64,000 bases of DNA. Source: Candidatus Udaeobacter sp. Lineage in GTDB: Bacteria > Patescibacteriota > Patescibacteriia > Magasanikbacterales > GWA2-37-8. Both the position numbers and the translations under genes were made by a program. Numbering within the stretch: position 1 is the first letter of the stretch; each line of letters opens with the position of its first letter. Below the pieces are notes generated by a model, which saw only the letters and a program-made list of their open reading frames with translations, was not told the origin of the DNA and searched no databases. Positions 1 to 64,000 of this stretch are shown piece by piece. The DNA lies in contig DATION010000002.1 of assembly GCA_035473115.1 (NCBI GenBank), positions 105,368 to 169,367 on the forward strand. Reading direction: 5' to 3'.

Positions 1-2417
1 TGCTCGGCTAATCTGGCTTGAACTTGTTCCAGCTGCAATTCAACTATATTGGCGATGTTTTTTTCAGTTAAAGAATGGAAAATAATTACATCATCAATAC
101 GATTTAAAAATTCCGGTTTGAAATGTTCACGCAAACCTTCCATAATTTTTTCGCGCATATTTTTTTCGCCGTTTTTATTTTCCGAACCGGCAAAACCAAA
201 TTCGCTTTTTTTGTTCCAATCCAAAATTAAACTGCTGCCAATATTACTGGTCATAATCACGACTGTATTTTTAAAGTTCACAGTTCGGCCTTTGGCATCG
301 GTCACATGGCCGTCATCCAGAATTTGCAACAAAATATTAAAGACATCCGGATGAGCTTTTTCGATTTCATCAAACAGTATTACCGAATAAGGTTTGCGGC
401 GCACGATTTCTGTCAGTTGACCGCCTTCTTCGTAGCCAACATAACCGGGAGGGGAGCCGATAATTTTGGAAGTGGAATGTTTTTCCATATATTCACTCAT
501 GTCTACCCGCACCAAAGCATCTTGAGTATCAAACATAAATTCAGCTAGCGATTTGGCTAATTCGGTTTTGCCTACGCCAGTTGGCCCCAAAAATATAAAT
601 GAACCGATCGGACGGTTAGGCTCGGCAATACCGGCGCGAGAACGGCGGATAGCGTTGGCTACAGCTTTGACCGCTTCTTCTTGACCAACTACTCGTTTGG
701 CCAGTTCGCTTTCCATATTAACCAATTTGTCGGCTTCGCCAAGCAGCATTTTGTAAACCGGAATACCAGTCCAGCGCGAAACTACTCTGGCAATATCTTG
801 ATCTGTAACTTCTTCTTTCAGAATGCCGCTGCTTTTTTGCAGTTCAATTAATTTTTTCTCTTCCTGACGGATTTCCGCTTCTAAGTTTGGGATTTTTCCA
901 TATCTAATCTCGGCCACTTTTTGCAAGTCACCCTTTCTTTCTTCAATTTCCGCTTTTTGGCGGATTTCTTCAATTTCTTTTTTATGTTTATGAATGCCGG
1001 TAATTATTTCTTTTTCATTTCGCCAACGCGCTTCCAGTTCGGTGCTTTTATCTTTCAATTCGGCTAAATCTTTTTCTAATTTTACCAAGCGTTCCTTGGC
1101 TTCTTTGTCTTCTTCTTTTTTTAAAGCGCGTTTTTCAATTTCTAACTTGATCATCGCGCGTTTCATTTTATCCAGTTCATCTGGCATTGAATCTATCTGC
1201 ATGCGCAGAGCCGAAGTGGCTTCGTCGATTAAATCAATTGCTTTATCTGGTAGAAAACGATCGGAAATATAGCGGGTAGACAGATCAACCGCTGCCAAAA
1301 TAGCTGAGTCAGTAATGCGCACACCATGATGCACTTCATATTTTTCTTTAATACCGCGCAAAATTGCTACGGCGTCGTCGCGTGTTGGTTCACTAACCAT
1401 TACCGGTTGGAAACGACGTTCCAAAGCCGCATCTTTTTCAATATATTTTTGGTATTCTTTCAGAGTTGTAGCGCCAATAGCGTGGAGTGTGCCGCGAGCC
1501 AGCGCCGGTTTGAGCATATTAGAAGCATCCATTGAGCCTTCGGAAGATCCGGCGCCAACAATGATATGCAATTCATCAATAAATAAAATTATTTTGCCGG
1601 CTGATTCATCAATTTCTTTTAAAACAGCTTTTAAACGATCTTCAAATTCACCGCGGAATTTTGTGCCAGCCAGTAGGGAACCGATATCCAAAGAAATAAC
1701 CTGTTTATTTTTTAAAGATTCAGGCACATCGCCATTAACGATTCTTTGCGCCAAACCTTCGGCAATAGCTGTTTTGCCAGTGCCGGGTTCGCCGATAAGC
1801 ACCGGATTATTTTTGGTGCGGCGAGTCAAAATTTGCATCACGCGGCGAATTTCATCATCTCGGCCAATAACCGGATCAAGTTTTTCTTTAAATGCCAGGT
1901 CGGTTAAGTTTTTGCCGTATTTTTCTAAAACGTTATATTTGCTTTCTGGTTCTGGGCTGTCTACTTTTTGCGTACCGCGAATTCCAGCTAGGATTTTTAA
2001 AGTTTCGTCATAGTTTACATTGTTTAAAGCCAGAAGTTCGGCAATAGGATTATGTCCGGTAAAAAATGCTAAAAACAGATGTTCAACGCTAATATATTCA
2101 TCTCCCATTTTTTTAGCTTCGCCAACGGCAATTTGAAAAATATAGAGCATGCTTTGACTAAGCAAAATTTGGCCAATGCCGCCGGTTGGCACAGAATTTT
2201 TAGGAAGTTTGTCTATCAAAGACTGGGCGCCAGCTTTTAAGCCAATAATATTTACATTAAACTTGCGTAAAATAGAAACTACTACGCCTTCGGTGTCTTC
2301 AAGCAAAGCAAAAAACAGATGAGGCGGTTCTATCTGGCCATGGCCATTTTCATAGGCAATTTTGGCCGCATTTTGAATAATTTCTTGGGATTTGTTGGTA
2401 AAATTTTGGGGGATCAT
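1..2417 (-). CDS. clpB: ClpB chaperone (AAA+ disaggregase), 5' portion; the 3' end lies beyond the window start
   Basis: Minus-strand translation from the ATG at 2417 gives the Clp N-domain, a Walker A motif (GEPGTGKT), a long coiled-coil M-domain and a second AAA module (GPTGVGKTE). The listed + strand ORFs at 49-2013 are shadow ORFs of this gene. Confidence 0.9.
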
Positions 2418-2439
2418 AATTTATTAATTAAGTATATTT

Positions 2440-2466
2440 TTATCACTCTACTATATTGAGTGATAA
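2440..2466. promoter_or_regulatory. CIRCE-like inverted repeat (TTATCACTC-N9-GAGTGATAA) just upstream of clpB
   Basis: Perfect 9-bp inverted repeat with a 9-nt spacer, differing from the HrcA operator consensus TTAGCACTC-N9-GAGTGCTAA by one symmetric substitution. It lies 23 nt upstream of the clpB ATG. Confidence 0.35.
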
Positions 2467-2558
2467 TACTATACCATCTTGTTAAACTATGTCAAGTTAG
2501 AAGCGGAGTTTTGCAATTACATCGGGCTTCAAAAGGGTAAAAAAGATTCTTTTCCTCT

Positions 2559-2588
2559 TTGACTTAGCCCTATTAATTATGGTACTAT
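2559..2588 (+). promoter_or_regulatory. Putative sigma70 promoter for uppS (TTGACT-N18-TACTAT)
   Basis: Sequence match only. It lies 15 nt upstream of the uppS ATG. Confidence 0.3.
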
Positions 2589-2602
2589 CTTAGCATAATT
2601 TT

Positions 2603-3304
2603 ATGTCAAATACTAACAAAAACGTCATTCCAGCACATGTGGCTATTATCTTGGACGGCAATCGGCGCTGGGCTAAGGCAAAGGGTTTGCCAGTTTTTTT
2701 TGGCCATAAAAAAGGCATGGAAAATGCCAAAAAAATTGTTTTATATGCCCAAAAAATAGGGGTAAAAATAATTACGATGTATGGATTTTCAACCGAAAAT
2801 TGGTCTCGTTCCGAAAAAGAGGTTGGTTATTTAATGAAATTATTTGAGAATTATATCGATAAATTTATTGATGAATATAAGAAAAAAGGCGTTCAGTTTA
2901 GACATGTTGGTTCAATGAAAGAATTGCCGATATCTTTGCAGAAAAAAATAACTAACGCGATTGAGTTAACAAAAAATAATCAAGGCATTATTGCAAATTT
3001 GGCTTTGAATTATGGCGGACGAGATGAAATTAAACGAACCGTGCAGAAATTGGTTGAAAAAAATGTAAAAGCCAGCAATATTACTTTGGATTTGATTAAT
3101 AAAAATTTAGACACAGCTGGTTTGCCTGATCCGGATCTGATTATTCGTACTTCCGGTGAACAGAGAACTTCTGGGTTTTTGCTTTGGCAGGGCGCATATA
3201 GTGAATTATATTTTCCAAAAGTTAATTGGCCGGATTTTGATGAAAAAGAATTGGATAAAGCTGTTGCAGAATTTAATAAACGGCAGAGAAGATTTGGGAA
3301 GTAA
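2603..3304 (+). CDS. uppS: Undecaprenyl-diphosphate synthase (cis-prenyltransferase)
   Basis: HVAIILDGNRRWAK and the C-terminal RTSGEQRTSGFLLWQ UppS family motifs. Confidence 0.9.
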   Translation: MSNTNKNVIPAHVAIILDGNRRWAKAKGLPVFFGHKKGMENAKKIVLYAQKIGVKIITMYGFSTENWSRSEKEVGYLMKLFENYIDKFIDEYKKKGVQFRHVGSMKELPISLQKKITNAIELTKNNQGIIANLALNYGGRDEIKRTVQKLVEKNVKASNITLDLINKNLDTAGLPDPDLIIRTSGEQRTSGFLLWQGAYSELYFPKVNWPDFDEKELDKAVAEFNKRQRRFGK

Positions 3305-3307
3305 ATT

Positions 3308-4027
3308 ATGGATTTTTTAAGTATAAAAATTGATGAAATTACTAAAGAACAGGCTTTACAAAAAGTGTCTGAATTTTTAAGTTCATCTAACCAGTATAAA
3401 ATTTTTACTCCCAACCCGGAATTTGTTGTCAAAGCGCAAAAAGATGAATATTTTAAAAAAGTTTTAAATTCCGGTGATTTGAATTTATGTGATGGAATGG
3501 GTTTGCGGATTTTTACCGGAATTAAAAGAATCCCCGGCGTGGATTTTATGCTTGAAGTTTGCAAACTGGCCGAAGAACAGGGGAAAGGTATTTATTTGTT
3601 AGGTTCTGGTAATGATGAAGTAGTAAGGCAAGCGTGCGAGCAATTGAACAAAAATTTTCCTAATTTAAAAATTTCTGGTTATAACAAGGGCCCGGAATTA
3701 GATGAAAATTCTGTTGGAAAGTTTGATAATTATATTTTTGAAGAAATTAACAAAACAGGCGCTGAAGTTTTATTTGTGGCGTTTGGCATGGGTAAGCAAG
3801 AAAAATGGATTTATGAAAATCTGAGCAAAATGCCAAGTGTAAAAATAGCCATGGGTGTGGGCGGGTCATTTGAATTTATCTCTGGAAAAATTAAGCGTGC
3901 CCCTTTATTTATGCGTCAGCTTGGATTAGAATGGGTGTATCGGTTAGCTCAACAACCACAACGAATTGGACGGATTTTTAATGCGACGATAAAATTTACT
4001 TGGTTAGCAATTTTTAAAAATATATGA
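3308..4027 (+). CDS. WecG/TagA/CpsF-family glycosyltransferase
   Basis: About 240 aa with a family-like LLGSG...ISGYNKGPEL core. Adjacent to uppS. Confidence 0.65.
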   Translation: MDFLSIKIDEITKEQALQKVSEFLSSSNQYKIFTPNPEFVVKAQKDEYFKKVLNSGDLNLCDGMGLRIFTGIKRIPGVDFMLEVCKLAEEQGKGIYLLGSGNDEVVRQACEQLNKNFPNLKISGYNKGPELDENSVGKFDNYIFEEINKTGAEVLFVAFGMGKQEKWIYENLSKMPSVKIAMGVGGSFEFISGKIKRAPLFMRQLGLEWVYRLAQQPQRIGRIFNATIKFTWLAIFKNI

Positions 4028-5493
4028 TCAAAACCCGTTTCGCTCCCAGCCCGACAGGCTATCTCCATGTTGGCGGACTGCGCACAGCTCTATATTCTTA
4101 TTTATTTGCCAAAAAGAATGATGGTAAATTTTTGCTGCGTATAGAAGACACTGATCGCGAACGATATGTGGCCGATGGCGTAAAAAATATTTTGGAATCT
4201 TTATTTTGGGCTGGTATTGTGCCTGACGAAGGTGTAATTCAGGAAGAAAGTGGAAAAATCGGCGAAGTTGGAAAAAATGGTCCATATACTCAATCTGAAC
4301 GCTTGCCTATTTATAAAAAATATTCCGAACAACTTTTGAGCGAAGGTCATGCTTATTATTGTTTTTGCACATCCGAAAGATTAACTCAGCTGCGTGAACA
4401 GCAAACTGCCAGAAAAATGCCCACTGGTTATGATGGGCTTTGTTTAAAAATTGATCCAACCGAAGCAAAAACCAGAGCCGAAGCCGGAGAAAAATGTGTT
4501 GTTCGTTTAAAAATGCCAAAAAGCGGTGAAACAGTTTTTACTGATATGATTCGCGGTGAAGTTCGGTTTAAAAATGAATTAGTTGATGATCAGGTATTAA
4601 TGAAATCCGATGGCTACCCAACTTATCATTTTGCGGTAGTGGTAGATGATCATTTAATGGAAATTACTCATATTATTCGCGGTGAAGAATGGATTAGCAG
4701 CGTGCCAAAACATTTACAGATTTATAAATATTTTAGTTGGGAAGTGCCGCAAATGGCGCATTTGCCTTTGTTGCTTAATCCGGATAAATCCAAACTCAGC
4801 AAACGTCAGGGAGACGTGGCCGTAGAAGATTATAGAAAAAAAGGCTATCTGCCAGAAGCTCTACTTAATTTTGTGGCTTTTTTGGGTTGGAATCCAGGTA
4901 CGGAAAAAGAAATTTATTCTTTGGAGGAATTAGTTCAGGATTTTGATTTTTCTAAAGTTGGAAAAACCGGAGCAGTATTTAATATAGAAAAACTGGATTG
5001 GTACAATAAACAATATATTAAAAATTTATCTAATAAAGAATTGGTAGAAAAAGCTAAGTCATGGCTGCAAGAAACGGGAATTGATGTAAAGTCTGAAATT
5101 ATTGAAAAAGCTGTCAGTTTGGAAAGAGAAAGAATTACAACCTTGTCAGAATTACCAGAAGCCATTAAATTTGTATTTGAATTGCCGAATTATCATTCTG
5201 ATTTATTGGTTTGGAAAAAGAGCGATATTGAAGAAGTAAAGAAAATTTTACCAATTTTTGTAGAATTTGTTGATACAATTGGTATTCAAGATTGGAATAA
5301 AGAAACCCTTAGCCAAAAGATAGGGGAATGGTCCGAACAAAATGGTTTTTCCAGAGGTTCAGTGCTTTGGCCGCTGCGTGTTGCTTTATCCGGTCAAGAA
5401 AATTCTCCAGGCCCATTTGAGATCGCGGAAGTTTTGGGAAAAGAAGAAACTTTAAACAGGCTTCAGTTGGCAGTTAAAAAATTAAGCATCTAG
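4024..5493 (+). CDS. gltX: Glutamyl-tRNA synthetase
   Basis: Class I HIGH region (RFAPSPTGYLHVGG) and KLSKR (KMSKS-like) motif. Length is typical. Confidence 0.9.
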   Translation: MIKTRFAPSPTGYLHVGGLRTALYSYLFAKKNDGKFLLRIEDTDRERYVADGVKNILESLFWAGIVPDEGVIQEESGKIGEVGKNGPYTQSERLPIYKKYSEQLLSEGHAYYCFCTSERLTQLREQQTARKMPTGYDGLCLKIDPTEAKTRAEAGEKCVVRLKMPKSGETVFTDMIRGEVRFKNELVDDQVLMKSDGYPTYHFAVVVDDHLMEITHIIRGEEWISSVPKHLQIYKYFSWEVPQMAHLPLLLNPDKSKLSKRQGDVAVEDYRKKGYLPEALLNFVAFLGWNPGTEKEIYSLEELVQDFDFSKVGKTGAVFNIEKLDWYNKQYIKNLSNKELVEKAKSWLQETGIDVKSEIIEKAVSLERERITTLSELPEAIKFVFELPNYHSDLLVWKKSDIEEVKKILPIFVEFVDTIGIQDWNKETLSQKIGEWSEQNGFSRGSVLWPLRVALSGQENSPGPFEIAEVLGKEETLNRLQLAVKKLSI

Positions 5494-5517
5494 CAAAAAA
5501 TGTGTTATAATATAGCC

Positions 5518-6729
5518 ATGAAAAAAATCATGGCTATATTTTTGGTTATTCTTGTTTTTGGCTTAACGGTCAATCCCATTTTTGCATTAGCGCAAACTCC
5601 TAATTCTGCCGAAATTGAAGAGCTAAATAAACAAATTGAAGCCAAAAAAGATAAAATAAAAGAACTGGAAGAAACCATCAATAAATACAATAAAAACATT
5701 GAGCAAAAACAGACTGAAGCGGTGTCGCTCAAAAACCAATTAAGTATTTTAGACAATCATCTTACCAAAGCCGAAGCGGATCTGGAATTAACTGAAGAAA
5801 AAATAAAACAGGCGCAGCTGCAGATAGATGCTTTGCAACTAAGTATTTCCGACAAAGAAGCGGTTTTGCAAAAACAAAAAGATATTATTATTAAAATAAT
5901 TCAGAACATTAATGCAGATAACCGAAAAAATTATTTGGAAGTGCTTCTTACCAACAACAGTTTTGCTCAATTCTATGACCAATTGCAGTATGCGATGAGC
6001 GTATTTAAAGATTTAGGACAGTCGCTAAAAGTGCTGCGTTTAATAAAAGAAGATCTGGAAGCCAAACAGAATCAAGTTATTAGCGTTAAAAAAACTTATG
6101 AAGATTTAAAAAATGAATTAGATGGCAAACGAGATAAGTTAAAACAGCAAACCAAAGCCAAAGAAATGTTGCTGGTGGAAACCAAATCTTCAGAATTACG
6201 TTACAAAACTTTGCTTTTCAGTTTAAAGCAGCAGTACCAGACAGTTATAAACGAACAGCGTGCCTACGAAGATCAAGTCAGGAAAAAATTAGCGCAGGAA
6301 GATAAATTAGAAACCAGCGTTGGCCAGCTGGCTTGGCCAGTGCCTAGCCGCACAATTAACGCGACTTTTCATGATCCGGATTATCCTTTCCAAAACGTTT
6401 TTCAGCATAGCGGTATAGATATTCGCGCTTCGCAAGGCACACCAGTGCGAGCCGCAGCTTCCGGTTATGTGGCCAGAGCCAAAATTTGCAGCACTGCCAG
6501 CTGTTACGCCTATGTTTTAATCGTTCATACCGGCAGTATTTCAACTTTGTATGGCCATCTTAGTCAGATTAACGTTCAAGGCGATCAGTTTGTAACCAAA
6601 GGCGATATTATCGGTTATTCCGGAGGCAGACCAGGCAGTGTGGGAGCTGGACCATTTGTAACTGGGCCGCATCTGCATTTTGAAGTTCGTTTAAATGGAA
6701 TTCCAGTAGACCCAATGGGTTATTTATAG
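5518..6729 (+). CDS. M23-family metallopeptidase with N-terminal coiled coil (EnvC-like)
   Basis: Signal peptide, then a long heptad-rich segment. C-terminal M23 motifs HSGIDI, GHLS and HLHFEV. The start was moved from 5500 to the ATG at 5518, which sits behind a TGnTATAAT-like box. Confidence 0.8.
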   Translation: MKKIMAIFLVILVFGLTVNPIFALAQTPNSAEIEELNKQIEAKKDKIKELEETINKYNKNIEQKQTEAVSLKNQLSILDNHLTKAEADLELTEEKIKQAQLQIDALQLSISDKEAVLQKQKDIIIKIIQNINADNRKNYLEVLLTNNSFAQFYDQLQYAMSVFKDLGQSLKVLRLIKEDLEAKQNQVISVKKTYEDLKNELDGKRDKLKQQTKAKEMLLVETKSSELRYKTLLFSLKQQYQTVINEQRAYEDQVRKKLAQEDKLETSVGQLAWPVPSRTINATFHDPDYPFQNVFQHSGIDIRASQGTPVRAAASGYVARAKICSTASCYAYVLIVHTGSISTLYGHLSQINVQGDQFVTKGDIIGYSGGRPGSVGAGPFVTGPHLHFEVRLNGIPVDPMGYL

Positions 6730-6758
6730 TAAAATAAGTTCAATCTATTATTAATATT

Positions 6759-7736
6759 ATGAAATTAAAAGTTGCAGTATTAATGGGTGGGCCATCTGCC
6801 GAAAGAGAAGTATCACTTGTTACCGGTAAAGCCATTTTTGATAATTTAAACAGGGAAAAATATTCGCCAACACTGGTGGAAATGAGCAAAGATAATAAAT
6901 TTTTTATTGTCCAAAAAAACAAGAAATCGAAATTTGATTTTTTAAAGTTAGCCAAAACTAAATTTAACATGGTTTTTATTGCTATGCACGGCACACCCGG
7001 TGAAGACGGACAGATCCAAGCTTTGCTGCAAACTTTAGGCATAAAATATACGGGTCCGGAAGTACTATCGAGCGCTCTGGCCATGAACAAAGTTTTTTCC
7101 GCTCAAATTTATGCAGCCAATGGCTTGCCTTATCCGGAATTTATTCATTTTAAGAAAGATGGTTGGAAAAGAAATTCGAATAAAATTATAAACGACATTG
7201 TTGCTAAATTAAGTTTTCCTTTAATAATAAAACCAGTTGACCAAGGTTCAGCTGTCGGTGTCAGCAAAATAAAATCTTCCGCTGAATTAAAAAAAGTAAT
7301 TGATAAAACCATAAAAAAATTCCCTTGGCTAATGGCACAGAAATTTATCAGCGGCCAAGAAGCCACCTGCGGAGTCTTAGAAAGAGACGGAGAGCTTATG
7401 GCTTTGCCGCCAACCCATATTTTGCCAAATTTTGACGAAATTTATGATTATAAATCTAAATATTCCAAAGGCGGTTCCACTCATATCTGTCCAGCAGATT
7501 TTGGAGACACTGTTAACCAACAAATAGAAAATCTAGCTATTGCAGCACATAGAGCGTTAAATTGCCGCGGAATGTCGCGCACAGATATTTTTGTCGGTGA
7601 TGATAAAAATTTATATATTTTAGAAACTAATACTATTCCCGGTATGACACCGACCAGTTTATTTCCAGAAGCCGCAGCCAAAGCGGGAATAAATTTTAGT
7701 AAAATGCTTGATTATGTTATTCAAGCCAGTCTTTAA
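6759..7736 (+). CDS. ddl: D-alanine--D-alanine ligase
   Basis: N-terminal KVAVLMGGPSAEREVSL and a C-terminal ATP-grasp domain. Confidence 0.9.
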   Translation: MKLKVAVLMGGPSAEREVSLVTGKAIFDNLNREKYSPTLVEMSKDNKFFIVQKNKKSKFDFLKLAKTKFNMVFIAMHGTPGEDGQIQALLQTLGIKYTGPEVLSSALAMNKVFSAQIYAANGLPYPEFIHFKKDGWKRNSNKIINDIVAKLSFPLIIKPVDQGSAVGVSKIKSSAELKKVIDKTIKKFPWLMAQKFISGQEATCGVLERDGELMALPPTHILPNFDEIYDYKSKYSKGGSTHICPADFGDTVNQQIENLAIAAHRALNCRGMSRTDIFVGDDKNLYILETNTIPGMTPTSLFPEAAAKAGINFSKMLDYVIQASL

Positions 7737-7745
7737 GATTTTTTC

Positions 7746-9888
7746 TATGAAAAAAACATCTGAAAGAAATTTAAACAAATTTTTTAACCCAAACTCAGTA
7801 GCAATTTTGGGAGCTTCTCGCGACGAAAAAAAACTTGGTCATATTGTTTTAAAAAATATTGTTAATTCCGGTTTTAGAGGAAAAATTTTTCCGGTTAATC
7901 CTAACTCAGAAAATATAATTGGCATTGATTGTTATAAAAATTATAAAGATCTACCAGAATCTCCGGATTTAGCAATCTTGGCTTTGCCGGCAGCTCTGGC
8001 CATTTCTTTGCTAGAAGATATTGCCAAAAAAAACACAAAAAATATTATAATTTTCAGCGCTGGTTTTAAAGAAGCTGGCCCGGAAGGAGAAAAAATGGAA
8101 AATGATCTGCGATTCTTGGCCGAAAAGCTTGGTTTAAATGTTCTTGGTCCAAATTGTTTGGGATTTGCCAGTACTTTAAGCTCTCTAAATGCTACCTTTA
8201 GCAAGGTTGGAGGTGAGAAAGGAAATTTGAGATTTATGTCTCAATCCGGAGCTCTGGCTTCGGCAATTTTTGATTGGGCGCAGGAAAATAATTTTGGATT
8301 TAGCGAATTTATTACTTTGGGCAACAAAGCAGTTTTAAATGAAAATGATATTTTAAAGTATTGGCTTAGCCAGCCAAAACCAAAATTAAACCAAACCGGT
8401 TTATCAAATTATCAGCCAATTGGTTTGTACTTAGAATCAATAAACGCTGGTCGAGAATTTTTAGAACTGGCCTCTAAAGCTTCTCTTAAAGATCCCATTT
8501 TTATTTTAAAGCCAGGCAAATCAAAACACGCTCAGCAAGCTATTCATTCTCATACTGGCTCGATGGCCGGAGACGATGCGGTACAAGATGCAGCCTTTGC
8601 TCAAGCGGGAATAATACGCTGTCAGGGGATAGAAGATATGTTTGATCTGGCCAAAGTTTTTTCTTGGGAAAATGCTCCGCGCGGACCAAAAGTGGCGATA
8701 ATTTCTAATGCCGGCGGACCTGCAGTAATTAGTACTGATGCTTTGGAAGTCGAAGGTTTAGAGTTGGCAGCTTTGAGCCAGAAAACTTTAACTAAATTAA
8801 AAAACAATTTACCAGCCGCTTCTAATATTTTTAATCCGGTTGATGTTTTGGGTGATGCTTTATCTGATCGTTATTATGAAGCTATAAATGATGTTTTGGC
8901 AGAAAAAAATGTTGACGCTTTAGTAGTTATTTTAACTCCGCAAGTAATGACGGAAGCTGAAGTTACTGCGGAGAAAATTGCCGCATTATCTGCCAAATAC
9001 GGCAAACCAGTGGTCTGTTCGTTTATGGGTGGAGAGATGATTGAAGATGGTGAAAAGATTTTGAATAAATACAAAATTCCATCTTTCCGTTTCCCGGAAC
9101 GAGCGGTCAAAGCATTAGCTAAAATGTGGCAATGGCAGAGTGGAATTAAAAAAAGAAGTTTAAAACTTAAAAATTTAAAACCGCTTGCAAAAAATATAAC
9201 TATCAAAATTGATAAATTAGTAAAATCTGCAGAGAAAAATAACAAAGTTTTACCGGCTGCTCAAGCTGATCAGATTTTAAGTTTATCTGGAATCAAAGTT
9301 CCACCAGCAACTAATATCAAAAATTTAATTGAAGCTCAGCAATTTTCTGAGAAAAATAATTGGCCAGTAGTTTTAAAAATTTCTTCTCCGGCTATGCTGC
9401 ATAAGACCGAAGCGGGTGGAGTAATAAAAAATATAAAGAGTAACGAAGATTTGGAAAAAGCTTGGAATAAAATCAGTTCTGTATTTAAAAAACTGCCAAA
9501 TAAAAAAGATTCATCTATTCAAATCCAAAAGCAGGTTGATTCGGGAGTGGAAGTAATAGTCGGCATAAAACATGATGCCAGCTTTGGCAATGTTTTAATG
9601 TTTGGAGCCGGAGGAATTTTGGCCGAGCTGGTATGGGATAGTAATTTAAAAATGTTGCCTGCTGATGAAAATGGAATTAGAGATTTAATATTTAAATCCA
9701 AAGTTTCCAAAGTGTTAAAAGGTTTTAGAAATCAAAAAGTGTACGCTGTAAATAAATTGGTAGATTTGATTGTTAAGTTAAGCAATTTAGCGCAGTCAGT
9801 TCCTTATTTTAGCGAAATCACAATTAACCCAATTATTGTTACCGAAAAAGATGCTTGGGCAGTAGATCCAAGAATTATTTTAAAATAG
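7746..9888 (+). CDS. Acetate--CoA ligase (ADP-forming), fused alpha/beta (CoA-binding, succinyl-CoA-synthetase-like flavodoxin and ATP-grasp domains)
   Basis: N-terminal SVAILGASRD CoA-binding motif, a His-loop-like HSHTGSMAG and a C-terminal ATP-grasp domain. The start was chosen at ATG 7746 rather than 7708 to avoid overlap with ddl. Confidence 0.75.
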
Positions 9889-9892
9889 AACT

Positions 9893-11596
9893 ATGAAACC
9901 ATTTACTTTTAAAATTGGCGGTGAAGCTGGTTATGGCATTATGTCTTCAGGTTTAACTTTTTCCAAAATAGCGGCTCGTTCCGGCTTTCATGTGTTTAAT
10001 TACGCCGAGTATCCATCTATTATTCGCGGCGGCCACAATGTAATGCAGATTACTATCGCCGATAAACCAGTAGCTGCGTCTTACCAAACAACTGACTTTT
10101 TAGTGGCTTTAAATCAAGAGACTATAGACTTGCACCTTAGCGAACTATCAGCCGGCTCAGGTTTATTTTATGATTCCGAAAGATGTGTTTTGCCAAAATT
10201 GCCGAAAGGAGTAAGCGCGTTCGGTTTACCCATTAAAAAAATACTAAAAGAGATAGCCGGTTCTTTGGTTTTTAGAGATACTTTGGCATTAGGGGCAGTT
10301 ATCACTCTTTTAGGCGGCGATATAAAAATTTTTAAAAATTTATTGACCGAAGAATTTGCCAAAAAACATCCGGAGTTGGTAGAAAAAAATCATCTGGTTG
10401 CTCAAGCCGGCTACGATTATATTTATGATAATTATTTTGATGAAATCAAAAATATTTTAGAACCAAAAAAGAAAATTGACAAACAAATAGTTATCACTGG
10501 CGACGAAGCTATCGCACTAGGAGCAATAGCCGGTGGCCTGCAATTTGCCGCTATTTATCCAATGACTCCGATCAGTAATATTTTGCATACCTTGGCACCA
10601 CTTCAGGAAAAATATAATTTTATTTATAAACAGCCGGAAGATGAAATCTCGGCCATCAATATGGCTATTGGCGCTTCCTTTGCCGGAGCGCGCGCTATGA
10701 CCGCTTCGGCTGGCGGCGGTTTTTGTTTGATGAGTGAAGGTTATGGTTTGGCAGCTATTACCGAAACTCCGCTGGTGATCATCGAAGGCATGCGCGGCGG
10801 CCCAGCCACAGGTTTGCCTACCTGGACCGAACAGGGCGATCTGCGTTTTGTGCTCAGCGCGCACCAAGGAGAATTCCCACGGATTGTTTTGGCTGCCGGT
10901 GATGCTAATGAAGCTTTTCATTTAACTATGGAAGCTTTTAATTTAGCCGACAAATTTCAAACACCGGTTATAATTGTGGTTGATAAACAGGTTTGTGAAA
11001 GTAGTTTTGGTGTAGCTCCGTTTGAGTATAATAAATATAAAGTAGATAGGGGAGAGTTTACCCTTAAAAAAATGGCAAATTACAAACGTTATGCTTTAAC
11101 TGGCGATGGTGTTTCCCTAAGGTCTGTGCCCGGATCAGGCAATCATATTGTAGCGAACTCAGATGAGCATAATGAACTTGGCTATTCCAGCGAAGGAGCC
11201 AAAAACAGAATAGATCAAATGAGTAAGCGCTTAAAAAAGTTAGAGATTTGCGCCAAAGAAGATATGCCTAAACCACAACTCTTTGGTCCAAAAAATGCTG
11301 ATCTGACCATTGTTTCTTGGGGAAGCAATAAAGGCGCAATCTTAGAAGCCATGAGTAATTTTAAAAATGTAAATTTCTTACATCTTACTTGGCTCAGTCC
11401 GTTTCCAACAGAAGCAGTTAAAAAAACTTTGAGCAAAGCTCGCCGTATTTTAAATATAGAATGTAATTCTACCGCGCAAATGGCTGGGCTGATTAAAGAA
11501 AAAACCGGTATTGAAATTAAGAATAATTTATTGAAGTTTGATGGCCGGCCATTTTTTACCGAAGAAATTATCGCTAAAATTAAAAAAACTTTATAA
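9893..11596 (+). CDS. 2-oxoacid:ferredoxin oxidoreductase, alpha (fused gamma-alpha) subunit
   Basis: POR/KOR-like N-terminal gamma domain and alpha domain. Directly upstream of the TPP-binding beta subunit. Confidence 0.8.
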   Translation: MKPFTFKIGGEAGYGIMSSGLTFSKIAARSGFHVFNYAEYPSIIRGGHNVMQITIADKPVAASYQTTDFLVALNQETIDLHLSELSAGSGLFYDSERCVLPKLPKGVSAFGLPIKKILKEIAGSLVFRDTLALGAVITLLGGDIKIFKNLLTEEFAKKHPELVEKNHLVAQAGYDYIYDNYFDEIKNILEPKKKIDKQIVITGDEAIALGAIAGGLQFAAIYPMTPISNILHTLAPLQEKYNFIYKQPEDEISAINMAIGASFAGARAMTASAGGGFCLMSEGYGLAAITETPLVIIEGMRGGPATGLPTWTEQGDLRFVLSAHQGEFPRIVLAAGDANEAFHLTMEAFNLADKFQTPVIIVVDKQVCESSFGVAPFEYNKYKVDRGEFTLKKMANYKRYALTGDGVSLRSVPGSGNHIVANSDEHNELGYSSEGAKNRIDQMSKRLKKLEICAKEDMPKPQLFGPKNADLTIVSWGSNKGAILEAMSNFKNVNFLHLTWLSPFPTEAVKKTLSKARRILNIECNSTAQMAGLIKEKTGIEIKNNLLKFDGRPFFTEEIIAKIKKTL

Positions 11597-11602
11597 GCCA
11601 TT

Positions 11603-12463
11603 ATGACTTTTGATATCCAAAATTTAAAAACTCCCAATGCTTGCAACTGGTGTCCGGGCTGCGGAAACTTTGGCATTTGGACTGCTTTTAAACAAGCTGC
11701 CGAAAAAGAAAATTGGAATAATACCAATTCTGTAATCGTGGCTGGCATAGGTTGTCATGGCCATATTAATAATTTTATTGAATTATCAAGTTTTGAAGGT
11801 TTGCATGGGCGGTCTTTGCCGGTAGCTTCCGGAATAAAAATGGTTAATGATCGGTTGAATGTAATCGTATTTACCGGCGATGGTGATTGTTTGGCCGAAG
11901 GCGGCAATCACTTTATGCATGCAGCCAGACGCAATCAAAATTTAACTGTTATTTTGCATGACAATGCCATTTACGGGTTAACTACTGGTCAAACTTCACC
12001 ACGCTCACCACATGGATTTAAATCCAAATCTACTCCAGATGGAAATTTAGATGAACCGCTTAACCCGTTATCTTTAGCTTTATCTGCTGGCGCTACTTTT
12101 ATTGCCAGAGCTTATTCTGGTGATGTGCCTAGACTGACAGAGTTAATAATTCAAGCCAATCAACATAAAGGTTTTTCTGTTTTACAAGTTTTGCAGCCTT
12201 GCGTTACTTTCAACAAACTTTACACTCATTCTTTCTTCCAAGAAAACACTTACCATCTGCCAGCCGATTATAATCCGCAAGATAAAAAAGCTGCTTTTGC
12301 CAAAATTTTGGAATGGGGTGAAAAAGAGATTCCACTAGGAATTATTTATCAAGAAGACCGAATTTCCTACGAAGAACAGATACCGCAAATAAAAGAAGCT
12401 GCTTTGGTAGCTAACGCGCCAGAAAAAAGAGATATTAATGAGATTTTAAAACATTATGAATAG
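11603..12463 (+). CDS. 2-oxoacid:ferredoxin oxidoreductase, beta (TPP-binding) subunit
   Basis: CPGCGNFGI and GIGCHGH...GDGD TPP-binding motifs. Confidence 0.85.
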   Translation: MTFDIQNLKTPNACNWCPGCGNFGIWTAFKQAAEKENWNNTNSVIVAGIGCHGHINNFIELSSFEGLHGRSLPVASGIKMVNDRLNVIVFTGDGDCLAEGGNHFMHAARRNQNLTVILHDNAIYGLTTGQTSPRSPHGFKSKSTPDGNLDEPLNPLSLALSAGATFIARAYSGDVPRLTELIIQANQHKGFSVLQVLQPCVTFNKLYTHSFFQENTYHLPADYNPQDKKAAFAKILEWGEKEIPLGIIYQEDRISYEEQIPQIKEAALVANAPEKRDINEILKHYE

Positions 12464-12932
12464 CCCTAAAGAAATTTTATTGCTTTACGCTACTAATTCT
12501 GGCAGCACGTTTGTATCCGGACAAATTATTAAAGATGTTTTGTCTCCGGATTTGGCTGTAAATATGCAAAATACCCTGGAATTTAATCCGGTAGATATCA
12601 AAAATTACGATACAATTATTTTAGGCTCGCCAAGCTGGGAGAGTAGGGGAGAGGAAGGTATGCCTACGGAAACAATGCTTAAACTATTCGATGTTTGGTC
12701 TAAAGAAGATTTTTCTAATAAAAATTTTGTTATTTATGGCTGCGGCGATGATGCTTATATAAATTTTTGCGGCGCGGTTGATCAGATGGAAAAGTTTGTT
12801 AACTTGGTAAAAGGCAAATTAATTTTTTCTTCGCTGCGTTTGAACGCTTTCTTTTTTGAATTAGATAAAAACGTGGAATTAACCAAAAAATGGGCAATTG
12901 GTTTAAAAGAAAAATTAAAGACTTTAGTTTAA
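12456..12932 (+). CDS. Flavodoxin-like protein
   Basis: ILLLYATNSGST...ILGSPSW flavodoxin fold signature. Its start overlaps the oxidoreductase beta stop (translational coupling). Confidence 0.6.
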   Translation: MNSPKEILLLYATNSGSTFVSGQIIKDVLSPDLAVNMQNTLEFNPVDIKNYDTIILGSPSWESRGEEGMPTETMLKLFDVWSKEDFSNKNFVIYGCGDDAYINFCGAVDQMEKFVNLVKGKLIFSSLRLNAFFFELDKNVELTKKWAIGLKEKLKTLV

Positions 12933-13891
12933 TTTTTGCCGCTGTGGAACTTTTTGTGGATGTCGCGCAGATGCGGATTAGTAAGATGAGTATAAATTTG
13001 CGTGGTTACTATATTTTTGTGTCCTAAAAGCTCTTGTACCGAACGCATATCCGCGCCTTGCTGCAATAAATCGGTGGCAAAACTGTGGCGCAGGGTATGC
13101 GGGGTTGCTTCTACTGGTAAACCAGCCATCACTGTATATTTCCTCACCAGTCTTTCGACTGATCTTTGAGTTAAGCGATGTTCGTTATCTTCTTCATCTT
13201 TTTTGTAATTTATAAATAGGGGAGCATACATGTCTTTTCTGGTTTTCAGGTAGTTGGCCAAAGCAGTCAAAGCTCGATTGGAAAAATAGATCGTTCGCAC
13301 GGATCCGCCTTTACCAGAGATACTTAATTCTTGGTCAGTAAATTTTCCTTTGGTTAAATCGGCAACATTAAACTGTCTTATATTAAGTGAGGTTAATTCG
13401 GAAACACGCATACCTGTAGAAAATAGTATTTCTAAAATAGCTCGATCGCGTAAACCTTCTGGAGCAGATAAGTCAGGCATCTGCATCAGTTTTTCTACCT
13501 GTTCAAATTTTAAAAATTTAATAGTTTTGTCTTTGTCAGTTAATTTTGGCAATTTTATTTTTTCTGAAGGCAAAGAAATAATGTCTTTTTCGGCAAAATA
13601 GTTTAGCAGGTTACGAATAGCGATAAGGTAGTAGTTTTGGGTCGTTTTTTTGGTATATTTGCCCTTAGAATCCTTTTTACGAGATAGATAGACCCGGTAT
13701 GACCAAATGTGCTCTGGAGTGAGTTCGTGGGGCTTTAAAGAGCTTAAATTGGACTCTGCCAACCAAGCAGTAAAGGTGCGGAGGAAGTTATTGTAGTTAC
13801 GGGTAGTTACCGGACTTAAACCTCTTTCTACCTCGCAGTATTCAAGAAAGGTAAGTATATGTTGGGGGATAGGTTTGTTGGATTGTTGCAT
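12929..13891 (-). CDS. Tyrosine site-specific recombinase (XerC/XerD-like integrase)
   Basis: N-terminal SAM-like core-binding domain. Catalytic HTLRHSFAT...LGH...TQIYTH with the terminal Tyr. Confidence 0.85.
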   Translation of the reverse strand: MQQSNKPIPQHILTFLEYCEVERGLSPVTTRNYNNFLRTFTAWLAESNLSSLKPHELTPEHIWSYRVYLSRKKDSKGKYTKKTTQNYYLIAIRNLLNYFAEKDIISLPSEKIKLPKLTDKDKTIKFLKFEQVEKLMQMPDLSAPEGLRDRAILEILFSTGMRVSELTSLNIRQFNVADLTKGKFTDQELSISGKGGSVRTIYFSNRALTALANYLKTRKDMYAPLFINYKKDEEDNEHRLTQRSVERLVRKYTVMAGLPVEATPHTLRHSFATDLLQQGADMRSVQELLGHKNIVTTQIYTHLTNPHLRDIHKKFHSGKN

Positions 13892-13952
13892 ATATAAATT
13901 ATGTCGCTTAATATAATACCATTTTTACTAATACAGCTCAACTAGAAAAATA

Positions 13953-13979
13953 TTGACTTTTTATTATAAATTTTATAAT
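13953..13979 (+). promoter_or_regulatory. Putative promoter of GC-rich cassette 1 (TTGACT-N15-TATAAT)
   Basis: Sequence match. It is followed by AGGAGG at 13988-13993, 9 nt before the ATG at 14003. Confidence 0.35.
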
Positions 13980-14002
13980 CTCTAATAAGGAGGATATGAC
14001 AA

Positions 14003-14302
14003 ATGAGAGATTATTCACGTGGAGAGGCCAGAAACATTCGACGCCTAAAGGCTGGGTTGGTCCGAACGCCTAGCGGAAAATTGGTTCGGACGAAAAATCC
14101 AGTCACCAGGAGGCGCTCGCGCTCAAAAAACAATGGCTATTGGGAGTGTACCGCTATGGTGAGCAGGAGAGCCGCTTCAACCTGGTCATCGGGCTTTGTT
14201 CATCACTACCTGCCGTGCTTTACTCGGAACAGCGCTCAAGAAGCAAGGTGTTCCAGCTGCAAACAGCCCAGAACAGCGCGCAATGAGATCAAGTTTGATT
14301 AA
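14003..14302 (+). CDS. GC-rich orphan small ORF 1 (99 aa, very basic, Arg-rich); could instead be a structured ncRNA
   Basis: Local GC about 50 % against about 33 % for the genome. Strong Shine-Dalgarno site and own promoter. No family recognised, and its codon usage is atypical for this genome. Confidence 0.35.
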   Translation: MRDYSRGEARNIRRLKAGLVRTPSGKLVRTKNPVTRRRSRSKNNGYWECTAMVSRRAASTWSSGFVHHYLPCFTRNSAQEARCSSCKQPRTARNEIKFD

Positions 14303-14338
14303 GAACGCCTAGTAAGAGTTGTGCGTTCTTACAGCAAA

Positions 14339-14410
14339 AACCATTCGTAGTTCAACCTTAGTTCTTAAAATAAGAATTGAGGTGGAGGATAGTTTACGAA
14401 TGGTTTTTTG
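14339..14410 (+). terminator. Hairpin terminator of cassette 1
   Basis: 11-bp stem (AACCATTCGTA / TACGAATGGTT) enclosing a nested TTCTTA-AAA-TAAGAA hairpin and followed by a run of six Ts. A second hairpin, AGAACGC...GCGTTCT, lies at 14303-14329. Confidence 0.5.
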
Positions 14411-14506
14411 TTTTGAGTGTTATTATTATTTTTTCTAATTGAAATATATTGCAAAAGCATTTATACTATAGCTTAAAGTAGGTTTTTAAAGTAAATAAAG
14501 TAAATT

Positions 14507-15136
14507 ATGAATCTAATAGAATTTATAGAAAGAACTAAGGGGTGGTTTGATAAAAATTGGATAGTTCTTTTAATTGGTTTTATAGCTGGTTGGTTTTTAG
14601 AACCAATGAGAGCTTTATTTAATGATTGGTTAAAAAATCAAATTGTTAAATTAGGTACAAGGATTGAAAGATTTGGAAAAGTTAAATATAAATTATCAAA
14701 AACTGGAGTTCCTATTGATGTTACAGGTATGCATTCAGGCGGGATTTTATCGGCAGTAAGTATAGTACCTTCAATTGACATTGAAACTGATCATATTGAT
14801 TTATTTACTGGTTATAAAGTCGAGATTTTTATTATAAATAATAAAAGAAGATTTAAAACACAACATAATTATTTTCATAAAAAATGCCATTGGTTATGGT
14901 CTTATACGCTTAATCAAATAAATACTTTCCCATTATCTATTGAAAATCTTCATTTTATTGATAATGAACCAATGAGAAAGCCGTACTATCAACTTTCAAC
15001 GGAAGTAGCAAGGATTGGCGTTCCCTTGGATGAAATTCGGGAAGAATTTGTAGATGTTCTGGTTTATATTAATGATAAGCTTGCAATTAAAGATAAAGTA
15101 AAAATTTTTAAAACGGGTAGTTACTTAATAGATTAA
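14507..15136 (+). CDS. Hypothetical protein with an N-terminal transmembrane helix
   Basis: 209-aa ORF with AT-rich codon usage like the host. No recognisable domain. Confidence 0.45.
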   Translation: MNLIEFIERTKGWFDKNWIVLLIGFIAGWFLEPMRALFNDWLKNQIVKLGTRIERFGKVKYKLSKTGVPIDVTGMHSGGILSAVSIVPSIDIETDHIDLFTGYKVEIFIINNKRRFKTQHNYFHKKCHWLWSYTLNQINTFPLSIENLHFIDNEPMRKPYYQLSTEVARIGVPLDEIREEFVDVLVYINDKLAIKDKVKIFKTGSYLID

Positions 15137-15306
15137 ATTCAAATACTTAGTTCGACTTTAGATGTCTATACAAGACGCCATGAACGAATTAGTTAAGAGA
15201 TAGTTCAATATATACGTCGCTTAATCTATGTTATACGACGTTAAGTATAAAACACTGAATAAAGCTGAAATGGCCAAACCTAATCCTTCCCTCTCTAAAA
15301 CCCGGC

Positions 15307-16320
15307 TTACTTCCAGTAAACCTTTTCCCCAAAGCGTAAATCAATATATTCTTTAGGTTTAATGGTGGAAAGAGTCTGTTTAAGTACATTTATTTGGCTA
15401 TCAACACTATTTGCCGGTTGAAAGATAATTTTCCATGGGCTGGCAGTTTCAATGCTTATTCCGGAATAAAGATCGTCTAAAGTAAAGAATTCAATCCCCA
15501 CTACCCTATCTTGCTTGTTTGTTTTAAACCAAGAGATAATTGCCGCAATCTGTTCAGGAGGCAAAATATGTTCCTGTTTTTCGGCAACTTCTAAGCCTCG
15601 TTTATCATAAACTAGTGGGTAATCACCAAACAATTTATTAATTTTTTTGTAGTCTGGTGTGTGTTCAAAGGTAGTAGAAGCCAGTTGAGTAGAAGTATTG
15701 TTTAAAGCAGCTAAACTAATAACGGTACTAGTATTAATTTTTTGTGATACTTCATAAGGCTGCACATCCTGTAAGAACTTAGTAGCCATACCAGAACTAT
15801 CGAGTAAGAAATATTTTTTTCCATTATCATAAATAATAGATGAGATTTTTTCTTTAACTTCAATATTTATCTGGTTAGGGAAAACTTTGGTAATTTTTAT
15901 AGTTTCAAAAGGAAATTTTTGATATAATCCCTGCTCCATCTCGGCGGCATCTACCAAAAAATAATTATTTAAAGACAAAAAACTTTTTTTATTTAAATAA
16001 TTTTCAAAAATAAATTTATCCATCTCATCTTTAGTGGTAATATTTAGGCCAAAATAATTTATTTTATTGATTTTAAAATAAGAGGCATAGGCCAAATAAG
16101 CCATCCAGCCGACCAAAATAATGATTAGGATAGTAATCTTGATTTTTGTCCCGCTTATTTTTTTGGTTTCTCTGTAAGGATTGCTTTTGTAATGAAACTT
16201 ATCTTGCGGAGCGGCGTTTATAGTTTTTTTTCTTTTAAAAATACGAAAAAAATTTTCCTTCCAACTGGTGTAAGGCTTATGCTTTTCAAAAGCGTACTCC
16301 GAGCGTATTTTTTTCATCAT
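15307..16320 (-). CDS. ftsQ: FtsQ/DivIB-like cell-division protein
   Basis: Basic cytoplasmic N-terminus, a single transmembrane helix, then a POTRA-like segment (KVFPNQINIEVKEK resembles the FtsQ P-LxIxVxER motif). Confidence 0.55.
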   Translation of the reverse strand: MMKKIRSEYAFEKHKPYTSWKENFFRIFKRKKTINAAPQDKFHYKSNPYRETKKISGTKIKITILIIILVGWMAYLAYASYFKINKINYFGLNITTKDEMDKFIFENYLNKKSFLSLNNYFLVDAAEMEQGLYQKFPFETIKITKVFPNQINIEVKEKISSIIYDNGKKYFLLDSSGMATKFLQDVQPYEVSQKINTSTVISLAALNNTSTQLASTTFEHTPDYKKINKLFGDYPLVYDKRGLEVAEKQEHILPPEQIAAIISWFKTNKQDRVVGIEFFTLDDLYSGISIETASPWKIIFQPANSVDSQINVLKQTLSTIKPKEYIDLRFGEKVYWK

Positions 16321-16330
16321 AGATAAAAAA

Positions 16331-17440
16331 CTAACGCAATATTCTTGGCAGCAACGGGTTTATACGATCCACTATCTCATAATTAATAGTTTGGCACCAA
16401 TTGGCCAGATCATCAACCGAAATAGATTTGCTTTTATCTTGACCAATTAAAGTTACCTTATCCCCTGCTTTTACTTCCAAATTAGTCACGTCAACCATAC
16501 AAACATTCATACAGATTCGACCCAGTACCGGACAAAATTTATCTTTGATAAGCACGTGGCCTGTATTAGACAATCTGCGGTCAAACCCGTCCCAGTAGCC
16601 TATTGGTAGGATAGCTATTTTGGTAGGCCGATTGGTGGTGTAGGTGCCGCCATAACCAACTTTAACACCAGCTGGGACTGTTTTTACCTGAATTACCTTC
16701 GTAAACCATGATAAAGCTGGTTTTAAGTTAATATCTGTTTTATTTTTTGTGGCATGCAGACCATAAAGACTTAGTCCTAATCGCGCTGCATTTTCATGGG
16801 CAAATTTATGGTTTATTATGGCTGCCGAACAAGCAATATGTTTGATCGGAATAATAACGCCATTATCTTCTAAGTTTTTACAAACTGATCTAAAAATTTC
16901 GTGTTGGTTTTTGGTGTAAATAAAATCATCTTCACTCGAAGCAAAATGACTCCAAATTCCTTCCAGTTCTATTTTTTTATATTTTTTAATTTCATTTACA
17001 AAATTTATTGCTTCATCTGGCATTATTCCTAGTCTGGAAGCACCCGTATCTATTTTTAGATGCACCTTTATTTTTTTATTCAACCTCTCCCCTATCTTGT
17101 TAAATAGCCTGGCATTTTCCAGACTGTACAAAGGAAAAATAATATTATTTTTTATAGCTAGAGCCAGTTTTTTTTCATCTTGATCAAAAAAACTTAATAT
17201 CATTATTGGTTTTCTGGTTAGTTTATTTTTGATAAGCTCTAAAGCTTCATCCAAACTTACCACACAGATTCTATCTGCTTCGGAGCTGCTGTGACAAATT
17301 TTAGCAATATTTAAAAAACCATGCCCATAAGCATTAGCTTTTATTACCGGCATAAGCATAATTTTTTGGCCGATTGTTTTTTTAAATTGCCGTAAATTAT
17401 GCTTAATTGCTTGAGAATCAATTTCTAACCAGGTAAGCAT
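16331..17440 (-). CDS. alr: Alanine racemase
   Basis: PLP-binding motif VIKANAYGHG. The start was set at the internal Met (MLTWLEID), which removes the overlap with serS. Confidence 0.85.
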   Translation of the reverse strand: MLTWLEIDSQAIKHNLRQFKKTIGQKIMLMPVIKANAYGHGFLNIAKICHSSSEADRICVVSLDEALELIKNKLTRKPIMILSFFDQDEKKLALAIKNNIIFPLYSLENARLFNKIGERLNKKIKVHLKIDTGASRLGIMPDEAINFVNEIKKYKKIELEGIWSHFASSEDDFIYTKNQHEIFRSVCKNLEDNGVIIPIKHIACSAAIINHKFAHENAARLGLSLYGLHATKNKTDINLKPALSWFTKVIQVKTVPAGVKVGYGGTYTTNRPTKIAILPIGYWDGFDRRLSNTGHVLIKDKFCPVLGRICMNVCMVDVTNLEVKAGDKVTLIGQDKSKSISVDDLANWCQTINYEIVDRINPLLPRILR

Positions 17441-17450
17441 TTTAGGATAT

Positions 17451-18704
17451 TTATAATTTTTTAAACCCGGTATATTTTTGCAGAACTTTTGGCACCAAAA
17501 CACTGCCGTCTTTTTGTTGGTAGTTTTCTATTATTGCCAGCGGGAAGCGGCTGGTAACTATGGCTGTGCCATTTAAGGTATGGACAAAATCAGTGCTGCC
17601 ATCGGCTTTGCGGTATTTTATGTTTAAACGGCGCGCCTGATAGTCTGTGCAGTTACTGGTGCTAGTTATCTCGCCATAGCCGCCCTGGCTGTCATTTTCG
17701 GCCTTCATAGTCATCCAAGCTTCGATATCATACTTTCGGTAAGCTGGACCACCTAAATCACCGCTAGCGACGTCAATTACTTGGTAAGGCAGTTTTAAGC
17801 CGTCAACGATCTTTTTTTCCATCTGCAAGAGTTCCTGGTGCATTTTTTCACTATCTTCCGGTTGGCAGTAAATAAACATCTCTAATTTTGTGAATTGGTG
17901 AACGCGGTAAAAGCCTTTATTGGTTTTGCCATAAGCGCCAGCTTCGGTTCTAAAACAATGAGATAGAGCTACATATTTTTTTGGTCCTTTGCTTAGATCT
18001 AAAACCTCATTGGCATGATAACCGCCCATAGTTATTTCAGCAGTTCCAATCAGGCTTAAATCGGTATTTTCTAAAGAATAAACCTGGGTTTCTGCTCCGC
18101 GCGGGTTAAAGCCAATCCCGGTTAGAATTTCGTTTTTGGCAATATCCGGAGTTTCGATTAAAGAATAGCCATGCTTGGTCAGTATATCTATGCCATAACT
18201 GATTAAAGCTTGGTTTAAGCGAACCAAGTTATTTTTAGAGAAATAAAATTTGGCCGCAGCTACTTTGGCGCCTCTTTCAAAATCCGCTAAATCCAGATTA
18301 AGGATTATTTCTTCGTGGTTTTTTGGGGTAAATTTAAATGGTTTAGGTTTGGCGCTGGTATATACAACTTTAAAATCATTTTCCCCGCCAATCGGACTTT
18401 GTGGGTGGGTAAGATTAGGAACCTTTAATAGAAGTTCGCGATAATTTATTTCATTTTCTTCTATTTTTTTCTCTAGCGCAGCAATATCATCTCCAACTTT
18501 GCGCAGTTTGGCTATTTCCTCTTCGGTTGGTTTACCTTTGGATTTACTATTGCGTAAAGCGCGCAGATCTTCCATTTCTTTCAACAATCCGCGTCTGTCT
18601 TCGTCTAATTTTAAGAGCGCATCAACGTCTAGGTTAACATTGCGTTTTGCACAGTTGTCTTTAATTAAATCTCTATTTTCACGGATGAATTTTATGTCCA
18701 GCAT
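17451..18704 (-). CDS. serS: Seryl-tRNA synthetase
   Basis: N-terminal coiled-coil arm and a class II core. Typical SerRS length. Confidence 0.9.
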   Translation of the reverse strand: MLDIKFIRENRDLIKDNCAKRNVNLDVDALLKLDEDRRGLLKEMEDLRALRNSKSKGKPTEEEIAKLRKVGDDIAALEKKIEENEINYRELLLKVPNLTHPQSPIGGENDFKVVYTSAKPKPFKFTPKNHEEIILNLDLADFERGAKVAAAKFYFSKNNLVRLNQALISYGIDILTKHGYSLIETPDIAKNEILTGIGFNPRGAETQVYSLENTDLSLIGTAEITMGGYHANEVLDLSKGPKKYVALSHCFRTEAGAYGKTNKGFYRVHQFTKLEMFIYCQPEDSEKMHQELLQMEKKIVDGLKLPYQVIDVASGDLGGPAYRKYDIEAWMTMKAENDSQGGYGEITSTSNCTDYQARRLNIKYRKADGSTDFVHTLNGTAIVTSRFPLAIIENYQQKDGSVLVPKVLQKYTGFKKL

Positions 18705-18708
18705 ATTG

Positions 18709-19740
18709 TTAGTCTATATATTTTTTAAGAATATTTTGGTTTGCTTTTGATTGAATAACTTTTTTGTTCAAAGGCAATAGATCCATTTTTAAAGCTTCTT
18801 TATAAGTAAACCAGCCGTGTCCAGAGGTTTCCGCGTCAGCAGTTTTAAATTTACCTGATTTTATTTTGCAGATAGACATCAGCAGATGAACTTGGTAATT
18901 TTCTTTATCGTCCACCACAGTAGTAGTAAACACTTCCGGAAGCTGTTCTATTTTTTTTATATTATAACAGGTTTCTTCTTTGACTTCTCTAAGTAAAGTT
19001 TGGTCAAAACTCTCTCCATTCTCTACTCCCCCACCCGGAAACTCCCATTTATTATTAAATTCCGTCCGCAAGTCACGGCGTTTGGTCATCAACATTTTTC
19101 TGTCTTTAATAATAATTCCCGCCATACATATTACCTGCCGAAGAGAGTACTGGTTCATTAAAAAATATTTAAGCTGGTTGACCATCTTTCCTCTCTGGCT
19201 AACCATATTTTTTTCCAAGATAGGCATTTCTATATAAAGTTTTTTTAGAGGCGGATAATAAAAAACTGAAGCATAACCCATGTCATCTTTAATTTTTGGA
19301 CTCATCTCTTTGGCTATAAAACCGTCAGTTCGGCCGGTAAAGATAGAAAAATCATCAGTTTGAGGATTATACACACAGCCGGCAGTTTCAAAATAAGCGC
19401 TGCGTTTTTTATCAGGTACATTTTTTAATTGCTCCAAAAGTTTTTCATTTCTTTCTTTGGCGGTAGCGCCAAAGCGCTTGGCTTTTACTCCCGGAGCGCC
19501 ATTTAAATATTCCACAAAAAGGCCGGTATCTTCGGCAATGGTAAGCAGGTTGCTTTTTTTAGCAAAAAATTTAGCTTTTTCTAAAGCGTTTTGCCAAGTA
19601 GTGTCATGCGGTTCTTCAGCTTCAAACTTATCCAATCCAACATCTTTTAAATTAACAAAATTAAACTGTAAATCAGCCAGTTCTGTTTTTATTTCGATAA
19701 ATTTTTCCGAATTAGTTGTGGCAATCAGGATTTTCCTCAT
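18709..19740 (-). CDS. Fusion of a Ham1/RdgB non-canonical NTP pyrophosphatase and a NUDIX hydrolase
   Basis: The N-terminal 190 aa match the ITPase family (MRKILIATTNSEKF...). The C-terminal part carries the Nudix box GGGVENGESFDQTLLREVKEETC. Confidence 0.75.
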   Translation of the reverse strand: MRKILIATTNSEKFIEIKTELADLQFNFVNLKDVGLDKFEAEEPHDTTWQNALEKAKFFAKKSNLLTIAEDTGLFVEYLNGAPGVKAKRFGATAKERNEKLLEQLKNVPDKKRSAYFETAGCVYNPQTDDFSIFTGRTDGFIAKEMSPKIKDDMGYASVFYYPPLKKLYIEMPILEKNMVSQRGKMVNQLKYFLMNQYSLRQVICMAGIIIKDRKMLMTKRRDLRTEFNNKWEFPGGGVENGESFDQTLLREVKEETCYNIKKIEQLPEVFTTTVVDDKENYQVHLLMSICKIKSGKFKTADAETSGHGWFTYKEALKMDLLPLNKKVIQSKANQNILKKYID

Positions 19741-20159
19741 AGAGAATGATTTTTATCCCACTCGGCTCTTAATTTGGAACTTTTATAAATATCCGGTTTG
19801 TAAGATTCCAAACGAACAATTTTTGTTTTTTTATTAATATTTTTTTCTAAATCATCAACGAAAAAGTTTTGATCGTAACCAAGGGCAATTATATCTGGTT
19901 CTTCATCTATTACCACTTGATACTTATTGCCTAAATTTCCTAACCGGACTTTGTCGGCAATTTTTAACTTTTTTAAGTTCTTTAGACGAGTATCTTCATC
20001 AAATAAAGCTCGTTTGCCTTTTACTTTTTCCACTGTGGCATCTCTGGCCACGATTACCGTTAAGTGATCGCCTAGTTTTTTTGCTGCTTCAAGTGCATGG
20101 CTATGCCCAGGGTGTAAAATATCAAAGGTTCCAAAAGCCATTACTTTTTTCATAGGCAA
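19737..20159 (-). CDS. Cytidylyltransferase-fold nucleotidyltransferase (RibL/TagD-like; possible archaeal-type FAD synthase)
   Basis: 140 aa. GTFDILHPGH (HxGH) motif. The length and sequence resemble archaeal RibL. Confidence 0.55.
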   Translation of the reverse strand: MPMKKVMAFGTFDILHPGHSHALEAAKKLGDHLTVIVARDATVEKVKGKRALFDEDTRLKNLKKLKIADKVRLGNLGNKYQVVIDEEPDIIALGYDQNFFVDDLEKNINKKTKIVRLESYKPDIYKSSKLRAEWDKNHSL

Positions 20160-20174
20160 GAAAAAACCATTTTA

Positions 20175-21638
20175 TTATTTATTTTCCGGTTTTAAAAGAG
20201 GAAAAAGTATGACTTCTTTTAAGTTATGAGCGTCAACCAGTAGTTTTACCAATCTATCTATGCCCATGCCTAAACCGGCTGTCGGCGGCATACCGTGTTT
20301 AAGAGCTGTAATATAGTCTTCATCATAAGGCATGCTTTCTTTGTCTCCCTCAGTTCCTAAACGTTCCTGTTCTTTAAATCTAGTTTCTTGATCTAACGGA
20401 TCATTTAATTCCGAAAAACCGTTGCATAATTCATTTCCGCCTACGCAAACCAACTGCATACGTTCAACATATTTTGGATTGTCTGCTTTTCTTTTTGCCA
20501 AAGGAGAAAGCTCAACCGGATGGTCAATCATAAAAACAGGATTGATAATATTCGGCCGAGCAAAAGTTTTGTATATTTCATCAACCATTTTTCCGTAGCC
20601 AGTTTTAGCGTCAATGCCTTCTATGTTTAATTTTTTAACTTTGGCGTATAAAGATTTTTGGTCTGGGAATTCTTCAATATCCATCTTGGCGTATTCTTTA
20701 ATTATTTCCCGCATAGTTTTGCGAGGGTAAGGCGGCGTAAAATCCACCTCTTGGTCTTGAACTTTGAATTTTAACGGTAAAGAAGCTGCGCGAATAACTT
20801 TTGGCAGCAGATCTTCTATCAAATTCATTAAATCGTTATAATCGGCATAAGCCCAATAAAATTCTATCTGGGTAAATTCCGGATTGTGATTATTGTCTAT
20901 GCCTTCGTTACGAAAACATTTGGCTACTTCATAGACCTTTTCAAAACCGCCCACAATCAGGCGTTTTAGGTACAATTCCGGAGCGATTCTAAGATAAAGC
21001 GGAATATCTAAAGCGTTATGATGAGTTTTAAATGGTTCAGCCGAAGCTCCACCGTATAAGCTTTGCAAAACCGGAGTTTCAACTTCAAAAAAACCTTTAT
21101 CATCAAAGTATTTTCTTATCTCTCGAACCATAACACTGCGAGTTTTGGCAATATGCACGGAACTCTCATTGGCAATCAGATCCAGGTATCTTTGTCTATA
21201 CCTGGTTTCTGTATCAGCTAATCCGTGAAACTTTTCCGGTAAAGGCAAAAGAGATTTAGACAAAATTGTGAATTTTTTTACCAAAATACTTAATTCCCCT
21301 TTGTGAGTTGTAAAAATCTCGCCGCTAACATGGAGAAAATCACCCAGATCAAAATATTTTGTAAATAGTTTATACTGCTCTTTACCCAATTCTTTTTCAG
21401 AAAAAACAACTTGCATTCTGCCGCTTTCATCTTTTAGATGAGAAAAAGATATTTTCCCCATCTCTCTTTTTGAGATTAAGCGACCAACTGCTTTTACTTC
21501 CGACTTTTCCGGCTTGGCCAAAGCTTCTTTAATGGAGATTTTTTCTTCGGTGTGGCTCGGATAAGTTTCTATGCCTAAAGAGAGCAGATGATTTAAGCGC
21601 TCTAACCTCATTATATCTTCTCTGATTTCGTTTGTCAT
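20175..21638 (-). CDS. lysS: Lysyl-tRNA synthetase, class II
   Basis: OB-fold anticodon-binding N-terminus and class II motifs 1-3. Confidence 0.9.
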   Translation of the reverse strand: MTNEIREDIMRLERLNHLLSLGIETYPSHTEEKISIKEALAKPEKSEVKAVGRLISKREMGKISFSHLKDESGRMQVVFSEKELGKEQYKLFTKYFDLGDFLHVSGEIFTTHKGELSILVKKFTILSKSLLPLPEKFHGLADTETRYRQRYLDLIANESSVHIAKTRSVMVREIRKYFDDKGFFEVETPVLQSLYGGASAEPFKTHHNALDIPLYLRIAPELYLKRLIVGGFEKVYEVAKCFRNEGIDNNHNPEFTQIEFYWAYADYNDLMNLIEDLLPKVIRAASLPLKFKVQDQEVDFTPPYPRKTMREIIKEYAKMDIEEFPDQKSLYAKVKKLNIEGIDAKTGYGKMVDEIYKTFARPNIINPVFMIDHPVELSPLAKRKADNPKYVERMQLVCVGGNELCNGFSELNDPLDQETRFKEQERLGTEGDKESMPYDEDYITALKHGMPPTAGLGMGIDRLVKLLVDAHNLKEVILFPLLKPENK

Positions 21639-21657
21639 AATAAAAACAAGATTTGTT

Positions 21658-22128
21658 TTATTTAATTTCTAAAACTTCATAAATCTGTGTTCCAGCCGGT
21701 GTTTTGACAGAAATTTTATCGCCAATTTTATGTCCTAAGAAGGCTTCGCCGAGCGGAGATTCATTAGAAATTTTTCCTTGCAAAGGATCGGCTTCACGCG
21801 GACCAACAATAGTATATAGCTTTGTTTTGGCATTATTTTTAACTGTAATACTATTACCTACCGCGACTACTCCTTGAGTTTTTTTTGAAGATTCTACAAC
21901 TTTAGCGTGATCCAAAAGATATTGCAATTCTTGCAAACGCCCTTGTGCCCAAGCCATCTCTTCTTTGGCTTGCTGATACTCGGCATTTTCCGATAGATCG
22001 CCTTGCTGTTTGGCTTCATCAATAAGATTAGCTATGTCGGGTATTTTTCTATCTTTTAATTCTTCAAATTCTTTTTTTAAATCAGCCAAACCTTGCGGGG
22101 TTAAATATTGAACTTCTTCGTCGGTCAT
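21658..22128 (-). CDS. greA: Transcription elongation factor GreA
   Basis: Coiled-coil N-terminus with acidic tip and an FKBP-like C-terminus. 156 aa. Confidence 0.9.
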   Translation of the reverse strand: MTDEEVQYLTPQGLADLKKEFEELKDRKIPDIANLIDEAKQQGDLSENAEYQQAKEEMAWAQGRLQELQYLLDHAKVVESSKKTQGVVAVGNSITVKNNAKTKLYTIVGPREADPLQGKISNESPLGEAFLGHKIGDKISVKTPAGTQIYEVLEIK

Positions 22129-22195
22129 ATTTGTAGTTTAATTTATCAGGTAATTATAAAGGAAAGTATATCATAAAAAAAGCAGAAGTCAAAGC

Positions 22196-24163
22196 TTAAT
22201 TTGCGTATTTTTTACCCCACCAAGTCAGAAAATCACGAGCTACCGGTTCGGCCACCACACTTCCCTCAACCCCCTCCTCTACCAGCACCGTGACCACTAT
22301 TTTAGGTGATTCAAATGGAGCAAAAGATGTAAACCAAGCATGATTATCTTTGGTTGCGTTCCATTGAGCAGTTCCGGTTTTGCCGCCGCTGGCAAAAGGT
22401 AAACTTTTCATCATTTGGCAGCTGCCATAAGTTACGCAGTCCTTCATACCTTGGCGAACTATTGCTAAATTTTCAGCTGAGACCGGAACGGTACGCTTAT
22501 TAAAATTTAAAGGAATTTCATTGTGGGTTTTTGGTTCTTCCAGGTTATTTGCCAGATGAGGCTGCACTACAGTGCCACCATTGGCCACAATAGCAGTCCA
22601 AAGAGCTACCTGAAGCGGTGTTACCAGTAAATCTCCTTGGCCAATAGAAAGATTGTAAGTATCGCCAACAAACCAGGTTTCTCCTTTAGTTTTATATTTC
22701 CATTCCTTGCTGGGCGCAAATCCGGTAGCTTCTCCGGTTAAATCAACTCCAGTTTTTTGAGCAATGCCAAAATATTGCATATATTTTACAATGCGGTCGA
22801 TGCCCAAACCAATGAAATTTTCATAGCCACCACCAACATAATAGAAAAAAGTATTTACTGACCAAGCTAAGGCTTTGCCAACATTGGTAATACCATGGCC
22901 GCCAACTTTCCAGTCTTTAAAAAAACGATCGCCAACCTGCAAACCGCCGGTACTTAAAAAAGCCGTGCTGGCATTAATTATTTTTTCTTGCAAAGCTGCC
23001 GCTGAAATAATTAATTTAACGGTAGATCCGGAAGGATAGGTTCCGCCGATAGCTCTGTTAAACAACGGGTTATCCGGATTATTTGAATAATTATTATAAT
23101 TTTGCTGAGAAATTCCGCCGGAAAATTCATTGTTATCAAAAGCCGGCAAGCTTACCATAGCCAAGATAGCCCCATCGCGCGGATCCATAGCAATAGCGGC
23201 CGCTCTTTTTTTATGAGTTCTAAGTAGCATGCTACTTAATAAATTTTCTAACTTTTGTTGAGCTTCCAGATCTATAGTTAAAATTAAATTTTTTCCCGGC
23301 TGAGGCGGATCTTCTGCCAAAACTGTCTGTTCATGGCCTGAAGCATTTACTTCTATTTTTTTTATGCCGTATTTTCCCCGCAGTTCTTCTTCATAAGTTT
23401 TTTCCAGACCCGTTTTTCCAATATTATCAAAAAGCAGATAATCTTTAGATTTTAGTTTTTCGGCTTCTTCGTCGTTTAATTTTCCTAAATAACCAAGCAG
23501 ATGGGAAACGCTCAAAGTTGGATTAGCTGGGTCGTTGCCGGTAATATATTTTCGCTTACTACCCTTTTCTATGGAAATTCCCGGCAGCTGAGAGCTTTGA
23601 ATATATAATTTTAAAGCTGATTGATAATCGAGGTTTTCTTTAATAACCAAAGAAGCATAGCTGTAGGAACTATATTTTTTTAAAAGATCGGTAATTTTTT
23701 CTTTGGACACGCCGCTTAAATCAACGACTTTATTGATAATTTCTTCGCGTTTCTGTAAATCACGAGGCAAGTCTTGAGGAATAATTGTCAAAGAAAAATT
23801 AGGCACATTTTCGACTAATTCTGTGTGGAACTTATCAAAAATAATGCCTCTTTCCGAAAATATCGGCTGCAGGCGAATTCTATTGCCTTCGGCTAGATCT
23901 CGGTAATAACCGCCCCGAAAAATTTGCAAAAAACAGCTTCTGCCAAAAATAATTGCTAGTCCAATTATAGCAATAACACTCATTGCAAAGATTTTATTCT
24001 TAGCGATGCTCGTGCCTAAATAATTTTTGGTATGCGCCAAAGGAACTTGTTTCCCAGTTTTGTCTTCAAAATTAAAAGATTCTTCTATCCAGTCACGGCT
24101 ATACTTGCCTTTTAAACCTCCATAAGGGCTTTTCTCATCTATGATGTTAAATAAATTAGCCAT
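22196..24163 (-). CDS. mrdA: Penicillin-binding protein 2 (peptidoglycan D,D-transpeptidase)
   Basis: N-terminal transmembrane helix and dimerisation domain. Transpeptidase motifs SGSTVK and KTGT. Sits immediately next to mreBCD. Confidence 0.85.
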   Translation of the reverse strand: MANLFNIIDEKSPYGGLKGKYSRDWIEESFNFEDKTGKQVPLAHTKNYLGTSIAKNKIFAMSVIAIIGLAIIFGRSCFLQIFRGGYYRDLAEGNRIRLQPIFSERGIIFDKFHTELVENVPNFSLTIIPQDLPRDLQKREEIINKVVDLSGVSKEKITDLLKKYSSYSYASLVIKENLDYQSALKLYIQSSQLPGISIEKGSKRKYITGNDPANPTLSVSHLLGYLGKLNDEEAEKLKSKDYLLFDNIGKTGLEKTYEEELRGKYGIKKIEVNASGHEQTVLAEDPPQPGKNLILTIDLEAQQKLENLLSSMLLRTHKKRAAAIAMDPRDGAILAMVSLPAFDNNEFSGGISQQNYNNYSNNPDNPLFNRAIGGTYPSGSTVKLIISAAALQEKIINASTAFLSTGGLQVGDRFFKDWKVGGHGITNVGKALAWSVNTFFYYVGGGYENFIGLGIDRIVKYMQYFGIAQKTGVDLTGEATGFAPSKEWKYKTKGETWFVGDTYNLSIGQGDLLVTPLQVALWTAIVANGGTVVQPHLANNLEEPKTHNEIPLNFNKRTVPVSAENLAIVRQGMKDCVTYGSCQMMKSLPFASGGKTGTAQWNATKDNHAWFTSFAPFESPKIVVTVLVEEGVEGSVVAEPVARDFLTWWGKKYAN

Positions 24164-24698
24164 AGATGATTTCTGTTTTTATTCGTCTAATTCTTAAACT
24201 TCTAAAAAGTTTTGTAATAATAAAGTAAAATAAGAATAAAACTAAAGACGAGAGCAGTACTTCCCAAGCCAAATCTTTAGCAATTTCTTGGTATGACAGA
24301 GATTCGTGATGCAGGAAATAATTGCTTACAGTTAAAAATATCACAAATAGAAATCGGTAAAGAGCTGTTCCTAGCGCCAAAGAAAGAAAAACCATATATT
24401 CTGATCGGTTGGTAATAATATTGACTTGAAACCAGCTAATTATGAGCAGCGCCCCAATAGTTGCCGCTATATTAATTCCAAACGGAATAGCATTGAACAG
24501 TTCGGAAAAATAAGAGACCGCTAAGCTGAGCCAGATGATTTTCTGAGTTTGATTGATTGTAAAAAATAATAAAAGCGAAGAGAAAGCGATGTTTAGATGA
24601 TTGAAAGGAAATGGCAAAAAATTTATGACAAAAATATGTATTACCAAAATTGATAAAACAGAAATAAAAAATAAGAATGTTTTCCAGAGCAGCTTCAT
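24156..24698 (-). CDS. mreD: Rod shape-determining protein MreD (polytopic membrane protein)
   Basis: Five predicted transmembrane helices. Position directly after mreC. Confidence 0.5.
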   Translation of the reverse strand: MKLLWKTFLFFISVLSILVIHIFVINFLPFPFNHLNIAFSSLLLFFTINQTQKIIWLSLAVSYFSELFNAIPFGINIAATIGALLIISWFQVNIITNRSEYMVFLSLALGTALYRFLFVIFLTVSNYFLHHESLSYQEIAKDLAWEVLLSSLVLFLFYFIITKLFRSLRIRRIKTEIIYG

Positions 24699-24704
24699 AG
24701 CTTA

Positions 24705-25505
24705 TTAACTTGGAATTAAAACGCTAACAATTATGAGTTTGGATAAATCGGTGGCTGTTGTTAAAACCGCCTGCTGAAACGGCTGGTAGGCTTCATTTTC
24801 CGCAATTGCCACTTCACCAATCAGCAATCCGCGCGGAATGTTTTCTTCTAAACCGGAAGTGATAATTTGATCGCCGACAAGCACAGTTTCGTTTCTAGGT
24901 ATAAAGTTCATGCGCACGCTTAGGCCATAACCGCCTTCAACTACCCCCAAACTACCGTCTTTATTTAAAATGGTTGCTCCAACTTTGCTTTGATTGTCAT
25001 TTATCAAGCGAACCATGGAAATATTTTTTTCTACTTTGGCAATGGTGCCAATCAAAATGCCGTCACTAACTATGACCGGCTGGCCAAATTTTATACCTTC
25101 CGCTTCGCCCACGTTTATGATTACCATTTTCTCTACGCTGTCGGCGCTTTGTCCGACCACATCGGCGGTTACATTAGTAAAATTATGCCGATGAAAAAAT
25201 TGCAGCTGTTTTCTTAATTCAATATTCTCTTTTTCCAGATCTTTTAATTTTGCTTCACCTATTTCGGAAGTTTTATTTTTTTCCAAACAGCTATTATAGT
25301 CGTTAGCCATCGCTTTTTGATTGGAAAAATAACTATAAAAATCTTGCGAAGCTATCCGCCAGTGATTGATTTTGGTAGAAATAGGAATAGTTAGAGCGAA
25401 AACGCCGCGTTCTATCGGGTTGAGCCAGCCTAAATAATGAACAAAAATAAATAATAAAAATATAAACCCTAAAAACAGATAATTTTTAGTTTTGAAATGA
25501 AGCAT
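24705..25505 (-). CDS. mreC: Rod shape-determining protein MreC
   Basis: N-terminal transmembrane helix, a coiled coil, then a beta-rich domain. Position between mreB and mreD. Confidence 0.75.
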   Translation of the reverse strand: MLHFKTKNYLFLGFIFLLFIFVHYLGWLNPIERGVFALTIPISTKINHWRIASQDFYSYFSNQKAMANDYNSCLEKNKTSEIGEAKLKDLEKENIELRKQLQFFHRHNFTNVTADVVGQSADSVEKMVIINVGEAEGIKFGQPVIVSDGILIGTIAKVEKNISMVRLINDNQSKVGATILNKDGSLGVVEGGYGLSVRMNFIPRNETVLVGDQIITSGLEENIPRGLLIGEVAIAENEAYQPFQQAVLTTATDLSKLIIVSVLIPS

Positions 25506-25535
25506 AATTTTTTGCTTACTTAATAGCTAGAAAAT

Positions 25536-26573
25536 TTATATCTTATTTTTGGTAGCTATTTCATTTAACAATTCGTCATCATCCAGAAGCAGACCCGTTC
25601 CTCGAACTACGGAAGTTAGCGGATCATCGGCAATACGAACCGGAATTTCTATAGCTCGGCTGATTAACTGATCAAAACCGCGCAGCAAGGCTCCACCGCC
25701 CGATAGAACTATTCCCCGTTCGTGAATATCAGCCACTAATTCCGGCGGAGTAATTTCTAGAACACCTTTAATGTTTTCGATTATGGTCCGCAGTGATTTG
25801 GTGAGCGCTTCTCTAACCTGAGTATCATCGATCATTATTTCTTTTGGCAAACCAGTAACCAAATCTCGGCCGCGCATCGGGAAATGCATTGATTCGTTAA
25901 GTTCAATAGCCGAACCAATTTTTATTTTGATTTCTTCAGCCTGTTTTTCTCCCAAAAGAAGATTAAATTTATCGCGAGCGTATTGGATAATACTGCGATT
26001 TAATTCGTCTCCAGCCACTGGAATTGAACGCCAAACAACAATGCCGCTCAAAGAAATAACTGCGATTTCAGTAGTTCCGCCGCCAACTTCAACTATAAAA
26101 TTGCCGACCGGTTCGCGGATAGGCATACGAGCACCAATAGCCGCAGCCATCGGTTCTTGCACCACAATCACTTCTCTAGCACCGGCATTTATCACTGCAT
26201 CATGAATCGCTTTTAATTCAACTTCGGTAATTTCCATTGGCGCTCCCACCACCACTCTGGGGCGGGTCATAAAATTCATGCTGTCTTCATAAACTTTATC
26301 AATAAAATGTTTAAGCATTTTTTCGGTTACTTCAAAATCAGAAATAATTCCGCTTATCAGCGGACGAGTGGTAAGAATATGAGGCGGAGTTTTGCCAAGC
26401 ATTTCTTTGGCTTCGTTGCCAACGGCCAAAATTTGTTCAGTTTTGGTGTTTACGGCCACCACGCTTGGTTCGTTGATAATTATTCCCCTGCCCTTAACAT
26501 AGACCAGCGTGTTGGCAGTGCCAAGGTCGATACCAATATCTTTTCTTAATTTTTCTAAAAATTTTTCAAACAT
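25536..26573 (-). CDS. mreB: Rod shape-determining protein MreB (actin-like ATPase)
   Basis: DLGTANTLVYV and actin-fold phosphate and adenosine motifs. The start was set at the internal Met at 26573, which gives a canonical N-terminus. Confidence 0.9.
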   Translation of the reverse strand: MFEKFLEKLRKDIGIDLGTANTLVYVKGRGIIINEPSVVAVNTKTEQILAVGNEAKEMLGKTPPHILTTRPLISGIISDFEVTEKMLKHFIDKVYEDSMNFMTRPRVVVGAPMEITEVELKAIHDAVINAGAREVIVVQEPMAAAIGARMPIREPVGNFIVEVGGGTTEIAVISLSGIVVWRSIPVAGDELNRSIIQYARDKFNLLLGEKQAEEIKIKIGSAIELNESMHFPMRGRDLVTGLPKEIMIDDTQVREALTKSLRTIIENIKGVLEITPPELVADIHERGIVLSGGGALLRGFDQLISRAIEIPVRIADDPLTSVVRGTGLLLDDDELLNEIATKNKI

Positions 26574-26574
26574 G

Positions 26575-26976
26575 TTATTTGGTAAAATCTCGGTTATTAT
26601 ATTTCCTGTTGGTAAAAATAATTCCTTCGATGGCGACAAATAAAAGGATTAACAAAATTCCATTCCACCAGGCCAGCAGTTTCATCTGTAATAAAATTAA
26701 GCCAGAAATAATTGCACCTGCTGCCAGCATTCCCTGTCTAAAGGTGCTTTTAACATGATGAAAAACAATCTGATCGCTCTTTAGGATAATTTTTTTTATC
26801 AGAAATCCTATAACAGAAAAAGTTCCCGCTAGCGCCAAAAATAAGCTGGTATAAAAAAATATAAAACCAAAAAATCCGGACTGCTGCGGATCGATATTTC
26901 CCAAAACAAATAACCAGGCCAACCAGCAGATTAGGGCTCCGATTGACATTAAAATAAGGTATAACCGTAAAGTCAT
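26575..26976 (-). CDS. Small hypothetical membrane protein (3-4 transmembrane helices)
   Basis: 133-aa hydrophobic ORF. No family recognised. Confidence 0.4.
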   Translation of the reverse strand: MTLRLYLILMSIGALICWLAWLFVLGNIDPQQSGFFGFIFFYTSLFLALAGTFSVIGFLIKKIILKSDQIVFHHVKSTFRQGMLAAGAIISGLILLQMKLLAWWNGILLILLFVAIEGIIFTNRKYNNRDFTK

Positions 26977-27024
26977 AGTCAGTTTATTTTAGTCTTATTT
27001 TAGAGGTTTGGCAAGAGAACCTTT

Positions 27025-27351
27025 TTAGGCTAAATATCTGATTTTTTCAACAGTTTGAGCGCCTAATTTGGTGTTTAGAACAGAGAGAAAATTTTTTTCA
27101 TTTAAACGTATTTCTTGAGCCATTACTGAACTTAAACATGTGATGCTAATAGTACGGTCTTTAAAATAAATGGCCTGAGCAAACTTTTTGGATTCTAAAC
27201 CAAAAATTTCTTGCAATGTTTCATTAGCTTTTTCAACAATAACTGAAGCTTCCAGCTGTTTCCAACCTGTAGTTTGCTTCATCTGTTTTTTTAAAATTTC
27301 TCCCAATGATTTCATCATAAAATATAATAAAATTAAGCCCTGAACTGGCAA
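27025..27351 (-). CDS. DUF721/DciA-like protein
   Basis: C-terminal pattern ISITCLSSVMAQEI...LNTKLGAQTV..IRY matches the DUF721 hallmark L.V.V.SSAWAQEL...LN..LG. The true start may be the Met at 27318, which avoids overlap with the helicase stop. Confidence 0.45.
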   Translation of the reverse strand: MPVQGLILLYFMMKSLGEILKKQMKQTTGWKQLEASVIVEKANETLQEIFGLESKKFAQAIYFKDRTISITCLSSVMAQEIRLNEKNFLSVLNTKLGAQTVEKIRYLA

Positions 27352-30287
27352 ATATCTTTGAAATCACAGTGTTTACAGATCTGCGGGCTGGGCGTGGCGG
27401 CAAAGTTGCCGGAATGAATTTCGGTAATGGTATTTATGATCTTTTCTTTGAGCTTATCTGTTTCTTTGGGCGTACCCAAAAATGACACTTTAACATTTTC
27501 GTTTAAATAAAAATAGGTCAATTTGCCGGGCTGGCCGATATTATTATACTCAGGCAGCTGATTAACGGCAATTTGATAAATGAGCAACTGATCTTTGTCT
27601 TCGCCCTCTACTTTTTCTTTGACTGTACCGGTTTTATAATCAATGATTTCCAAACTGCCATCAGGCATCTGGTCTATACGGTCAATGCGTCCGTGTAGCA
27701 GATAATCGCCGATTTTTATCTTAAACCAGCCTTCCAAAGAAACGGGAATGCTCCAGTTGTCTTTTTCTGTATTATAAAAAGCGCGTAAAATCTCCTTACC
27801 CATTTTGTAATACTCTTCTCTTTGCGTTTTGGAAGTATACCAATCCTCTATCCAGGACTGATCATAAAACGATAATAATTCATCCAAAGTCGGAGCTTTG
27901 GTGCCGTTAGCGCTGGCAATTTGCGGTTTTTCAGGCAAAGAAAAAAGCGACGGCTGACTAATACTGTTTAGTTCTTTTAGGCGCTCATAAAATTTCTGCA
28001 TTGTGCTGTGCATGCTCTGGCCAAAACTAAAACTGGCACTGCCTTTGGTAGGTATTTTTAAAATATGACCAAGTTTGTATTGATACGGACAAGTGCGATA
28101 AGATTTTATCTGCGAAAAAGAAAAAGCTTTCGGCAATTCGTAAATAAATTCAGCTTTATTTTCAGATACCGCTTTGGCGGAAGCGGATACTGCCAGATTT
28201 ATTTTTTGTTTTACAGATTCCTCTGCTTCGGCTTGCCCAGCGGTAAAACCAAGTTCCGGCAAGAATCGGGAAATTTTTTTGCCTCTTACGCCGCCGTAAT
28301 CATCGGCGCTAGTAAGATACAAACGTTCTTTGGCTCTAGTCATGGCCACATAAAACAAACGCCGTTCTTCCTGGATATGGCTATCCCCTTCCGGCAATTG
28401 TTCTTTTATCAAAGCAGCGGGAATTTCAATGGCTTCACCGCGGCGGCGAGACGGAAATCTGTCTTCTACCAGATTTACTACAAAAACATATTTGAATTCT
28501 AAACCTTTTGATTTATGAGCGGTAATAATATTTACCGAATCTGGCGTATCAACTGGTTGATATAACGAACCCAAATCGCCTGATTCCATGACATAATTAA
28601 AATTTTCCAAAAAATTAGCTACCGTTGCTCCCGCAGTTACGCTTTCGTAGTTATTGATATATTCAAAAAATTCTTTGAGCTGATAAATTTGACGAATAAC
28701 TTCCCGATTATGATTTAATTCTTCTTTAGTTAAATATTCTAACAAACCACTTTCTTCTAAAAAATGAAATAATACCAAAGTTGGCTTTTCCTGTTTGGCA
28801 TTCTGCAATCCGGAATGGATTAAACTCAGTAATTTAGTGGCAATAGCTTGGCCATGCTGGGACAGACCAAATTCAGCCGCTCGTTTGAGTGCCTCGTAGT
28901 AAGTAATAGTTTTTTTCTTGGCGTTATAAGTGATTTTCTGCAAGTCATGTTCATCTACCTTCCAAAAAGGCATGCTTAGCAGTCGGTAAATAGAGGTTGA
29001 TTCCAGGTAATTATGCAGTACCTTAAAAAAGTTAATACAGTCCAAAACCAAAGGCTGGCGATACAGACCGGAAGCAGCTAAAAATTCATATGGGATACCG
29101 GCTTTTTCCAAAGCGGAAATAAACGGCTCACTGTGGCCATTAGCCCGTACTAAAATAGCAAAATCATCCCAAACAATGTCTTTGTTAATTTCTTTAATTT
29201 TTATAATTTCTTTAATGACACTGCCAACTTCTTCATCTAAAGTAGCACAATGGATATGCGCCACACTCTGTTTGTTGGTTTTTTTGGTTTGGGCCACCAA
29301 TCTTTTATCAACATTTAATTTTATTTCCAGCCGATCCGGATTATTATTTTGAATGAGTTTGTACGCGTAATCCAAAATATTTTTATCGGAACGATAATTT
29401 TCATTTAAAACAATTTCTTTTGCTTTAGGAAAATCGTCTTTGAAACGCAAAATATTAGAAACTGAAGCTCCGCGAAAAGCGTAAATGCTTTGATCATCAT
29501 CCCCTACTACTGTAAGTTGAGAATTAGCGGATAGCATCTGCACCAATTGATATTGCGCCCAATTTACATCTTGAAATTCATCAATCAAAATATATTTAAA
29601 TCTTTTTTGCAATAATTTTAATATGCCAGGCCTTTCTTTTAAGAGTTTGATGGTATAAAAAATTAGATCGGCAAAATCCATGGCATTATTATCCAACAGT
29701 AGTTGATTATAAATATGATAGGCATTAGCAATTTCAGTTAATCGGCTTTGATCTTCAATTTCTGCACTATCTTTATTAATACTAATTTCTTCGGCATGTT
29801 TCAGGTATTCTTCCGGAGAAATTAATTCATCTTTGCATTTTTGAAAATGAGCAATTAAAGAATGAATGTGGCTGGCAGGATTGCCCAGCGGTCGATAATA
29901 ATCCAGATTAAATTTATCTAAATTTTGCCGAACTAAAAGCCAAGCGTCTACTTCTGTTAGAAGTTTAAATTTATTGCTTAAACCAATATTAAGCCCGTAT
30001 TGTTCCAAAATCTTTTGACAAAAAGAATGAAAAGTAGAAATTTGCAGATCTACATAGCCTAAGTTTATTTCTCCGTCCACTCGATCAGACATTTCTGTAG
30101 CCGCTTTTTCAGTAAAGGTCAGAGCCAAAATTTCTTCCGGCGTTGCTAGTTTTTTAGCCAAAATATAAGCAATTTTTTTGGTAATCACTGTGGTTTTGCC
30201 AGTTCCCGCTCCAGCCACAATAATCAGCGGACCACCGGTATACTCCACCGCTTCTTTTTGGGCTTTATTTAAGTTATATTCAGACAT
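27333..30287 (-). CDS. UvrD/PcrA-family helicase fused to a C-terminal RecB-family (PD-D/ExK) nuclease with a Cys cluster (AddA/AddB-like)
   Basis: Helicase motif I (AGAGTGKT) and superfamily 1A motifs. C-terminal GRIDRID...IIDYKTG nuclease motif followed by CKHCDFKDIC. Confidence 0.85.
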   Translation of the reverse strand: MSEYNLNKAQKEAVEYTGGPLIIVAGAGTGKTTVITKKIAYILAKKLATPEEILALTFTEKAATEMSDRVDGEINLGYVDLQISTFHSFCQKILEQYGLNIGLSNKFKLLTEVDAWLLVRQNLDKFNLDYYRPLGNPASHIHSLIAHFQKCKDELISPEEYLKHAEEISINKDSAEIEDQSRLTEIANAYHIYNQLLLDNNAMDFADLIFYTIKLLKERPGILKLLQKRFKYILIDEFQDVNWAQYQLVQMLSANSQLTVVGDDDQSIYAFRGASVSNILRFKDDFPKAKEIVLNENYRSDKNILDYAYKLIQNNNPDRLEIKLNVDKRLVAQTKKTNKQSVAHIHCATLDEEVGSVIKEIIKIKEINKDIVWDDFAILVRANGHSEPFISALEKAGIPYEFLAASGLYRQPLVLDCINFFKVLHNYLESTSIYRLLSMPFWKVDEHDLQKITYNAKKKTITYYEALKRAAEFGLSQHGQAIATKLLSLIHSGLQNAKQEKPTLVLFHFLEESGLLEYLTKEELNHNREVIRQIYQLKEFFEYINNYESVTAGATVANFLENFNYVMESGDLGSLYQPVDTPDSVNIITAHKSKGLEFKYVFVVNLVEDRFPSRRRGEAIEIPAALIKEQLPEGDSHIQEERRLFYVAMTRAKERLYLTSADDYGGVRGKKISRFLPELGFTAGQAEAEESVKQKINLAVSASAKAVSENKAEFIYELPKAFSFSQIKSYRTCPYQYKLGHILKIPTKGSASFSFGQSMHSTMQKFYERLKELNSISQPSLFSLPEKPQIASANGTKAPTLDELLSFYDQSWIEDWYTSKTQREEYYKMGKEILRAFYNTEKDNWSIPVSLEGWFKIKIGDYLLHGRIDRIDQMPDGSLEIIDYKTGTVKEKVEGEDKDQLLIYQIAVNQLPEYNNIGQPGKLTYFYLNENVKVSFLGTPKETDKLKEKIINTITEIHSGNFAATPSPQICKHCDFKDICQFRA

Positions 30288-30352
30288 AATTTATCTAAAA
30301 AACAGCCTGTTTTGGCTGCTCCTAGTATAGTATAGACCCTTGGCTTTTTCAA

Positions 30353-32110
30353 CTAATCTATAAAACCGCCAGCTTGGACTTTCCAAAGCTTTTCGTAAAT
30401 ACCCGGATTTTTTAATAATTCGGTATGAGTGCCTTCTTCGGCAATTTTGCCGTCTTTAATGACAATAATACGATCCATCTTCATAATTGTCGATAAACGA
30501 TGAGCTACCACCAAAACAGTTTTACCTTGGATTAAAACATTGAGAGCGTCTTGAATTAATTTTTCCGATTCAGAATCCAAACTGGAAGTAGCTTCGTCCA
30601 AAATTAAAATCGGCGCGTTGTGCAAAATAGCTCGCGCAATCGCCACCCGCTGTCTTTCACCGCCTGATAGTTTTACGCCGCGTTCGCCAACATAGGTATT
30701 ATAATCTTCTGGCAAATCCTTAATAAATTCATGACAATGAGCCAGTTTAGCGGCTTTGATGACTTCTTCCTTGCTGGCCGAAGGTTTGCCGTAGCGAATA
30801 TTTTCTAGCAGTGTTCTGTGGAAAAGAATCGGATCTTGCGGAACCATACTAAGATTTTGCCATAAACTTTCTTGAGTAACTTTAGAAATTTCTTGGTTAT
30901 CAATCAAAATTTTTCCTCCGGAAACATCATGCATGCGCAGTAATAATTTGATTATCGTAGTTTTACCGGCTCCGGAAGGTCCAACCAAAGCAATCTTTTC
31001 TTTGGGAGCGATAGTTAAGTTAAATTTATGCAAAATTCGTCTGGTTTCGTGATAATAAAAATTTACATCTTTAAATTCTACTTTTCCTTCGGACAATTTT
31101 AAATTTTTAGCATTAGCAATATCGGTGATTTCGTGCGGTTCACTCAAGATTTCAGTCATTTCTTCAGCTTCAGCCAAATCTTCGTAGATATGCTGAATAA
31201 CCCGGCCAAAATCCCAGCTTTGGTGAACGACAATGAAAACATATGATTGAATTAAAACAAAATCACCAACGGTTAAAATATTTTCTTTCCAGAGTTGGAT
31301 AGCCAAATAGATACTGCCAATCTCTAAAGCCGTGGTCAGCAAAGATTGAACTGCTTCATAAATATTGGTTAAATTCCAGCTAAACCAACGCAGTCTTTTT
31401 ACTTCTCCAACCGCTTTGGCAAAATTTTTAATTTCGCGTAAATAACCGCCAAATAATTTAACATTGACATTATTGGTAATTGTGTCGGCGAGCAGTCCGG
31501 TGGCTTTGGAGTCGGCTTCGCTACGCTCTAAATCATAACGGCTTTTAAACTTAGTAAAAATTAAATTAATAGCAAAAAATATCAGTAGCCATAGCGCTAC
31601 ACCCAAGCCTAATTTTAAATTTCTTTTAGTTAAAACAAATAAAATTAAACCTATACTTACAGCCAATTGGATAATATTAAAGAAAATCCGATCAGTAATA
31701 TCTTCAAAGGAACGCGTAAAACGATTTACTTTCTTCACCAAAGATCCAACAAAAGTATTGTTAAAAAAAGAAAAGGAATGCTTATGCAAATATTTAAAGC
31801 AAGCATCCGAAAGACCGGCCATGATTGAAGATTGAAAATAAGAAACAAAAAAAGTTGCTAAACGCCAACTGATCCAAGCGATACCCTCTATCAGAACAAT
31901 GATGCTTAAAACATGCAAAATCTGTGGAGCCAAAGCGGCTTTGGTTTCAGATTGAGTTAAGATATCAAAAATTTTCTTAAAATATATAGGCGTAATTGCC
32001 GCTGCCGCAGAAGCGCTGACAATTCCGGCCACAACAATAAAACCAGAAATGCCATGTTTACGCACTTCCTGCCAAAAAATTTTTAACGTTAATTTAGTAT
32101 TAACTTTCAT
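30353..32110 (-). CDS. ABC exporter, fused permease-ATPase (MsbA-like)
   Basis: Six-transmembrane domain, then Walker A (GPSGAGKTT), the signature LSGGERQR and Walker B (ILILDEAT). No C39 peptidase domain. Confidence 0.85.
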   Translation of the reverse strand: MKVNTKLTLKIFWQEVRKHGISGFIVVAGIVSASAAAAITPIYFKKIFDILTQSETKAALAPQILHVLSIIVLIEGIAWISWRLATFFVSYFQSSIMAGLSDACFKYLHKHSFSFFNNTFVGSLVKKVNRFTRSFEDITDRIFFNIIQLAVSIGLILFVLTKRNLKLGLGVALWLLIFFAINLIFTKFKSRYDLERSEADSKATGLLADTITNNVNVKLFGGYLREIKNFAKAVGEVKRLRWFSWNLTNIYEAVQSLLTTALEIGSIYLAIQLWKENILTVGDFVLIQSYVFIVVHQSWDFGRVIQHIYEDLAEAEEMTEILSEPHEITDIANAKNLKLSEGKVEFKDVNFYYHETRRILHKFNLTIAPKEKIALVGPSGAGKTTIIKLLLRMHDVSGGKILIDNQEISKVTQESLWQNLSMVPQDPILFHRTLLENIRYGKPSASKEEVIKAAKLAHCHEFIKDLPEDYNTYVGERGVKLSGGERQRVAIARAILHNAPILILDEATSSLDSESEKLIQDALNVLIQGKTVLVVAHRLSTIMKMDRIIVIKDGKIAEEGTHTELLKNPGIYEKLWKVQAGGFID

Positions 32111-32130
32111 TATAAATATTAAACCGAGAT

Positions 32131-32259
32131 TTATTTAGCGCTGCATTCACAACCGCAAGTCTCATCACATTCGCAACAATGCGAACAGATGCTCTCGTTG
32201 CATAAACATTTTTCATCCTCCGCTTCAAACGGAAGACTGCATTTAGAACAACTTTCCAT
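32131..32259 (-). CDS. Cysteine-rich acidic 42-aa peptide (MESCSKCSLPFEAEDEKCLCNESICSHCCECDETCGCECSAK)
   Basis: Too short for the supplied ORF track. 11 Cys out of 42 residues. An extended -10 box (TGGTATAAT) lies on the minus strand at 32293-32301. Its stop is 20 nt upstream of the ABC exporter start. Confidence 0.4.
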   Translation of the reverse strand: MESCSKCSLPFEAEDEKCLCNESICSHCCECDETCGCECSAK

Positions 32260-32306
32260 ATATATTTATATTAAAAAAATAATTACAGATAAATTATACC
32301 AAAATC

Positions 32307-32335
32307 AAAAATCCGAGGCAACATCTCGGATTTTT
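32307..32335 (-). terminator. Rho-independent terminator after atpC
   Basis: AAAAATCCGAG-loop-CTCGGATTTTT hairpin followed by a T-rich tract on the minus strand. Confidence 0.6.
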
Positions 32336-32351
32336 GATTTGTCAAGAAGTA

Positions 32352-32771
32352 TTAGTTTGGTAAATTTCGATATTTTTTTGCTACTCGTATTTTGTTCACT
32401 TCCCTATCAATTAAAGCTTGCAGCTTGGCATAATCAACATCTTGGGAATTTTTAATATTTTTCATCTGTTCCTCGGCTCTCTGTCTGGCTTCTTCGGCTT
32501 TGGTAATGTCTATATCAGCCACTCTTTCGGCATGATCAGCTAAAATAACAACTTCATTTTGACCACGCACTTCCAAAAACCCACCCGATACCGCCAAATT
32601 ATGTTCACCGGTTTTATCTTTTATTTTTAACTCGCCAGCCTTTAACACAGAAATCAAAGGGATATGATTTGGCAAAATCGTAATTTCACCGCTCATGGTA
32701 GGAACAGAAACTTGAGAAATCTCATTTTCGTAAATAACTTTTTCCGGTGTGACGATTTTAAATTTAAGCAT
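32352..32771 (-). CDS. atpC: F-ATPase epsilon subunit
   Basis: Family-typical N-terminal beta-sandwich and C-terminal helices. Last gene of the atp operon. Confidence 0.85.
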   Translation of the reverse strand: MLKFKIVTPEKVIYENEISQVSVPTMSGEITILPNHIPLISVLKAGELKIKDKTGEHNLAVSGGFLEVRGQNEVVILADHAERVADIDITKAEEARQRAEEQMKNIKNSQDVDYAKLQALIDREVNKIRVAKKYRNLPN

Positions 32772-32814
32772 AGATTTTTAGTTTGTCATCCCTAGCATGG
32801 AACGACAATATAAG

Positions 32815-35077
<2,263 letters not shown>

Positions 35078-35113
35078 ACATCTTTATTATTCCCAATGAC
35101 AATTTAAAATAAA

Positions 35114-36601
35114 TTATTTATTATACTCCGCGCAAGCTGCTTTTAATTCTGTTTCAATCTTTTCATCCCATTCACCAGCGGCGATCTTATCAAGCAAAGC
35201 TCGTTTGGATTTACCCATAAATTCAGTTAGTTTCTTTTCGGCAGCCGAAATATCTTTTACAGCCACATCATCAAAATAGCCATTGTTGATTGCAAAAATA
35301 CCGGCTACTTGATTTTCTACCGCCACCGGCTGATATTGAGGCTGCTTTAATAATTCAGTAATGCGCTGTCCGCGTTCAATCTGTTTTTTGGTTTCCGGAT
35401 CCAAATCACTGGCAAATTGAGCAAAAGCTTCCATTTCTCTAAATTGCGCCATGGCTAATTTTAATTTACCAGCAACTTTTTTCATTGGTTTGATTTGCGC
35501 AGCGCCACCAACACGAGATACGGAAATACCCACATTTAAAGCTGGGCGAATACCGCGATAGAACAAGTCTGTTTCCAAGAAAATCTGACCGTCAGTAATA
35601 GAAATTACGTTGGTTGGAATATAGGCCGTAACATCAGATGCTTGAGTTTCGATGATTGGCAATGCGGTAATAGAACCTCCGCCTGATTCTTTGTTGCGGC
35701 GGCAAGCGCGTTCTAGTAATCTGGAGTGCAAATAAAACACATCACCCGGATAAGCTTCACGGCCCGGTGGACGGCGCAAGAGCAAAGAAATTTCTCGGTA
35801 TGCCCAAGCTTGTTTGGATAAATCATCATATACACACAAAACATCTTTACCCTGATCCATAAAATATTCAGCCATGGCTACACCAGAATAAGGAGCAATA
35901 TATGATAAAGCTGCCGGAGAAGATGCACCTGCCACAACCACAATCGTATAATCCATAGCGCCAGTTTCTTTTAATTTGGCCACAATGCGAGCAATCTTTG
36001 ATTCTTTCTGACCAATAGCCACATAGACACAAATCATATCTTTGCCTTTTTGGTTAATGATCGTGTCAATTGCTACAGCAGTTTTACCAGTCTGGCGATC
36101 ACCAATAATAAGTTCACGCTGACCGCGGCCAATTGGAATCATGGCATCGATTGCTTTAATACCTGTTTGAACCGGTTGAGTTACCGGCTCTCTAGTCATT
36201 ACGCCCGGAGCGATTTTTTCAATTGGATAAAAAGTTGTAGATTTTATTTCTTTACCGCCATCTATAGCTGTACCAAGCGCATTTACCACCCGGCCGATTA
36301 ACTGATCCCCGACCGGTACGGATAAGATTTTATTGGTTCGTTTGACAGTATCCCCTTCTTTAATATGTTCATATTCACCCAAAAGCACACAGCCGACAGT
36401 TTCTTCTTCTAAGTTTAAAGCCAAACCAAACACATCACCGGAAAATTCTAACATTTCGCCAGCTTGGCATTTGCTTAAACCGGAAATACGAGCGATACCA
36501 TCACCTACTTCAATTACTTTGCCGGTTTCTTCTTTTTCTACTTCTTTTTGGAAATGGGCAATATTTTTTTTCAATTCTTCAACGATGTTATTTGTGGACA
36601 T
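35114..36601 (-). CDS. atpA: F-ATPase alpha subunit
   Basis: P-loop GDRQTGKTA and alpha-subunit signature. Confidence 0.95.
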
Positions 36602-36604
36602 ATT

Positions 36605-36994
36605 TTAGGAAATTAACTTTTCTTTTAAATTTTTTAATTGAGTTTTTAAACTGGCGTCGTAAATCATATCATCAACTTTTATTTTTATTCCGCCCATTAA
36701 ATTTTTATTTACTACAGCGGTTATTTCTGATTTTTCACCGAAAGCTTTTTTAATTTTTGCCAGTATACTGTCTTCTAATTCTTTGGCAGTTTCGACAGTT
36801 ATCACTTTTATCCCGTTTTGTTTTTTTGAATAGTTTATAAAATCTTTTATGATATAATCAATTTTTTTTAACTTATTATTTTTTTGTAAAACTAAAACAA
36901 ATTGCTTCATGGCCGCCGGTAAATCTTTTTCCGGCAAACCGCTAGTTATTTCGTATAGAGCTTTCGCAAATTGAAAATTACTATTCTTTGGCAT
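36605..36994 (-). CDS. atpH: F-ATPase delta subunit (short, 129 aa)
   Basis: Position between atpF and atpA. OSCP-like helical N-terminal region. Confidence 0.6.
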   Translation of the reverse strand: MPKNSNFQFAKALYEITSGLPEKDLPAAMKQFVLVLQKNNKLKKIDYIIKDFINYSKKQNGIKVITVETAKELEDSILAKIKKAFGEKSEITAVVNKNLMGGIKIKVDDMIYDASLKTQLKNLKEKLIS

Positions 36995-36995
36995 A

Positions 36996-37547
36996 TTATT
37001 CCAGGCTTTTTACCGCTTCAGTAATTATTTTATTATCTTTTTCAATATCAATTTTTGAAGCTAAAATTTTCTCCGCAGCCGAAATAATCAAGTCTGCAGC
37101 TTGTGCTTTTAATTCTGTTATAGATTCGTCTCTCTCTGTTTTTATATTTTTTCTAGCCTGATCCACCAGCTGTTCTATATCTTTTTTAGCCTTTTCTCTC
37201 ATGGCTTCAGCCATTTGCAAAGATTCCAGGCTAGCTTTTTCTAAAATTTTATTAGCATCAACTTTGGCTTGGTCTATCTTTTCCTGATACTTTCTTTCAC
37301 TCATTCCCAAGTTAGCCTCTATTTTTTTGACATTATCTACGCTGTCACCGATCATTTTTTGTCGTTCAGCCATTTTTTTGGTAAGTGGTTTTAAAATCAA
37401 ATACCACAAAACCAGCATAACAACTACAAAGTTTATTATTTGAAAAGTGAAAAGGGTGCCGTTTATTCCTAGTGAAGACAATAATCCTTCTTGGCTGGTG
37501 GTAGGAACAGTTTCTTCAATAGTATAAGGGATATTTGGAGATGGCAT
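36996..37547 (-). CDS. atpF: F-ATPase b subunit
   Basis: Single N-terminal transmembrane helix, then a long charged helix. Confidence 0.8.
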   Translation of the reverse strand: MPSPNIPYTIEETVPTTSQEGLLSSLGINGTLFTFQIINFVVVMLVLWYLILKPLTKKMAERQKMIGDSVDNVKKIEANLGMSERKYQEKIDQAKVDANKILEKASLESLQMAEAMREKAKKDIEQLVDQARKNIKTERDESITELKAQAADLIISAAEKILASKIDIEKDNKIITEAVKSLE

Positions 37548-37619
37548 ATAATTTTATTTTTCCCGGATGATATTAAATAATTCAATTCCATTGGGCTTTT
37601 ACAAACCCAATGAGTTGAA

Positions 37620-37841
37620 TTATTTTAAAGTGAAAACAACTACTAAGGCGTAAATAGCGATAGATTCAGCAAAAGCTGCGCCTAACAACATCGGTACAAA
37701 TGATTTGTCTGATGCTTCCGGGTTGCGTCCGATAGCTTCCATGGCAGTTGCCACAATTTTTCCGATAGCTATTGCCGGGCCAAAACCACCGAGAGCCATT
37801 GTTAGGCCTTTTACTAAGACCAAAATTGATTCATGATCCAT
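37620..37841 (-). CDS. atpE: F-ATPase c subunit (proteolipid)
   Basis: Helical hairpin with the conserved acidic residue in helix 2 (AFAESIAIYALVV). Confidence 0.85.
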   Translation of the reverse strand: MDHESILVLVKGLTMALGGFGPAIAIGKIVATAMEAIGRNPEASDKSFVPMLLGAAFAESIAIYALVVVFTLK

Positions 37842-37905
37842 ATAATTTGAATCTTTCCGATATCCTTGCTCTTTAAATAAGAGCTTAAGGGTATCAATTA
37901 ATTAT

Positions 37906-38700
37906 TTAATGTGAATTAGAATGTTCTTCTCCATGGGGCGCGCTGGACAAAATTGTTAAATAAACCAACGTTAACATGGTAAATACACTTGCCTGTACCA
38001 ACCCAACCAGCAATTCTAAAACCATAAACGGGGTTGGCAAAAAAGCGGCGGCAATACTGGAAATTACCGAAATCAAAACTTCACCCGCAAAAATATTACC
38101 GAATAATCTCAAAGAAAGTGATAAAACTTTGGCAAACTCACTGACAATTTCTATAAGCCCCACTGCCATATTAATAATGGCTGTAAAAATAGCTATCGGG
38201 CCTTTGTTAAGGCTTTTAACAAAGCTGCCCAACTGAATAAATTTATTAATATGAGTAAAGACGCCAACAGTCACCAGCCCGATAATATGAGAAATAACTA
38301 CCACCGAAACAGCCATGGCCAAAGTTAAATTTAAATCAGAGTTAGCCGGACGAAGCAGCGGCGCTTCGCCAAAATGAATACTACCGGTGCCAGGCAATAG
38401 TCCCAGCCAGTTAGAAAGTAGAATAAAAAAGAACACTGAGCCTACCAAAGGTAGAAAGCGCAGTGTTTTTTTTCGGTCAGCCGTAATCTGATCAAAATAA
38501 TTAAGCAGTTTTTCTAAAAAGAATTCCATGAAGTTTTGCATTTTTCCGGGCTTTAAACTTATTTTTTTACCAAGTTTCAAACCCACAACCAGCAAAATAA
38601 CGATAGCCAACCAAACATTAACAATAGTATTTGTTACTGGCAATTTTCCGATGTGAAAAATTGTTTCTGGCGCTAAAGTTGGAATATGTAATTCTGTCAT
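37906..38700 (-). CDS. atpB: F-ATPase a subunit
   Basis: Polytopic protein with the conserved Arg region (LSLRLFGNIFAGE). Confidence 0.85.
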   Translation of the reverse strand: MTELHIPTLAPETIFHIGKLPVTNTIVNVWLAIVILLVVGLKLGKKISLKPGKMQNFMEFFLEKLLNYFDQITADRKKTLRFLPLVGSVFFFILLSNWLGLLPGTGSIHFGEAPLLRPANSDLNLTLAMAVSVVVISHIIGLVTVGVFTHINKFIQLGSFVKSLNKGPIAIFTAIINMAVGLIEIVSEFAKVLSLSLRLFGNIFAGEVLISVISSIAAAFLPTPFMVLELLVGLVQASVFTMLTLVYLTILSSAPHGEEHSNSH

Positions 38701-38703
38701 AGA

Positions 38704-38982
38704 TTATTCTGTTTGTTTTTTCCCGGCATCATTCATTTTTTTGTACTCTTCTCCATAAATTTTGGCTTTTCTGTAGATAATCTTTGCTGATGACAGAGCT
38801 GCCAAAACGAATCCTAGAATTGTAAAAAGCGGTGATTTGCTATATTTTTCGTCTATATATTGGCCAATCAGCACAAAAACCACAACTGGTATGGCAATGG
38901 AAGCGCCAAAATCTCCCAGCATTTTAAAAGCAAATAACTGATACTGACCGCTGTTGGTTTTATTTGGTTTATTTTCTTCCAT
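38704..38982 (-). CDS. AtpI/AtpZ-like small membrane protein at the head of the atp operon
   Basis: Two transmembrane helices. Directly upstream of atpB on the same strand. Confidence 0.5.
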   Translation of the reverse strand: MEENKPNKTNSGQYQLFAFKMLGDFGASIAIPVVVFVLIGQYIDEKYSKSPLFTILGFVLAALSSAKIIYRKAKIYGEEYKKMNDAGKKQTE

Positions 38983-39075
38983 AACTTATTGGCAATTTTC
39001 TCTTGCCGCCATTACTTTACATAAAAAACCCCCAGAAGTCAAGGATTTTTCAATTTGAGAATGTGAATAGATTGG

Positions 39076-39921
39076 CTAGACTGCTTTTTGAAAGAGATTT
39101 TGAGCGTTTTTGGTGGTAGCCTCTATAACTTCGGCAAAAGACAAGCCTTTTGTATAAGCGATTTTTTTGGCTACTTCTTCTACCATCCATGGTTCGCAGC
39201 GCTTGCCGCGATAAAGGTTTGCTGCCAAATATGGCGCGTCAGTTTCCAGAAGCATTCGGTCTAAAGGACAGTTTTTTACCACTTCTAGCAGCGCTTCCTG
39301 GGCTTGCGGATCAGATTTTCTAGGCGGAAAAGTAATTACTCCGGTAAAACCAAGATGCAAACCTAAAGCCAAATATTTTTGCGCATAGTGCCAATTGCCA
39401 GTATAGCAATGAATTGTGGCGCGAATTTTATCAGATAAACTACTTAATAATCCAACCATTTCTTCATGTGCTTCACGAACATGAATAACCATTGGTAAAT
39501 CAAGCTCTTGCGCCAATTTACATTGAGCTAAAAAAGTTAATTTTTGTTTTTCCAAAACCTCCTCTTTGCTTCTGCCTTCAGGCAAACGGTACAAATCCAA
39601 ACCGCACTCCCCGATCGCGATAACTTTTGGACTTTGGCCTAATTTTTTATAATATTCGTAATCAAAATTTTCTTCACGAGTCAAAAAACTGCTTTCTTCT
39701 TCATCAACGTGAGTGGAAAACAGATGCATGGGATGAAGCCCGACACTAGCATAGATAAACGGATATTTTTGCGCAAACTCCACAGCGGCACGGCTAGTAT
39801 CTTTTTGTGTGCCAACTGCGTTTAGAATTATAGAGCTATCTTTTTCTACACATCTTTTTATCACTTCGTCGTAATCATTTTTAAAACCATTAAATTGGAT
39901 ATGGCAATGCGTATCAAACAT
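39076..39921 (-). CDS. tatD: TatD-family metal-dependent hydrolase (DNase)
   Basis: N-terminal FDTHCH motif and TIM-barrel hydrolase pattern. Confidence 0.85.
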   Translation of the reverse strand: MFDTHCHIQFNGFKNDYDEVIKRCVEKDSSIILNAVGTQKDTSRAAVEFAQKYPFIYASVGLHPMHLFSTHVDEEESSFLTREENFDYEYYKKLGQSPKVIAIGECGLDLYRLPEGRSKEEVLEKQKLTFLAQCKLAQELDLPMVIHVREAHEEMVGLLSSLSDKIRATIHCYTGNWHYAQKYLALGLHLGFTGVITFPPRKSDPQAQEALLEVVKNCPLDRMLLETDAPYLAANLYRGKRCEPWMVEEVAKKIAYTKGLSFAEVIEATTKNAQNLFQKAV

Positions 39922-39931
39922 ACAGGTAAAG

Positions 39932-40456
39932 CTAGATTAAATTTTCTACAGTGCTATGTAATAATCTTAAAGCTTCCGGGAGTAACGGCAAAAGTACTGA
40001 AGCTAGTTTAACTAACGGCGGAGCCAGTTCTGATTTGCCCAGACTTTCCATAAAAGCGGCGCTAATTGGGAAACGAGCAATAAAAAATAGAGAGATACCA
40101 ATCACAATCGCCCCTTCCAAAATTCCAAAAACCAAACCAAATATTCTGTCGAGGCCGCGGATAAATGGCAGTTTGGTAATGATGGATAATACTTTTTCGA
40201 TAAGCCAAAAAGCAAAGCCAACTAATCGGGTAATAATTAAAAATGTTAGGGTAAAAATAATAACTTTGACATAATTTTGATTCCAGCCTGTGGCATTGAT
40301 AATCCATAAAGCTGCCGGTTCATAATAACGGCTTGCCAAAAAAACTCCCAGCACGGTTCCGACTAAAGATCCCAAAGTATGGATTAAACCGAACCACAGT
40401 CCAAATAAAGCAAAACCGGAAAGTATAATTATCAGTACTATGTCAAAAAAAGACAT
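39932..40456 (-). CDS. cvpA: CvpA-family membrane protein
   Basis: N-terminal FDIVLIIILSGFALFG.. signature of the CvpA family. Four transmembrane helices. Confidence 0.7.
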   Translation of the reverse strand: MSFFDIVLIIILSGFALFGLWFGLIHTLGSLVGTVLGVFLASRYYEPAALWIINATGWNQNYVKVIIFTLTFLIITRLVGFAFWLIEKVLSIITKLPFIRGLDRIFGLVFGILEGAIVIGISLFFIARFPISAAFMESLGKSELAPPLVKLASVLLPLLPEALRLLHSTVENLI

Positions 40457-40476
40457 AAATTAAAATTAATAATAAA

Positions 40477-42009
40477 TTAGGTTAAGCGTGGAAACAGCTG
40501 CTCTGGTTTTTTGATTTTATTGCCAACTAATATTTCTTCCCAAATTTGTAATTTTTCTAATGGTTTTGCAAGTTCGGTATTAACATCTAATCCGAGCTGA
40601 ACCAGTAATTTTTCTCCTGTCTCTGGCATTATTGGCCAGATCATTACCGCGATATGGCGCAAAGCTTCACATAAATAAAATAGCAAATCTTTTACTTCTT
40701 GATCCTTGCCGACTTTCATCATGGCCCAAGGCTGCGCAGTAGTAATTGCCAAATCACAATCCTTAATAATTTGCCAAATTAATTCCAGAGCGCGATCAAA
40801 CTTCCAAGACGACATCATGATATTGTAATCCAAATTAAAATTAATAAATTCAGACACTCGTTCTTTGCTATCTTTTTTCTTTGCTTCAGGGATCACGCTA
40901 TCACAATATTTTTCTACCATCACCAAAATACGATTGGTAAGGTTGCCCAAACCGTTAGCTAAATCAGATTCATAGCGCTGATTAAATTTAGCATAAGAAA
41001 AATCTCCGTCATTATCAAATTGAATTTCGCGCATTAAAAAGTAGCGTACTGCTTCCAGCGGAAATTTTTGAGTTAACTCCAGTGGGTCAATTACATTGCC
41101 GATCGTTTTGCTCATTTTTTGACCATCAACCGTTATCCAACCGTGCACAGCGATCTGTTTGGGTAGATCAGCACCGACAGACAAGAGCATAGCTGGCCAT
41201 AACAAAGAATGAAAACGATTAATTTCCTTGCCAATCACATGCGCGTCAGCTGGCCAATATTTTTTAACTAGGCTTTCATCTTTGCTTCCATAACCCAAAG
41301 CAGTTATATAATTTGTCAGAGCGTCAAACCAAACATACATTACCTGTTTATCATCTCCCGGCACCGGAATGCCCCAGGATAGTTTTTCTTTGACTCGAGA
41401 AATACTGATATCTTCCAAACCGTTTTTAAGGATGTTTTCCATTTCTTTAAAACGATGCTCCGGATAAACAAAGTCAGGATTTTTGGCAAAATGATTTTCT
41501 AACTGTTTTTGAAACTTTGATAGTTTAAAGAAGTAATTTTCTTCGGACAACAATTCCGGAATTGTGTGGTGATCCGGACATTTGCCGTCAATTAGATCTT
41601 TTTCCAATTTAAAAGCTTCACAACCCACACAATATAATCCGGTATAACTTTTTAAATAAATATCTCCGGCTGCCAAAGATTTTTGCCAAAATTCTTGGGC
41701 GCCTTTAATATGCCGTTCTTCGGTTGTGCGAATAAAATCATTATTGGTAATATTCCATTGATCTGCCAGCAATTGGTACTGAGCGGACTTTTCAGCGGCA
41801 AATTCTTCAACTGTTTTCTTGGCATCTTTGGCAGTATGCAACATTTTTTGGCCATGCTCATCGGTGCCGGTTAAAAAATGAACTTCTTTTCCCAGCAATC
41901 TTTGGTAACGCGCCATGACATCGGTATATAAAATTTCTAAAGCAAAACCAATATGCGGATTGGCATTGGCATAGGGAATGGCGGTTGTTATATAAAATTT
42001 TTCTTTCAT
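40477..42009 (-). CDS. metG: Methionyl-tRNA synthetase
   Basis: HIGH-like (PYANANPHIGF) and KMSKT motifs, with zinc-knuckle Cys residues. Confidence 0.9.
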   Translation of the reverse strand: MKEKFYITTAIPYANANPHIGFALEILYTDVMARYQRLLGKEVHFLTGTDEHGQKMLHTAKDAKKTVEEFAAEKSAQYQLLADQWNITNNDFIRTTEERHIKGAQEFWQKSLAAGDIYLKSYTGLYCVGCEAFKLEKDLIDGKCPDHHTIPELLSEENYFFKLSKFQKQLENHFAKNPDFVYPEHRFKEMENILKNGLEDISISRVKEKLSWGIPVPGDDKQVMYVWFDALTNYITALGYGSKDESLVKKYWPADAHVIGKEINRFHSLLWPAMLLSVGADLPKQIAVHGWITVDGQKMSKTIGNVIDPLELTQKFPLEAVRYFLMREIQFDNDGDFSYAKFNQRYESDLANGLGNLTNRILVMVEKYCDSVIPEAKKKDSKERVSEFINFNLDYNIMMSSWKFDRALELIWQIIKDCDLAITTAQPWAMMKVGKDQEVKDLLFYLCEALRHIAVMIWPIMPETGEKLLVQLGLDVNTELAKPLEKLQIWEEILVGNKIKKPEQLFPRLT

Positions 42010-42022
42010 AATAAATTAACTT

Positions 42023-42691
42023 TTACTTTTGATTAACTACTACCACAAACTCCCCTCTTTCATCCTGCATATTTTCTAAAACCTGGCTGATAGTACCACG
42101 ATAAATCGTTTCAAATTTTTTAGTTAATTCGCGGCAAACCATTAAATTTCTACTGGCTTCAAGATTTTCTTTTAATTCCTGTAAACATTTTTTAATTCTA
42201 TGACCGGATTCATAAAAAATAACTGTATATTCGGCTGCGGCCACTTCTTTAAAAAATTTCTGCCGCTTGTTTTTGTGCGGCGGAAAACCCATAAAAATAA
42301 ACTTATCAGTTGGAAATCCGGAAATACTTAGCGCCGTGGTAACTGCTGCCGGACCGGGAATAGGAATAATTTCCAGCTGAAAATTTTTTACCAATGCTTT
42401 GATGAGCAAATTTCCCGGATCGCTGATCCCAGGGGTGCCGGCATCGGTAACCAAAGCTAAATTTCTGCCTTCTTCCAACAAAGCCGCGATTTCTTTTACT
42501 TTTCTTTCTTCCGTATGTTGGTGATAGCTAACCATCGGTTTAAATATCTGATAATGATTAAGCAAATTTTTGGTCACTCTGGTATCTTCGCACAAAATAA
42601 AATCAACATTTTTTAATGTTTCAATGGCGCGAAAAGTGATATCCGCCAAATTGCCGATAGGTGTAGCTACAATATAGAGTTTACCAAACAT
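42023..42691 (-). CDS. rsmI: 16S rRNA (cytidine1402-2'-O)-methyltransferase RsmI
   Basis: N-terminal LYIVATPIGNLADIT...CEDTR tetrapyrrole-methylase-fold signature. Confidence 0.8.
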   Translation of the reverse strand: MFGKLYIVATPIGNLADITFRAIETLKNVDFILCEDTRVTKNLLNHYQIFKPMVSYHQHTEERKVKEIAALLEEGRNLALVTDAGTPGISDPGNLLIKALVKNFQLEIIPIPGPAAVTTALSISGFPTDKFIFMGFPPHKNKRQKFFKEVAAAEYTVIFYESGHRIKKCLQELKENLEASRNLMVCRELTKKFETIYRGTISQVLENMQDERGEFVVVVNQK

Positions 42692-42728
42692 AGTATATAT
42701 CTTAACAAAATCGTTCTAGGAAGGCAAT

Positions 42729-42920
42729 TTATTCTTCCCAAGAAATTGCTTGGGTCGGACAAGAATCTATTGCCATCTGTACCATACCTTCTTCATCTCC
42801 CGCAGCATTAAAAACTTCCGCTTTAGTATTATCATCATTCATCCGGAAAGTAGCGGCCACTATGGACGGACAAAGGCCGCAGGCAATACATTTATCTTTG
42901 TCTATTTTTGGTATTGGCAT
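42729..42920 (-). CDS. Small 4Fe-4S ferredoxin
   Basis: C-x2-C-x2-C...CP cluster motif. The start was set at the internal Met (MPIPKIDKDKC), which avoids overlap with iscS. Confidence 0.7.
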   Translation of the reverse strand: MPIPKIDKDKCIACGLCPSIVAATFRMNDDNTKAEVFNAAGDEEGMVQMAIDSCPTQAISWEE

Positions 42921-42924
42921 ATTT

Positions 42925-44118
42925 TTAACGGTTAGCTCGCTGCTGAGAAACAATCGCTGGTAAATATTTCATTACATAATCAATATCTGCTTTAGTATTG
43001 CAATGGCCAAGAGTAAACCTTAAACTGCTGCGCGAATCTTCGGCCGAAATCCCCATCGCTTTTAAGACATGAGATTGATTTATAGATTTAGCTGTACAGG
43101 CAGCTCCGGCCGAACACATAATGCCATATTCATCCAAATACAAAAGCAAAGCTTCACTTTCTGTTCCTAAAAAGCTGATATTTAAATTGTTTGCCAATCT
43201 GTCAGCGCCAATTGTTGGGCCGTTTAATACAATGTTTGGAATATTTTTTTGTAATTTTTCCCAAAAATATTTAAGCAAACTTTCTAAGCGTTTTTGTTCT
43301 TTTCCTTTATTGATTTGGGCCAGTTCTAAAGCTTTGGTAAAACCGACAATTCCGGTAATATTTTCGGTTCCGGCGCGTAAATTACGCTCTTGCTCCCCTC
43401 CTAAGATTAATGGCTTGATATTTACTCCTCTGCGTAGATACAACATTCCCGTTCCTTTTGGACCATAAATTTTACTGCCATTAATGGTCATTAAATCAAC
43501 ATGCAATTTCTCGACATCTAAATCCAAAAAACCAGCGGCTTGGCAGGCGTCAGTATGAAAAAATGGATAAACAGTATTATTATTTTTTCTATATTGCAAT
43601 AATTTACGGCCAATTTCGGCAATCGGTTCAATGGCACCCATTTCATTGTTGGCGTACATTGTAGAAATCAAAATTGTATCCGGGCGAATAGCTTTAATAA
43701 CTTCTTCGGCATCAACAATTCCTTTTTCGTTTACAGATACATAGGTAATTTCAAAACCTTGTTTTTTTAAATCTTCCAATGGATGAAGTATGGCATGATG
43801 TTCTATAGCTAAAGAAATAATATGTTTGCCATGCTGCTGGTGCGCTTTGGCAATTCCATAAATAGCCAGATTGTCCGACTCCGTGCCACTGCTAGTAAAA
43901 ATAATATTTTCCGGCAAAGCATTGATTATCCTGGCCACACTGCGGCGACTATTATTTAAAACTCCGTTTACTTTTACACCTTCTTGATGAAGCGAAGATG
44001 GATTGCCGTAAAATTTGTTTAGATACGGCTGCATAGCCAAAATAACCTTCTTATCTAAATAAGTGGTAGCAGCGTGATCCAGATATACCTGTTTTATTTT
44101 TTTTGGTTTTGACAACAT
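42925..44118 (-). CDS. iscS: Cysteine desulfurase (NifS/IscS family)
   Basis: PLP-lysine region (HKIYGPKGTGMLY) and the active-site Cys loop (SAGAACTA). Confidence 0.85.
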   Translation of the reverse strand: MLSKPKKIKQVYLDHAATTYLDKKVILAMQPYLNKFYGNPSSLHQEGVKVNGVLNNSRRSVARIINALPENIIFTSSGTESDNLAIYGIAKAHQQHGKHIISLAIEHHAILHPLEDLKKQGFEITYVSVNEKGIVDAEEVIKAIRPDTILISTMYANNEMGAIEPIAEIGRKLLQYRKNNNTVYPFFHTDACQAAGFLDLDVEKLHVDLMTINGSKIYGPKGTGMLYLRRGVNIKPLILGGEQERNLRAGTENITGIVGFTKALELAQINKGKEQKRLESLLKYFWEKLQKNIPNIVLNGPTIGADRLANNLNISFLGTESEALLLYLDEYGIMCSAGAACTAKSINQSHVLKAMGISAEDSRSSLRFTLGHCNTKADIDYVMKYLPAIVSQQRANR

Positions 44119-44121
44119 TTT

Positions 44122-44712
44122 TTAAAATGGCAAAGTTAAATTGATATTCTTTTTGGCAGTGGAATCTTTTTTATCAGCTGCAGCATCAAAATTAACGGCA
44201 AAAGGAGTTATCTCTCCAACTAGTGATTTATAAAATAACTGTTTATTATTTTTACCAAACTCATAAATTTCTTTGGTCACTTTTACATCCTGTTCGCAAT
44301 ATTTTTTAATTTCGTCTATCTTACCTTCTTTCCACCATTGAATCGCCTGCAGCCCATCAGCGCTTTTTTCTATATCTAAAGTTGCCATGGCCACATCGTT
44401 TAATTTTAAACGCTTACCCACGCTTTCTTTAACTTTTACCATAATATCCAAATGGTTTATGACCGATAAATCACCTGGGTAATAATTATGCAAAATTGGC
44501 AAATCAAAATGCTCGCTGTTATAGCCGATAATCCGATCCGCTTTTTCCAAAATCGGCCAGAGTTTGTTTAGCTCATTTTCGGAAAAACTCATATAACTAT
44601 CGGTAGCGTAGCTGTAGATAGACACGCAAGAAATACGAAATTTTGTAAAATCATTGTCCACGTCGGCAAAAGTATTTTGGGTTTCTATATCAAAAACTAT
44701 TTCGTTTAACAT
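44122..44712 (-). CDS. DEDD-family 3'-5' exonuclease
   Basis: Exo I motif FDIET, then YNSEHFD and a C-terminal YCEQD, consistent with a DnaQ/RNase T-like fold. Confidence 0.6.
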   Translation of the reverse strand: MLNEIVFDIETQNTFADVDNDFTKFRISCVSIYSYATDSYMSFSENELNKLWPILEKADRIIGYNSEHFDLPILHNYYPGDLSVINHLDIMVKVKESVGKRLKLNDVAMATLDIEKSADGLQAIQWWKEGKIDEIKKYCEQDVKVTKEIYEFGKNNKQLFYKSLVGEITPFAVNFDAAADKKDSTAKKNINLTLPF

Positions 44713-44725
44713 AACCAGATTTTAA

Positions 44726-44809
44726 TTGTCATCCCGAGCGAGCCGTAGCGACGAGGGATCTTTACTTTAAATGAATAGATTCCTCACGTAAGGTTCGGAA
44801 TGACAGTTG
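44726..44809. repeat. Palindromic repeat element copy A (TGTCATYCYGA terminal inverted repeats)
   Basis: Roughly 84-bp imperfect palindrome: TTGTCATCCCGAGCG...GAGGGATC...GATTCCTC...TTCGGAATGACA. It supplies the last 8 codons and the stop codon of thiI. Confidence 0.7.
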
Positions 44810-46019
44810 AGTGAATTAAACCATTTTTAGCAATATACGGTATGACTTCTGTTTTTGCAATTACCGCTTCATCGATTAATTTTTCGTACTTTAAAACCTC
44901 TTTTAATCTGGATTTTGTGGCTGGATGTCTGGCTACAAACAGGCTGCAGCAATCCTCGTATGGGCGAGCGGAAATTTCCATTGTGCCAATTTTTCTAGCC
45001 AAATCTATTATATCTTTTTTGTTTGTTCCTATCAACGGAGAAAGCTTTAACAAATTAGATGCTTCAGCGATAACAGCCATATTTTCCAGAGTCTGAGAAG
45101 CTACCTGCCCCAGACTATCGCCATTTACCAAAGCTAAAAACTTGTTCTCTCGAGCAACTTTTTCGGCAATTTTATTAAAAATGCGGCGAGTAACTATCAT
45201 GCGGTAAGGCGCCGGAATTTTCATAATTATCTGTTTCTGCACATTGGCAAACGGCACCATAAACAGTTTGATTTCCGGCTGATAACTAGACAAAACTTTA
45301 GCTAAATCAAAAATTTTCTCGCTTACCTCTTCGGTAACTTGGGTTTGATTTTGAAAATGAATTAAATTTACTTCGCCGCCGCGGCACATTATTTTGTAAG
45401 CTGCCACTGGGCTGTCGATACCGCCAGATAACAAAGCCAAAACTTTACCCGAGGTAGAAGTTGGCAAACCGCCAATCGTATTTATAGTATTACCATAAAT
45501 ACAGGCGTCATTTCTGCCAATAGCAATATGAATATCTAGTTCTGCGTTATTTAGAGAAACTTGCCAATTATATTTTAAACGCACATACTCCCCTATCTCT
45601 TTTTCGATTTCAAGTGAAGATAGAGGAAAATTTTTATAAGATCGTTCTGCGGAAATACGGAAAGTTCGTTTGTCATTCTGAGCGGAACAAAGTGGAGTCG
45701 AAGAATCCCTTGTACTTTGGTTTAAGGGATCTCTCGACTGCGCTCGAGATGACAGTTGAATAATTTGATCTATCCCATCTTTAATATCTTGAATTGTGCT
45801 TTTTGTTTTTAGCGCTTCGGCATAATTAGCAAAACCTGGAATAAGAACCAATTGCTGTAACTGCTCTGCTTGAATATTTTCCAGCCACAAACCACTTTCT
45901 ATCCTCGAAACTTTTACTCCTGATAATAAATTTTCTAAGTTATTTATTAACTTACGATAAAAAATAGGCTGATTTGAGCCTTTCAAAAATATCTCATCAA
46001 TATGAATAATTACATTCAT
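44784..46019 (-). CDS. thiI: tRNA 4-thiouridine synthase ThiI carrying a 30-codon in-frame palindromic-element insertion
   Basis: N-terminal ferredoxin-like and THUMP domains and the PP-loop SGGIDSPVAAY. The segment RAQSRDPLNQSTRDSSTPLCSAQNDKRTF is encoded by repeat copy B. Confidence 0.8.
   Translation of the reverse strand: MNVIIHIDEIFLKGSNQPIFYRKLINNLENLLSGVKVSRIESGLWLENIQAEQLQQLVLIPGFANYAEALKTKSTIQDIKDGIDQIIQLSSRAQSRDPLNQSTRDSSTPLCSAQNDKRTFRISAERSYKNFPLSSLEIEKEIGEYVRLKYNWQVSLNNAELDIHIAIGRNDACIYGNTINTIGGLPTSTSGKVLALLSGGIDSPVAAYKIMCRGGEVNLIHFQNQTQVTEEVSEKIFDLAKVLSSYQPEIKLFMVPFANVQKQIIMKIPAPYRMIVTRRIFNKIAEKVARENKFLALVNGDSLGQVASQTLENMAVIAEASNLLKLSPLIGTNKKDIIDLARKIGTMEISARPYEDCCSLFVARHPATKSRLKEVLKYEKLIDEAVIAKTEVIPYIAKNGLIHSTVIPNLT
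45669..45758. repeat. Palindromic repeat element copy B, inserted in frame within thiI
   Basis: TGTCATTCTGAGCG...GAGTCGAAGAATCCCTT...AAGGGATCTCTCGACTG...CGCTCGAGATGACA. 90 bp, equal to 30 codons. Confidence 0.75.
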
Positions 46020-46023
46020 GATT

Positions 46024-47103
46024 TTATTTTATTACCAAAGATTGTCGTATTTCTTCGGCGTTTCGCAGCTGTCCGCAAGCAGCAGCAATATCTTGGCCTT
46101 GAGAATAACGCACGGTAGAAGTAAAACCGGCATTCATAAGCGAAGTATGCCAGTGTTCAATATTTTCTTTTGGCGACTCATCAAAATCCGAAGGCATGGC
46201 CACGGTAGAAATATTGTTATATGGAATTAAATTTATTTTTATCTTTCCTAATTTTGAAGCTAGAGTCATCAGCGCTTTTAAATCTTTTGGTCCGTCATTA
46301 ACTTTACCAAGCATAATATATTCCAAACCAATAAAATGGGCTCGGCTAGGGTGCATCTGGTGATACTTTTTGGCCCAGCCAACCAAGTATTCCAAAAATC
46401 CTTTTTGGTGCGAAGGCATGATGGCAGCGCGAGTTTCTTCGATGGCGCTATGCAAAGATAAAGCAAAACGGACTGGTGGAAAATCTTTGTCTACAGCCAA
46501 TTTATCCATCATCACTGGAATACCACAGGTAGATAAAGTAATTTTGCTTGGACCAAGAGTGGTATATTTTAAAATAATATTTAAAGCAGTTTTGATGTTT
46601 TCGTAATTGAGCAGCGGTTCACCCTGGCCCATGATTACCATATTATCTATTTCGCCCAAATTCCTTTCTGCCAAAAATCTTTGCCAAAAACGATATTGAT
46701 CCACAACTTCTTCGGGAGTTAAATTTCGAGAAAATCCAGCTTTGCCAGTAGCACAAAAAGCGCATTTCATGCCGCAGCCGACTTGCGAAGAAATACAGAT
46801 AGTATAACGATCGCGACCACCCGCAGCGGTTAAGTTTTTTCTGCCCATTAATACAGCTTCAATTAATCGGTCATCAGATAATTTCAATAAAGCTTTTTTG
46901 GTATTATCTTTTTTACTCTCATGCATCACATGCAAGCGCAGGGATAGCCAAGGTTTATCTTTCAATTTTTCTCGCAATTCTTTTGGTAAAGTGGTAATTT
47001 TTTCGTAACTATCTACTTTCGCGTCAAACCAGGCTCGGAACACTTGGTCCTGCCTGAATTTCTTTTCCGTAGATAAAATTTGTAATAAGTCTATTTCTGC
47101 CAT
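46024..47103 (-). CDS. rlmN: 23S rRNA (adenine2503-C2)-methyltransferase RlmN (radical SAM)
   Basis: CGMKCAFCATG radical-SAM motif and the RlmN/Cfr family pattern. The start was set at the ATG at 47103; the ORF-track start at 47142 is a TTG. Confidence 0.8.
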   Translation of the reverse strand: MAEIDLLQILSTEKKFRQDQVFRAWFDAKVDSYEKITTLPKELREKLKDKPWLSLRLHVMHESKKDNTKKALLKLSDDRLIEAVLMGRKNLTAAGGRDRYTICISSQVGCGMKCAFCATGKAGFSRNLTPEEVVDQYRFWQRFLAERNLGEIDNMVIMGQGEPLLNYENIKTALNIILKYTTLGPSKITLSTCGIPVMMDKLAVDKDFPPVRFALSLHSAIEETRAAIMPSHQKGFLEYLVGWAKKYHQMHPSRAHFIGLEYIMLGKVNDGPKDLKALMTLASKLGKIKINLIPYNNISTVAMPSDFDESPKENIEHWHTSLMNAGFTSTVRYSQGQDIAAACGQLRNAEEIRQSLVIK

Positions 47104-47146
47104 ATTCGGGCTAAGTATGCCACAGTTTTGCTGTTTTGGCAATATG

Positions 47147-47175
47147 TTGACGGGAATTTTTTTTCGAAGTATATT
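47147..47175 (+). promoter_or_regulatory. Putative promoter of GC-rich cassette 2 (TTGACG-N17-TATATT)
   Basis: Sequence match. An AAAGGAG Shine-Dalgarno site lies 6 nt before the ATG at 47220. Confidence 0.35.
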
Positions 47176-47219
47176 TAAGAAGCGAAAAGTGCTTCATCAA
47201 CAAATTAAAGGAGAATTTA

Positions 47220-47450
47220 ATGGCCACAAGCCATAAAGTCGAGAGTTTCGACTTCGAGGCAGCAGAGCCTGGAGCTGAACAAGATTCTCACACTCCTGAA
47301 CAACACCTAAACCTGACAATCTTGTGCGACCTTGCAGATCGCAAGGCACCTATAGCTGAAATCAGGGTCTATACAGATCCCAGAGCAGCGCATATTTCCC
47401 ATTGCGAAAAGTGCCAAAATGCCCTAGGCTTCTACAAAATTTCGTTTTAG
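47220..47450 (+). CDS. GC-rich orphan small ORF 2 (76 aa, acidic)
   Basis: About 48 % GC. Strong Shine-Dalgarno site. An 8-bp stem hairpin (AGTATGCT...AGCATACT) overlaps the stop. No recognised family. Confidence 0.3.
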   Translation: MATSHKVESFDFEAAEPGAEQDSHTPEQHLNLTILCDLADRKAPIAEIRVYTDPRAAHISHCEKCQNALGFYKISF

Positions 47451-47525
47451 TATGCTGCTAACTAAGCATACTTGGAGGTTTGCGGCTCCTGAACAGGTAA
47501 AACTGATTTAGGGGCTTTTTCATTT

Positions 47526-49760
47526 TTACTCTAAAGCTCTTAAAATCTTTTCTTTAATATCTACTGAAGTCATCCCAGCTAACTCATATACCTCAGCCAC
47601 ATTACCGGATTTTAAATAATGGTTTATACCCAAAGCTTTTTTAGAATAATCCGCTGGTAACATAAATGGATACAAAAATCCTGGCCAACCATTATGCAAA
47701 GTAATTACTAATTCCCTTTCTTCATCTGATAAAATACTTTTCGCTTTAGTTGGATTAGTTTTTTGTAAATCTTCAAATAATTCCGGGGAAGTAACAGCTA
47801 TAATTTTTATATCTAATCCTTGCTTTTCCAGTTCAGGCAAAACTTCTAAAGTATTTAACAAAATTTGCATACCGCAAATTGCTAAAACCGTCTTTTTGCC
47901 TTTACCAGAGAATTGTTTATAAACATAAGCGCCATTATTGGCTTCTATGGCCGCTGGCACTTCAGCACGCTTTATTACCGGCTGTTCCGGCCGGTAAAGA
48001 GACAGAATAATTGGCTCACCTTTTTCTAAAGCGCCAAACAGCATTTCTATAGTTTCATTGGCATCTGTTGGTTTATATACTTTTATTCCCGGCAAAGCAT
48101 TATAAAGAGACATCCAATACATTCCTTGGTGGGTTGGACCATCTTCGCCAGTTTCCGGGCCGTCGTGGGCAGCCAAAGCAATAAAAAAGCCTTTGGTTTC
48201 GGGATTAAGTTGATTACCAATTACCGCCAAGCGAATCGCATTGCCCATCATATTGGTAAAAACGGCAAAAGTACCAAAGACCGAAACTGGTTTGTATCCG
48301 CCCGGCAAAATATCTTGCGTCAGTCCGGCGCCCATCATGGCCATATTTTGTTCAGCAATGCCATAGCGAATACCGCGGCCCAGTGGATTATTTTTGGAAA
48401 TCAATCCATAAACTTCTTCGGCAGAATTGGTATAAACAGATTTAGCCAAATCTCCGGCTCCAGCATAAAAAAAGGCGGTCTGTTTCATATACCAAGCCAT
48501 CCAGGCTTGCACAGCTTTGCGAGTAGCTACTTTTTCGCCTTCGGCAAAAACTAATTCCGGCGGCAAAACTTTTGGCCGTTTTATAGCTAGAGGATCAACC
48601 ATTGGTCGGCCGCGCAAAGCTTTTTTCATTTTTTCTACCAAAATTGATTCTGGCACAATTTTCTGCGCGCCGACTTCTAATCTTTCCAAAATATATTTTT
48701 CATCTTCTGGATTAATTTGCGCCAAAACAGTTTGAATATCCGGCAATACTTTCCCCGGTTCGCCAGCAATATTAAAGCCTAATTTTTTCATTATATTTAC
48801 ATAATCATCGTGCTTGGCCAGAGTACTGTGGGCAGCGGCAGTATTTTCAGTCTTGCCATAACTTTTAGCTTTTAAAGTATGACAGATAACTACCGTCGGC
48901 GCGCCATTGGCAAACCCTTGCGCAGCCAACTGATAGGCATAAACCATTTCCAAAACATTATGCCCGTTGGTTTCTATAACATTCCAACCCAAACCCAGCC
49001 AATGATTAATATATGGCGAAGCCACAACTTCTTCTATTTCATCATCGATGCCAAAATGATTATAATCTAAACTGACAATTAAATTTTTTAAGCCGTTGGT
49101 AGCAATGATATTTCGCGCTTCATAGGTCATACCTTCTTCGCTTTCGGCATCGCCCATAAATACCCAAGTTTTGGTATCCAAGCCGCAAGACTGGTGTACC
49201 ATAGCCATTCCGCCAGCTACAGCAAACCCGTGCCCCAACGGGCCGGTAGTAAAATCAGAATATGGATATTGGGCTTCGGCATGGCCTTGCGGGCCATCAG
49301 CATGACGAAAACGAATCAGGTCTTCAGGCATGACTGCTTTTACTACTGCTTCGCCAAATTGGCGGCCAGCCCGTTTTAAAACTTCGTAATATAAGGCTTG
49401 TCCGGCAAAAAGCAGATCAGCGCAATGGCCTGAACTCCAAATTAATCTGTCTCGACCAGGATTTTTGGGGTTGGTTGGATCAAAGGCCATTACTCCACTT
49501 AGTGTCATGGCCAAAAATTGCTCCACCTTGCTGCTGCTGCCCGGATGACCGGATTGTCCGGCTTCGACAGCAGCAAAAATAAGGCCGCGAATAATTTTGG
49601 CTAGTTTGTCTAATCTAGGAACATCTATGCCGTCTATGGAAGCCAGATCTAAATCTTCGATATTTAAATACTGCCCGCTCTGGACAGAATATTGCAAAAG
49701 GTTTTTTTCTTTCTTTTTAAAATCTGCCATTCCTTTTTTGTCTAGGAGGTTGTAGGGCAT
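47526..49760 (-). CDS. tkt: Transketolase (long form, 744 aa)
   Basis: TPP-binding N-terminal domain (GHPGSS..), pyrimidine-binding domain and C-terminal domain. Confidence 0.85.
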   Translation of the reverse strand: MPYNLLDKKGMADFKKKEKNLLQYSVQSGQYLNIEDLDLASIDGIDVPRLDKLAKIIRGLIFAAVEAGQSGHPGSSSKVEQFLAMTLSGVMAFDPTNPKNPGRDRLIWSSGHCADLLFAGQALYYEVLKRAGRQFGEAVVKAVMPEDLIRFRHADGPQGHAEAQYPYSDFTTGPLGHGFAVAGGMAMVHQSCGLDTKTWVFMGDAESEEGMTYEARNIIATNGLKNLIVSLDYNHFGIDDEIEEVVASPYINHWLGLGWNVIETNGHNVLEMVYAYQLAAQGFANGAPTVVICHTLKAKSYGKTENTAAAHSTLAKHDDYVNIMKKLGFNIAGEPGKVLPDIQTVLAQINPEDEKYILERLEVGAQKIVPESILVEKMKKALRGRPMVDPLAIKRPKVLPPELVFAEGEKVATRKAVQAWMAWYMKQTAFFYAGAGDLAKSVYTNSAEEVYGLISKNNPLGRGIRYGIAEQNMAMMGAGLTQDILPGGYKPVSVFGTFAVFTNMMGNAIRLAVIGNQLNPETKGFFIALAAHDGPETGEDGPTHQGMYWMSLYNALPGIKVYKPTDANETIEMLFGALEKGEPIILSLYRPEQPVIKRAEVPAAIEANNGAYVYKQFSGKGKKTVLAICGMQILLNTLEVLPELEKQGLDIKIIAVTSPELFEDLQKTNPTKAKSILSDEERELVITLHNGWPGFLYPFMLPADYSKKALGINHYLKSGNVAEVYELAGMTSVDIKEKILRALE

Positions 49761-49780
49761 ACTGGAAATTGAGTTATGTA

Positions 49781-51145
49781 CTATATTTCAAACTCTCTAA
49801 AATATTTTCTAAATCTATGATTATTCATCTCCATTCTATGAAAATATTTATCCGAAAACCCATCTTTATTTGAATGTTTTAGCAGCACCATATAAGAATC
49901 ATTCATTCTTTCAAAAAAACGTATCAAAAAACTCATCTGCTCTTTTGTTAATTTTCCACTATCCACAGTTTCCATAAATCTTCTTTGCATTCGTTCTTGT
50001 AGCATAAACAACTCTTCAAGCATCATCGGATGAGGTCTTTCTTCATGAGAAAAATGTTCTATAAAGTGCAGAACTCGTTCCTGGTTTCTATTAAATTCAA
50101 TAAAAAAATCATCATCTAAATTTAACTGTTTAACAAGATGCTGTAACTCTTCGCCTAACATTCCTTGCTGCATGATAAACTCATGAAATAAAGGATGTTT
50201 AAAATCTCTTGAGTGTAAGATCTTATGAACAACATAATTTCTTTCTTCTAAAGATTTAACTCTTTTGACATCTTGGAGGATTTTTTTATCAACTATTTGT
50301 TTGTAATACTCACCAGCAAGTTCTAAAAATTTTTCTGGGTCATACATATGAAAATCTACACCCGCCTTATCTTGAATTTCTTTTTTTAATTCATGCCTAG
50401 GCCCTATAACAGTTCCAGATTGTATCCACCACCAATCTTCTTTTTTATCTCTAGTAATAAAAATTATCGGTTTTTTTAACTCATTGGCCTTATCAATAAT
50501 TTGGTACCATAAAATCAAATCACCATATTCACGTTCATTATCTTTTGATGCATCTTTATAACCAGGAGGAACGTCATTTGAATATCTTTCTTTTCCTTCT
50601 TTATATATTTCGTCAAGTTTTTCCTTAAGGTATTCTTCACCAATACTATCTTTAAAAATCTTATTTAATTCACCTAAAATATTATCTTTATTAACCCAAT
50701 CTGGATGAGATTTTTCATTTTTATTAATACTGAGAGTAATCTTTTTTAAACAGCTATCTAATTCATTGCTAATTTCTTTAAGGTCTAAAAATGGATGTTC
50801 CTTGTGATACTTATCCTCAATTTTCTTTTGAGCATCCTTAATAGAGGTGTCTAAAATAGACCTTATTTTAGAGTAAGAATTTTTTAAATCAGCTATTTGA
50901 ATTATTCTTCTTTTATGAAACTCTAAGCCCACTTGATGCGGGATCCATATTCTATTTTCATCTTTAATTTTTTTAAGAATACCAATATATTTATCCGAGG
51001 TAGTATTGTTATACCTGTACAAGTCAAGCAAAACATTCGTGTCAAACACAAATACACACTCCTGCCATATTTTTTTTATTTCAGCATCAGAATACTTATA
51101 AAATTCTTTAAACTTATTCTTCATACGGCTTTTCATTAATAACAT
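49781..51145 (-). CDS. Orphan protein with an N-terminal PIN-like nuclease domain and a roughly 280-aa helical C-terminal region
   Basis: The VFVFDTNVLLDLYRY start is typical of PIN domains. Later ...IFITRD... provides further acidic residues. The C-terminal half is not recognisable. Confidence 0.5.
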   Translation of the reverse strand: MLLMKSRMKNKFKEFYKYSDAEIKKIWQECVFVFDTNVLLDLYRYNNTTSDKYIGILKKIKDENRIWIPHQVGLEFHKRRIIQIADLKNSYSKIRSILDTSIKDAQKKIEDKYHKEHPFLDLKEISNELDSCLKKITLSINKNEKSHPDWVNKDNILGELNKIFKDSIGEEYLKEKLDEIYKEGKERYSNDVPPGYKDASKDNEREYGDLILWYQIIDKANELKKPIIFITRDKKEDWWWIQSGTVIGPRHELKKEIQDKAGVDFHMYDPEKFLELAGEYYKQIVDKKILQDVKRVKSLEERNYVVHKILHSRDFKHPLFHEFIMQQGMLGEELQHLVKQLNLDDDFFIEFNRNQERVLHFIEHFSHEERPHPMMLEELFMLQERMQRRFMETVDSGKLTKEQMSFLIRFFERMNDSYMVLLKHSNKDGFSDKYFHRMEMNNHRFRKYFREFEI

Positions 51146-51240
51146 ACTTACATTATACCAATTTCCCTACACCTAAACAAGTTTCCTCTATCTCAAAATA
51201 AATGCTACAATTTAAATAGCTTAATTTTAAATAAAAAAAT

Positions 51241-51588
51241 ATGGACCAACAAAACCCAACTACCCAATCAGCAACACCCCAACCACAATCACCAAAACAC
51301 AACACTTTGATGGCTGTAGTAGCTTATCTTTTGTTTTTTATTCCCCTGCTTACCGATGCCAAAAATGATCCTTTTGTTAAATTTCATGTAAAGCAAGGAT
51401 TAGTATTTTTTATTTCTTGCTTGGCTGCCGCCATAATTATTCGGCTGCCAATCATCGGTTGGCTCTTGATGTTCCCAATAAATATTTTTCTTTTTGTAAT
51501 TTGGCTAATTGGGATTTTGAACGCTCTAAGCGGTAAACAAAAACTGCTCCCAGTGATCGGCAAGTACGGAGAGCAGTTTGAGTTATAA
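51241..51588 (+). CDS. DUF4870-like small membrane protein
   Basis: Pro/Gln-rich N-terminus, then the DPFVKFHVKQGLVF motif typical of DUF4870, plus two transmembrane helices. Confidence 0.5.
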   Translation: MDQQNPTTQSATPQPQSPKHNTLMAVVAYLLFFIPLLTDAKNDPFVKFHVKQGLVFFISCLAAAIIIRLPIIGWLLMFPINIFLFVIWLIGILNALSGKQKLLPVIGKYGEQFEL

Positions 51589-51598
51589 ACTTCTTTTT

Positions 51599-52030
51599 TT
51601 ATTTAATTGCTTGTTGAAGTGCTTGTTCTAATTTTTGCGGCTCATCGGTGCCAATCCGGTATATTTTTCCATTCTTCATAATAATTTCTACGGCATCAAA
51701 ACCGGAAACATTAAAAATCCAGGTTGTTGGATTTAATTTTAATCTTATCCCCCAGCCATAATACCATTTATTTTTTACCGCTTTAGCTGTTGCTATTTCT
51801 TTAAGAACAAATTTTTTGCTAAATAAACCAAAGGCTATATGAAGATGACTGTCATCTATTGTTACAGTAAGCGAAATAAACGAAACTAAAATTAGCAAAA
51901 CAATAAGCATCACGCTAGTAAATCCCGAAAAATCAAAGGCTCTTTGTAGTAAAAAAAATAGATAAAGCGCTGCTATGCCAATGGCGGCAAACAATATTAC
52001 CTTTCCGATCTGGGTGTGCTTGTAGAGCAT
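51599..52030 (-). CDS. Hypothetical membrane protein (two N-terminal transmembrane helices plus a small soluble domain)
   Basis: Hydrophobic N-terminal segments. No family recognised. Confidence 0.4.
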   Translation of the reverse strand: MLYKHTQIGKVILFAAIGIAALYLFFLLQRAFDFSGFTSVMLIVLLILVSFISLTVTIDDSHLHIAFGLFSKKFVLKEIATAKAVKNKWYYGWGIRLKLNPTTWIFNVSGFDAVEIIMKNGKIYRIGTDEPQKLEQALQQAIK

Positions 52031-52107
52031 AAAAAAATTAGATAAATAACTATATTATTATACCAATTTTGGCTTTTTAAGACAAACAAATTCTCTACCC
52101 TCGAGGC

Positions 52108-52136
52108 TTTACAAAAAGGCCTTTTTGTGGTAGACT
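52108..52136 (+). promoter_or_regulatory. Putative promoter of GC-rich cassette 3 (TTTACA-N17-TAGACT)
   Basis: Sequence match. A GGAGGG Shine-Dalgarno site lies 5 nt before the ATG at 52183. Confidence 0.35.
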
Positions 52137-52182
52137 ATTCGCACTCTGAACAACAAACCAAACCAACCTGCGGAGGGCTAGC

Positions 52183-52479
52183 ATGAGCCAAAATCTTGAT
52201 CTGGGCGTACGCCTCGATCTTGCGGCCATGCTTTCCCAGCGCGCCGCAACAAACGATCCCAAGAGCCGAATCAGCTCAAGGGAGATAGCTCGCGAAGAAG
52301 CTCGCGAGTATGACAAATTGAGGAATTCTGCAGAACGAGCCAGCATGGATCTTTATGACAGCCAGGCAACGTTTGCAGATCCGGAACATCGAGAACTATT
52401 GAGAAAAAAACAAAGGGCAGACTATGCCTTAGACGTTTTTCTCAGAAACCTAATCTCGAAAAAGCGGCCTGGTAAATAG
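52183..52479 (+). CDS. GC-rich orphan small ORF 3 (98 aa, charged, predicted helical)
   Basis: About 52 % GC. Strong Shine-Dalgarno site and own promoter. It is followed by hairpins and a terminator. No recognised family. Confidence 0.4.
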   Translation: MSQNLDLGVRLDLAAMLSQRAATNDPKSRISSREIAREEAREYDKLRNSAERASMDLYDSQATFADPEHRELLRKKQRADYALDVFLRNLISKKRPGK

Positions 52480-52505
52480 CGAGAGCAATCTCGCTACCGT
52501 CGGCG

Positions 52506-52550
52506 GCCCGTTGCCTGGAGACCAAAATCCAGCACGGGCCTTTGTTATTT
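52506..52550 (+). terminator. Hairpin terminator of cassette 3
   Basis: GGCCCGT...ACGGGCC stem (7 bp) followed by TTTGTTATTT. An additional AGCGAG-AGCAAT-CTCGCT hairpin lies at 52478-52495. Confidence 0.5.
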
Positions 52551-52569
52551 ATAAACACAACAGTTTTGC

Positions 52570-53205
52570 TCAATCTCCAATTTTATAAAGGATGTTATTT
52601 TGTATATAAACCGGCATTTCCCAATCCAAATGATCGGTCCATGGATTATAGATCCATTTTTCTAAATCTTTATTTATTCTAACAATTCTAGCTGGTTCTC
52701 CAAATGCGTTCCGCACTTTTTCAACGCTCCAACCGCGCAAATCATTTCCAACATGACCAATTAAACTACCTCTCCTGTCTGTTTGCATTTTGATTTGTAT
52801 TTTTTGACTAAGATTTTCATAATTTTTACCAAAAGCATAAAAATCTTTTTCCCAAAGATAAACCGTTCTCCCAGCCGTTATCGTAGCTCCAGGCACAAAC
52901 GGATCTTCTCCTAAATCAAATCTAATCTCTCTTTTATAGGGAGGAGCAATAAATAAAAAAATAAAAACAAAAAATAAAATAATCGAAAAAATAATATATT
53001 TCCCAATTATTTTAATATCTAATACCTTCAAAACTGCTAATCTAAACCAATATATCCAATTTAAAAGTATAGACAAAATAAATACAATAAAATTAAATTT
53101 CCAGTTATAGCCTTCTTTAGCCGCAGCAAAAGAAGCAATTAAAAAGCAAGCTCCTATGAAAGTTATTATTAATGATGGTAAAAAATATAGATATTTCTTA
53201 TTCAT
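52570..53205 (-). CDS. Hypothetical membrane protein
   Basis: Three N-terminal transmembrane helices and a C-terminal soluble domain. No family recognised. Confidence 0.4.
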   Translation of the reverse strand: MNKKYLYFLPSLIITFIGACFLIASFAAAKEGYNWKFNFIVFILSILLNWIYWFRLAVLKVLDIKIIGKYIIFSIILFFVFIFLFIAPPYKREIRFDLGEDPFVPGATITAGRTVYLWEKDFYAFGKNYENLSQKIQIKMQTDRRGSLIGHVGNDLRGWSVEKVRNAFGEPARIVRINKDLEKWIYNPWTDHLDWEMPVYIQNNILYKIGD

Positions 53206-53208
53206 ACT

Positions 53209-55506
53209 CTATTTACCCCAGAATCTTCCCTGTTCAAACATCTGTCGTTTCCATTTATAAAAATCTAAATATTCACATAAAGTAAGCGGTGTATTGCTAG
53301 CCACAATACTATTTTCTTGAGAACATTGCAGATCGCTTGGAATGGCATAGCTAATATTCTGTTTTCCATTTTCTTCTTGGTTTATATATAATCCGTATTC
53401 ATGCATTCCCAAAACATTTGGATATTTATTTCTATCATCAAAAACAGAATGGCCTTCAAAATTACTGGCGGTGTTAATATTTAAAATTTGCAACAAGGTA
53501 GGTGCTATATCTATACCGGAAGCAATGGTGTTTGATTCTTTTGGCAAAGTTCCATCTGGCAAATACATCATCAGCATATTTTCATCATAAAAACTCAGCT
53601 TATCGGCATCCTTAGGGAATAAATTTTTTATATCCGCACCCGGAAAAACTGCATGATCAGCCACAGCTACAACAATTGTATTATTGTAATATTTACTCTG
53701 TTTAAATTCTTGCCAGAATTTACCAAAAGCATCGTCGGTGGTGTGATACGAATTTAAAACATCATTTTTCCCATCTTGATACGGCGTCACATCTTTGGAT
53801 AAATTAAATGGCGCATGCGAATCAATGGTCGACATCATCATCAAAAATGGTTCCTGTTTTTCTTTATTGACTAATTGCCACATGGCTGGAAAGAGCTGAT
53901 GATCGGAGTATCCCCAAGACAAGGGCTCGTCTTTGATAATATTTTTTAATTCATCCTGACCATAAATACTTTCGGTATCCATGCTGGAAAAAATATTATA
54001 TTTATTCTCAAACTCTTTTTTTACCGCTGTGATATAAGTGGCGGATTTAAAGCCATTATTTTTTAAGATGGTTGGCAGACAAAGCAAACGCAATCTCTGC
54101 AAATTTTTATTATCTTCAACTTCGGTATAGCCAGTCGGTGGCAAAAAAGAACAAAGCTGGCCGATAATGCCGTTTATAGTTGGTGTGGAAGCGTTAAAAT
54201 AATTTTTAAATACAGTTGTATGCGGATCACTAGCCATATTTTCTAAACCAGGCGTTAAGCCAACTAAATTTTTATTATAAACACTAGTCAAGCGGCTAGA
54301 AAAAGATTCAAAAAAAACGATGATTACATTTGGTTTTGTAATGGCAAATTTTGGCGGCAGGATTTTTTTATCTGATGTAAAAATTTTGTCTTTACTGGTT
54401 AAATAAAAATCATCTGAGTGGTAAAATAAACCAAATTTTTCTAATTTTTCTTTGGTTATTGGATTTAATTTAACTTCAATTTTTTTTCCTAAAAAATAAT
54501 TATAAAAATTTCTGGCCACACTATATTCCGGAGTGTTTTGAAAAGAACTTAAGCCAAATAAAGAAATAAGACTAATAGCAATTAAAGCTAAACTATAATA
54601 TGCCCATTGTCTAAAAGAAGTCGTTCCAAAAGATTTAATAATTCTATGAAAAATTAAGCTAAAAATAATCAGTACAGCCAAAGCGATAGCCACCACAGTT
54701 GCCATAAACCAGTTAAACCCTACACTGCTGGCGCCGCTGGCAACTTGCAGCATTAACGGACTTAAATATAGTCCGGTAAAATACATAATGCCAATATTTA
54801 CTCCCCAAAAAACTAGTAGAAAAACGAATAAAATAACCCACAATCCCAAGGCCAAGTATCGCCAAAATGATTTAACTTTCCAATAGATAAGGGTAGAAAC
54901 CGAAAACCCTAAGACTAAAAACATAGTTATTGCCCAGGAGCGGAAAAAGACAATATTATAAAATTTTAGATAAGGATCAAAATTGGCAAACCGATAGGCC
55001 GAGTATTGTAAAATAAAAAATAAGCTAAACAAGAAAAAAATTAACCTAAAAATATTTTTGTTTACCAATTTCCATTCTTTAGCATTGGGATGAAGCGACA
55101 AATACTGTTGAGAACGATAAAAAAACAAAATCATCACATATAAAAATATGCCGGCGCTAAGCATCTGTTGACGGCTAAAGAAAACTAAGAAAAAAAGCGA
55201 GAAAATAAAAAACAGACTGTCCAAAAATCTACCGAACTCCTTTTGCCAAAAAACATGCCTATTAAATTTAACCGTAAAAAACTGATATAGCCATTTGAAT
55301 ATCGCATAGCCAACGTAAACAAAAATCCAGGTAGCCAGAGAAATAAGAATAAATCGGCTATGTGGCCGATACGCCGTATGATACCAATTCCAACCGGCGG
55401 CAATAACAAAAGCGCCGACTATTCTAAAAAAAGTCGGCAGCTTGCCCGGCGTAGTATTAATGAAGACGGGCTGTTTTTTTATTTTATTTAAAAAATCTTT
55501 CAGCAT
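53209..55506 (-). CDS. LtaS/MdoB-like sulfatase-family membrane protein (phosphoglycerol or phosphoethanolamine transferase-like)
   Basis: Polytopic N-terminal half and a C-terminal alkaline-phosphatase-superfamily (sulfatase) domain (IVFFESFSS..., ...DHAVFPGAD). Confidence 0.65.
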   Translation of the reverse strand: MLKDFLNKIKKQPVFINTTPGKLPTFFRIVGAFVIAAGWNWYHTAYRPHSRFILISLATWIFVYVGYAIFKWLYQFFTVKFNRHVFWQKEFGRFLDSLFFIFSLFFLVFFSRQQMLSAGIFLYVMILFFYRSQQYLSLHPNAKEWKLVNKNIFRLIFFLFSLFFILQYSAYRFANFDPYLKFYNIVFFRSWAITMFLVLGFSVSTLIYWKVKSFWRYLALGLWVILFVFLLVFWGVNIGIMYFTGLYLSPLMLQVASGASSVGFNWFMATVVAIALAVLIIFSLIFHRIIKSFGTTSFRQWAYYSLALIAISLISLFGLSSFQNTPEYSVARNFYNYFLGKKIEVKLNPITKEKLEKFGLFYHSDDFYLTSKDKIFTSDKKILPPKFAITKPNVIIVFFESFSSRLTSVYNKNLVGLTPGLENMASDPHTTVFKNYFNASTPTINGIIGQLCSFLPPTGYTEVEDNKNLQRLRLLCLPTILKNNGFKSATYITAVKKEFENKYNIFSSMDTESIYGQDELKNIIKDEPLSWGYSDHQLFPAMWQLVNKEKQEPFLMMMSTIDSHAPFNLSKDVTPYQDGKNDVLNSYHTTDDAFGKFWQEFKQSKYYNNTIVVAVADHAVFPGADIKNLFPKDADKLSFYDENMLMMYLPDGTLPKESNTIASGIDIAPTLLQILNINTASNFEGHSVFDDRNKYPNVLGMHEYGLYINQEENGKQNISYAIPSDLQCSQENSIVASNTPLTLCEYLDFYKWKRQMFEQGRFWGK

Positions 55507-55510
55507 GGTA

Positions 55511-55870
55511 TTATTCTTCCATTCTGTATTCTTTGTCGGCTCGGCCCATTTTTTTATCTTTGGATTGCACGCGCTGCTTTAATTTATATTTTTTTAATTC
55601 TGCTTCCAGATAATCACGGACTTTGTCTATCGCTTTATACAAATTTTCTTCCTGTTTGGCGGCAAAAATATTCTTGCCCGGTACATCCAGCTTGAATTCG
55701 GCGTTAAACATATCGCCTTTGCGGTGGTGCTGACTATTAACACCGACGATTATCTCTGTTCTGATGATGCGATTATTATAAAATTTATTTAAAGATTCGG
55801 CTTTTTTACTGGCATAATCTTTGATGGCTTGGGTAAGTTCAATGCCTCTGCCCGTAATTTGTATTTCCAT
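55511..55870 (-). CDS. hpf: Ribosome hibernation-promoting factor (HPF/RaiA family)
   Basis: MEIQITGRGIELTQAIKDYA... sigma-54-modulation-protein fold signature. 119 aa. Confidence 0.8.
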   Translation of the reverse strand: MEIQITGRGIELTQAIKDYASKKAESLNKFYNNRIIRTEIIVGVNSQHHRKGDMFNAEFKLDVPGKNIFAAKQEENLYKAIDKVRDYLEAELKKYKLKQRVQSKDKKMGRADKEYRMEE

Positions 55871-55892
55871 AAAAAAATTAATTTAAAATATT

Positions 55893-56840
55893 TTATTTTA
55901 CAATTTGCACTTCCGGCTCCAGTTCCACGCCAAATTTATTATATACCCTTTGTTTGATCTCTTCAACCAAAGTCAATACATCAATTTGAGTCGCATTATG
56001 ATAATTTATCACATAATTACCATGCTCATCAGAAATTTTGGCGCCTCCGGAAGACAAACCGCGCAACCCCAGCTGTTCAGTCATCCAACCGACCGGCACT
56101 GAACCTCTCTGCAAAAATATTTCCGGCAAATCTTTGGTGTCTCCGGGCCATTTATGCAGTTTTAAATTCTTAAAAAAGCTGCCAGCTGAAGGAAACGGCG
56201 TATGTTTGCGCTGTTTTAAGTAAGCTTGCATGTTTTCCATTATTTTTTGCTTGTCCCCCGGTTCCAAATAAATTGAAGCGCGTAAAATTATATCTTTATT
56301 ATGTTTAAAAATAGTATCACGGTAAGCAAATTTGCAATCTTCATTTTTTAACCTGACAACTTCACCGTCACGCCAAATATCAACCCACTGGATAACTGTA
56401 GATATATCTTTGCCCATTGCGCCGGCATTGCCTCGTATAGCTCCGCCAAACGTACCCGGCACGCCCACAGCCCAATCCATACCAGCCAAGCTGTTTTTGG
56501 CCGCTAAATTCACTACCATGCCCAAAACTGTGCCTGCATCTATCTCAATATCAAAGCCAATTCCTTTGGGTGTAATTTTTGGAGCGTCATTAGTAGCAAT
56601 TTTTATTACCAATCCGTCATAACCATTATCATTCATCAGCAAATTTGATCCGCCGCTTAAAACAAAATAATCAGCGCCTTCTTTTGCCAAAAAATTGAGA
56701 AGTTTAACCAGAAGATCTGTCTTGCGGACAATAATAAAAAGTTTGGCCGGACCGCCAATTTTAAAAGTGGTATGTTTGGATAAAAGTTCGTTTATCTTAA
56801 CATCGCCAAACTCCTTTAATTTGTTATAAAAGTCATCCAT
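55893..56840 (-). CDS. murB: UDP-N-acetylenolpyruvoylglucosamine reductase
   Basis: FAD-binding domain (FKIGGPAKLF, SGGSNLL) and a C-terminal MurB domain. Confidence 0.85.
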   Translation of the reverse strand: MDDFYNKLKEFGDVKINELLSKHTTFKIGGPAKLFIIVRKTDLLVKLLNFLAKEGADYFVLSGGSNLLMNDNGYDGLVIKIATNDAPKITPKGIGFDIEIDAGTVLGMVVNLAAKNSLAGMDWAVGVPGTFGGAIRGNAGAMGKDISTVIQWVDIWRDGEVVRLKNEDCKFAYRDTIFKHNKDIILRASIYLEPGDKQKIMENMQAYLKQRKHTPFPSAGSFFKNLKLHKWPGDTKDLPEIFLQRGSVPVGWMTEQLGLRGLSSGGAKISDEHGNYVINYHNATQIDVLTLVEEIKQRVYNKFGVELEPEVQIVK

Positions 56841-56933
56841 AAATTAAGTAGATTTATTCTTGCTTTTTATTGCTTTTTCCAGTATGATAAGCACCATGAC
56901 AAGTATGAATATACCATAGTATATAGCAAACTT

Positions 56934-58169
56934 ATGCCGATTTCAAATAACCTATTAACAATACTTGCTCAGCACCTAGTATTTTATGTCTGCCGAGACT
57001 TGGAGCGAGCCATTGGAATTGACTTATCTTTGCCAAATTATCGAATAATTACCAACTACAACGAATTTTCGGCCAAACTTGCCCGGCAGTATGCAAATAT
57101 TACTTTAATTAAAGCAGAAAAACAACTTGATACCGCCAGTTTGCTAAAGCATAAACAAACACAAAATTTAATTAAAAAAAACGATTTTGTCCTGGTATTC
57201 AAAAATAACGTCATTATCGAAACTGAATGCAAAAAAAACGGCTGGAAATTATTAAACCCCGATTCAAAACTTGCCGATAAAGTTGAAGGAAAAATATCGC
57301 AAGTTAAATGGCTGGGAAGCTTGGCTAAATATCTGCCGCCTTGCCAAATCACTACTTGCGGTAAAATTAAATGGAACAAAAAAACTTTTGTTTTGCAGTT
57401 CAATCATTCTCACACCGGCAGCGGCACATTTTTTATAAGTTCAAATAAACAGTTAAACGATCTAAAAGCCAAATTTTTTAATCGAGAAGCGCGCGTAATG
57501 CCATTTATTAACGGACCGGTATTTACCAATAACAATATAGTTTGGGGAAATAAAATTTTAATCGGCAATATAAGTTTTCAGATCACCGGCCTATCCCCTT
57601 TTACGGAAAATAAGTTTGCCACTATCGGCAATGACTGGGCTTTACCCCATCAGCTATTAAACGCTAAACAGATTAAGCAATATAAACAAATAGCAACTGA
57701 AGTCGGAAAAAAATTAAGCCGCGACGGTTGGAAAGGTTTGTACGGCATTGATATAATTATCGACAAAAAAACCGGCCGATTATATTTACTGGAAATAAAT
57801 GCCCGTCAACCAGCCTCTACCACTTTTGAATCACAGTTGCAAAAATTAAATACAATTGATGACAAAGCAAAAATTTCTACCTTTGAAGCGCACTTGGCAA
57901 GCTTGTTAGAAGTTAAACCAAATAATTACCAACTTACTTCTATAAACAACGGCGCGCAAATAATCCAAAAAGTTACAACCAAAATAACCAAAATAAAATT
58001 ACCGCAAATTAATAATAAATCTACCGCGCAAATCATCAGTTACAATAATGATTCCCTTGAATCCGATCTGTTCCGAATACAGACTAGCGCTGGTCTAATG
58101 CAAACAGTCAATACATTTAACAAATTCGGCAAAGAAATCCGTTCGGCTATGCTGGCGCTTAAAAAATAG
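56934..58169 (+). CDS. ATP-grasp domain protein of unknown specificity
   Basis: C-terminal GLYGIDIIIDKKTGRLYLLEINARQ resembles the ATP-grasp catalytic loop. The N-terminal region is not recognised. Confidence 0.5.
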   Translation: MPISNNLLTILAQHLVFYVCRDLERAIGIDLSLPNYRIITNYNEFSAKLARQYANITLIKAEKQLDTASLLKHKQTQNLIKKNDFVLVFKNNVIIETECKKNGWKLLNPDSKLADKVEGKISQVKWLGSLAKYLPPCQITTCGKIKWNKKTFVLQFNHSHTGSGTFFISSNKQLNDLKAKFFNREARVMPFINGPVFTNNNIVWGNKILIGNISFQITGLSPFTENKFATIGNDWALPHQLLNAKQIKQYKQIATEVGKKLSRDGWKGLYGIDIIIDKKTGRLYLLEINARQPASTTFESQLQKLNTIDDKAKISTFEAHLASLLEVKPNNYQLTSINNGAQIIQKVTTKITKIKLPQINNKSTAQIISYNNDSLESDLFRIQTSAGLMQTVNTFNKFGKEIRSAMLALKK

Positions 58170-58170
58170 T

Positions 58171-58980
58171 ATGACTAAAACCTTATCTCTTACAGCCGAA
58201 AAAACAATTCATGATTACCTTAATCTGCCTTTCACCGGCATCTACGGCGTACGCTGCCCTTATTTTAATAATTCCAAACTCGGTCAGCGAGGACAGTTAA
58301 GAGTTTTAATCGGCAAAGGCTCACCGGAAGAAATTGTGGAAGAAGCAAAGATAATTTCCACCCAATACCACAAAGATATTTTTGATAAGAACGGAGTTTT
58401 TAACGCGCATACCGATCACCCGGCCGAGCATGAACAAATAGAATGCATACGACAATTTTTGATAGAAAATAATTTGGGCATAGATTGCTCCGGCTTTGTT
58501 ACTCATGTTCTGCAAAAACATTTTCAAGAAACAAATAATATTAATTTGGTCAAAAAACTTTTTATTACCTCAAAGAAAAATTTCTGCCGCTGGCTTATCA
58601 GCCGCCTGCGTCCGATTGAGCAAATTGATGTAAATGTCTATGCTAATGACAAAAATACCATAGTAATAAACGATTTACGGGCAATTGAACCTGGTGATTT
58701 GGTTATTATGTTAAAAACCGGACCAAGAAAAACCTATAACCACATTTTGCTTATAGAAGAAGTAGATGGAAATAAAATTAAATACGCGCAATCCCGCGCT
58801 TGGCCCAGCGATGGCCGCTACGGACATGGCGTAGCCCAAGGTTTTATTACAATTAATAATCCGGAAAAAAATTTGCTGGAACAAACCTGGGAAGAAAAAA
58901 ATAAACTAAATGAAGAAAACGAAACTTATTTAGAAGCCAAACAGGCTGAAGTTTTAGAAATTAGAAGAATTAAATTTTAA
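58171..58980 (+). CDS. NlpC/P60-like (papain-fold) putative cysteine peptidase/amidase
   Basis: The GIDCSGFV motif is typical of the NlpC/P60 catalytic Cys, and a downstream His (NHILLIEE) is present. Translationally coupled to the ATP-grasp gene. Confidence 0.45.
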   Translation: MTKTLSLTAEKTIHDYLNLPFTGIYGVRCPYFNNSKLGQRGQLRVLIGKGSPEEIVEEAKIISTQYHKDIFDKNGVFNAHTDHPAEHEQIECIRQFLIENNLGIDCSGFVTHVLQKHFQETNNINLVKKLFITSKKNFCRWLISRLRPIEQIDVNVYANDKNTIVINDLRAIEPGDLVIMLKTGPRKTYNHILLIEEVDGNKIKYAQSRAWPSDGRYGHGVAQGFITINNPEKNLLEQTWEEKNKLNEENETYLEAKQAEVLEIRRIKF

Positions 58981-59061
58981 TTGTCATTCTGAACAAAGTG
59001 AAGAATCCCTGTCTCAAACACCGAATGGACAGAGATCCTTCGTTCCACTCAGGATGACAAA
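58981..59061. repeat. Palindromic repeat element copy C (intergenic, NlpC/P60-like gene to mraY)
   Basis: TTGTCATTCTGAAC...GTGAAGAATCCCTGTC...GACAGAGATCCTTCG...CACTCAGGATGACAA. It starts immediately after the stop codon at 58980. Confidence 0.7.
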
Positions 59062-59073
59062 CTAAACAATTTT

Positions 59074-60189
59074 ATGAATTTACAATTAATTCAACAAGCT
59101 CTAACTTATTTAATTTTTTCCGCTGTCGGAGCGTTTGTTTGGTCGCCACTGCTTATCAAATTTTTATATAAATACAACATCACTCGCCGCGATGAATTTG
59201 ATTTTACCCTTAAAGGTGATCGCAATAAAAAAATTGGCACACCAATTATGGGCGGACTGCTTGTGATAATTACGGTAACGTTAATTACTGTGTTCTTTAA
59301 CTGGAACCGAGAAAGTACTTATGTGCCTATGGGTGTGATGGGGATTGCAGCGCTGCTGGGAGCGGCCGATGATTTATTAAACATTTTTGGCAAAAAACGC
59401 CGCGAACGAAAAATCTCGCATATTATAAATTTAATAAAACTGCACAAACAATGGTATATGCGTTTGTGGTATATCTTTATTTTGCCTTGGGAAATTTTTA
59501 GAAAACTGGCTTCCATGCTTGGCTCTCACCCTGGCCGAGGTATTCAAGTTCACGAAAAACTATTGTTTCAATTCTTGGCCGGAGCGGTTACGGCTTGGTG
59601 GATATATTTTAAATTGGGAATTTTTTGGCACTCTTTATGGATGCCGTTTGACGGCCAACCATTTATTGGCTGGTGGATAATCCCAATTGTCATTTTTTTC
59701 GTAATGTTTACCGCTAATGCCGTGAATTTTGCTGATGGTTTGGATGGTTTGGCTGGCGGATCACTGATCATAACTTTCTTGGGCTTAATGATAATCAGCT
59801 GGACTGAAGGCCGAGTCTCTTTTACTATTCTTAATGCTACAGTTGTTGGTGCTTTAATGACTTACACTTATTTTAATGTAAAGCCAGCCAGGTTTCAGAT
59901 GGGAGATGTAGGTTCCTTGGGGTTAGGCGCATTGTTAGCTATTAACGCCATTGCCGTAAACCGCACGATGCTTTTGCCGTTTCTCGGTTTTATTTTTTAT
60001 ATAGAAATAATTTCTGTACTTATCCAAGTTTTCTGTCGCCGTTTGCTGGGAAAAAGATTTTTTAAGATGGCACCGCTACATCATCATTTTGAATTCCATG
60101 GCTGGAGCGAAGAAAAAATCGTGATGCGTTTTTGGCTAGTGCACGCGTTTTTTGTAATTCTAGCAATTTGGATGAGTTTGTATAAATAA
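59074..60189 (+). CDS. mraY: Phospho-N-acetylmuramoyl-pentapeptide transferase
   Basis: NAVNFADGLDGLA and PLHHHFE motifs. Polytopic membrane protein. Confidence 0.9.
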   Translation: MNLQLIQQALTYLIFSAVGAFVWSPLLIKFLYKYNITRRDEFDFTLKGDRNKKIGTPIMGGLLVIITVTLITVFFNWNRESTYVPMGVMGIAALLGAADDLLNIFGKKRRERKISHIINLIKLHKQWYMRLWYIFILPWEIFRKLASMLGSHPGRGIQVHEKLLFQFLAGAVTAWWIYFKLGIFWHSLWMPFDGQPFIGWWIIPIVIFFVMFTANAVNFADGLDGLAGGSLIITFLGLMIISWTEGRVSFTILNATVVGALMTYTYFNVKPARFQMGDVGSLGLGALLAINAIAVNRTMLLPFLGFIFYIEIISVLIQVFCRRLLGKRFFKMAPLHHHFEFHGWSEEKIVMRFWLVHAFFVILAIWMSLYK

Positions 60190-60198
60190 TTAAAAAAG

Positions 60199-60304
60199 CA
60201 TTATATAATTTGTTAATTTTTGCAGTGGTCATCGCACCTCCGGGTAGGCGTCCCGACAAAGTCGGGACAGTTTGACCACAAAAAAATTAACAAATTATAT
60301 AATG
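60199..60304. repeat. Nested palindrome with GC-rich core between mraY and the downstream gene
   Basis: 24-bp AT-rich inverted arms (CATTATATAATTTGTTAATTTTTG / CAAAAAAATTAACAAATTATATAATG) flank a GC-rich core that holds two further hairpins (GTGGTCA...TGACCAC and GTCCCGAC-AAA-GTCGGGAC). Confidence 0.6.
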
Positions 60305-61042
60305 ATCCATGATATGTACCTAAGCTGGCAAGAGAAAACTTTAACTGAATTTAATGACACAGATATAGAAAATGCCTATGACCAAGGCTTTGTTTTTACG
60401 CGTATTGGTAGAGGAGTAATGAATCAAACGAGAAGCTTACGAATCGATTTAGCCAAATTTGAATTATCTTCGGAAAACCGCCGTATCTTGAATAAAACTG
60501 AAGAGTTGAATTTATCTGTAGAGCCAATCCCCTATGCCGAATACGAATGGACAATCCATAAAATGGGCAAGGAATTTTACGAAACAAAGTTTGGAGATAA
60601 AGTTTTTAGCGCGCAAAAAATAAAAGAGCTGATCACAGACAAGGAAAAAAGTAATTTTAATAAATTATTTGTTTACGCTGTCATCCCGACCGCAGTGGAG
60701 GGATCCCTTAAACCACAAAGTATAAGGGATTCTTCGACTCCGCTCCGCTCCGCTCAGAATGACAAAGCGACGCCGATTGGTTACTGTATTACTTTAGAAA
60801 CCAAAAATATTTTACACTACTGTTACCCTTTTTATGACCTGGCTTTAAACTTTCCTAACTTAGGGATGGGCATGATGCTCAAAGCAATTGTTTGGGCAAA
60901 GGAAAACAATAAAAAATATATTTATTTAGGCTCATTCCAACGGCCAACTGACACTTACAAACTGCAATTTGCTGGATTAGAATGGTTTGAAGGAACAGAA
61001 TGGAAAAATGATTTAGAAGAATTAAAATTAATAAACTTATAA
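60302..61042 (+). CDS. Bpt/ATE-family aminoacyl-tRNA--protein transferase-like protein (GNAT fold) carrying an in-frame palindromic-element insertion
   Basis: QGF...RxG, FELSSENRRIL and YLGSFQ...TYKLQF resemble Bpt/ATE1 motifs (NGFRRSG, LSRSQKRLL, YLGY...NYKVRF). The start was chosen at ATG 60302; the ORF-track start at 60272 is a TTG inside the upstream palindrome. The segment IPTAVEGSLKPQSIRDSSTPLRSAQNDKATP comes from repeat copy D. Confidence 0.45.
   Translation: MIHDMYLSWQEKTLTEFNDTDIENAYDQGFVFTRIGRGVMNQTRSLRIDLAKFELSSENRRILNKTEELNLSVEPIPYAEYEWTIHKMGKEFYETKFGDKVFSAQKIKELITDKEKSNFNKLFVYAVIPTAVEGSLKPQSIRDSSTPLRSAQNDKATPIGYCITLETKNILHYCYPFYDLALNFPNLGMGMMLKAIVWAKENNKKYIYLGSFQRPTDTYKLQFAGLEWFEGTEWKNDLEELKLINL
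60678..60760. repeat. Palindromic repeat element copy D, inserted in frame in the Bpt-like gene
   Basis: TGTCATCCCGACCGC...GTGGAGGGATCCCTTA...TAAGGGATTCTTCGAC...GCTCAGAATGACA. Confidence 0.75.
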
Positions 61043-61049
61043 CTATAAT

Positions 61050-61673
61050 ATGACAATAAATATAACCACTACTATACTAGAAAATATTAATACTGTAGCC
61101 CAATCCATAATCGCTCTTTGCTCTATATTTGCACTTAATTTAATAAGAATTGCAAAAACAGACATACTAACTCGTTCACAACGTGAAGCAGCTACATCCG
61201 CATTACAAAAAATTGAAGAGTTTAAAAAAATTTTAGTATTATACCTCGAATTCAATAAAACATTGCATGAGCACAACATACAAGCATACAATGAAGAATG
61301 CGGGGATTTTGTTGCAACATCTAAAGTTCTTAGGTGGGGTGGAGTTTCAAATAACAAATGCATGAACGCAGCAATTCGGCTAGCAAATGACCTTGAGTGC
61401 TTCTCAGCATATTTTATGCATAGAGTAGCTGATGAAGAAATAGCATTTACACCCACATCAATTGAATTCTGTGCAGCAGTAAAAAGTATATACCCTTATA
61501 TATCATCAATGAGAGATAGTGAAACGCATAATTTATATAAAAATGTAATTCAACTATATCAAATTTGGTTTAAAAGAATAAAAAATGAAAATATAAAAAA
61601 ACAAATGGTAACATTATCTAAGGAACTAGAAACAAACACTCCAAAAATCAATCCTCCAATTGGGACTAAGTAA
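61050..61673 (+). CDS. Hypothetical protein (N-terminal transmembrane helix)
   Basis: 207-aa ORF co-oriented with its neighbours. No family recognised. The overlapping minus-strand ORF 61043-61456 is judged spurious. Confidence 0.4.
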   Translation: MTINITTTILENINTVAQSIIALCSIFALNLIRIAKTDILTRSQREAATSALQKIEEFKKILVLYLEFNKTLHEHNIQAYNEECGDFVATSKVLRWGGVSNNKCMNAAIRLANDLECFSAYFMHRVADEEIAFTPTSIEFCAAVKSIYPYISSMRDSETHNLYKNVIQLYQIWFKRIKNENIKKQMVTLSKELETNTPKINPPIGTK

Positions 61674-61679
61674 AAAATC

Positions 61680-63140
61680 ATGAAAAATAAACATATTCAT
61701 TTTATCGGCATCTGCGGTGTGGCCATGAGCGCTCTAGCGATCGCTTTCCATAAAGAAGGCTGGGAAGTTACTGGCAGCGATGTCGGATTCTTTCCGCCTA
61801 TTTCTGATTATTTAAAAAATAATAATATTTCTTTTTATCCGGGCTGGCACCCAGAAAAAATGACAGCTAACGGCAATCCGGATATTATCGTGGTTGGCAA
61901 CGTGGCCGGATCGGCAAACCCGGAATTTATTTACGCCCGAAAAAATAACTTGAATTATAAATCTTACCCGGAAGTTATTGCCGAATATATTGTGCAAAAA
62001 AATTCCCTTGTCTGTGCCGGTACTTATGGCAAAACTTCCACTACCGCTCTACTGACTCTTATATTAGAAAAAGCCGGCATCAACACATCATATATGTTCG
62101 GTGGTTTAAGTTTAAATTTGCCAAACAGCGCAAAAATTATTCCCCGCTTGGGCGGGGAAGACCTAGACGACCAACCCACCCCTACCCCGCCCAAGCGGGG
62201 AATTGACGGGTGGAGTGTGCTTGAGGGCGACGAATATAAAACTGCTCGTTGGGACAGTCGGCCAAAATTTAAACTCTATTCCCCTACCCATCTTTTACTC
62301 ACTTCCGTATCTTGGGACCATGCCGATATTTACCCAACTGAAGAAACTTATCTACAGGCATTTAAAGATTTGGTTGGCATGATTCCAAACAACGGATTGA
62401 TTGTTGCCTGCACTGATGATTTAAAAATTAAAAATGTTTTAAAATCAAACACCAATGAAACAAAAATTGTTACTTATGGAAAAAATGAACCAGCTGATTA
62501 TTGTTATGCAAATTTAAAACAAACCTCTGCCGGAATTTCTTTTACAATTAAACACCAAAGTAAAGAAACAGTTATTCATGCTCCGGTTTTGGGTGAACAT
62601 ATGGCTGAAAATATCTGCGGAGCTTTTGCTCTGGCCAAAGAAATAAATATTGATGAAGAAGTAATTATTAATACTATCGCTGAATTTAAAGGTATAAAAA
62701 GGAGATTGGAAAAAAGAAGTGAAGGAAAGATTGCTATTTATGACGACTTAGGCCATTCTCCAACCAAAGCTGCTGCCACCTTAAAAACCTTGCGAGATAT
62801 ATACCCTACCAACAAAATAATCGCTATTTTTGAACCAAATACCGGCAATCGCAAATCCCAATCCGCGCCAAGCTATGCCAATGCATTTAATAATGCCGAT
62901 GAAGTTATTATTCCTTTACTGACAAAAATAAAAATTGATCCTAATGACATTGATCCGCCATTTGATGGAGAGAAATTAGCAGAAATAATTTCTCAAACTC
63001 ATCCAAATACAATATTTATCGATAATGACGACAAATTGATTGAACATGTAAAAAACAATACCAAAAAAGAAGACATTACTGTCTTCCTTGGTTCGCACGG
63101 ATTTAGAGGAATGATTGAAAAACTAATGGAAACGAATTAA
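61680..63140 (+). CDS. mpl: Mur ligase family protein (Mpl/MurC-like) carrying an in-frame GC-rich palindromic insertion
   Basis: N-terminal HFIGICGVAMSALA and a P-loop GTYGKTSTT. The insertion PRLGGEDLDDQPTPTPPKRGIDG sits just before the conserved LEGDEY segment. Confidence 0.75.
   Translation: MKNKHIHFIGICGVAMSALAIAFHKEGWEVTGSDVGFFPPISDYLKNNNISFYPGWHPEKMTANGNPDIIVVGNVAGSANPEFIYARKNNLNYKSYPEVIAEYIVQKNSLVCAGTYGKTSTTALLTLILEKAGINTSYMFGGLSLNLPNSAKIIPRLGGEDLDDQPTPTPPKRGIDGWSVLEGDEYKTARWDSRPKFKLYSPTHLLLTSVSWDHADIYPTEETYLQAFKDLVGMIPNNGLIVACTDDLKIKNVLKSNTNETKIVTYGKNEPADYCYANLKQTSAGISFTIKHQSKETVIHAPVLGEHMAENICGAFALAKEINIDEEVIINTIAEFKGIKRRLEKRSEGKIAIYDDLGHSPTKAAATLKTLRDIYPTNKIIAIFEPNTGNRKSQSAPSYANAFNNADEVIIPLLTKIKIDPNDIDPPFDGEKLAEIISQTHPNTIFIDNDDKLIEHVKNNTKKEDITVFLGSHGFRGMIEKLMETN
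62151..62211. repeat. GC-rich perfect inverted repeat (17-bp arms, 27-nt spacer) inside mpl
   Basis: TCCCCGCTTGGGCGGGG...CCCCGCCCAAGCGGGGA. About 70 % GC in a roughly 33 % GC genome. The insertion is 61 bp and in frame. Confidence 0.7.
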
Positions 63141-63143
63141 AAA

Positions 63144-63308
63144 TTATTTGCCTTCATCCACGACTTCGCAAACAATCTCGTTGGCATTCATCTCATTGAC
63201 AAGTAATGTAATTCCGCAAACATTGCACTCAATTACATTGCCGACCGCCAAGTTGGAATAACTGGAAAAATCAACGTCATTTTTGCATTCTGGACAGATA
63301 AGTTTCAT
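63144..63308 (-). CDS. LysW-like zinc-ribbon small protein (54 aa)
   Basis: Too short for the ORF track. MKLICPECKNDV...ECNVCG...EVVDEGK has a CPEC...ECxxCG ribbon and an acidic tail, resembling the LysW/ArgW amino-group carrier protein. The C-terminus is not Glu-terminal. Confidence 0.35.
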   Translation of the reverse strand: MKLICPECKNDVDFSSYSNLAVGNVIECNVCGITLLVNEMNANEIVCEVVDEGK

Positions 63309-63371
63309 AAGGTTAAAATAATGTTAGAATGACAATATTATACGCCATATTTTAGACAAGTCAAGTTTAAC

Positions 63372-64000
63372 ATGATTACCCCTCAATCACAAGCCAAACA
63401 GCTAGCCCAAACTCTCGGTTTAACTACCGAGCTGTATTTAAAGCGCGAAGATTTGCACCCATACGGTTCTCACAAGGGCAGATCCATACCGCTAATGATT
63501 GAACATTATACCAGTAAAGGTAAGGCTAATTTTTGTATTTCATCATCTGGCAATGCCGCCCTAGCCGCAATTTATGCCATAAAAAAAATTGGATCAAAAC
63601 TTAATTTACAAATTTTTGTCGGTAAACATATTGATTCAAAAAAACTAACCAAGCTGCAAGAGTTAGTTGGCGATTTAAAAAATATAACTATCAAACAAGT
63701 TGAGAATCCAAAACAATCAGCTTTTCAGATGGAAAAAACTGGCCAAGCTAAAAACTTACGCCAATCAACTGACGATTTGGCTCTAATCGGCTATGAAACT
63801 TTAGCAGATGAACTGATGGAAATAAAAAATCTAGCCGCTATTTTTATTCCTACTTCCAGCGGCACGGCAGCTCAAGGTTTATACAATGCTTTTAAAAAAT
63901 ATAATCTTAACCCACAAATTCATATCGTGCAAACTTCGGCTTGCCACCCAATGGTTGAATCTGATATCCAAACAAAAAATTCATTAGCCACAGCCATTGT
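63372..64000 (+). CDS. PLP-dependent fold-type II enzyme (ACC deaminase/D-cysteine desulfhydrase or threonine-synthase-like); 3' end lies beyond the window
   Basis: YLKREDLHPYGSHKGR matches the family pattern KREDL..GGNKxRK around the PLP-lysine region. Confidence 0.45.
   Translation, partial: MITPQSQAKQLAQTLGLTTELYLKREDLHPYGSHKGRSIPLMIEHYTSKGKANFCISSSGNAALAAIYAIKKIGSKLNLQIFVGKHIDSKKLTKLQELVGDLKNITIKQVENPKQSAFQMEKTGQAKNLRQSTDDLALIGYETLADELMEIKNLAAIFIPTSSGTAAQGLYNAFKKYNLNPQIHIVQTSACHPMVESDIQTKNSLATAI

What the first reader, a model, noticed from the sequence alone, without database searches (positions are those of the whole stretch)
13953..14410. GC-rich autonomous cassette 1: promoter, AGGAGG, a 99-aa Arg-rich ORF and a complex terminator, next to an integrase
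Roughly 400 bp at about 50 % GC in a roughly 33 % GC genome. TTGACT-N15-TATAAT precedes AAGGAGG, and 9 nt later an ORF opens that encodes a very basic protein (MRDYSRGEARNIRRLKAGLVRT...). The ORF is followed by AGAACGC...GCGTTCT and an 11-bp-stem terminator with a T6 tract. The ORF also contains a perfect 8-bp hairpin (GTCCGAAC...GTTCGGAC). The cassette sits beside a XerC/D-like recombinase. A structured RNA, such as a tmRNA-like molecule used as an integration target, is an alternative reading. I could not find the tmRNA, RNase P or SRP hallmark motifs.
Basis: partly seen in the sequence, partly recalled or inferred. Interest (0 to 1): 0.6.

Follow-up and report, generated by a model that had tools for sequence, protein, structure and literature searches.

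The report
Foreign gene cassette inserted at dif
The GC-rich "cassette" is real, but it is not a known RNA: it is the cargo of a 1.3-kb piece of foreign DNA that has been inserted, in this strain only, between the chromosome-resolving recombinase gene (xer) and its target site (dif) at the replication terminus of a tiny CPR bacterium, a spot that turns out to collect such cassettes in related genomes.

Summary
The context changes the meaning.

The genome is a Candidatus Magasanikbacteria (CPR) chromosome. A perfect 28-bp palindromic dif site, ACGTCGCTTAA-TCTATG-TTATACGACGT, lies at 15214-15241, 32 bp from the cumulative G-C maximum (the terminus).

In 35 of 44 related loci, dif lies 15-78 bp from the xer start codon. 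Here it lies 1322 bp away, and only a crippled half-site (13901-13928) remains next to xer. The closest relatives (Xer 87-89% identical) have no insert. Seven of the 44 loci, this window among them, carry 1.3-4 kb inserts, and five of those contain GC-rich promoter-bearing cassettes.

The window's long terminator hairpin and a block near dif recur in other genomes around unrelated cargo.

The GC-rich body matches no Rfam family, tRNA or tmRNA, and folds no better than shuffled sequence. No protein homologue appears in any frame, and the predicted structure is disordered. The ORF is still longer than chance (P about 0.01) and has an ideal ribosome-binding site.

Best reading: an IMEX/dif-module-like, Xer-mediated insertion carrying an orphan small basic protein gene. 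A decaying remnant or an unstructured RNA remain possible.

The parts
12929..13891 (-). xer: chromosomal XerC/XerD-like tyrosine recombinase, 320 aa
   Evidence: Pfam Phage_integrase 5.8e-39 plus an N-terminal SAM-like domain. NCBIfam XerD 227 bits and XerC 224 bits, both below the equivalog cut-offs; integron integrase matches only the C-terminal 80 residues. Orthologues at 70-89% identity occur in more than 100 Magasanikbacteria contigs.
13901..13928 (+). Crippled dif-like site next to xer: ATGTCGCTTAA-TATAAT-ACCATTTTTAC. Left arm matches 10/11, centre 3/6, right arm 0/11.
   Evidence: left arm with 1 mismatch. repeat D2: 13900-13915 and 15213-15228 are a 14/16 direct repeat, 1313 bp apart start to start. 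It sits where the dif left arm sits in uninserted relatives.
13913..13941 (-). Outward-facing promoter-like site TTGAGC-17-(TG)TATTAT pointing into xer. Probable replacement for the native xer promoter.
   Evidence: Promoter scan. In uninserted relatives the xer promoter TTGAC(C)-17-TATTAT lies on the far side of dif. Its function here is inferred.
13953..13979 (+). Cassette promoter TTGACT-N15-TATAAT
   Evidence: Read from the sequence. The same geometry, TTGACA-N15-TATAAA, precedes the L006/L011/L126 cassettes. Not tested experimentally.
13987..13993 (+). Shine-Dalgarno AAGGAGG, 9 nt before the ATG
14003..14302 (+). 99-codon ORF in the GC-rich body: an orphan, very basic product (pI 11.4) with Cys/His pairs HHxxxC...CxxC
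   Evidence: ORF length P = 0.008. No homologue. AF2 pLDDT 38.8. Atypical codon-position GC of 0.43/0.58/0.54. Codon score -0.16 bits per codon.
14302..14329 (+). First 3' hairpin, AGAACGC...GCGTTCT, overlapping the stop codon
14335..14412 (+). Long hairpin of about 32 bp flanked by an A-run and a T-run: a bidirectional intrinsic terminator. It is a conserved module end-block shared with L006, L011 and L126.
   Evidence: nhmmer. RNAalifold gave 32 pairs, 6 of them with compensatory changes. Covariance model R1 scored 74-104 bits in L006/L011/L126 and nowhere else in 83 sources.
14439..14467 (+). Promoter-like site TTGAAA-17-TATACT ahead of the 209-aa ORF
   Evidence: 10 of 12 consensus matches.
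14507..15136 (+). Second cargo gene of the insert: an AT-rich (28% GC) orphan ORF of 209 aa
   Evidence: The only hit is itself among 5.8 billion clusters. No Pfam, PHROG, PADLOC or NCBIfam match.
15149..15188 (+). Right-end block (ACTTTAGATGYCTA...CGCCATGAAYGAA), shared with the insert of L126 just before dif
   Evidence: blastn gave 80% identity over 40 nt, E = 2e-4, colinear with the hairpin and dif matches.
15214..15241 (+). Intact chromosomal dif: ACGTCGCTTAA-TCTATG-TTATACGACGT, with near-palindromic arms (9/11)
   Evidence: Unique perfect match in the window, 0 expected by chance. The core is single-copy in 33 metagenome contigs and in the relatives' loci, always between the ftsQ-like gene and xer. 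The cumulative G-C maximum is at 15273.
15242..15283 (-). Decayed native xer promoter: TTGGCC-17-TGTTTT here, against TTGACN-17-TATTAT in relatives
   Evidence: MAFFT alignment of 13 uninserted relatives with the window. Three consensus-breaking changes. The decay is an inference.
15307..16320 (-). ftsQ-like gene that directly follows dif in uninserted relatives. It marks the far boundary of the insertion site.

Best explanation
Window 13953-14410 is one transcription unit: promoter, ribosome-binding site, a 99-codon ORF and two 3' hairpins. It lies inside a strain-specific insertion of about 1.3 kb (13912-15213) between the chromosomal xer gene and its dif site, at the replication terminus of a Candidatus Magasanikbacteria genome.

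Proposed history (inferred, not shown): a small non-replicating DNA circle carrying a dif-like site was recombined into dif by the host Xer recombinase, as happens for IMEX elements and dif modules. That produced an intact dif on the ftsQ side (15214-15241). The copy next to xer (13901-13928) kept only the left arm, which blocks re-excision and fixes the insert.

The left end of the insert supplies a new outward promoter for xer. The native xer promoter, which normally reads through dif, was left 1.3 kb away and has decayed.

The GC-rich body is foreign cargo. It most likely encodes an orphan, highly basic 11.5-kDa protein with a possible Cys/His metal site, expressed from its own promoter and terminated by a conserved bidirectional terminator that belongs to the element's shared framework. 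What the protein does is unknown. A nucleic-acid-binding role, possibly helping Xer recombination as XafT of TLC-phi does, is speculation.

Shown: the dif identity, the insertion, its absence in close relatives, the shared end-blocks, and the absence of any known RNA or protein family. Inferred: Xer-mediated integration, the promoter replacement, and translation of the ORF.
For: dif identity:
- The 28-bp site is unique in the window, with 0 expected by chance.
- It is conserved and single-copy in about 50 related loci.
- It is AT-rich, non-coding and near-palindromic.
- It lies 32 bp from the cumulative G-C maximum at 15273. Skew is +0.118 to the left and -0.088 to the right. Gene orientation flips there.

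Insertion:
- Of 44 loci with both the xer start and dif, 35 have dif 15-78 bp from the xer ATG, 2 have 153-172 bp, and 7 (including this window) have 1.3-4.0 kb.
- The closest relatives, with Xer 87-89% identical, have ftsQ-dif-xer with no insert.
- The insert is bounded by a 14/16 direct repeat of the dif left arm (D2).

Recurrent cargo type: 5 of the 7 inserts contain at least 200 bp at GC >= 0.54, against a 0.36-0.41 background. In relatives these blocks have consensus promoters and real ORFs. For example, the 105-aa ORF of L006 and L011 is 72% identical with no indels.

Modular framework: the terminator hairpin (E = 1e-7), the right-end block (E = 2e-4) and dif are colinear between the window and L126, around unrelated cargo. 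The hairpin shows compensatory changes.

For coding: ORF length P = 0.008. AAGGAGG lies 9 nt before the ATG, and the stop codon abuts the first hairpin.

Against an RNA gene.

Known precedents: IMEX elements, and integration that leaves one intact and one modified dif (PMC9765430). xer-dif genetic modules (PMC2731167).
Against: On mobility:
- No second copy of the window's body or of the 209-aa gene was found. Searched were about 125 related loci, viral contigs, phages, plasmids and 1.84 billion protein representatives. Mobility of this particular insert is therefore not demonstrated.
- No circular form or empty-site allele was tested.
- The xer-proximal site could also have arisen by deletion within a once-complete second dif. 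In L006-L011 and L105 the crippled site keeps the opposite arm, so no single simple integration scheme fits all loci.

On coding:
- Codon-position GC of 0.43/0.58/0.54 is atypical.
- A codon model trained on the relatives' GC-rich cassette genes scores the ORF frame at -0.16 bits per codon, like a wrong frame.
- AF2 gives pLDDT 38.8.
- The gene callers behind the public collections did not call the ORF, and the HMMER search did not even find the ORF itself.
- The promoter spacer is 15 nt, which is short.
Confidence: 0.6

Rival explanations
1. The GC-rich body is inert or decaying foreign DNA, such as a pseudogene or a fragment captured with the element. The 99-codon ORF is a by-product of GC-rich composition, and only the promoter and terminator framework is functional or recently was.
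For: No homologue in any of six frames or by full HMMER. Disordered prediction. Codon score like a wrong frame, with no frame scoring positive. GC highest at codon position 2. Not called by gene finders.
Against: An ORF this long is rare in shuffles (P = 0.008). A perfect Shine-Dalgarno sits at ideal spacing, and the ORF fills the space between the ribosome-binding site and the terminator. Equivalent cassettes in relatives encode conserved proteins.
Confidence: 0.22
2. It is a gene for a new non-coding RNA of about 420 nt, transcribed from its own promoter. The RNA acts as a regulator or an element-encoded factor, and the ORF is not translated.
For: GC-rich islands in AT-rich genomes are often RNA genes. 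There is an own promoter and a strong terminator. Local perfect hairpins lie at 14060-14091 and 14302-14329. Protein-coding statistics are poor.
Against: No Rfam family even at E<=10 on the 800-nt region. No tRNA or tmRNA. The body folds no better than shuffles on either strand (z = -0.11 and +0.25). No homologues exist to test covariation. It is absent from the nearest relatives, so it is not a housekeeping RNA. The perfect Shine-Dalgarno, ATG and long ORF would be left unexplained.
Confidence: 0.12
3. It is an integron-like gene cassette. The neighbouring recombinase would be an integron integrase, and the long 3' hairpin an attC-type folded recombination site.
For: A tyrosine recombinase is transcribed divergently from an array of small, unrelated cassettes of foreign composition. 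An imperfect 80-nt hairpin at the 3' end of the cassette is conserved across different cargo.
Against: The recombinase scores as XerC/XerD. It matches the integron-integrase models only over the C-terminal catalytic 80 residues, far below cut-off. It is the conserved chromosomal Xer next to dif at the terminus. The cassettes carry their own promoters. The hairpin has the A-run/T-run form of a bidirectional terminator and occurs in only 4 of about 85 loci, not at every cassette boundary. The boundaries are dif-like duplex sites.
Confidence: 0.04

Closest known systems
IMEX (integrative mobile elements exploiting Xer: CTX-phi, TLC-phi, VGJ-phi, the gonococcal genetic island, Legionella LME-1)
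   Same: The DNA is integrated exactly at the chromosomal dif and carries no recombinase of its own. After integration, one flank is an intact dif and the other a modified, poorly recombining copy, as described for LME-1 (PMC9765430). Different elements occupy the same site in different strains.
   Different: At 1.3 kb it is far smaller than known IMEX elements (phages, islands, plasmids) and has no replication, packaging or transfer genes. No free or second copy was found. The host is a CPR bacterium with what appears to be a single Xer whose gene abuts dif. The cargo is GC-rich relative to the host.
Acinetobacter dif modules (small gene modules bounded by pdif XerC/XerD sites on plasmids)
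   Same: Both are small (0.5-5 kb), non-autonomous modules of one or two genes with their own expression signals. They are bounded by Xer sites, shuffled between replicons, and accumulate in arrays (PMC6449649, PMC13141974).
   Different: The Acinetobacter modules lie on plasmids between complete, inversely oriented pdif sites. Here the site is the chromosomal dif at the terminus. The window's flanking sites are in direct orientation, and one is only a half-site.
Single-recombinase xer-dif genetic modules (XerS/difSL of streptococci, XerH/difH of epsilon-proteobacteria, XerL of Legionellales)
   Same: dif lies immediately next to the recombinase gene at the terminus, with near-palindromic arms suited to one recombinase (PMC2731167).
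   Different: The protein is of ordinary XerC/XerD length and type (320 aa), not XerS or XerH. dif has the canonical 11-6-11 layout. The xer promoter appears to read through dif. Whether a second Xer exists elsewhere in the genome could not be checked.
Integron gene cassettes
   Same: An array of small unrelated genes of foreign composition sits next to a divergently transcribed tyrosine recombinase, and a 3' hairpin is conserved.
   Different: There is no IntI-specific features, attI or attC. The cassettes carry their own promoters, and recombination sites are duplex dif-like sites.

Membership tests
IMEX | Integrated at the chromosomal dif site | tested here: met
   The insert lies between xer and the intact dif. 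Uninserted relatives have dif 15-78 bp from xer. dif is at the G-C skew maximum.
IMEX | [quoted passage not shown] | tested here: met
   A 14/16 direct repeat of the left arm plus the start of the centre lies at 13900-13915 and 15213-15228. The proximal copy lacks a right arm.
IMEX | No recombinase of its own; uses the host Xer | tested here: met
   The insert holds only the 99-aa and 209-aa ORFs, and neither matches any family. That the host Xer was used is inferred.
IMEX | Mobile: the same element occurs in other genomes or as a free or circular form, with Xer-dependent integration and excision | tested here: not met
   No second copy of the body or of the 209-aa gene was found anywhere searched. 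Only the end-blocks recur. Xer dependence is not testable with these tools.
Acinetobacter-type dif module | Bounded by two complete Xer sites in inverse orientation on a plasmid | tested here: not met
   The location is chromosomal, the window's sites are in direct orientation, and one is a half-site. In L006-L011 and L105 the proximal site can be read as inverted.
Chromosomal dif / Xer dimer-resolution module | A site of about 28-30 bp that is AT-rich, partly palindromic, non-coding, unique, and at the replication terminus | tested here: met
   The arms match 9/11 as a palindrome.
Chromosomal dif / Xer dimer-resolution module | A single recombinase is sufficient (no second Xer paralogue in the genome) | not testable with these tools
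   No paralogue is present in the 64-kb window. The rest of the genome is not available.
Integron | IntI-type integrase with the integron-specific insertion, plus attI and attC sites | tested here: not met
   The NCBIfam integron-integrase models match residues 232-311 only, at 102 and 65 bits against cut-offs of 265 and 435. The cassette boundaries are dif-like sites.
Known structured RNAs (tmRNA, RNase P RNA, 6S, SRP, riboswitches and all other Rfam 15 families) | Match to the family covariance model at or near the gathering score | tested here: not met
   There were 0 matches at gathering threshold in the whole window. The best local hits are unrelated families far below threshold. ARAGORN found nothing.
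Conserved protein family (any) | Detectable sequence homologues | tested here: not met
   The six-frame word-indexed search found none at E<=10. phmmer against 1.84 billion representatives found 0 at E<=0.001. Pfam, PHROGs, PADLOC and NCBIfam gave nothing significant.

The most novel reading that the evidence does not exclude
The xer-dif interval of Magasanikbacteria (CPR) is a gene-capture platform working like an integron but built from the housekeeping dimer-resolution system. A single chromosomal Xer, whose own promoter reads through dif, repeatedly captures small, non-replicating, promoter-bearing cassettes. These cassettes are often GC-rich, share conserved end-blocks (the long terminator hairpin and the block before dif) and swap cargo. 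The window's 99-aa basic Cys/His protein would be one such cargo, possibly an element-encoded DNA-binding or Xer-helper factor.
Probability: 0.25. Interest if true: 0.7.

Novelty: new variant of a known kind. Interest (0 to 1): 0.45.

Why it matters
CPR bacteria have tiny genomes, and little is known about how they acquire genes. This locus points to a concrete route: the housekeeping Xer/dif machinery at the terminus acts as a landing pad for small foreign expression cassettes.

It also gives a testable dif site and a xer-dif genetic module for a phylum where I found none described in the searched literature.

For annotation, it explains why GC-rich, orphan, promoter-bearing islands sit beside an "integrase" in these genomes. 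It also warns against calling them ncRNA genes or prophage remnants.

Tried and rejected
- Known RNA: Rfam on the whole window at gathering threshold, on 13800-14600 at E<=10, and on 15 related loci all gave nothing. ARAGORN gave nothing.
- Structured RNA by energy: the apparent z = -3.6 disappears once the 3' hairpins are removed.
- Conserved synteny with an RNA next to xer in relatives: nhmmer found only the terminator hairpin.
- Protein homology: six-frame concatenated search, phmmer on 1.84 billion representatives, Pfam, PHROGs, PADLOC and NCBIfam, and viral contigs by back-translated peptides all found nothing.
- Single-sequence AF2 was uninformative (pLDDT 38.8), so no fold search was run.
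- Phage or plasmid origin: blastn of the 1.3-kb insert found no match. tblastn of a relative's 221-aa cassette protein against plasmids found no match.
- Hairpin family in JGI metagenomes by pattern: 0 hits.
- dif left arm plus centre in viral contigs: 4 hits that look like chance 16-mers, with no right arm and no xer. The predicted attP junction gave 0 hits.
- The hairpin as a dif mimic in the manner of CTX-phi: by eye only a 5-nt TACGA core is shared. Rejected as unsupported.
- A 21-nt imperfect inverted repeat flanks the cassette (13930-13950 / 14430-14450, I1). It is no better than a dozen other AT-rich pairs in the same 1.4 kb, so it is not taken as terminal repeats.
- An internal site CTATAGCTTAA at about 14468 as a boundary between two modules: it matches the left arm at only 7/11, so it stays a possibility, not a finding.

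Full report
**What is there.**
- TTGACT (13953-13958), a 15-nt spacer, then TATAAT (13974-13979).
- AAGGAGG (13987-13993).
- ATG at 14003 opening a 99-codon ORF that ends at 14302.
- An internal 8-bp hairpin (14060-14067 / 14084-14091).
- A hairpin AGAACGC/GCGTTCT (14302-14329).
- A large hairpin followed by a T-run (14335-14412).

GC is 0.52-0.545 across 14001-14300, against 0.369 for the window. The neighbouring ORF 12929-13891 on the minus strand is a tyrosine recombinase.

**It is not a known RNA, and the body is not unusually structured.** Rfam 15 gives nothing at gathering threshold for the whole window. A permissive scan of 13800-14600 returns only far-sub-threshold matches to unrelated families. 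ARAGORN finds no tRNA or tmRNA in 64 kb. The full 428 nt folds better than shuffles (z = -3.6), but that signal comes from the two 3' hairpins. The body 13985-14300 has z = -0.11 on the plus strand and +0.25 on the minus strand.

**Organism and recombinase.** The recombinase has more than 100 orthologues at 70-100% identity, named where named at all as Magasanikbacteria / Parcubacteria / Patescibacteria. NCBIfam scores it about equally as XerD (227 bits) and XerC (224 bits), both below the equivalog cut-offs. The integron-integrase models match only the C-terminal catalytic stretch. The flanking genes are housekeeping: ADP-forming acetyl-CoA synthetase, 2-oxoacid:ferredoxin oxidoreductase, flavodoxin, an ftsQ-like gene, alanine racemase and seryl-tRNA synthetase. 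This is therefore the chromosomal Xer, not a prophage integrase.

**The key observation: dif.** Just upstream of xer, relatives carry a conserved 28-bp site, ACGTCGCTTAA-TCTATG-TTATACGACGT. It has 11-bp near-palindromic arms (9/11) and a 6-bp centre.
- The window has exactly one perfect copy, at 15214-15241, with none expected by chance.
- Its 20-nt core occurs once per contig in 33 JGI/ENA metagenome contigs and in no viral contig.
- Wherever enough sequence is present, it lies between the 3' end of the ftsQ-like gene and the 5' end of xer.
- In the window the cumulative G-C curve peaks at 15273, 32 bp past the site. Skew is +0.118 to the left and -0.088 to the right. Genes switch from the plus strand to the minus strand there.

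Size, AT-richness, palindromy, uniqueness, a non-coding position and the location at the skew switch are the criteria used to recognise dif (PMC9765430). A dif genetically linked to a single xer gene is known for XerS/difSL and XerH/difH (PMC2731167). I conclude this is the chromosomal dif.

**The cassette lies in an insertion at dif.** I surveyed 44 loci that contain both the xer start and dif:

| Distance from xer ATG to dif | Loci |
|---|---|
| 15-78 bp | 35 |
| 153-172 bp | 2 |
| 1.3-4.0 kb | 7 (window: 1322 bp) |

- The closest relatives (Xer 87-89% identical: L003, L083-L088, L103, L121) all have ftsQ-dif-xer with no insert.
- In the window, the position next to xer where dif normally sits holds ATGTCGCTTAA-TATAAT-ACCATTTTTAC (13901-13928). 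Its left arm matches 10/11, its centre 3/6 and its right arm 0/11.
- With the intact site it forms a 14/16 direct repeat, 1313 bp apart start to start (D2).

One intact dif plus one modified copy flanking inserted DNA is the signature of Xer-mediated integration. It is also known to stabilise the integrated form (LME-1, PMC9765430). The insert carries no recombinase. It holds only the GC-rich cassette and an AT-rich orphan ORF of 209 aa with its own promoter-like site.

**The same site collects other cassettes.** Inserts in L006-L011, L122, L124-L126 and L105 differ in content. Five of the seven fully delimited inserts contain at least 200 bp at GC >= 0.54, against backgrounds of 0.36-0.41. 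In the whole 64-kb window only three such stretches exist. In relatives these GC-rich blocks start at consensus promoters and contain plausible ORFs. L008, for example, has TTGACA-17-TATAAT immediately after a left-arm-like site. The 105-aa ORF of L006 and L011 is 72% identical with no indels. None of these ORFs matches Pfam, PHROGs or PADLOC.

**Shared framework, swapped cargo.**
- The window's 3' hairpin is homologous to the hairpin ending the (unrelated) GC-rich cassette of L006, L011 and L126 (nhmmer).
- The three-sequence alignment folds into about 32 pairs, with compensatory changes at six of them, and has an A-run before and a T-run after.
- A covariance model built from it finds only these four loci among 83 sources.
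- A 40-nt block shortly before dif (15149-15188) is also shared with L126 (80%, E = 2e-4). It is colinear with the hairpin and dif matches, while everything between is unrelated.

I read the hairpin as a strong bidirectional intrinsic terminator that belongs to the element's framework. I found no support for it being an attC-like or CTX-like folded recombination site.

**A side effect on xer expression (inferred).** In uninserted relatives the xer-sense strand reads TTGAC(C)-17-TATTAT, then dif, then about 15-25 nt, then the xer ATG. xer therefore appears to be transcribed through dif. In the window the copy of this promoter beside the intact dif reads TTGGCC-17-TGTTTT, with three consensus-breaking changes. 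A new TTGAGC-17-(TG)TATTAT lies on the minus strand at 13941-13913, inside the left end of the insert. It sits back-to-back with the cassette promoter.

**Is the 99-codon ORF a gene?** The signals conflict.

For coding:
- An ORF this long occurs in 0.8% of dinucleotide shuffles on the plus strand.
- It has a perfect Shine-Dalgarno at 9 nt.
- It fills the space between the ribosome-binding site and the terminator.
- Equivalent cassettes elsewhere encode proteins.
- The product has an HHxxxC...CxxC arrangement, which could bind metal.

Against coding:
- No homologue in any of six frames, nor by exhaustive phmmer against 1.84 billion representatives. That search did not even return the ORF itself, so no public gene call includes it.
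- AF2 predicts disorder (pLDDT 38.8).
- GC is highest at codon position 2 (0.43/0.58/0.54).
- A codon model trained on the relatives' GC-rich cassette genes ranks the true frame top in 5 of 7 leave-one-out tests. It gives the window's ORF frame -0.16 bits per codon, like a wrong frame.

My estimates are: orphan protein about 0.55, inert or decaying DNA about 0.25, unstructured RNA about 0.12.

**What remains unexplained.**
- The source of the GC-rich DNA is unknown. Phages, plasmids and viral contigs gave no match.
- In L006-L011 and L105 the crippled xer-proximal site keeps the right-arm-like half, not the left-arm half kept in the window. So either both arms were once present and different halves decayed, or some sites are inverted as in Acinetobacter dif modules.
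- Several relatives carry 60-150 bp of inverted left-arm copies between xer and dif, probably scars of past events.

**Comparison and verdict.** It works like an IMEX or a dif module: DNA without a recombinase, integrated at dif by the host Xer, and stabilised by a defective second site. As a member of the IMEX class it meets three of four testable criteria. It fails the mobility criterion, since no second copy or free form was found. It differs in its very small size, its CPR host, the xer-adjacent dif and its GC-rich promoter-bearing cargo. It is not an integron cassette and not a known RNA. I found no paper linking CPR bacteria with Xer/dif. I rate it a new variant of a known kind, of moderate interest. 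The interest lies more in the locus (a xer-dif capture site in CPR genomes) than in the 99-aa ORF itself.

Noticed in passing
window 15242-15283 (-) and 13913-13941 (-); relatives L003, L004, L012, L086, L103, L116, L121: In uninserted relatives the xer promoter (TTGACN-17-TATTAT) lies beyond dif, so xer seems to be transcribed through its own recombination site, which could allow autoregulation. In the window that promoter has three consensus-breaking changes, and a substitute promoter sits inside the insert.
   Followed up: partly
L083, L084, L005/L101, L090, L013: between xer and dif: These loci hold 60-150 bp made of inverted copies of the dif left arm (AGATTAAGCGAC / GTCGCTTAATCT) and related TTAAGC/GCTTAA palindromes. 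They look like scars of earlier recombination events.
   Followed up: no
L006, L010, L011, L126: about 55 nt between the cassette promoter and the 105-aa ORF: The 5' leader is conserved and has a hairpin that shows a compensatory change (ACCGCT...AGCGGT versus ACCGTT...AACGGT). It may be a regulatory leader of that GC-rich cassette. A possible 29-aa ORF between the main ORF and the hairpin is conserved between L006 and L011.
   Followed up: no
window 52100-52540: A second GC-rich island (0.53-0.54) has a promoter-like TTTACA...TAGACT, a 98-aa ORF (52183-52479) with no Pfam match, and two 3' hairpins. It is not flanked by dif-like sites, so it is a different kind of insertion or a native orphan gene.
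   Followed up: partly
L052 about 5834, L074 about 6126, L075 about 6001: Three other Parcubacteria loci share a conserved motif, AACAAAACCGCCAAGATGCGGTGGAGGATTTTCGC...GGCGGTTT. It may be a small RNA or a terminator-like element and is unrelated to this finding.
   Followed up: no
L007 (xer-to-dif orientation) 929-1303 and 1782-2111: Two GC-rich cassettes in one 4-kb insert encode paralogous proteins of about 110-120 aa on opposite strands (...LKLTFKRTAPAIVFRHL... versus ...LRLQFKYGATGAVRELL...). This suggests duplication or inversion of cassettes within the array.
   Followed up: no
window 14064-14073 and 14303-14312: An exact 10-nt direct repeat, GAACGCCTAG, sits in the loop region of the internal hairpin and again in the first 3' hairpin. 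Its significance is unknown and it may be chance.
   Followed up: no
NCBI record behind the window (P0001, P0121): The source MAG is labelled Candidatus Udaeobacter sp. (Verrucomicrobiota) in NCBI. The gene content and all close relatives are Magasanikbacteria/Patescibacteria, so the label is probably a taxonomic mis-assignment or mis-binning.
   Followed up: partly

What the first reader, a model, noticed from the sequence alone, without database searches (positions are those of the whole stretch)
32131..32301. Unannotated 42-aa peptide with 11 cysteines immediately upstream of an ABC exporter
The minus-strand ORF MESCSKCSLPFEAEDEKCLCNESICSHCCECDETCGCECSAK has CxC, CC and CxCxC patterns and an acidic spacer. 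The 26 % Cys content is far above the random expectation for this AT-rich DNA. An extended -10 box (TGGTATAAT) lies about 25 nt upstream, and the stop is 20 nt before the MsbA-like ABC exporter start on the same strand. The peptide sits just after the atpC terminator. It could be a metallothionein-like metal-binding peptide, a RiPP or bacteriocin precursor exported by the adjacent pump, or a small zinc-ribbon regulator. No modification enzyme is evident nearby.
Basis: seen in the sequence. Interest (0 to 1): 0.55.

Follow-up and report, generated by a model that had tools for sequence, protein, structure and literature searches.

The report
Conserved 11-cysteine mini-protein of Magasanikbacteria
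The 42-residue, 11-cysteine reading frame is a real gene under selection. It belongs to a small, undescribed protein family of Magasanikbacteria and most likely binds several metal ions; its tight coupling to the neighbouring ABC exporter is seen only in this genome and its closest relative.

Summary
A 42-aa ORF (32131-32259, minus strand) with 11 Cys lies between the atpC terminator and an ABC half-transporter, behind a TGGTATAAT extended -10 box.

It is not a chance ORF. Twenty-six distinct homologues, all from Magasanikbacteria (Patescibacteria/CPR) assemblies, keep all 11 Cys invariant. The Cys codons drift freely between TGC and TGT, and synonymous change far exceeds non-synonymous change.

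The family matches nothing in Pfam, NCBIfam, PDB or Rfam and is only ever labelled "hypothetical protein".

The best reading is a cytoplasmic metal-thiolate mini-protein: a zinc-finger-like core of 8 Cys plus a C-x-C-x-C tail, resembling a metallothionein. The RiPP/bacteriocin and Cys-sensing leader-peptide readings are disfavoured.
- There is no leader/core architecture.
- There is no maturase within ±20 kb; the only radical SAM enzyme is RlmN.
- The exporter has no peptidase domain.

The exporter's membrane domain matches only Atm1/ABCB6/ABCB7 structures, but it lacks their glutathione pocket. In most relatives the exporter carries its own conserved upstream element, and five lineages keep the peptide with no adjacent exporter. 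Peptide-exporter coupling therefore holds only for this genome and locus L001. Metal binding itself is untested.

The parts
32352..32771 (-). atpC (ATP synthase epsilon subunit), last gene of the atp operon and the upstream neighbour
   Evidence: Pfam ATP-synt_DE_N E=2.9e-27 and ATP-synt_DE E=7.5e-9
32302..32340 (-). Intrinsic-terminator-like hairpin after atpC: 16-bp stem, 7-nt loop, U-run
   Evidence: RNA fold -20.3 kcal/mol, z=-5.1, 0 of 200 shuffles as good. The same hairpin-then-promoter layout is seen in L001, L015, L017 and L042.
32293..32321 (-). Promoter-like site for the small gene: TTGCCT, 17-nt spacer, TATAAT with TG extension (TGGTATAAT at 32293-32301)
   Evidence: Consensus scan gives 10/12 matches plus TG. 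TG(G/A)TATAAT is conserved in L001, L015 and L042. Function as a promoter is inferred.
32131..32259 (-). Small gene for a 42-aa protein with 11 invariant Cys. Pattern: C-x2-C-x(9-11)-C-x-C-x4-C-x2-C-C-x-C-x3-C-x-C-x-C
   Evidence: ORF list. 26 distinct homologues with all 11 Cys invariant. Purifying selection. Cys content beyond chance.
32111..32130 (-). 20-nt spacer between the small gene and the exporter gene, with no terminator or promoter. Implies co-transcription in this genome.
   Evidence: Sequence and scan. In L001 the stop overlaps the exporter start as TAATG.
30353..32110 (-). ABCB-type half-transporter (585 aa, membrane domain plus ATPase domain). Membrane domain is closest to the Atm1/ABCB6/ABCB7 clade but lacks the glutathione pocket.
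   Evidence: Pfam ABC_membrane plus ABC_tran. MsbA model 378 bits against a cut-off of 602. With the membrane domain alone, all 19 PDB matches are Atm1-clade, best NaAtm1 E=4e-15. TM6 motif not conserved (one search compared with PMC9000953).

Best explanation
The ORF is a genuine, translated gene for a 42-residue acidic cytoplasmic mini-protein whose fold and function depend on metal ions held by its 11 invariant cysteines.

Shown:
- The gene is real and under purifying selection.
- The Cys pattern is invariant across the family.
- The family is restricted to Magasanikbacteria.
- It has no relative in curated protein or RNA libraries.
- It usually sits in the conserved block atpC - peptide - ABC exporter - UvrD-like helicase.

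Inferred:
- The first eight Cys (C4, C7, C18, C20, C25, C28, C29, C31) form a compact binuclear zinc-finger-like core.
- The C-terminal C35-x-C37-x-C39 tail adds a further thiolate site that shares bridging Cys. The protein would then hold about 3-4 metal ions (Zn, Cu(I) or Cd) as a metallothionein-like buffer or chaperone.
- In this genome and its closest relative (L001) the gene has been fused into one transcription unit with an Atm1-clade-like ABC exporter. Here the two may act together in metal or thiol homeostasis.
- In most relatives the two genes are expressed separately.
For: Real gene:
- 26 distinct homologues at 40-62 % identity keep M1 and all 11 Cys invariant.
- Every Cys column mixes TGC and TGT (102:97 overall).
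- Mean synonymous difference is 0.90 against non-synonymous 0.32 over 153 pairs. dN/dS is 0.11-0.53 for the 15 pairs with the lowest synonymous divergence.
- The Cys content is about 34 times the proteome mean and beyond all 100 simulations.

Metal-thiolate protein:
- Motifs are CxxC, CxC and CC, and the Cys count is odd. No Sec-type signal peptide or hydrophobic segment is visible by eye, and the protein is acidic.
- The AlphaFold model has mean pLDDT 75.8. Residues 1-30 score about 80 and the tail about 50.
- Shorter co-located relatives end after the eighth Cys (L010, L019, L062, L067). Others have reshuffled CxC repeats (L035). This plasticity is typical of metallothioneins.
- The only matches to solved structures, all non-significant, are zinc fingers.

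Locus specificity:
- All 21 acidic small ORFs with at least 8 Cys in 80 exporter loci (about 0.9 Mb, both strands scanned) lie on the exporter's strand. Twenty are within 1.7 kb upstream of it and one (L010) is just downstream of it.

Exporter:
- Its membrane domain matches only Atm1/ABCB6/ABCB7-type transporters. That clade handles metal-thiol-peptide complexes (abstracts of PMC11143254 and PMC9000953).
- The spacer is 20 nt here and the stop and start overlap as TAATG in L001.
Against: - No metal-binding measurement exists.
- No member matches any Pfam metallothionein or zinc-finger family, even at E=10.
- The alignment behind the structure model is shallow (16 sequences), and four of the five models were poor.
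- Aromatic residues are present (F11; Y/F at positions 26-27 in some members), unlike classical metallothioneins.
- No metal-sensing regulator or metal pump lies nearby.
- The link to the exporter is weak outside this lineage. L083 and L217 have atpC and the peptide with no exporter. L081/L082, L084 and L216 have neither neighbour.
- Many exporter orthologues lack the peptide.
- The exporter has its own conserved upstream element in most relatives.
- The exporter lacks the Atm1 glutathione-pocket motif.
Confidence: 0.55

Rival explanations
1. It is a structural zinc-finger adaptor or regulator. The Cys only hold the fold of a small module that binds a partner, such as the ATP synthase, the exporter or a nucleic acid. 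It does not buffer or carry metal.
For: - Cys spacing is rigid across 26 members, as in zinc fingers.
- Eight-Cys relatives fit two Zn(Cys)4 sites.
- The weak matches are FYVE, PHD, MYND and RING-type fingers.
- In several genomes the gene follows atpC by only 8-45 nt with no terminator, so it would be the last gene of the atp operon.
Against: - Eleven invariant Cys is more than a two-zinc finger needs, and the CxCxC tail is invariant too.
- Few non-Cys surface residues are conserved (only N21/E22/S23 and G36, and only partly) to form a binding face.
- The neighbours vary.
Confidence: 0.2
2. It is an iron or iron-sulfur redox mini-protein of rubredoxin, desulforedoxin or ferredoxin type.
For: - The protein is very acidic and Cys-rich, like small ferredoxins and rubredoxins.
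- It has CxxC together with a CC pair, as in desulforedoxin (comparison from my own knowledge).
- One member has a faint Fer4 match at E=0.93.
Against: - There is no CxxCxxCxxxCP motif.
- There is no significant Fer4 or rubredoxin hit in any of the 26 members.
- There is no redox-enzyme partner in any context.
Confidence: 0.08
3. It is an exported peptide (bacteriocin, RiPP or signal) that is the cargo of the adjacent ABC exporter.
For: - It lies immediately upstream of, and in the same operon as, an ABC exporter here and in L001.
- Cys-rich small ORFs recur next to this exporter's orthologues.
Against: - Conserved Cys run from residue 4 to residue 39, so there is no leader/core division and no double-glycine site.
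- The exporter has no C39 peptidase domain.
- There is no maturase in the window within ±20 kb; the one radical SAM enzyme is RlmN. None is seen in other contexts either; the radical SAM enzyme in L083 is also RlmN.
- An odd Cys count and a strongly acidic peptide are unlike disulfide-rich secreted peptides.
- The peptide is retained where the exporter is absent, as in L217, a close relative with 83 % identical atpC.
Confidence: 0.07
4. It is a cysteine-sensing upstream ORF. Translation of 11 Cys codons gauges Cys-tRNA supply and, through translational coupling, sets expression of a thiol exporter.
For: - The spacer is 20 nt here and the stop and start overlap as TAATG in L001.
- Polycysteine leader ORFs are known in mycobacteria (from my own knowledge).
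Against: - Cys positions and spacing, and several non-Cys residues, are conserved as in a folded protein.
- In most relatives a conserved promoter-like element lies between the peptide gene and the exporter gene.
- The peptide occurs in front of unrelated genes.
- There is no alternative terminator/antiterminator structure.
Confidence: 0.04

Closest known systems
Metallothioneins, for example bacterial SmtA/BmtA, mycobacterial MymT, fungal Cu-metallothioneins and the mammalian alpha-domain with its M4Cys11 cluster (comparison partly from my own knowledge)
   Same: - Very small size and about 26 % Cys.
- CxC, CC and CxxC motifs.
- Cys invariant while other residues drift.
- Cytoplasmic, with no cofactor enzymes needed.
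- Relatives show reshuffled Cys patterns.
- 11 Cys equals the ligand count of an M4Cys11 cluster.
   Different: - No sequence match to any Pfam metallothionein family.
- Acidic rather than Lys-rich.
- Contains aromatic residues.
- No His ligands as in SmtA or MymT.
- No SmtB/ArsR-type regulator next to it.
- Metal binding is untested.
Binuclear cross-brace zinc fingers (FYVE, PHD, RING, MYND) and small archaeal or bacterial zinc-finger micro-proteins
   Same: - Paired Cys knuckles separated by about 10 residues.
- Eight Cys in about 30 residues in the core.
- The model contains short hairpins and helical turns.
- The only hits, all weak, are of this type.
   Different: - No significant sequence or fold match.
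- No His ligands.
- An extra invariant CxCxC tail.
- A stand-alone 42-aa protein rather than a domain.
Phytochelatin with HMT1, or glutathione with Atm1/ABCB6: metal-thiol-peptide export systems
   Same: - A Cys-rich peptide is encoded next to a half-transporter whose membrane domain matches only the Atm1/ABCB6/ABCB7 clade.
- That clade binds Cd with glutathione or phytochelatin (PMC11143254 abstract).
   Different: - The peptide is ribosomally made and ten times larger than glutathione.
- The exporter lacks the PLxxLGxxYR TM6 motif and most pocket residues; only Q and G are kept (one search compared with PMC9000953).
- Adjacency is not conserved across the family.
SCIFF and ranthipeptide precursors (six Cys in about 45 residues)
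   Same: Similar length and many Cys.
   Different: - No adjacent radical SAM/SPASM maturase.
- No NCBIfam SCIFF hit.
- No Gly-rich leader.
- Different phylum.

Membership tests
Metallothionein (operational class) | Low mass, Cys content of roughly 15-30 %, CxC/CC/CxxC motifs | tested here: met
   42 aa with 11 Cys (26 %). All 11 are invariant in 26 members.
Metallothionein (operational class) | Sequence membership in a described metallothionein family (Pfam metallothionein families, including the bacterial one) | tested here: not met
   None of the 26 members hits any metallothionein model at E<=10. The only metallothionein hit was on a divergent relative, L035, to Metallothio_5 at E=0.63, which is not significant.
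Metallothionein (operational class) | Binds several metal ions in thiolate clusters | not testable with these tools
   Needs metal titration followed by ESI-MS or ICP-MS, and 113Cd NMR.
Metallothionein (operational class) | Absence or scarcity of aromatic residues | tested here: inconclusive
   The window protein has F11. Several members have Y or F at positions 26-27.
RiPP or bacteriocin precursor with dedicated ABC exporter | Leader plus core architecture or a double-glycine cleavage site | tested here: not met
   Invariant Cys span residues 4-39 of 42, and there is no GG motif.
RiPP or bacteriocin precursor with dedicated ABC exporter | Maturase (radical SAM/SPASM, LanM, YcaO and similar) in the neighbourhood | tested here: not met
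   Genes within ±20 kb are housekeeping, and the only radical SAM enzyme is RlmN. No maturase is seen in the other contexts.
RiPP or bacteriocin precursor with dedicated ABC exporter | C39 peptidase domain on the exporter | tested here: not met
   Pfam finds only ABC_membrane (residues 25-294) and ABC_tran, and the protein starts directly with the membrane domain.
Cysteine-responsive leader peptide (attenuator) | Always directly precedes the regulated gene, and the peptide sequence apart from the regulatory codons is free to vary | tested here: not met
   The peptide occurs before unrelated genes or without the exporter. A conserved promoter-like element separates it from the exporter in most relatives. 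Spacing is invariant and dN/dS is below 1.
Atm1/ABCB7/ABCB6/HMT1 exporters (neighbouring gene) | Membrane domain most similar to this clade | tested here: met
   With the membrane domain alone, all 19 PDB hits at E<=1e-5 belong to this clade. The best is NaAtm1 at 4e-15.
Atm1/ABCB7/ABCB6/HMT1 exporters (neighbouring gene) | TM6 motif PLxxLGxxYR and the conserved glutathione-pocket residues (T317, R324, R328, N387, Q390, L433, G437, R441 in AtAtm3; PMC9000953) | tested here: not met
   In the alignment to NaAtm1, FRPLDMLGMVYR corresponds to VHQSWDFGRVIQ. Of the pocket residues only Q and G are kept, and one R becomes K.
MsbA lipid A flippase (neighbouring gene) | Reaches the NCBIfam equivalog cut-off | tested here: not met
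   TIGR02203 scores 378 bits against a cut-off of 602. PRK11176 scores 301 against 867.
Cross-brace binuclear zinc fingers | Significant fold or profile similarity to FYVE, PHD or RING modules | tested here: inconclusive

The most novel reading that the evidence does not exclude
The peptide and the Atm1-clade-like exporter form a two-gene metal or thiol detoxification module. A ribosomally made, Cys-rich peptide would replace glutathione or phytochelatin as the thiol ligand. CPR bacteria are generally thought to lack glutathione synthesis; this is from my own knowledge and was not checked here. The metal-loaded peptide, or metal handed over from it, would be the exporter's substrate. This would be a gene-encoded analogue of the phytochelatin-HMT1 system.
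Probability: 0.12. Interest if true: 0.75.

Novelty: new variant of a known kind. Interest (0 to 1): 0.45.

Why it matters
Few bacterial metallothionein families are known, and none is reported from the candidate phyla radiation in the papers searchable here. These organisms have very small genomes, so a 42-codon gene kept under strong selection probably does something useful.

If the peptide binds metals, it adds a new, sequence-unrelated family of prokaryotic metal-thiolate proteins. It would also be an unusually small scaffold with 11 ligands. If it works with the Atm1-like exporter, it would show how cells thought to lack glutathione handle thiophilic metals.

On the practical side, the gene is missed or left unnamed in most assemblies. 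It illustrates how small ORFs escape annotation.

Tried and rejected
- **Single-sequence searches.** The word-index search with the peptide found nothing, and an exact look-up of the peptide found nothing. Homologues came only from genomic loci of the exporter, a full HMMER scan and profile searches.
- **Metagenome scan with a degenerate TGY pattern.** This was my error: the pattern should have included non-Cys positions.
- **RNA element instead of a gene.** There is no Rfam match. The mRNA fold is unremarkable at z=-2.3. The protein-level conservation decides the question.
- **RiPP cluster.** The radical SAM genes in the window and in L083 are both RlmN.
- **Metal-related neighbours.** The only hint is a sub-threshold Nramp-like membrane protein before the peptide in L081, at 24 bits against a cut-off of 29.8. 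It is not enough to build on.
- **Literature.** Four of the five searches looked for Cys-rich small proteins or metallothioneins in CPR/Patescibacteria or next to ABC transporters; none found a description. The fifth retrieved the Atm1 literature.

Full report
**1. The observation**

The minus-strand ORF at 32259-32131 encodes MESCSKCSLPFEAEDEKCLCNESICSHCCECDETCGCECSAK, which is 42 aa with 11 Cys.

- atpC lies upstream at 32352-32771 (Pfam).
- A strong hairpin with a U-run follows atpC at 32302-32340. Its folding energy is -20.3 kcal/mol, z = -5.1.
- TGGTATAAT lies at 32301-32293, with a TTGCCT 17 nt upstream.
- The stop codon is 20 nt from the ATG of a 585-aa ABC half-transporter at 30353-32110.

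The Cys content is not a chance product of this 37 % G+C DNA. The 54 long ORFs of the window contain 0.77 % Cys. The next-richest stop-free 42-codon stretch has 7 Cys. In 100 Markov simulations the maximum was 5-8.

The lack of a Shine-Dalgarno sequence means nothing here, because only 5 of 54 genes have one.

**2. It is a real gene**

Relatives of the exporter were fetched from one genome per species. They come from Magasanikbacteria and other Patescibacteria.

Scanning these loci turned up the same small ORF on the same strand upstream of the exporter in 12 of them. A full HMMER scan of 1.84 billion representative proteins found 8 more. Profile searches of 5.8 billion proteins found 13 clusters, named "hypothetical protein" or not at all.

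In all there are 26 distinct sequences, 40-62 % identical to the window protein. M1 and all 11 Cys are invariant. The pattern is C-x2-C-x(9-11)-C-x-C-x4-C-x2-C-C-x-C-x3-C-x-C-x-C.

Selection acts on the protein:
- At every Cys column TGC and TGT are mixed (102:97 overall).
- The mean synonymous difference is 0.90 and the non-synonymous difference is 0.32.
- dN/dS is 0.11-0.53 for the 15 pairs with the lowest synonymous divergence.

No Rfam family matches the region.

**3. What it is not**

None of the 26 members, and none of nine more divergent co-located Cys-rich ORFs, matches a Pfam family at E<=10. The window protein also has no NCBIfam match at E<=1. This covers all metallothionein, zinc-ribbon and SCIFF models. 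A profile search of all PDB sequences gives only a FYVE finger at E=6.9.

*Not a RiPP or bacteriocin precursor.*
- Conserved Cys begin at residue 4, so there is no leader region.
- The exporter has no peptidase domain.
- The genes within ±20 kb are housekeeping: PBP2, MreBC, DciA, a UvrD-like helicase, the atp operon, TatD, CvpA, tRNA synthetases, NifS, ThiI and others.
- The single radical SAM enzyme is RlmN. The radical SAM enzyme near the peptide in L083 is also RlmN.

*Not a Cys-sensing leader peptide.* The conserved spacing argues against it, and so does the genomic context described below.

**4. Context**

The block atpD-atpC-peptide-exporter-UvrD-like helicase is conserved in this lineage. 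About 15 of 20 distinct contexts have the peptide between atpC and the exporter.

The exceptions matter:
- L083 has atpC and the peptide, followed by unrelated genes.
- L217 is a close relative (atpC 83 % identical). It has atpC, the peptide and the helicase, with no exporter.
- L081/L082, L084 and L216 have neither neighbour.
- Insertions occur on either side of the peptide gene. They lie between atpC and the peptide in L036 and L010, and between the peptide and the exporter in L015.
- Many exporter orthologues have no peptide at all.

In several genomes the peptide gene follows atpC by 8-45 nt with no terminator. In others, including the window, a terminator and an extended -10 box intervene.

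In most relatives a conserved element separates the peptide gene from the exporter gene. It consists of TGTAACA, 22 nt, then (A)CGTCTTCTATAGT, followed by a short hairpin. The exact 14-mer occurs in 9 loci and only at this position. The core with up to 2 mismatches occurs in 29 of 80 loci within 200 nt upstream of the exporter, where about 3 would be expected from its frequency elsewhere. It is also present in loci with no peptide.

The window lacks this element, and L001 has none either. In the window the spacer is 20 nt. In L001 the stop and start overlap as TAATG. Tight coupling to the exporter is therefore a derived feature of this sub-lineage.

One observation still ties Cys-rich peptides to this locus. 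All 21 acidic small ORFs with at least 8 Cys in about 0.9 Mb of exporter loci (both strands scanned) lie on the exporter's strand. Twenty are within 1.7 kb upstream of the exporter and one is just downstream of it. They include forms the family profile does not recognise:
- Eight-Cys forms that end after CC-x-C.
- A CxC-repeat form in L035.
- Tandem pairs in L019.
- A pair that flanks the exporter in L010.

Because atpC is also present in nearly all of these loci, shared ancestry and functional linkage cannot be separated.

**5. The exporter**

It falls well below the MsbA cut-offs. With its membrane domain alone as query, every one of the 19 PDB matches is an Atm1/ABCB6/ABCB7-type transporter. 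The best is the NaAtm1 heavy-metal exporter at E=4e-15.

That clade moves glutathione- or phytochelatin-bound metals and sulfur species (abstracts listed).

The clade's hallmark TM6 motif PLxxLGxxYR and most conserved pocket residues (PMC9000953) are not kept. FRPLDMLGMVYR aligns with VHQSWDFGRVIQ. The exporter resembles Atm1 in its membrane domain, but I do not file it as a glutathione-type Atm1. Its substrate is unknown.

**6. Mechanism**

The AlphaFold model, built on a 16-sequence alignment, has mean pLDDT 75.8. Residues 1-30 score about 80 and the last 12 about 50-68. It contains short strands and helical turns. Four of the five models were poor.

I combine this with two other points. Eight-Cys relatives stop exactly after the eighth Cys. 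The weak hits are all zinc fingers.

From these I infer a binuclear zinc-finger-like core plus a CxCxC tail that completes a further thiolate site through bridging Cys. This would be a metallothionein-like protein holding about 3-4 metal ions.

It is probably cytoplasmic: by inspection it has no Sec-type signal sequence and no hydrophobic segment, and its Cys count is odd. It is dispensable, since it has been lost in several relatives. Both points fit an accessory role in metal buffering or metal hand-over.

All of this section is inference. Metal binding, the metal's identity and any hand-over to the exporter are untested.

**7. Verdict**

The metallothionein-like or zinc-finger-like reading is the best supported. 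The RiPP and leader-peptide readings are unlikely. The exporter link is local to this sub-lineage.

I rate the interest as moderate. This is a new sequence family of a known kind of protein in a poorly understood phylum. There is a small chance that it is part of a new peptide-based metal export system.

Noticed in passing
L002:5900-6000, L004:5890-6000, L006:5895-6000, L011, L014, L072 and others; absent from window 32111-32130: A conserved bipartite element lies 45-140 nt upstream of the exporter orthologues. It consists of TGTAACA, 22 nt, then (A)CGTCTTCTATAGT, followed by a short G+C hairpin. It is found at no other place in the loci and also occurs in loci without the Cys peptide or atpC. 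It looks like a gene-specific promoter or operator with an unusual 22-nt spacing. The regulator is unknown.
   Followed up: partly
L010:5709-5843 and 7817-7945; L013:1978-2058; L019:4541-4684 and 4707-4853; L034:5781-5927; L035:5802-5942; L062:5730-5834; L067:4697-4783: Other acidic Cys-rich small ORFs (8-12 Cys in 26-48 aa) sit at the same locus in other Patescibacteria. The family profile does not recognise them. They include tandem pairs and a pair that flanks the exporter. They are probably fast-diverging relatives with reshuffled Cys patterns.
   Followed up: partly
L015:4528-5835, L013:205-1554, L019:2085-3416, L213:2974-3722: A CPA2-type Na+/H+ exchanger gene (Pfam Na_H_Exchanger, E=9e-51) is inserted into the atpC-exporter block. 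It sits on different sides of the Cys-peptide gene in different genomes.
   Followed up: partly
window, all 54 long ORFs: Only 5 of 54 genes have a Shine-Dalgarno-like motif within 20 nt of the start. Translation initiation in this organism is therefore largely independent of Shine-Dalgarno pairing.
   Followed up: no
L001-L003, L005, L007-L009 and many others (record titles): Many assemblies that carry this clearly patescibacterial gene block are titled 'uncultured Gammaproteobacteria bacterium' in the public records. This looks like systematic mislabelling of a batch of third-party assemblies.
   Followed up: no
window 12929-13891 (-): A tyrosine recombinase or phage-integrase family gene (Pfam Phage_integrase, E=5.8e-39) lies next to two ORFs with no family match (14507-15136 and 15307-16320). 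It could be XerC/D or a small mobile element.
   Followed up: no
window 30353-32110 (-), ATPase domain; also L013, L042, L053: The exporter's ATPase domain carries a conserved His-Cys-His motif (AHCHEFI) where, from memory, many ABCB exporters have a motif without Cys or His. One of the protein's only two Cys is in it.
   Followed up: no
L081:4059-5087 and 5307-5489: In one lineage the Cys peptide follows a membrane protein with a sub-threshold Nramp-like match (24 bits against a cut-off of 29.8). It precedes a 60-aa membrane ORF that begins MFTKECCG. This is a faint hint of a link to metals.
   Followed up: partly

What the first reader, a model, noticed from the sequence alone, without database searches (positions are those of the whole stretch)
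44726..60760. An RPE-like palindromic element family inserted in frame into thiI and a Bpt-like gene
Four 80-90-bp imperfect palindromes share conserved termini (TTGTCATYCYGAnCG ... CGCTCAGRATGACAA) and a conserved core (GAAGAATCCCTT / AAGGGATYCTTCGA). They lie at 44726-44809, 45669-45758, 58981-59061 and 60678-60760. Two sit inside ORFs as exact multiples of 3 and leave the reading frames intact. In ThiI the insert lies between the THUMP and PP-loop regions, and in the Bpt-like gene it lies mid-protein. Both host proteins gain the same peptide motif, RDSSTPL[CR]SAQNDK. Copy A also supplies the last 8 codons and the stop of thiI, and copy C begins right after a stop codon. This behaviour matches Rickettsia palindromic elements, which are known for in-frame insertion into coding genes, but here it occurs in a CPR-like genome. 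A possible short remnant, TTTGTCATCCCTAGCATGGAACGACAA, lies at 32782-32808 between atpD and atpC.
Basis: partly seen in the sequence, partly recalled or inferred. Interest (0 to 1): 0.72.

Follow-up and report, generated by a model that had tools for sequence, protein, structure and literature searches.

The report
Tagged palindromic repeats inserted inside genes
Four (in fact five) short hairpin-forming DNA repeats in this small-genome bacterium belong to a known repeat family that also includes some Rickettsia elements, and three of them sit in frame inside housekeeping genes, where they add about 20-30 amino acids to loops that two structure models and the alignments place outside the conserved fold.

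Summary
Four 78-86-bp elements share the termini TGTCATYCYGA / TCRGRATGACA. Two are in frame: one in ThiI, one in a Bpt-like arginyltransferase. Most orthologues lack the extra ~30 residues. Both inserts are low-confidence coil in AlphaFold2 models.

The elements are not simple hairpins. Each arm is its own tagged palindrome (TGTC-AT-YCY-GA...GA-RGR-AT). In 173 related elements the variable bases pair within an arm in 97-99% of cases, but between arms in only 54-88%. There is no target-site duplication.

This anatomy matches head-to-head dimers of CGTC/TGTC-tagged REPs (Di Nocera 2013). That superfamily includes Rickettsia RPE-4 and RPE-6 and Neisseria dRS3, and its in-frame dimers encoding 20-30 residues are already documented. 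"RPE-like" is therefore right, and can be made more precise.

I found a fifth, canonical CGTC-type dimer in frame in a Mur ligase (62139-62208).

Three details need correcting:
- The ThiI insert lies before the THUMP core, not between THUMP and the PP-loop.
- Copy D ends at 60764, not 60760.
- The "remnant" at 32782 is no better than chance.

The same elements occur in many phyla and in viral contigs. What mobilises them is unknown. Verdict: a new member of a known kind, of moderate interest.

The parts
44727..44805 (.). Copy A. A head-to-head dimer with arms 44727-44759 (+, TGTC-ATCCC...GGGAT) and 44779-44805 (-, TGTC-ATTCC...GGAAT) and a 19-nt spacer. It lies between thiI and the exonuclease gene and supplies the last codons (TVIPNLT) and the stop of thiI.
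   Evidence: It is absent from the orthologous site in L200, whose ThiI is 86% identical. None of its 6 frames is open.
45671..45754 (.). Copy B. A head-to-head dimer with arms 45671-45706 (+, ATTCT...AGAAT) and 45729-45754 (-, ATCTC...GAGAT) and a 22-nt spacer. It is read on the minus strand as ThiI residues 88-117 (QLSSRAQSRDPLNQSTRDSSTPLCSAQNDK).
58982..59059 (.). Copy C. A head-to-head dimer with arms 58982-59006 (+, ATTCT...AGAAT) and 59035-59059 (-, ATCCT...AGGAT) and a 28-nt spacer. It is intergenic, one base after the stop of ORF 58171-58980 and 14 nt before mraY.
   Evidence: No run of T follows it, and the terminator scan does not flag it.
60679..60764 (.). Copy D. A head-to-head dimer with arms 60679-60704 (+, ATCCC...GGGAT) and 60729-60764 (-, ATTCT...AGAAT) and a 24-nt spacer. 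It is read on the plus strand inside the Bpt-like gene (VIPTAVEGSLKPQSIRDSSTPLRSAQND).
62139..62208 (.). A canonical CGTC-type dimer with arms ATTCCCCGC-TTGG-GCGGGGAA at 62139-62160 and 62182-62203. The right arm carries CGTCA on the minus strand (62204-62208). It is in frame in the Mur-ligase ORF (IIPRLGGEDLDDQPTPTPPKRGID).
   Evidence: (I5).
44784..46019 (-). thiI (tRNA 4-thiouridine synthase, 411 aa), host of copy B. Its 3' end is remodelled by copy A.
   Evidence: Pfam ThiI_fer, THUMP and ThiI domains. NCBIfam TIGR00342. Orthologues without the insert are 374-381 aa.
60302..61042 (+). Bpt-like arginyl/leucyl-tRNA-protein transferase homologue (246 aa from the ATG at 60302), host of copy D.
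   Evidence: Pfam ATE_C. NCBIfam arginyltransferase models match, but below their cut-offs.
61680..63140 (+). Mur ligase family protein (Mpl/MurC-like, 486 aa), host of the fifth element.

Best explanation
The elements are non-autonomous repeats of the CGTC/TGTC-tagged REP superfamily. Each is a head-to-head dimer, comparable to a REPIN.

**Anatomy.** Each arm is a tagged palindrome: TGTC, then a 5-bp stem that begins with AT (AT-YCY / RGR-AT), then a GA...GA pair of mismatches around a variable inner part. Two such arms face each other with the tags outside. They are separated by a 19-28-nt spacer that can itself form a small hairpin.

**How they spread (inferred).** Copies insert without duplicating the target. 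This points to a trans-acting enzyme that reads the tagged hairpin in single-stranded DNA, in the style of a HUH/Y1 enzyme. No such enzyme has been identified for this superfamily.

**Why some sit inside genes.** Copies land anywhere. Inside genes only those survive that are in frame, free of stop codons and located in a tolerant surface loop. In this window that gives the 30-residue loops in ThiI and the Bpt-like protein, a roughly 20-residue loop in a Mur ligase, and a remodelled C-terminus of ThiI. The inserted peptides are most likely passengers with no function of their own.

**Shown versus inferred.** Shown: the anatomy, pairing within arms, absence of target duplication, in-frame insertion relative to orthologues, and the wide distribution. 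Inferred: the single-strand mobilisation mechanism and the neutrality of the peptides.
For: **Arms.** All eight arms in the window are TGTC + AT + NNN...N'N'N' + AT with perfect 5-bp local stems. All four dimers are heterodimers.

**Pairing within arms.** In 173 related elements the variable positions pair within an arm in 97-99% of cases, and between arms in 54-88%. Orthologous copies of B show the compensatory change ATCTC/GAGAT <-> ATCCC/GGGAT.

**Boundary and target.** The tag base is T in 217 of 240 arms that were not selected by the search pattern. Conservation stops at the tag, and direct repeats flanking the element are no more frequent than chance.

**Match to the literature.** PMC3733652 describes CGTC often changed to TGTC, stems starting with AT, head-to-head dimers with tags outside, spacers of 20-100 bp with stem-loops, intragenic dimers encoding 20-30 aa, RPE-6 = CGTC-1 and RPE-4 = CGTC-4, and no dedicated transposase.

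**Canonical units nearby.** Canonical units (8-9-bp stem, 4-nt loop) occur in the same window and in a Magasanikbacteria relative (L202).

**Inserts are lineage-specific.**. In the AlphaFold2 models they are low-confidence coil flanked by confident secondary structure.

**Frames.** About 2 of 6 frames are open per element, close to the 1.7 of shuffled sequences. In-frame survival therefore looks like a filter rather than a design.
Against: **Stem and loop.** The four TGTC elements do not have the 8-9-bp stem and 4-5-nt loop given for CGTC families 1-4. They have 5 Watson-Crick pairs, GA/GA, and a 7-19-nt interior. They are a variant, not a textbook member.

**Consensus not seen.** I could not read the consensus sequences in Figure 2 of the paper. 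The match rests on its text and on its table of encoded peptides.

**No enzyme.**
- The window has no Y1-transposase-like ORF.
- Such ORFs appear in only 3 of about 200 related loci, and none is flanked on both sides by the arms.
- No longer element with a gene between two termini was seen.

**Cross-phylum identity.** REPINs are usually lineage-specific, whereas these arms are nearly identical across phyla. Simple vertical inheritance does not explain this.

**Energy versus covariation.** Nearest-neighbour folding prefers the single long hairpin in 153 of 224 elements. The local-arm structure therefore rests on covariation, not on energy.
Confidence: 0.78

Rival explanations
1. A classical MITE: a deletion derivative of a DDE-type insertion sequence, moved through its terminal inverted repeats and leaving a target-site duplication.
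For: The size is 78-86 bp, the termini are inverted, and the copies are dispersed. The ends TG...CA resemble those of many DDE elements (own knowledge).
Against: In 222 elements, flanking direct repeats are no more frequent than chance. Each arm is itself a palindrome with covariation inside the arm, which terminal inverted repeats do not need. In about 1.5 Mb of related loci, no pair of termini encloses a gene.
Confidence: 0.07
2. A functional structured RNA, such as an mRNA-stabilising hairpin, an attenuator or a small RNA, kept for its effect on expression rather than as selfish DNA.
For: The hairpins are very stable (z from -3.7 to -6.4). Copies A and C lie directly after coding regions, where REPs typically sit (PMC3733652). 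The arm hairpin is maintained by a compensatory change in orthologous copies of B.
Against: There is no Rfam match beyond meaningless hits to microRNA precursors far below threshold. No run of T follows any copy and none is called terminator-like. Copies occur in both orientations and inside three coding regions. The same sequence appears next to unrelated genes across phyla and in viral contigs.
Confidence: 0.1
3. The 30-residue segment is a selected protein module: a peptide with its own function shared by ThiI and the Bpt-like protein. On this view the DNA palindrome is incidental.
For: The same motif RDSSTPL[CR]SAQNDK is read in both proteins. The ThiI insert is retained in relatives down to about 70% identity.
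Against: The same DNA occurs outside genes and in the opposite orientation (copies A and C). The palindrome and the arm stems are preserved at the DNA level. Both inserts are low-confidence coil in the models. Many equally close orthologues lack the segment, and others carry unrelated repeats in the same loop. The peptides match no protein family.
Confidence: 0.04
4. An assembly or binning artefact: repeat-induced chimeras placed foreign, G+C-richer sequence into a metagenome-assembled genome.
For: The elements are 45-53% G+C in a window of 36.9% G+C. One independent assembly breaks at copy A. The taxonomic label of the record looks wrong.
Against: Copy B is present at the same codon position in contigs assembled from other samples (L001 in this genome, L200, L201 and L202 in relatives), with flanks that have diverged as expected. 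The reading frames stay open and the host proteins are otherwise colinear with their orthologues.
Confidence: 0.01

Closest known systems
CGTC/TGTC-tagged REP superfamily, families CGTC-1 to CGTC-4 (Di Nocera, De Gregorio and Rocco 2013, BMC Genomics 14:522, PMC3733652)
   Same: [quoted passage not shown]
- A stem that begins with complementary A and T.
- Mostly head-to-head dimers with the tags outside.
- Spacers of 20-100 bp that often carry small stem-loops.
- Heterodimers are common.
- Intragenic dimers encode 20-30 residues in housekeeping proteins.
- No dedicated transposase is known.

The fifth element in the window, and units in relative L202, have the canonical 8-9-bp stem and 4-nt loop.
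   Different: The four TGTC elements have a shorter Watson-Crick stem (5 bp), extended by GA...GA and a variable interior of 7-19 nt. The tag is T in about 90% of arms. The paper reports five phyla. Here the elements also appear in a CPR-like genome, in contigs labelled Acidobacteriota, Chloroflexota, Gemmatimonadota, Verrucomicrobiota and clostridial, among other groups, and in viral contigs.
Rickettsia palindromic elements (RPE; Ogata et al. 2000). RPE-6 and RPE-4 were equated with CGTC-1 and CGTC-4 by Di Nocera 2013.
   Same: Palindromic repeats inserted in frame in housekeeping genes, adding short peptides. The encoded peptides have the same build (VIP... at one end...ND or ...MT at the other). 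A ThiI relative (P0022) carries VIPNLIGNP...LDSRFSGNDK, close to the R. conorii ...LDSRFRGND.
   Different: The host lineage is different, and the arm interior differs in sequence. The inserted peptides match no NCBIfam family at E up to 10, so no RPE-type domain model was matched. The longer RPE-1 type is a separate element.
REPIN / RAYT systems (Bertels and Rainey 2011; Nunvar 2010; Quentin et al. 2018, PMC6006769)
   Same: Two inverted REP hairpins form the mobile unit. Each arm has a tag followed by a palindrome. Arm variants covary. REPs inserted in frame within genes are reported there too.
   Different: The tag is TGTC, not GT[AG]G. No associated single-copy Y1 transposase was found. 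The sequence is nearly the same across phyla rather than lineage-specific.
Neisseria dRS3 repeats (= CGTC-1 in Di Nocera 2013)
   Same: A tagged ATTCCC...GGGAAT palindrome of the same superfamily. The consensus ATTCCC-N8-GGGAAT is from my own recall.
   Different: dRS3 units are mostly found in large intergenic clusters. They are not described as in-frame dimers in housekeeping genes.

Membership tests
CGTC/TGTC-tagged REP superfamily | Unpaired tetranucleotide tag CGTC (or TGTC/CCTC) at one end of the palindrome | tested here: met
   All 8 arms carry TGTC. The fifth element carries CGTC on its right arm. The tag base is T in 217 of 240 unselected arms in related loci.
CGTC/TGTC-tagged REP superfamily | Stem begins with complementary A and T in the first and second positions | tested here: met
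   All 8 arms have AT-NNN...N'N'N'-AT with a perfect 5-bp complement.
CGTC/TGTC-tagged REP superfamily | Stem of 8-9 bp and loop of 4-5 nt | tested here: not met
   Copies A-D have 5 Watson-Crick pairs, then GA...GA and a 7-19-nt interior. The feature is met only by the fifth element (9-bp stem, TTGG loop) and by units in L202. Copies A-D are therefore a variant family.
CGTC/TGTC-tagged REP superfamily | Short unpaired tail after the stem (consensus CCA) | tested here: inconclusive
   The stems are followed by CCC or CTT. This is similar to the consensus but not the same.
CGTC/TGTC-tagged REP superfamily | Mostly head-to-head dimers with tags outside; spacers with complementary ends or stem-loops | tested here: met
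   All four elements have the tags outside. The spacers are 19-28 nt, just under to within the 20-100 bp reported for most dimers. The spacer ends pair in the predicted folds, e.g. CCCTT...AAGGG in B and D.
CGTC/TGTC-tagged REP superfamily | Multi-copy and dispersed; intragenic dimers encode 20-30 residues | tested here: met
   There are 5 elements in 64 kb. Three are in frame and add about 20-30 residues.
Rickettsia palindromic elements | In-frame insertion into conserved protein genes, absent from orthologues | tested here: met
Rickettsia palindromic elements | Sequence match to an RPE-type protein-domain model | tested here: not met
   No NCBIfam family matched the two inserted peptides at E up to 10. 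I did not check which RPE models the library holds.
REPIN/RAYT | GT[AG]G tag at the foot of the hairpin | tested here: not met
   The tag is TGTC.
REPIN/RAYT | A cognate Y1 (HUH) transposase gene flanked by the repeats | tested here: inconclusive
   None is in the window. Three Y1-like ORFs occur in about 200 related loci, and none is flanked on both sides. The rest of the source genome was not available.
MITE (derived from a DDE insertion sequence) | Target-site duplication flanking the element | tested here: not met
   Direct repeats of 2-9 bp occur at chance frequency in 222 elements.
MITE (derived from a DDE insertion sequence) | A parent insertion sequence with the same termini | tested here: not met
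   No pair of termini more than 200 bp apart was found in the fetched loci. This was a limited sample.

The most novel reading that the evidence does not exclude
The TGTC-tagged double-hairpin elements form one almost sequence-invariant family that crosses many bacterial phyla, CPR genomes and viral contigs. Vertical, lineage-bound inheritance of the REPIN kind cannot produce this pattern. It would imply a conserved, still unidentified enzyme, or a phage-borne route, that recognises the hairpin TGTC-AT-YCY-GA...GA-RGR-AT. Small CPR genomes that carry few transposases would then be a minimal setting in which to find that enzyme.
Probability: 0.25. Interest if true: 0.62.

Novelty: new member of a known kind. 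Interest (0 to 1): 0.42.

Why it matters
**Classification.** This is a clean, checkable case of selfish palindromic DNA being written into essential proteins: a tRNA thiolase, an aminoacyl-tRNA-protein transferase and a Mur ligase. The host genome is strongly reduced. The result ties the "RPE" behaviour known from Rickettsia to a defined, much wider repeat superfamily.

**Annotation.** Such inserts break assemblies. They also create spurious "hypothetical proteins" and inflate protein-family diversity in metagenomes.

**Biology.** The same loops are occupied by different members of the superfamily in different lineages. The arms are nearly identical across phyla and occur in viral contigs. Both points sharpen the open question of what moves CGTC-type REPs, since no transposase has been assigned to them.

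Tried and rejected
- **Rfam.** Gathering thresholds over the whole window gave no hit. Permissive E-values around the copies gave only matches to eukaryotic microRNA precursors far below threshold. I rejected these as generic hairpin matches.
- **Literature search by sequence words.** It returned only primer sequences. A search for palindromic elements in CPR found nothing relevant.
- **NCBIfam scan of the inserted peptides.** No family matched.
- **Search for an autonomous parent element.** Pairs of termini more than 150 bp apart gave only slightly longer elements.
- **Recurrent neighbouring genes.** Clustering ORFs from about 200 loci gave clusters that recur only among the viral contigs. 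Their sequences looked like phage structural proteins, though they were not annotated. It gave no transposase.
- **Search for Y1 transposases.** I used RAYT/TIRYT sequences taken from the supplement of PMC3733652. There were three hits, none in the window and none in a REPtron-like arrangement.
- **Test for ORF-friendliness.** The number of open frames is close to that of shuffled sequence, so I rejected this as an evolved property.
- **Thermodynamic support for the four-way fold.** The minimum-energy fold is usually the single long hairpin. I kept the local-arm reading on covariation only.
- **Plasmid BLAST.** There were two unannotated Hymenobacter hits.
- **The remnant at 32782.** Rejected as indistinguishable from chance.

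Full report

Yes. Measured from tag to tag they are A 44727-44805, B 45671-45754, C 58982-59059 and D 60679-60764.

- The terminus TGTCATYCYGA, allowing one mismatch, occurs 11 times in the window against 2.3 expected. No shuffle out of 100 reached 11, and eight of the hits are the eight arms of the four elements.
- B and D are 87% identical in opposite orientation. The other pairs are 62-72% identical.
- All four fold into hairpins that are much more stable than shuffled controls, with z-scores from -3.7 to -6.4.
- The elements are 45-53% G+C in a window of 36.9% G+C.

**2. The host genes and the in-frame claim**

*ThiI.* ORF 44784-46019 (minus strand) is ThiI. It matches Pfam ThiI_fer, THUMP and ThiI, and NCBIfam TIGR00342 above its cut-off. 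Copy B is read as residues 88-117, QLSSRAQSRDPLNQSTRDSSTPLCSAQNDK. The many close orthologues that lack an insert are 374-381 residues long, with a short linker in its place. Four relatives (P0002, P0003, P0012, P0021) carry an orthologous insert.

*Bpt-like protein.* ORF 60302-61042 is a homologue of arginyl/leucyl-tRNA-protein transferases (Pfam ATE_C). Copy D is read as VIPTAVEGSLKPQSIRDSSTPLRSAQND. Most homologues lack this segment.

*Structure models.* In the AlphaFold2 models both inserts are low-confidence coil between confident secondary-structure elements.
- In ThiI, residues 93-115 have pLDDT below 50. They lie between helix 76-90 and strand 119-126.
- In the Bpt-like protein, roughly residues 128-156 have pLDDT around 54. 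They lie between strands 121-127 and 157-166, in a model with mean pLDDT 90.

*Copies A and C.*
- Copy A replaces the end of thiI. It supplies TVIPNLT and the stop codon.
- Copy A is absent from the same site in L200, the closest relative available, where thiI is followed after 6 nt by the exonuclease gene. A is therefore younger than B.
- Copy C begins one base after the stop codon of ORF 58171-58980.

- The ThiI insert lies before the THUMP core, not between THUMP and the PP-loop domain.
- Copy D ends at 60764, not 60760.
- The proposed remnant at 32782-32808 is one of three 1-mismatch hits, where 2.3 hits in all are expected by chance.

**3. What the element is**

The long hairpin is not the conserved unit. 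Each arm is itself a palindrome. I used a definition that does not assume the family consensus: any NGTC, then AT plus three bases, then within 30 nt the exact complement. With it the window holds exactly eight arms, all tagged TGTC, and they are the eight arms of A-D. Shuffled windows give 2.3.

All four elements are heterodimers, meaning the two arms have different stems. Examples are ATTCT/AGAAT with ATCTC/GAGAT in B. Every arm interior begins and ends with GA.

To test this on independent copies I scanned public collections for the two termini.
- In 173 non-redundant elements, the variable Y/R positions form Watson-Crick pairs within an arm in 97-99% of cases. Between arms the figure is only 54-88%.
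- The orthologous copies of B in four genomes show a compensatory change inside one arm, ATCTC...GAGAT versus ATCCC...GGGAT.
- Energy models still prefer the single long hairpin in 153 of 224 elements. The local-arm structure therefore rests on covariation.
- Conservation stops at the tag, with only a weak pyrimidine preference one base outside it.
- Flanking direct repeats of 2-9 bp are no more frequent than chance in 222 elements.
- In arms that were not selected by my search pattern, the tag base is T in 217 of 240.

**4. Comparison with what is known**

Di Nocera, De Gregorio and Rocco (2013, PMC3733652) sorted REP elements into GTAG-tagged and CGTC-tagged superfamilies. For the CGTC group they report the following:
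[quoted passage not shown] - Spacers are mostly 20-100 bp and often carry stem-loops.
- Heterodimers are common.
- No dedicated transposase is apparent.

They equate R. conorii RPE-6 and RPE-4 with CGTC-1 and CGTC-4, and Neisseria dRS3 with CGTC-1. Their table of intragenic elements lists dimers of 20-30 residues such as VIPAKAGISLPFDEQSGERSGKKREIPAFAGMT and SFPRKRES...DSRFRGND. These have the same build as VIPTAVEGS...RSAQNDK here. A ThiI relative (P0022) even carries VIPNLIGNP...LDSRFSGNDK in the same loop.

At 62139-62208 there are two arms ATTCCCCGC-TTGG-GCGGGGAA, and the right arm is tagged CGTCA on the minus strand. The element lies in frame in a Mur ligase as IIPRLGGEDLDDQPTPTPPKRGID. 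Close orthologues have only 3-6 residues in that loop. One relative, P0297, has a B/D-type TGTC element there: VIPTEMEGSL..IRDSSTPLRSAQND. A Magasanikbacteria relative, L202, carries canonical TGTC-ATTCCCGC-CACA-GCGGGAAT units.

I therefore file A-D as a variant family within the CGTC/TGTC-tagged REP superfamily. The one defining feature they do not meet is the 8-9-bp stem with a 4-5-nt loop. They have five Watson-Crick pairs extended by GA...GA and a variable interior.

They are not GTAG-type REPINs, because the tag differs. They are not classical MITEs, because there is no target duplication and no parent element. The inserted peptides match no NCBIfam or Pfam family. Rfam has nothing for them.

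**5. How it most likely works**

*Shown.* The elements are a tagged double-hairpin repeat, and each arm's fold is maintained by covariation. They insert without duplicating the target. Several host proteins carry an insert in a permissive loop, and the same loops hold different members of the superfamily, sometimes nested, in different lineages.

*Inferred.* Copies are moved by a trans-acting enzyme that recognises the tagged hairpin in single-stranded DNA, as RAYT or IS200-type Y1 enzymes do for GTAG REPs (PMC6006769). Selection then removes every intragenic copy that is out of frame, contains a stop codon, or disturbs the fold.

The elements have about 2 open frames of 6, close to the 1.7 of shuffled sequence. 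In-frame survival therefore looks like a filter, not a built-in property. Copy A has no open frame, and it sits at a gene end, where it supplies a stop codon.

I found no enzyme. There is no Y1-like ORF in the window. Such ORFs appear in three of about 200 related loci, and none is flanked on both sides by arms.

A regulatory RNA role for the intergenic copies cannot be excluded. Nothing specific supports it, and there is no terminator-like tail.

**6. Distribution**

- The termini pattern occurs in genome contigs whose record titles name Bacteroidota genera, Acidobacteriota, Chloroflexota, several Proteobacteria, clostridial groups, Gemmatimonadales, Verrucomicrobiota, Planctomycetales and Moranbacteria.
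- It also occurs in viral contigs, sometimes as tandem arrays.
- The specific right arm of B and D (GGGATTCTTCGACTCC...GCTCAGAATGACA) occurs in at least 120 metagenome contigs of 36-67% G+C, with a median of 55%.
- The window's source is a CPR-like genome. The nearest ThiI and Mur-ligase relatives are labelled Magasanikbacteria, Parcubacteria or Patescibacteria, although the record itself is labelled Candidatus Udaeobacter.
- This near-identity across phyla is unlike lineage-bound REPINs. It is the one aspect that remains unexplained.

**7. Verdict**

It can be made more precise: these are head-to-head dimers of TGTC-tagged REPs, in the same superfamily as RPE-4 and RPE-6. In-frame REP dimers in housekeeping genes were described in 2000 and 2013, so this is a new member of a known kind, with a variant arm, in a new host group. 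It is of moderate interest. The open question is what mobilises the elements, and why their sequence is so constant across phyla and phages.

Noticed in passing
window 62139-62208: A fifth palindromic repeat, of the canonical CGTC type (9-bp stems ATTCCCCGC/GCGGGGAA, TTGG loops, CGTCA tag on the right arm). It is in frame in the Mur-ligase ORF 61680-63140. Close orthologues lack it, and others carry different repeats in the same loop.
   Followed up: yes
window 60199-60304: A 106-nt hairpin with perfect 23-nt arms (CATTATATAATTTGTTAATTTTT / its complement) around a G+C-rich core that holds the small hairpin GTCCCGACAAAGTCGGGAC. It lies between the mraY stop and the start of the Bpt-like gene, and the right arm contains the ATG at 60302. 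The fold has z = -11. It is unique in the window and has no exact match in viral contigs. Its nature is unknown.
   Followed up: partly
ThiI relatives P0004, P0005, P0008, P0022, P0024, P0026 (alignment A2, columns about 115-165): The same ThiI loop carries other repeat-derived peptides in other lineages: PLPRGSEEG...PPLPLLGKEG, VIPNLIGNP...DSRFSGNDK and HPEFISGYNEMPKQVQHDK. Some sit inside what remains of the B-type element (VQLSSR... kept at the left). This suggests nested insertion or turnover at a single site.
   Followed up: partly
L031 8545-8970; L023 1111-2065; L068 247-475: Viral contigs carry the same TGTC elements, some as tandem arrays of 4-5 copies about 88 nt apart. Phages may carry the family between hosts.
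   Followed up: no
whole window (source record): The NCBI name attached to the identical ThiI and Mur-ligase proteins is 'Candidatus Udaeobacter sp.'. The nearest relatives of both proteins are labelled Magasanikbacteria, Parcubacteria or Patescibacteria, and the window is 36.9% G+C. The label may reflect a binning or naming error.
   Followed up: no
L001 (Logan contig SRR9656165_923322), end of contig at window about 44730: An independent assembly of the same thiI stops inside copy A. The repeats break short-read assemblies.
   Followed up: no
L036 3747-4364; L121 2843-3974; L011 1170-1817: Y1 (HUH) transposase-like ORFs lie near TGTC elements in three unrelated contigs. In L121 one arm lies 68 nt downstream of the ORF, which appears split into fragments. 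None is flanked on both sides.
   Followed up: partly
L036 5668-5760 and 7221-7360: Some arms carry a long perfect inner helix between the two GA dinucleotides (for example GA-GGCCCGAC...GTCGGGCC-GA). This shows that the GA...GA positions frame a variable extension of the stem.
   Followed up: no

What the first reader, a model, noticed from the sequence alone, without database searches (positions are those of the whole stretch)
47147..47520. GC-rich autonomous cassette 2 between rlmN and tkt
TTGACG-N17-TATATT precedes AAAGGAG and, 6 nt later, a 76-aa acidic ORF at about 48 % GC that ends in an 8-bp-stem hairpin. It occupies an unusually long intergenic gap of about 380 bp in an otherwise compact genome. 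It has the same architecture as cassettes 1 and 3, but the encoded proteins are unrelated.
Basis: seen in the sequence. Interest (0 to 1): 0.55.

Follow-up and report, generated by a model that had tools for sequence, protein, structure and literature searches.

The report
Orphan small cysteine-histidine protein gene
The long gap between rlmN and tkt holds a real, self-contained gene for a 76-residue protein with a likely metal-binding Cys/His motif; it occurs in only two related Parcubacteria-like genomes, so it is an ordinary lineage-specific accessory gene of unknown function, not a new kind of genetic element.

Summary
The actual terminator is a second, longer hairpin with a U-tract at 47484-47527. 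About 380 bp (47143-47525) is an indel. Six distinct relatives place the tkt stop codon 0-55 bp from rlmN. One relative (L005) carries a homologous small gene in the same slot and orientation, with promoter, Shine-Dalgarno site and terminator in the same places. Conservation is at the protein level: 47% identity over the C-terminal 47 residues, 12 of 22 identical residues use different codons, and the sense frame scores best in tblastx. It is therefore a real gene. The family has two members among about 15 billion proteins and reaches no curated Pfam cut-off, and it has no NCBIfam, PHROG, PADLOC, Rfam, PDB or fold match. The conserved part is a predicted helical domain with invariant C-x21-H-x3-C-x2-C. 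This resembles the zinc anti-sigma (ZAS) motif, but my control shows the resemblance is confined to the motif. GC richness is modest, acidity is not conserved, and the "cassette class" is just generic gene architecture. Interest is low to moderate.

The parts
47143..47525 (.). Lineage-specific segment (about 380 bp) between the rlmN promoter and the tkt stop codon. Absent from six distinct relatives.
   Evidence: Alignment A1. tblastn coordinates of the tkt C-terminus and rlmN N-terminus in L002, L003/L006, L004, L007, L008 and L009 give gaps of 0-55 bp.
47147..47175 (+). Sigma-70-type promoter TTGACG-N17-TATATT, back to back with the rlmN -35 box.
   Evidence: The same position in L005 reads TTGACC-N17-TATATT, with 12 identical bases AAGTATATTTAA around the -10. 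The match alone is no better than chance.
47207..47213 (+). Shine-Dalgarno sequence AAAGGAG, 6 nt before the ATG.
   Evidence: L005 has AAGGAG 7 nt before its ATG.
47220..47450 (+). 76-aa ORF, stop codon included: MATSHKVESFDFEAAEPGAEQDSHTPEQHLNLTILCDLADRKAPIAEIRVYTDPRAAHISHCEKCQNALGFYKISF
   Evidence: Called as a gene on Logan contig SRR9656165_923322. Its homolog P0002 sits in the same slot in L005.
47220..47303 (+). Variable N-terminal tail (residues 1-28). Predicted disordered, and not alignable with the ortholog.
   Evidence: pLDDT is below 50 over most of residues 1-24. Alignment A2. Overall pI is 5.4 against 9.5 in the ortholog.
47304..47444 (+). Conserved C-terminal domain (residues 29-75), predicted to be four short helices.
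   Evidence: BLASTP gives 22/47 identical residues, E 7e-14. 12 of the 22 identical residues use different codons, and differences by codon position are 17/20/32. Helices are predicted in equivalent positions in both models.
47325..47327 (+). Codon of Cys36, a candidate distal metal ligand. It is invariant.
   Evidence: Alignment A2. All three Cys of the protein are conserved in P0002.
47391..47414 (+). Codons of His58-x3-Cys62-x2-Cys65 (HISHCEKC), the most conserved block.
   Evidence: hhalign places this block on the HxxxCxxC of the ZAS domains.
47449..47472 (+). First hairpin: 8-bp stem, 8-nt loop. It overlaps the stop codon, has no U-tract, and has no counterpart in L005.
47484..47527 (+). 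Probable intrinsic terminator: a 13-bp stem with one bulge (47484-47516), then UUUUCAUUUUU, ending next to the tkt stop codon.
   Evidence: RNA fold, z = -4.7 for the 88 nt that also include the first hairpin. L005 has a 7-bp stem plus U6 at the homologous place. The simple terminator scan missed it because of the bulge.
47114..47142 (-). Context: the rlmN promoter TTGCCA-N17-(TG)GCATACT. It is conserved in relatives and marks the edge of the inserted segment.
   Evidence: blastn hits of this stretch in L002, L003, L007 and L012.

Best explanation
The gap holds a genuine, independently transcribed small protein gene. It is restricted to a narrow lineage of Parcubacteria-like (Patescibacteria) bacteria.

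Origin. Either the gene entered the junction between the tkt stop codon and the rlmN promoter once, or it was lost cleanly from relatives. It has since evolved quickly.

Transcription. It is read from its own sigma-70-type promoter, which lies back to back with the rlmN promoter. Transcription runs towards the end of tkt and stops at a hairpin with a U-tract.

Product. The protein has a variable, disordered N-terminal tail and a compact helical domain of about 45 residues. That domain carries the invariant pattern Cys-x21-His-x3-Cys-x2-Cys.

Inferred mechanism. I infer that these residues chelate one metal ion, most likely zinc. I also infer that the protein acts as a small cytoplasmic binding or regulatory protein, possibly thiol- or redox-sensitive in the manner of zinc-associated anti-sigma domains. 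Its partner is unidentified.

Shown versus inferred. Shown: the gene architecture, the indel, the synteny, and conservation at the protein level. Inferred: expression, metal binding, and any regulatory role.

Likelihoods. Real protein-coding gene, about 0.85. Metal-binding domain, about 0.5. ZAS-like regulatory function, about 0.15.
For: Anatomy:
- Promoter, SD, ATG, ORF and two hairpins are all read in the sequence.

Indel:
- Six distinct relatives (L002, L003=L006, L004, L007, L008, L009) have tkt and rlmN 0-55 bp apart. The conserved rlmN promoter sits directly after the tkt stop codon.

Ortholog:
- A full HMMER scan of 1.84 billion representative proteins returns only the protein itself and P0002, with E 1.2e-4 for the whole library.
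- P0002 lies between rlmN and tkt on the opposite strand in L005. The flanking proteins there are 84% and 86% identical to those of the window.
- Promoter, SD and terminator sit at homologous places.

Coding signature:
- 22 of 47 residues are identical, and 12 of those use different codons.
- Codon-position differences are 17/20/32.
- In tblastx the sense frame scores 55 bits against 35 bits for the best antisense frame. blastn aligns only the promoter region and the motif region.

Domain:
- All three Cys, plus His29 and His58, are invariant.
- Two independent AlphaFold models give helices at equivalent positions, with the CxxC at the start of the last helix. pLDDT is about 70-82 in the domain.
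- hhalign against an alignment of five ZAS domains, each checked against its PDB entry, gives probability 78% and E 1.9e-5, and aligns HxxxCxxC.
- The ZAS motif and its zinc ligands are as described for RslA, RsrA and ChrR in PMC2877774.
Against: - Codon usage of the ORF scores -0.238. That is lower than any of 3000 in-frame 76-codon fragments of the window's genes, and no better than one of its own antisense frames.
- The ORF is not among NCBI proteins, although the neighbouring 98-aa ORF of the same genome is. The deposited annotation did not call it.
- Only two sequences exist, so dN/dS cannot be estimated (dS is saturated) and covariation cannot be assessed.
- The ZAS resemblance is confined to the motif. 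With the 8-residue motif block kept and all other columns shuffled, hhalign still scores 23.3 +/- 2.4 against 24.8 for the real alignment.
- Pfam zf-HC2 is not reported even at E <= 10.
- No sigma-factor gene is adjacent or detectable in the window by tblastn.
- There are no expression data.
Confidence: 0.6

Rival explanations
1. The ORF is not translated. The segment is either a small non-coding or antisense RNA gene, whose transcript opposes read-through from tkt into rlmN, or simply non-functional inserted DNA that happens to be open.
For: - Codon usage is indistinguishable from that of non-coding frames.
- An ORF of this length arises in 8.9% of shuffles of the gap.
- The predicted transcript folds better than shuffles: z = -3.2 for the whole transcript and -2.7 without the terminators.
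- tkt has no terminator of its own, so antisense overlap with tkt read-through is plausible (minus-strand fold).
- The ORF is not annotated in the NCBI record.
Against: - Both orthologs keep an open frame with an SD at the correct distance, even though the DNA is too diverged for blastn outside two short patches.
- More than half of the conserved residues are encoded by different codons.
- The sense frame is the best tblastx frame.
- The L005 transcript has no unusual folding energy, z = -1.3.
- There is no Rfam match.
Confidence: 0.12
2. It is a remnant or passenger of a mobile or defence-related element (phage, toxin-antitoxin module or miniature transposon) dropped into a variable slot, with no role of its own in the host.
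For: - The slot upstream of rlmN varies between relatives. There is a HicB/HicA-like pair in L011, a HicB-like gene in L010, and a different small gene in L012.
- A low-GC PIN_8 gene lies just beyond tkt.
- GC content and codon usage are atypical.
Against: - There are no terminal inverted or direct repeats, no target-site duplication and no second copy in the window.
- There are no hits in PHROGs, PADLOC, phage genomes, plasmids or viral contigs.
- There is no partner gene for a toxin-antitoxin pair.
- The gene has persisted long enough for silent sites to saturate while the domain was kept.
Confidence: 0.1
3. It is an accessory metal or iron-sulfur/sulfur-relay micro-protein that serves the neighbouring cysteine desulfurase, ThiI and RlmN (radical SAM) genes.
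For: The evidence is context only. An Aminotran_5 cysteine desulfurase, ThiI and RlmN lie immediately upstream on the other strand. The protein has three invariant Cys and two invariant His.
Against: - The six distinct relatives with the same tkt-rlmN junction lack the gene; the cysteine desulfurase and ThiI genes were not examined in them.
- It is transcribed divergently from its own promoter.
- It has no similarity to any known Fe-S or sulfur-carrier family.
Confidence: 0.05

Closest known systems
Zinc-associated anti-sigma (ZAS) domains: Pfam zf-HC2; RsrA, RsiW, ChrR, RslA, DdvA
   Same: - It has an invariant H-x3-C-x2-C. The local sequence is very like RsiW and DdvA (HLETCEKC and HLADCEKC against HISHCEKC).
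- A conserved Cys or His lies upstream of the motif.
- The context is predicted to be helical, with the CxxC at the start of a helix.
- It is small and cytoplasmic.
   Different: - There is no Pfam zf-HC2 hit.
- The profile similarity disappears once the 8-residue motif is discounted.
- The distal ligand lies 22 or 29 residues upstream, not 25-27.
- The domain is about 45 residues, roughly half the length of the PDB constructs of ZAS anti-sigma domains used for comparison (80-108 residues).
- There is no neighbouring ECF sigma gene.
- There is no fold match.
Pfam DUF6510 (uncharacterised small bacterial proteins)
   Same: The best Pfam score falls here. Residues 33-69 match profile positions 26-61 of 86, with E 0.003-0.008. 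Overall protein size is similar.
   Different: The score is 16.5-18 bits against a gathering cut-off of 26.4. The ortholog P0002 gives no hit at all. No literature on the family is held.
Lineage-specific orphan (ORFan) small genes in variable intergenic slots of reduced candidate-phyla-radiation genomes
   Same: - It has a stand-alone promoter, SD and terminator.
- Composition and codon usage are atypical.
- Presence is patchy among close relatives.
- It has no homologs outside the lineage.
   Different: Here an ortholog in the same slot demonstrates selection on the protein, and the conserved part carries a recognisable metal-ligand pattern.

Membership tests
ZAS anti-sigma factor (zf-HC2) | Conserved H-x3-C-x2-C motif | tested here: met
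   His58-x3-Cys62-x2-Cys65 is invariant in both orthologs. The motif is defined in PMC2877774.
ZAS anti-sigma factor (zf-HC2) | Fourth (distal) Cys/His zinc ligand about 25-27 residues before the motif His | tested here: inconclusive
   Invariant Cys36 lies 22 residues before His58 and invariant His29 lies 29 before it. The distance is 25 in RslA and ChrR, 26 in RsrA and 27 in RsiW.
ZAS anti-sigma factor (zf-HC2) | Sequence-profile similarity of the domain beyond the motif | tested here: not met
   Pfam zf-HC2 is not reported at E <= 10. hhalign gives probability 78%, but the control with only the motif kept scores the same, 23.3 +/- 2.4 against 24.8.
ZAS anti-sigma factor (zf-HC2) | Anti-sigma-domain fold | tested here: inconclusive
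ZAS anti-sigma factor (zf-HC2) | Encoded next to or with its cognate ECF sigma factor | tested here: not met
   The neighbours are rlmN and tkt. tblastn with RpoE and a SigR-like sequence written from memory (not verified) finds nothing in the window. The rest of the genome was not available.
ZAS anti-sigma factor (zf-HC2) | Binds zinc and a sigma factor | not testable with these tools
   Needs purified protein.
Pfam DUF6510 | Score at or above the Pfam gathering cut-off (26.4 bits) | tested here: not met
   16.5 bits for the whole protein and 18.0 bits for the domain alone. P0002 gives no hit.
Known non-coding RNA families (Rfam 15) | Covariance-model match | tested here: not met
   No match at gathering scores anywhere in the window. 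Within 46900-47800 there are only chance-level hits, E >= 1.
Miniature transposon / insertion element | Terminal inverted repeats, target-site duplication, multiple copies | tested here: not met
   There are only short chance repeats. The junction sequence is not duplicated (alignment score 17 against a shuffle mean of 15). There is no second copy in the window or in the loci fetched.
Toxin-antitoxin or anti-phage defence gene | Match to a known toxin, antitoxin or defence family, or a two-gene module | tested here: not met
   The best Pfam matches (DUF6510, DUF1249) are not toxin, antitoxin or defence families, and PADLOC, PHROGs and NCBIfam show none. It is a single gene.

The most novel reading that the evidence does not exclude
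The two proteins found a previously undescribed family of minimal zinc/thiol-switch proteins restricted to candidate-phyla-radiation bacteria. In this reading the family converged on, or descends distantly from, the ZAS HxxxCxxC module. It would regulate RNA polymerase or the adjacent sulfur and radical-SAM RNA-modification enzymes without a dedicated ECF sigma partner. It might even have arisen de novo in the tkt-rlmN spacer.
Probability: 0.1. Interest if true: 0.55.

Novelty: new member of a known kind. Interest (0 to 1): 0.3.

Why it matters
If the reading is right, it adds one small, unannotated protein family with a probable metal site to the large pool of uncharacterised genes in reduced Patescibacteria genomes. 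The family has two members in about 15 billion sequences. It also shows that the deposited annotation of this genome misses at least one real small gene. The tkt-rlmN junction is a clean natural example of presence versus absence and could serve to study how small accessory genes are gained or lost. The finding does not reveal a new type of genetic element, and the three "cassettes" do not form a mechanistic class.

Tried and rejected
- Known RNA: Rfam at gathering scores on the whole window and at permissive E-values on the region gave nothing. tRNA/tmRNA search gave none.
- Protein families: Pfam, PHROGs, NCBIfam and PADLOC gave only sub-threshold DUF6510 and DUF1249 matches.
- Homologs: the word-index search with the protein and with the two-sequence profile returned only the two family members. 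Back-translated pattern scans of metagenome and viral contigs gave none. tblastn against phage and plasmid collections gave nothing credible.
- Solved structures by sequence: nothing.
- ZAS membership: the hhalign hit looked encouraging, but my shuffle control showed it is carried entirely by the 8-residue motif. I rejected it as evidence of homology.
- Mobile-element hallmarks and a duplicated rlmN promoter at the far end of the insert: not found.
- Gain versus loss: a neighbour-joining tree of 371 residues leaves window, L005 and the L002/L003/L007 clade unresolved. Window+L005 has 18% bootstrap support. So one gain, or one gain plus one loss, cannot be told apart.
- Apparent GC-rich gap at 355-1488: this was an artefact. 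A ClpB-like ORF on the minus strand runs off the window's start.

Full report
**1. What is in the sequence**

- TTGACG at 47147-47152, a 17-nt spacer, and TATATT at 47170-47175.
- AAAGGAG at 47207-47213, with the ATG at 47220 six bases later.
- A 76-codon ORF ending with TAG at 47448-47450.
- An 8-bp hairpin (AGTATGCT / AGCATACT) at 47449-47472.

Two corrections are needed.
- The true start of rlmN is the ATG at 47103, not the TTG at 47142 that the mechanical ORF list gives. This follows from the gene call and the alignment. The gap is therefore 422 bp (47104-47525).
- The 8-bp hairpin has no U-tract. A second hairpin at 47484-47516 has 13 pairs and one bulge and is followed by UUUUCAUUUUU. 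It ends beside the tkt stop codon and is the probable terminator. The 88-nt stretch that contains both hairpins folds with z = -4.7 against shuffles. The simple terminator scan missed the second hairpin because of the bulge.

**2. Is it more than chance?**

Taken one at a time, the features are only weakly unusual.
- Promoter-like sites with >=10/12 matches are as common in the window (44) as in shuffles (42.8 +/- 7.2) (one search agrees).
- An ORF of >=76 aa appears in 8.9% of shuffles of the gap, and one preceded by a Shine-Dalgarno core in 0.9%.
- The ORF is 0.472 GC, against a gene mean of 0.363. About 3.3% of all 231-bp windows reach that value, including stretches of tkt next door.

The case rests on comparison with other genomes.

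**3. Comparison with relatives**

RlmN and Tkt identify the organism as a Parcubacteria/Patescibacteria-like bacterium. The nearest genomes are "Parcubacteria group bacterium Gr01-1014_13" (L002), a Hainich groundwater Patescibacteria MAG (L003 = L006) and others.

*Relatives without the segment.* In six distinct relatives (L002, L003/L006, L004, L007, L008, L009) the tkt stop codon is 0-55 bp from the rlmN start. The alignment shows that the rlmN promoter TTGCCA-N17-TGGCATACT is conserved in L002 and L003 and follows the tkt stop codon directly. In the window about 380 bp (47143-47525) lie between the two. The -35 box of the new unit sits back to back with the rlmN -35 box.

*The one relative that has it.* A HMMER scan of 1.84 billion representative proteins found exactly one homolog. 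This is P0002, 89 aa, with E 1.2e-4 for the whole library. Word-index searches found the same two proteins and nothing else. P0002 is encoded on a 3.6-kb Logan contig (L005), between rlmN and tkt and on the opposite strand, which is the same slot and orientation.
- The flanking Tkt and RlmN of L005 are 84% and 86% identical to those of the window.
- L005 has TTGACC-N17-TATATT, with 12 identical bases around the -10.
- It has AAGGAG 7 nt before its ATG.
- It has a hairpin plus U6 at the homologous place.

*Gain or loss.* A tree from 371 residues places L004/L008/L009 as an outgroup clade (100% bootstrap) and L002/L003/L007 as a clade (84%). The relation of window and L005 to that clade is unresolved; window+L005 has 18% support. 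One gain, possibly followed by one loss, explains the distribution.

*Other relatives.* In L010, L011 and L012 the gene upstream of rlmN is not tkt. L011 has a HicB/HicA-like pair there and L010 a HicB-like gene, so the slot is generally variable.

**4. Coding or not**

Between window and L005, blastn aligns only the promoter region and the motif region. In tblastx the sense frame of the ORF gives the best score, 55 bits against 35 bits for the best antisense frame.

The C-terminal 47 residues are 47% identical, with BLASTP E 7e-14. Of the 22 identical residues, 12 use different codons. Differences by codon position are 17, 20 and 32 of 47. Silent sites are saturated, so dN/dS cannot be computed. 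For tkt, dN/dS between the same two genomes is 0.09. This is the pattern of selection on a protein.

Three points count against a typical native gene.
- The codon-usage score of the ORF (-0.238) is below all 3000 in-frame 76-codon fragments of the window's genes, whose mean is 0.27 with sd 0.15. It is no better than one antisense frame.
- The L005 ortholog scores +0.045, the best of its own six frames.
- The ORF is not among NCBI proteins, although the neighbouring 98-aa ORF of the same genome is.

The predicted transcript folds better than shuffles in the window (z = -3.2) but not in L005 (z = -1.3). No Rfam family matches. I put the probability that it is a real protein-coding gene at about 0.85.

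**5. The protein**

The N-terminal 28 residues do not align with the ortholog and are predicted to be disordered. They are acidic here, whereas the ortholog is basic overall: pI is 5.4 against 9.5. So "acidic" is not a property of the family.

Residues 29-75 form the conserved part. Two separate AlphaFold models place four short helices at equivalent positions, with pLDDT about 70-82 in the domain and a mean of 61-63 overall.

All three cysteines (C36, C62, C65) and two histidines (H29, H58) are invariant. This gives the pattern C-x21-H-x3-C-x2-C within the block A-x-H-I-S-x-C-E-K-C-Q-N. Four conserved metal-ligand-type residues arranged like this suggest a single metal site, most likely zinc. 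That is an inference.

**6. Comparison with known families**

*ZAS anti-sigma factors.* H-x3-C-x2-C is the signature of zinc-associated anti-sigma (ZAS) factors. In those, a distal Cys or His 25-27 residues upstream completes the zinc site (PMC2877774).
- I wrote out five ZAS domains from memory (RsrA, RsiW, ChrR, RslA, and DdvA from a hit). I confirmed each against its PDB sequence and aligned them.
- hhalign of the two-member domain profile against this alignment gives probability 78% and E 1.9e-5, with the motifs superposed.
- A control removes most of the meaning. If the eight motif columns are kept and all others shuffled, the score is 23.3 +/- 2.4, against 24.8 for the real alignment in the same local run. 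Full shuffling gives 9.0 +/- 2.1.
- Pfam zf-HC2 is not reported even at E <= 10.
- No sigma-factor gene is nearby.

So it may work like a ZAS module, but membership is not established.

*Other families.* The best Pfam score is to DUF6510, at 16.5-18 bits against a cut-off of 26.4, and the ortholog gives none. PHROGs, NCBIfam, PADLOC, phage and plasmid collections, viral contigs and metagenome pattern scans gave nothing.

**7. How it most likely works**

- *Shown:* it is a monocistronic unit on the strand opposite a long run of minus-strand housekeeping genes. Those include the ATP synthase genes, metG, a cysteine desulfurase gene, thiI, rlmN and tkt. It is present in two lineages and conserved as a protein.
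- *Inferred:* it is transcribed from its own promoter and terminated just before it would enter tkt. The product binds a metal through C36 (or H29), H58, C62 and C65. It acts as a small binding or regulatory protein, with a fast-evolving tail.
- tkt has no terminator of its own on the minus strand. Read-through from tkt would therefore be antisense to the small gene, which allows mutual interference. This is speculation.

**8. The "cassette" idea**

The other two GC-richer gaps hold ORFs at 14003..14302 (99 aa) and 52183..52479 (98 aa).
- They share no sequence with this one, and the window holds no second copy of any of the three gaps. Gap 2, the only one scanned for repeats, has no terminal repeats.
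- The 99-aa ORF has no frame-specific codon signal and is not in the protein collection.
- The 98-aa ORF is an annotated hypothetical protein.

The shared "architecture" is that of any stand-alone bacterial gene. The three do not form a class of elements, although all look compositionally foreign.

**9. Verdict**

This is an ordinary finding of some local interest: a real, unannotated, lineage-restricted small gene with a probable metal-binding domain and unknown function. It is not a new kind of system. Interest 0.3.

Noticed in passing
All close relatives of the window's tkt and rlmN that carry a phylum-level label are Parcubacteria/Patescibacteria MAGs; one further relative, L004, is labelled "uncultured Gammaproteobacteria bacterium". 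The Udaeobacter (Verrucomicrobiota) label therefore looks like a mis-binning or mislabelling.
   Followed up: partly
window 13892-14506 (ORF 14003-14302, +): A 615-bp GC-richer gap lies between divergent genes. It has a near-consensus promoter, AAGGAGG and a 99-aa Arg-rich ORF, followed by hairpins. The ORF shows no frame-specific codon signal and is not in the 15-billion-protein collection. Rfam finds nothing. It could be a spurious ORF or an undescribed RNA.
   Followed up: partly
L011 3527-3965; L010 2742-2960; L004 2802-3231; L012 545-895: The slot upstream of rlmN (or of tkt) varies among relatives. L011 and L004 have HicB/HicA-like toxin-antitoxin pairs, L010 has a HicB-like gene, and L012 has an unrelated 116-aa gene. 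The HicA/HicB names rest on my recognition of the sequences and were not tested.
   Followed up: no
window 47101-47142 (-): The conserved rlmN promoter TTGCCA-N17-TGGCATACT ends only 10 nt before the rlmN ATG, and no Shine-Dalgarno sequence is present. The rlmN mRNA from this promoter would be nearly leaderless. The same holds in L002 and L003.
   Followed up: no
window 49781-51145 (-): A 454-aa PIN_8 (PIN-like) protein gene at only about 0.28 GC forms a low-GC island directly beyond tkt. L002, L003 and L004, whose ORFs upstream of tkt were listed, have different ones there. It has no PADLOC match.
   Followed up: partly
window 1-2100 (-): A long ORF of at least 699 aa runs off the start of the window. 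I take it to be ClpB-like only because the opposite-strand translation LPTPVGP reads as the antisense of a Walker A motif; no family search was run on it. It explains why ORF listing shows an apparent GC-rich gap at 355-1488.
   Followed up: yes
window 47183-47447 (+): The coding part of the small gene's transcript folds more stably than shuffles, z = -2.7, with 0 of 200 shuffles as good. The L005 ortholog does not (z = -1.3 for its whole transcript). This is unexplained and may simply reflect the higher GC.
   Followed up: partly
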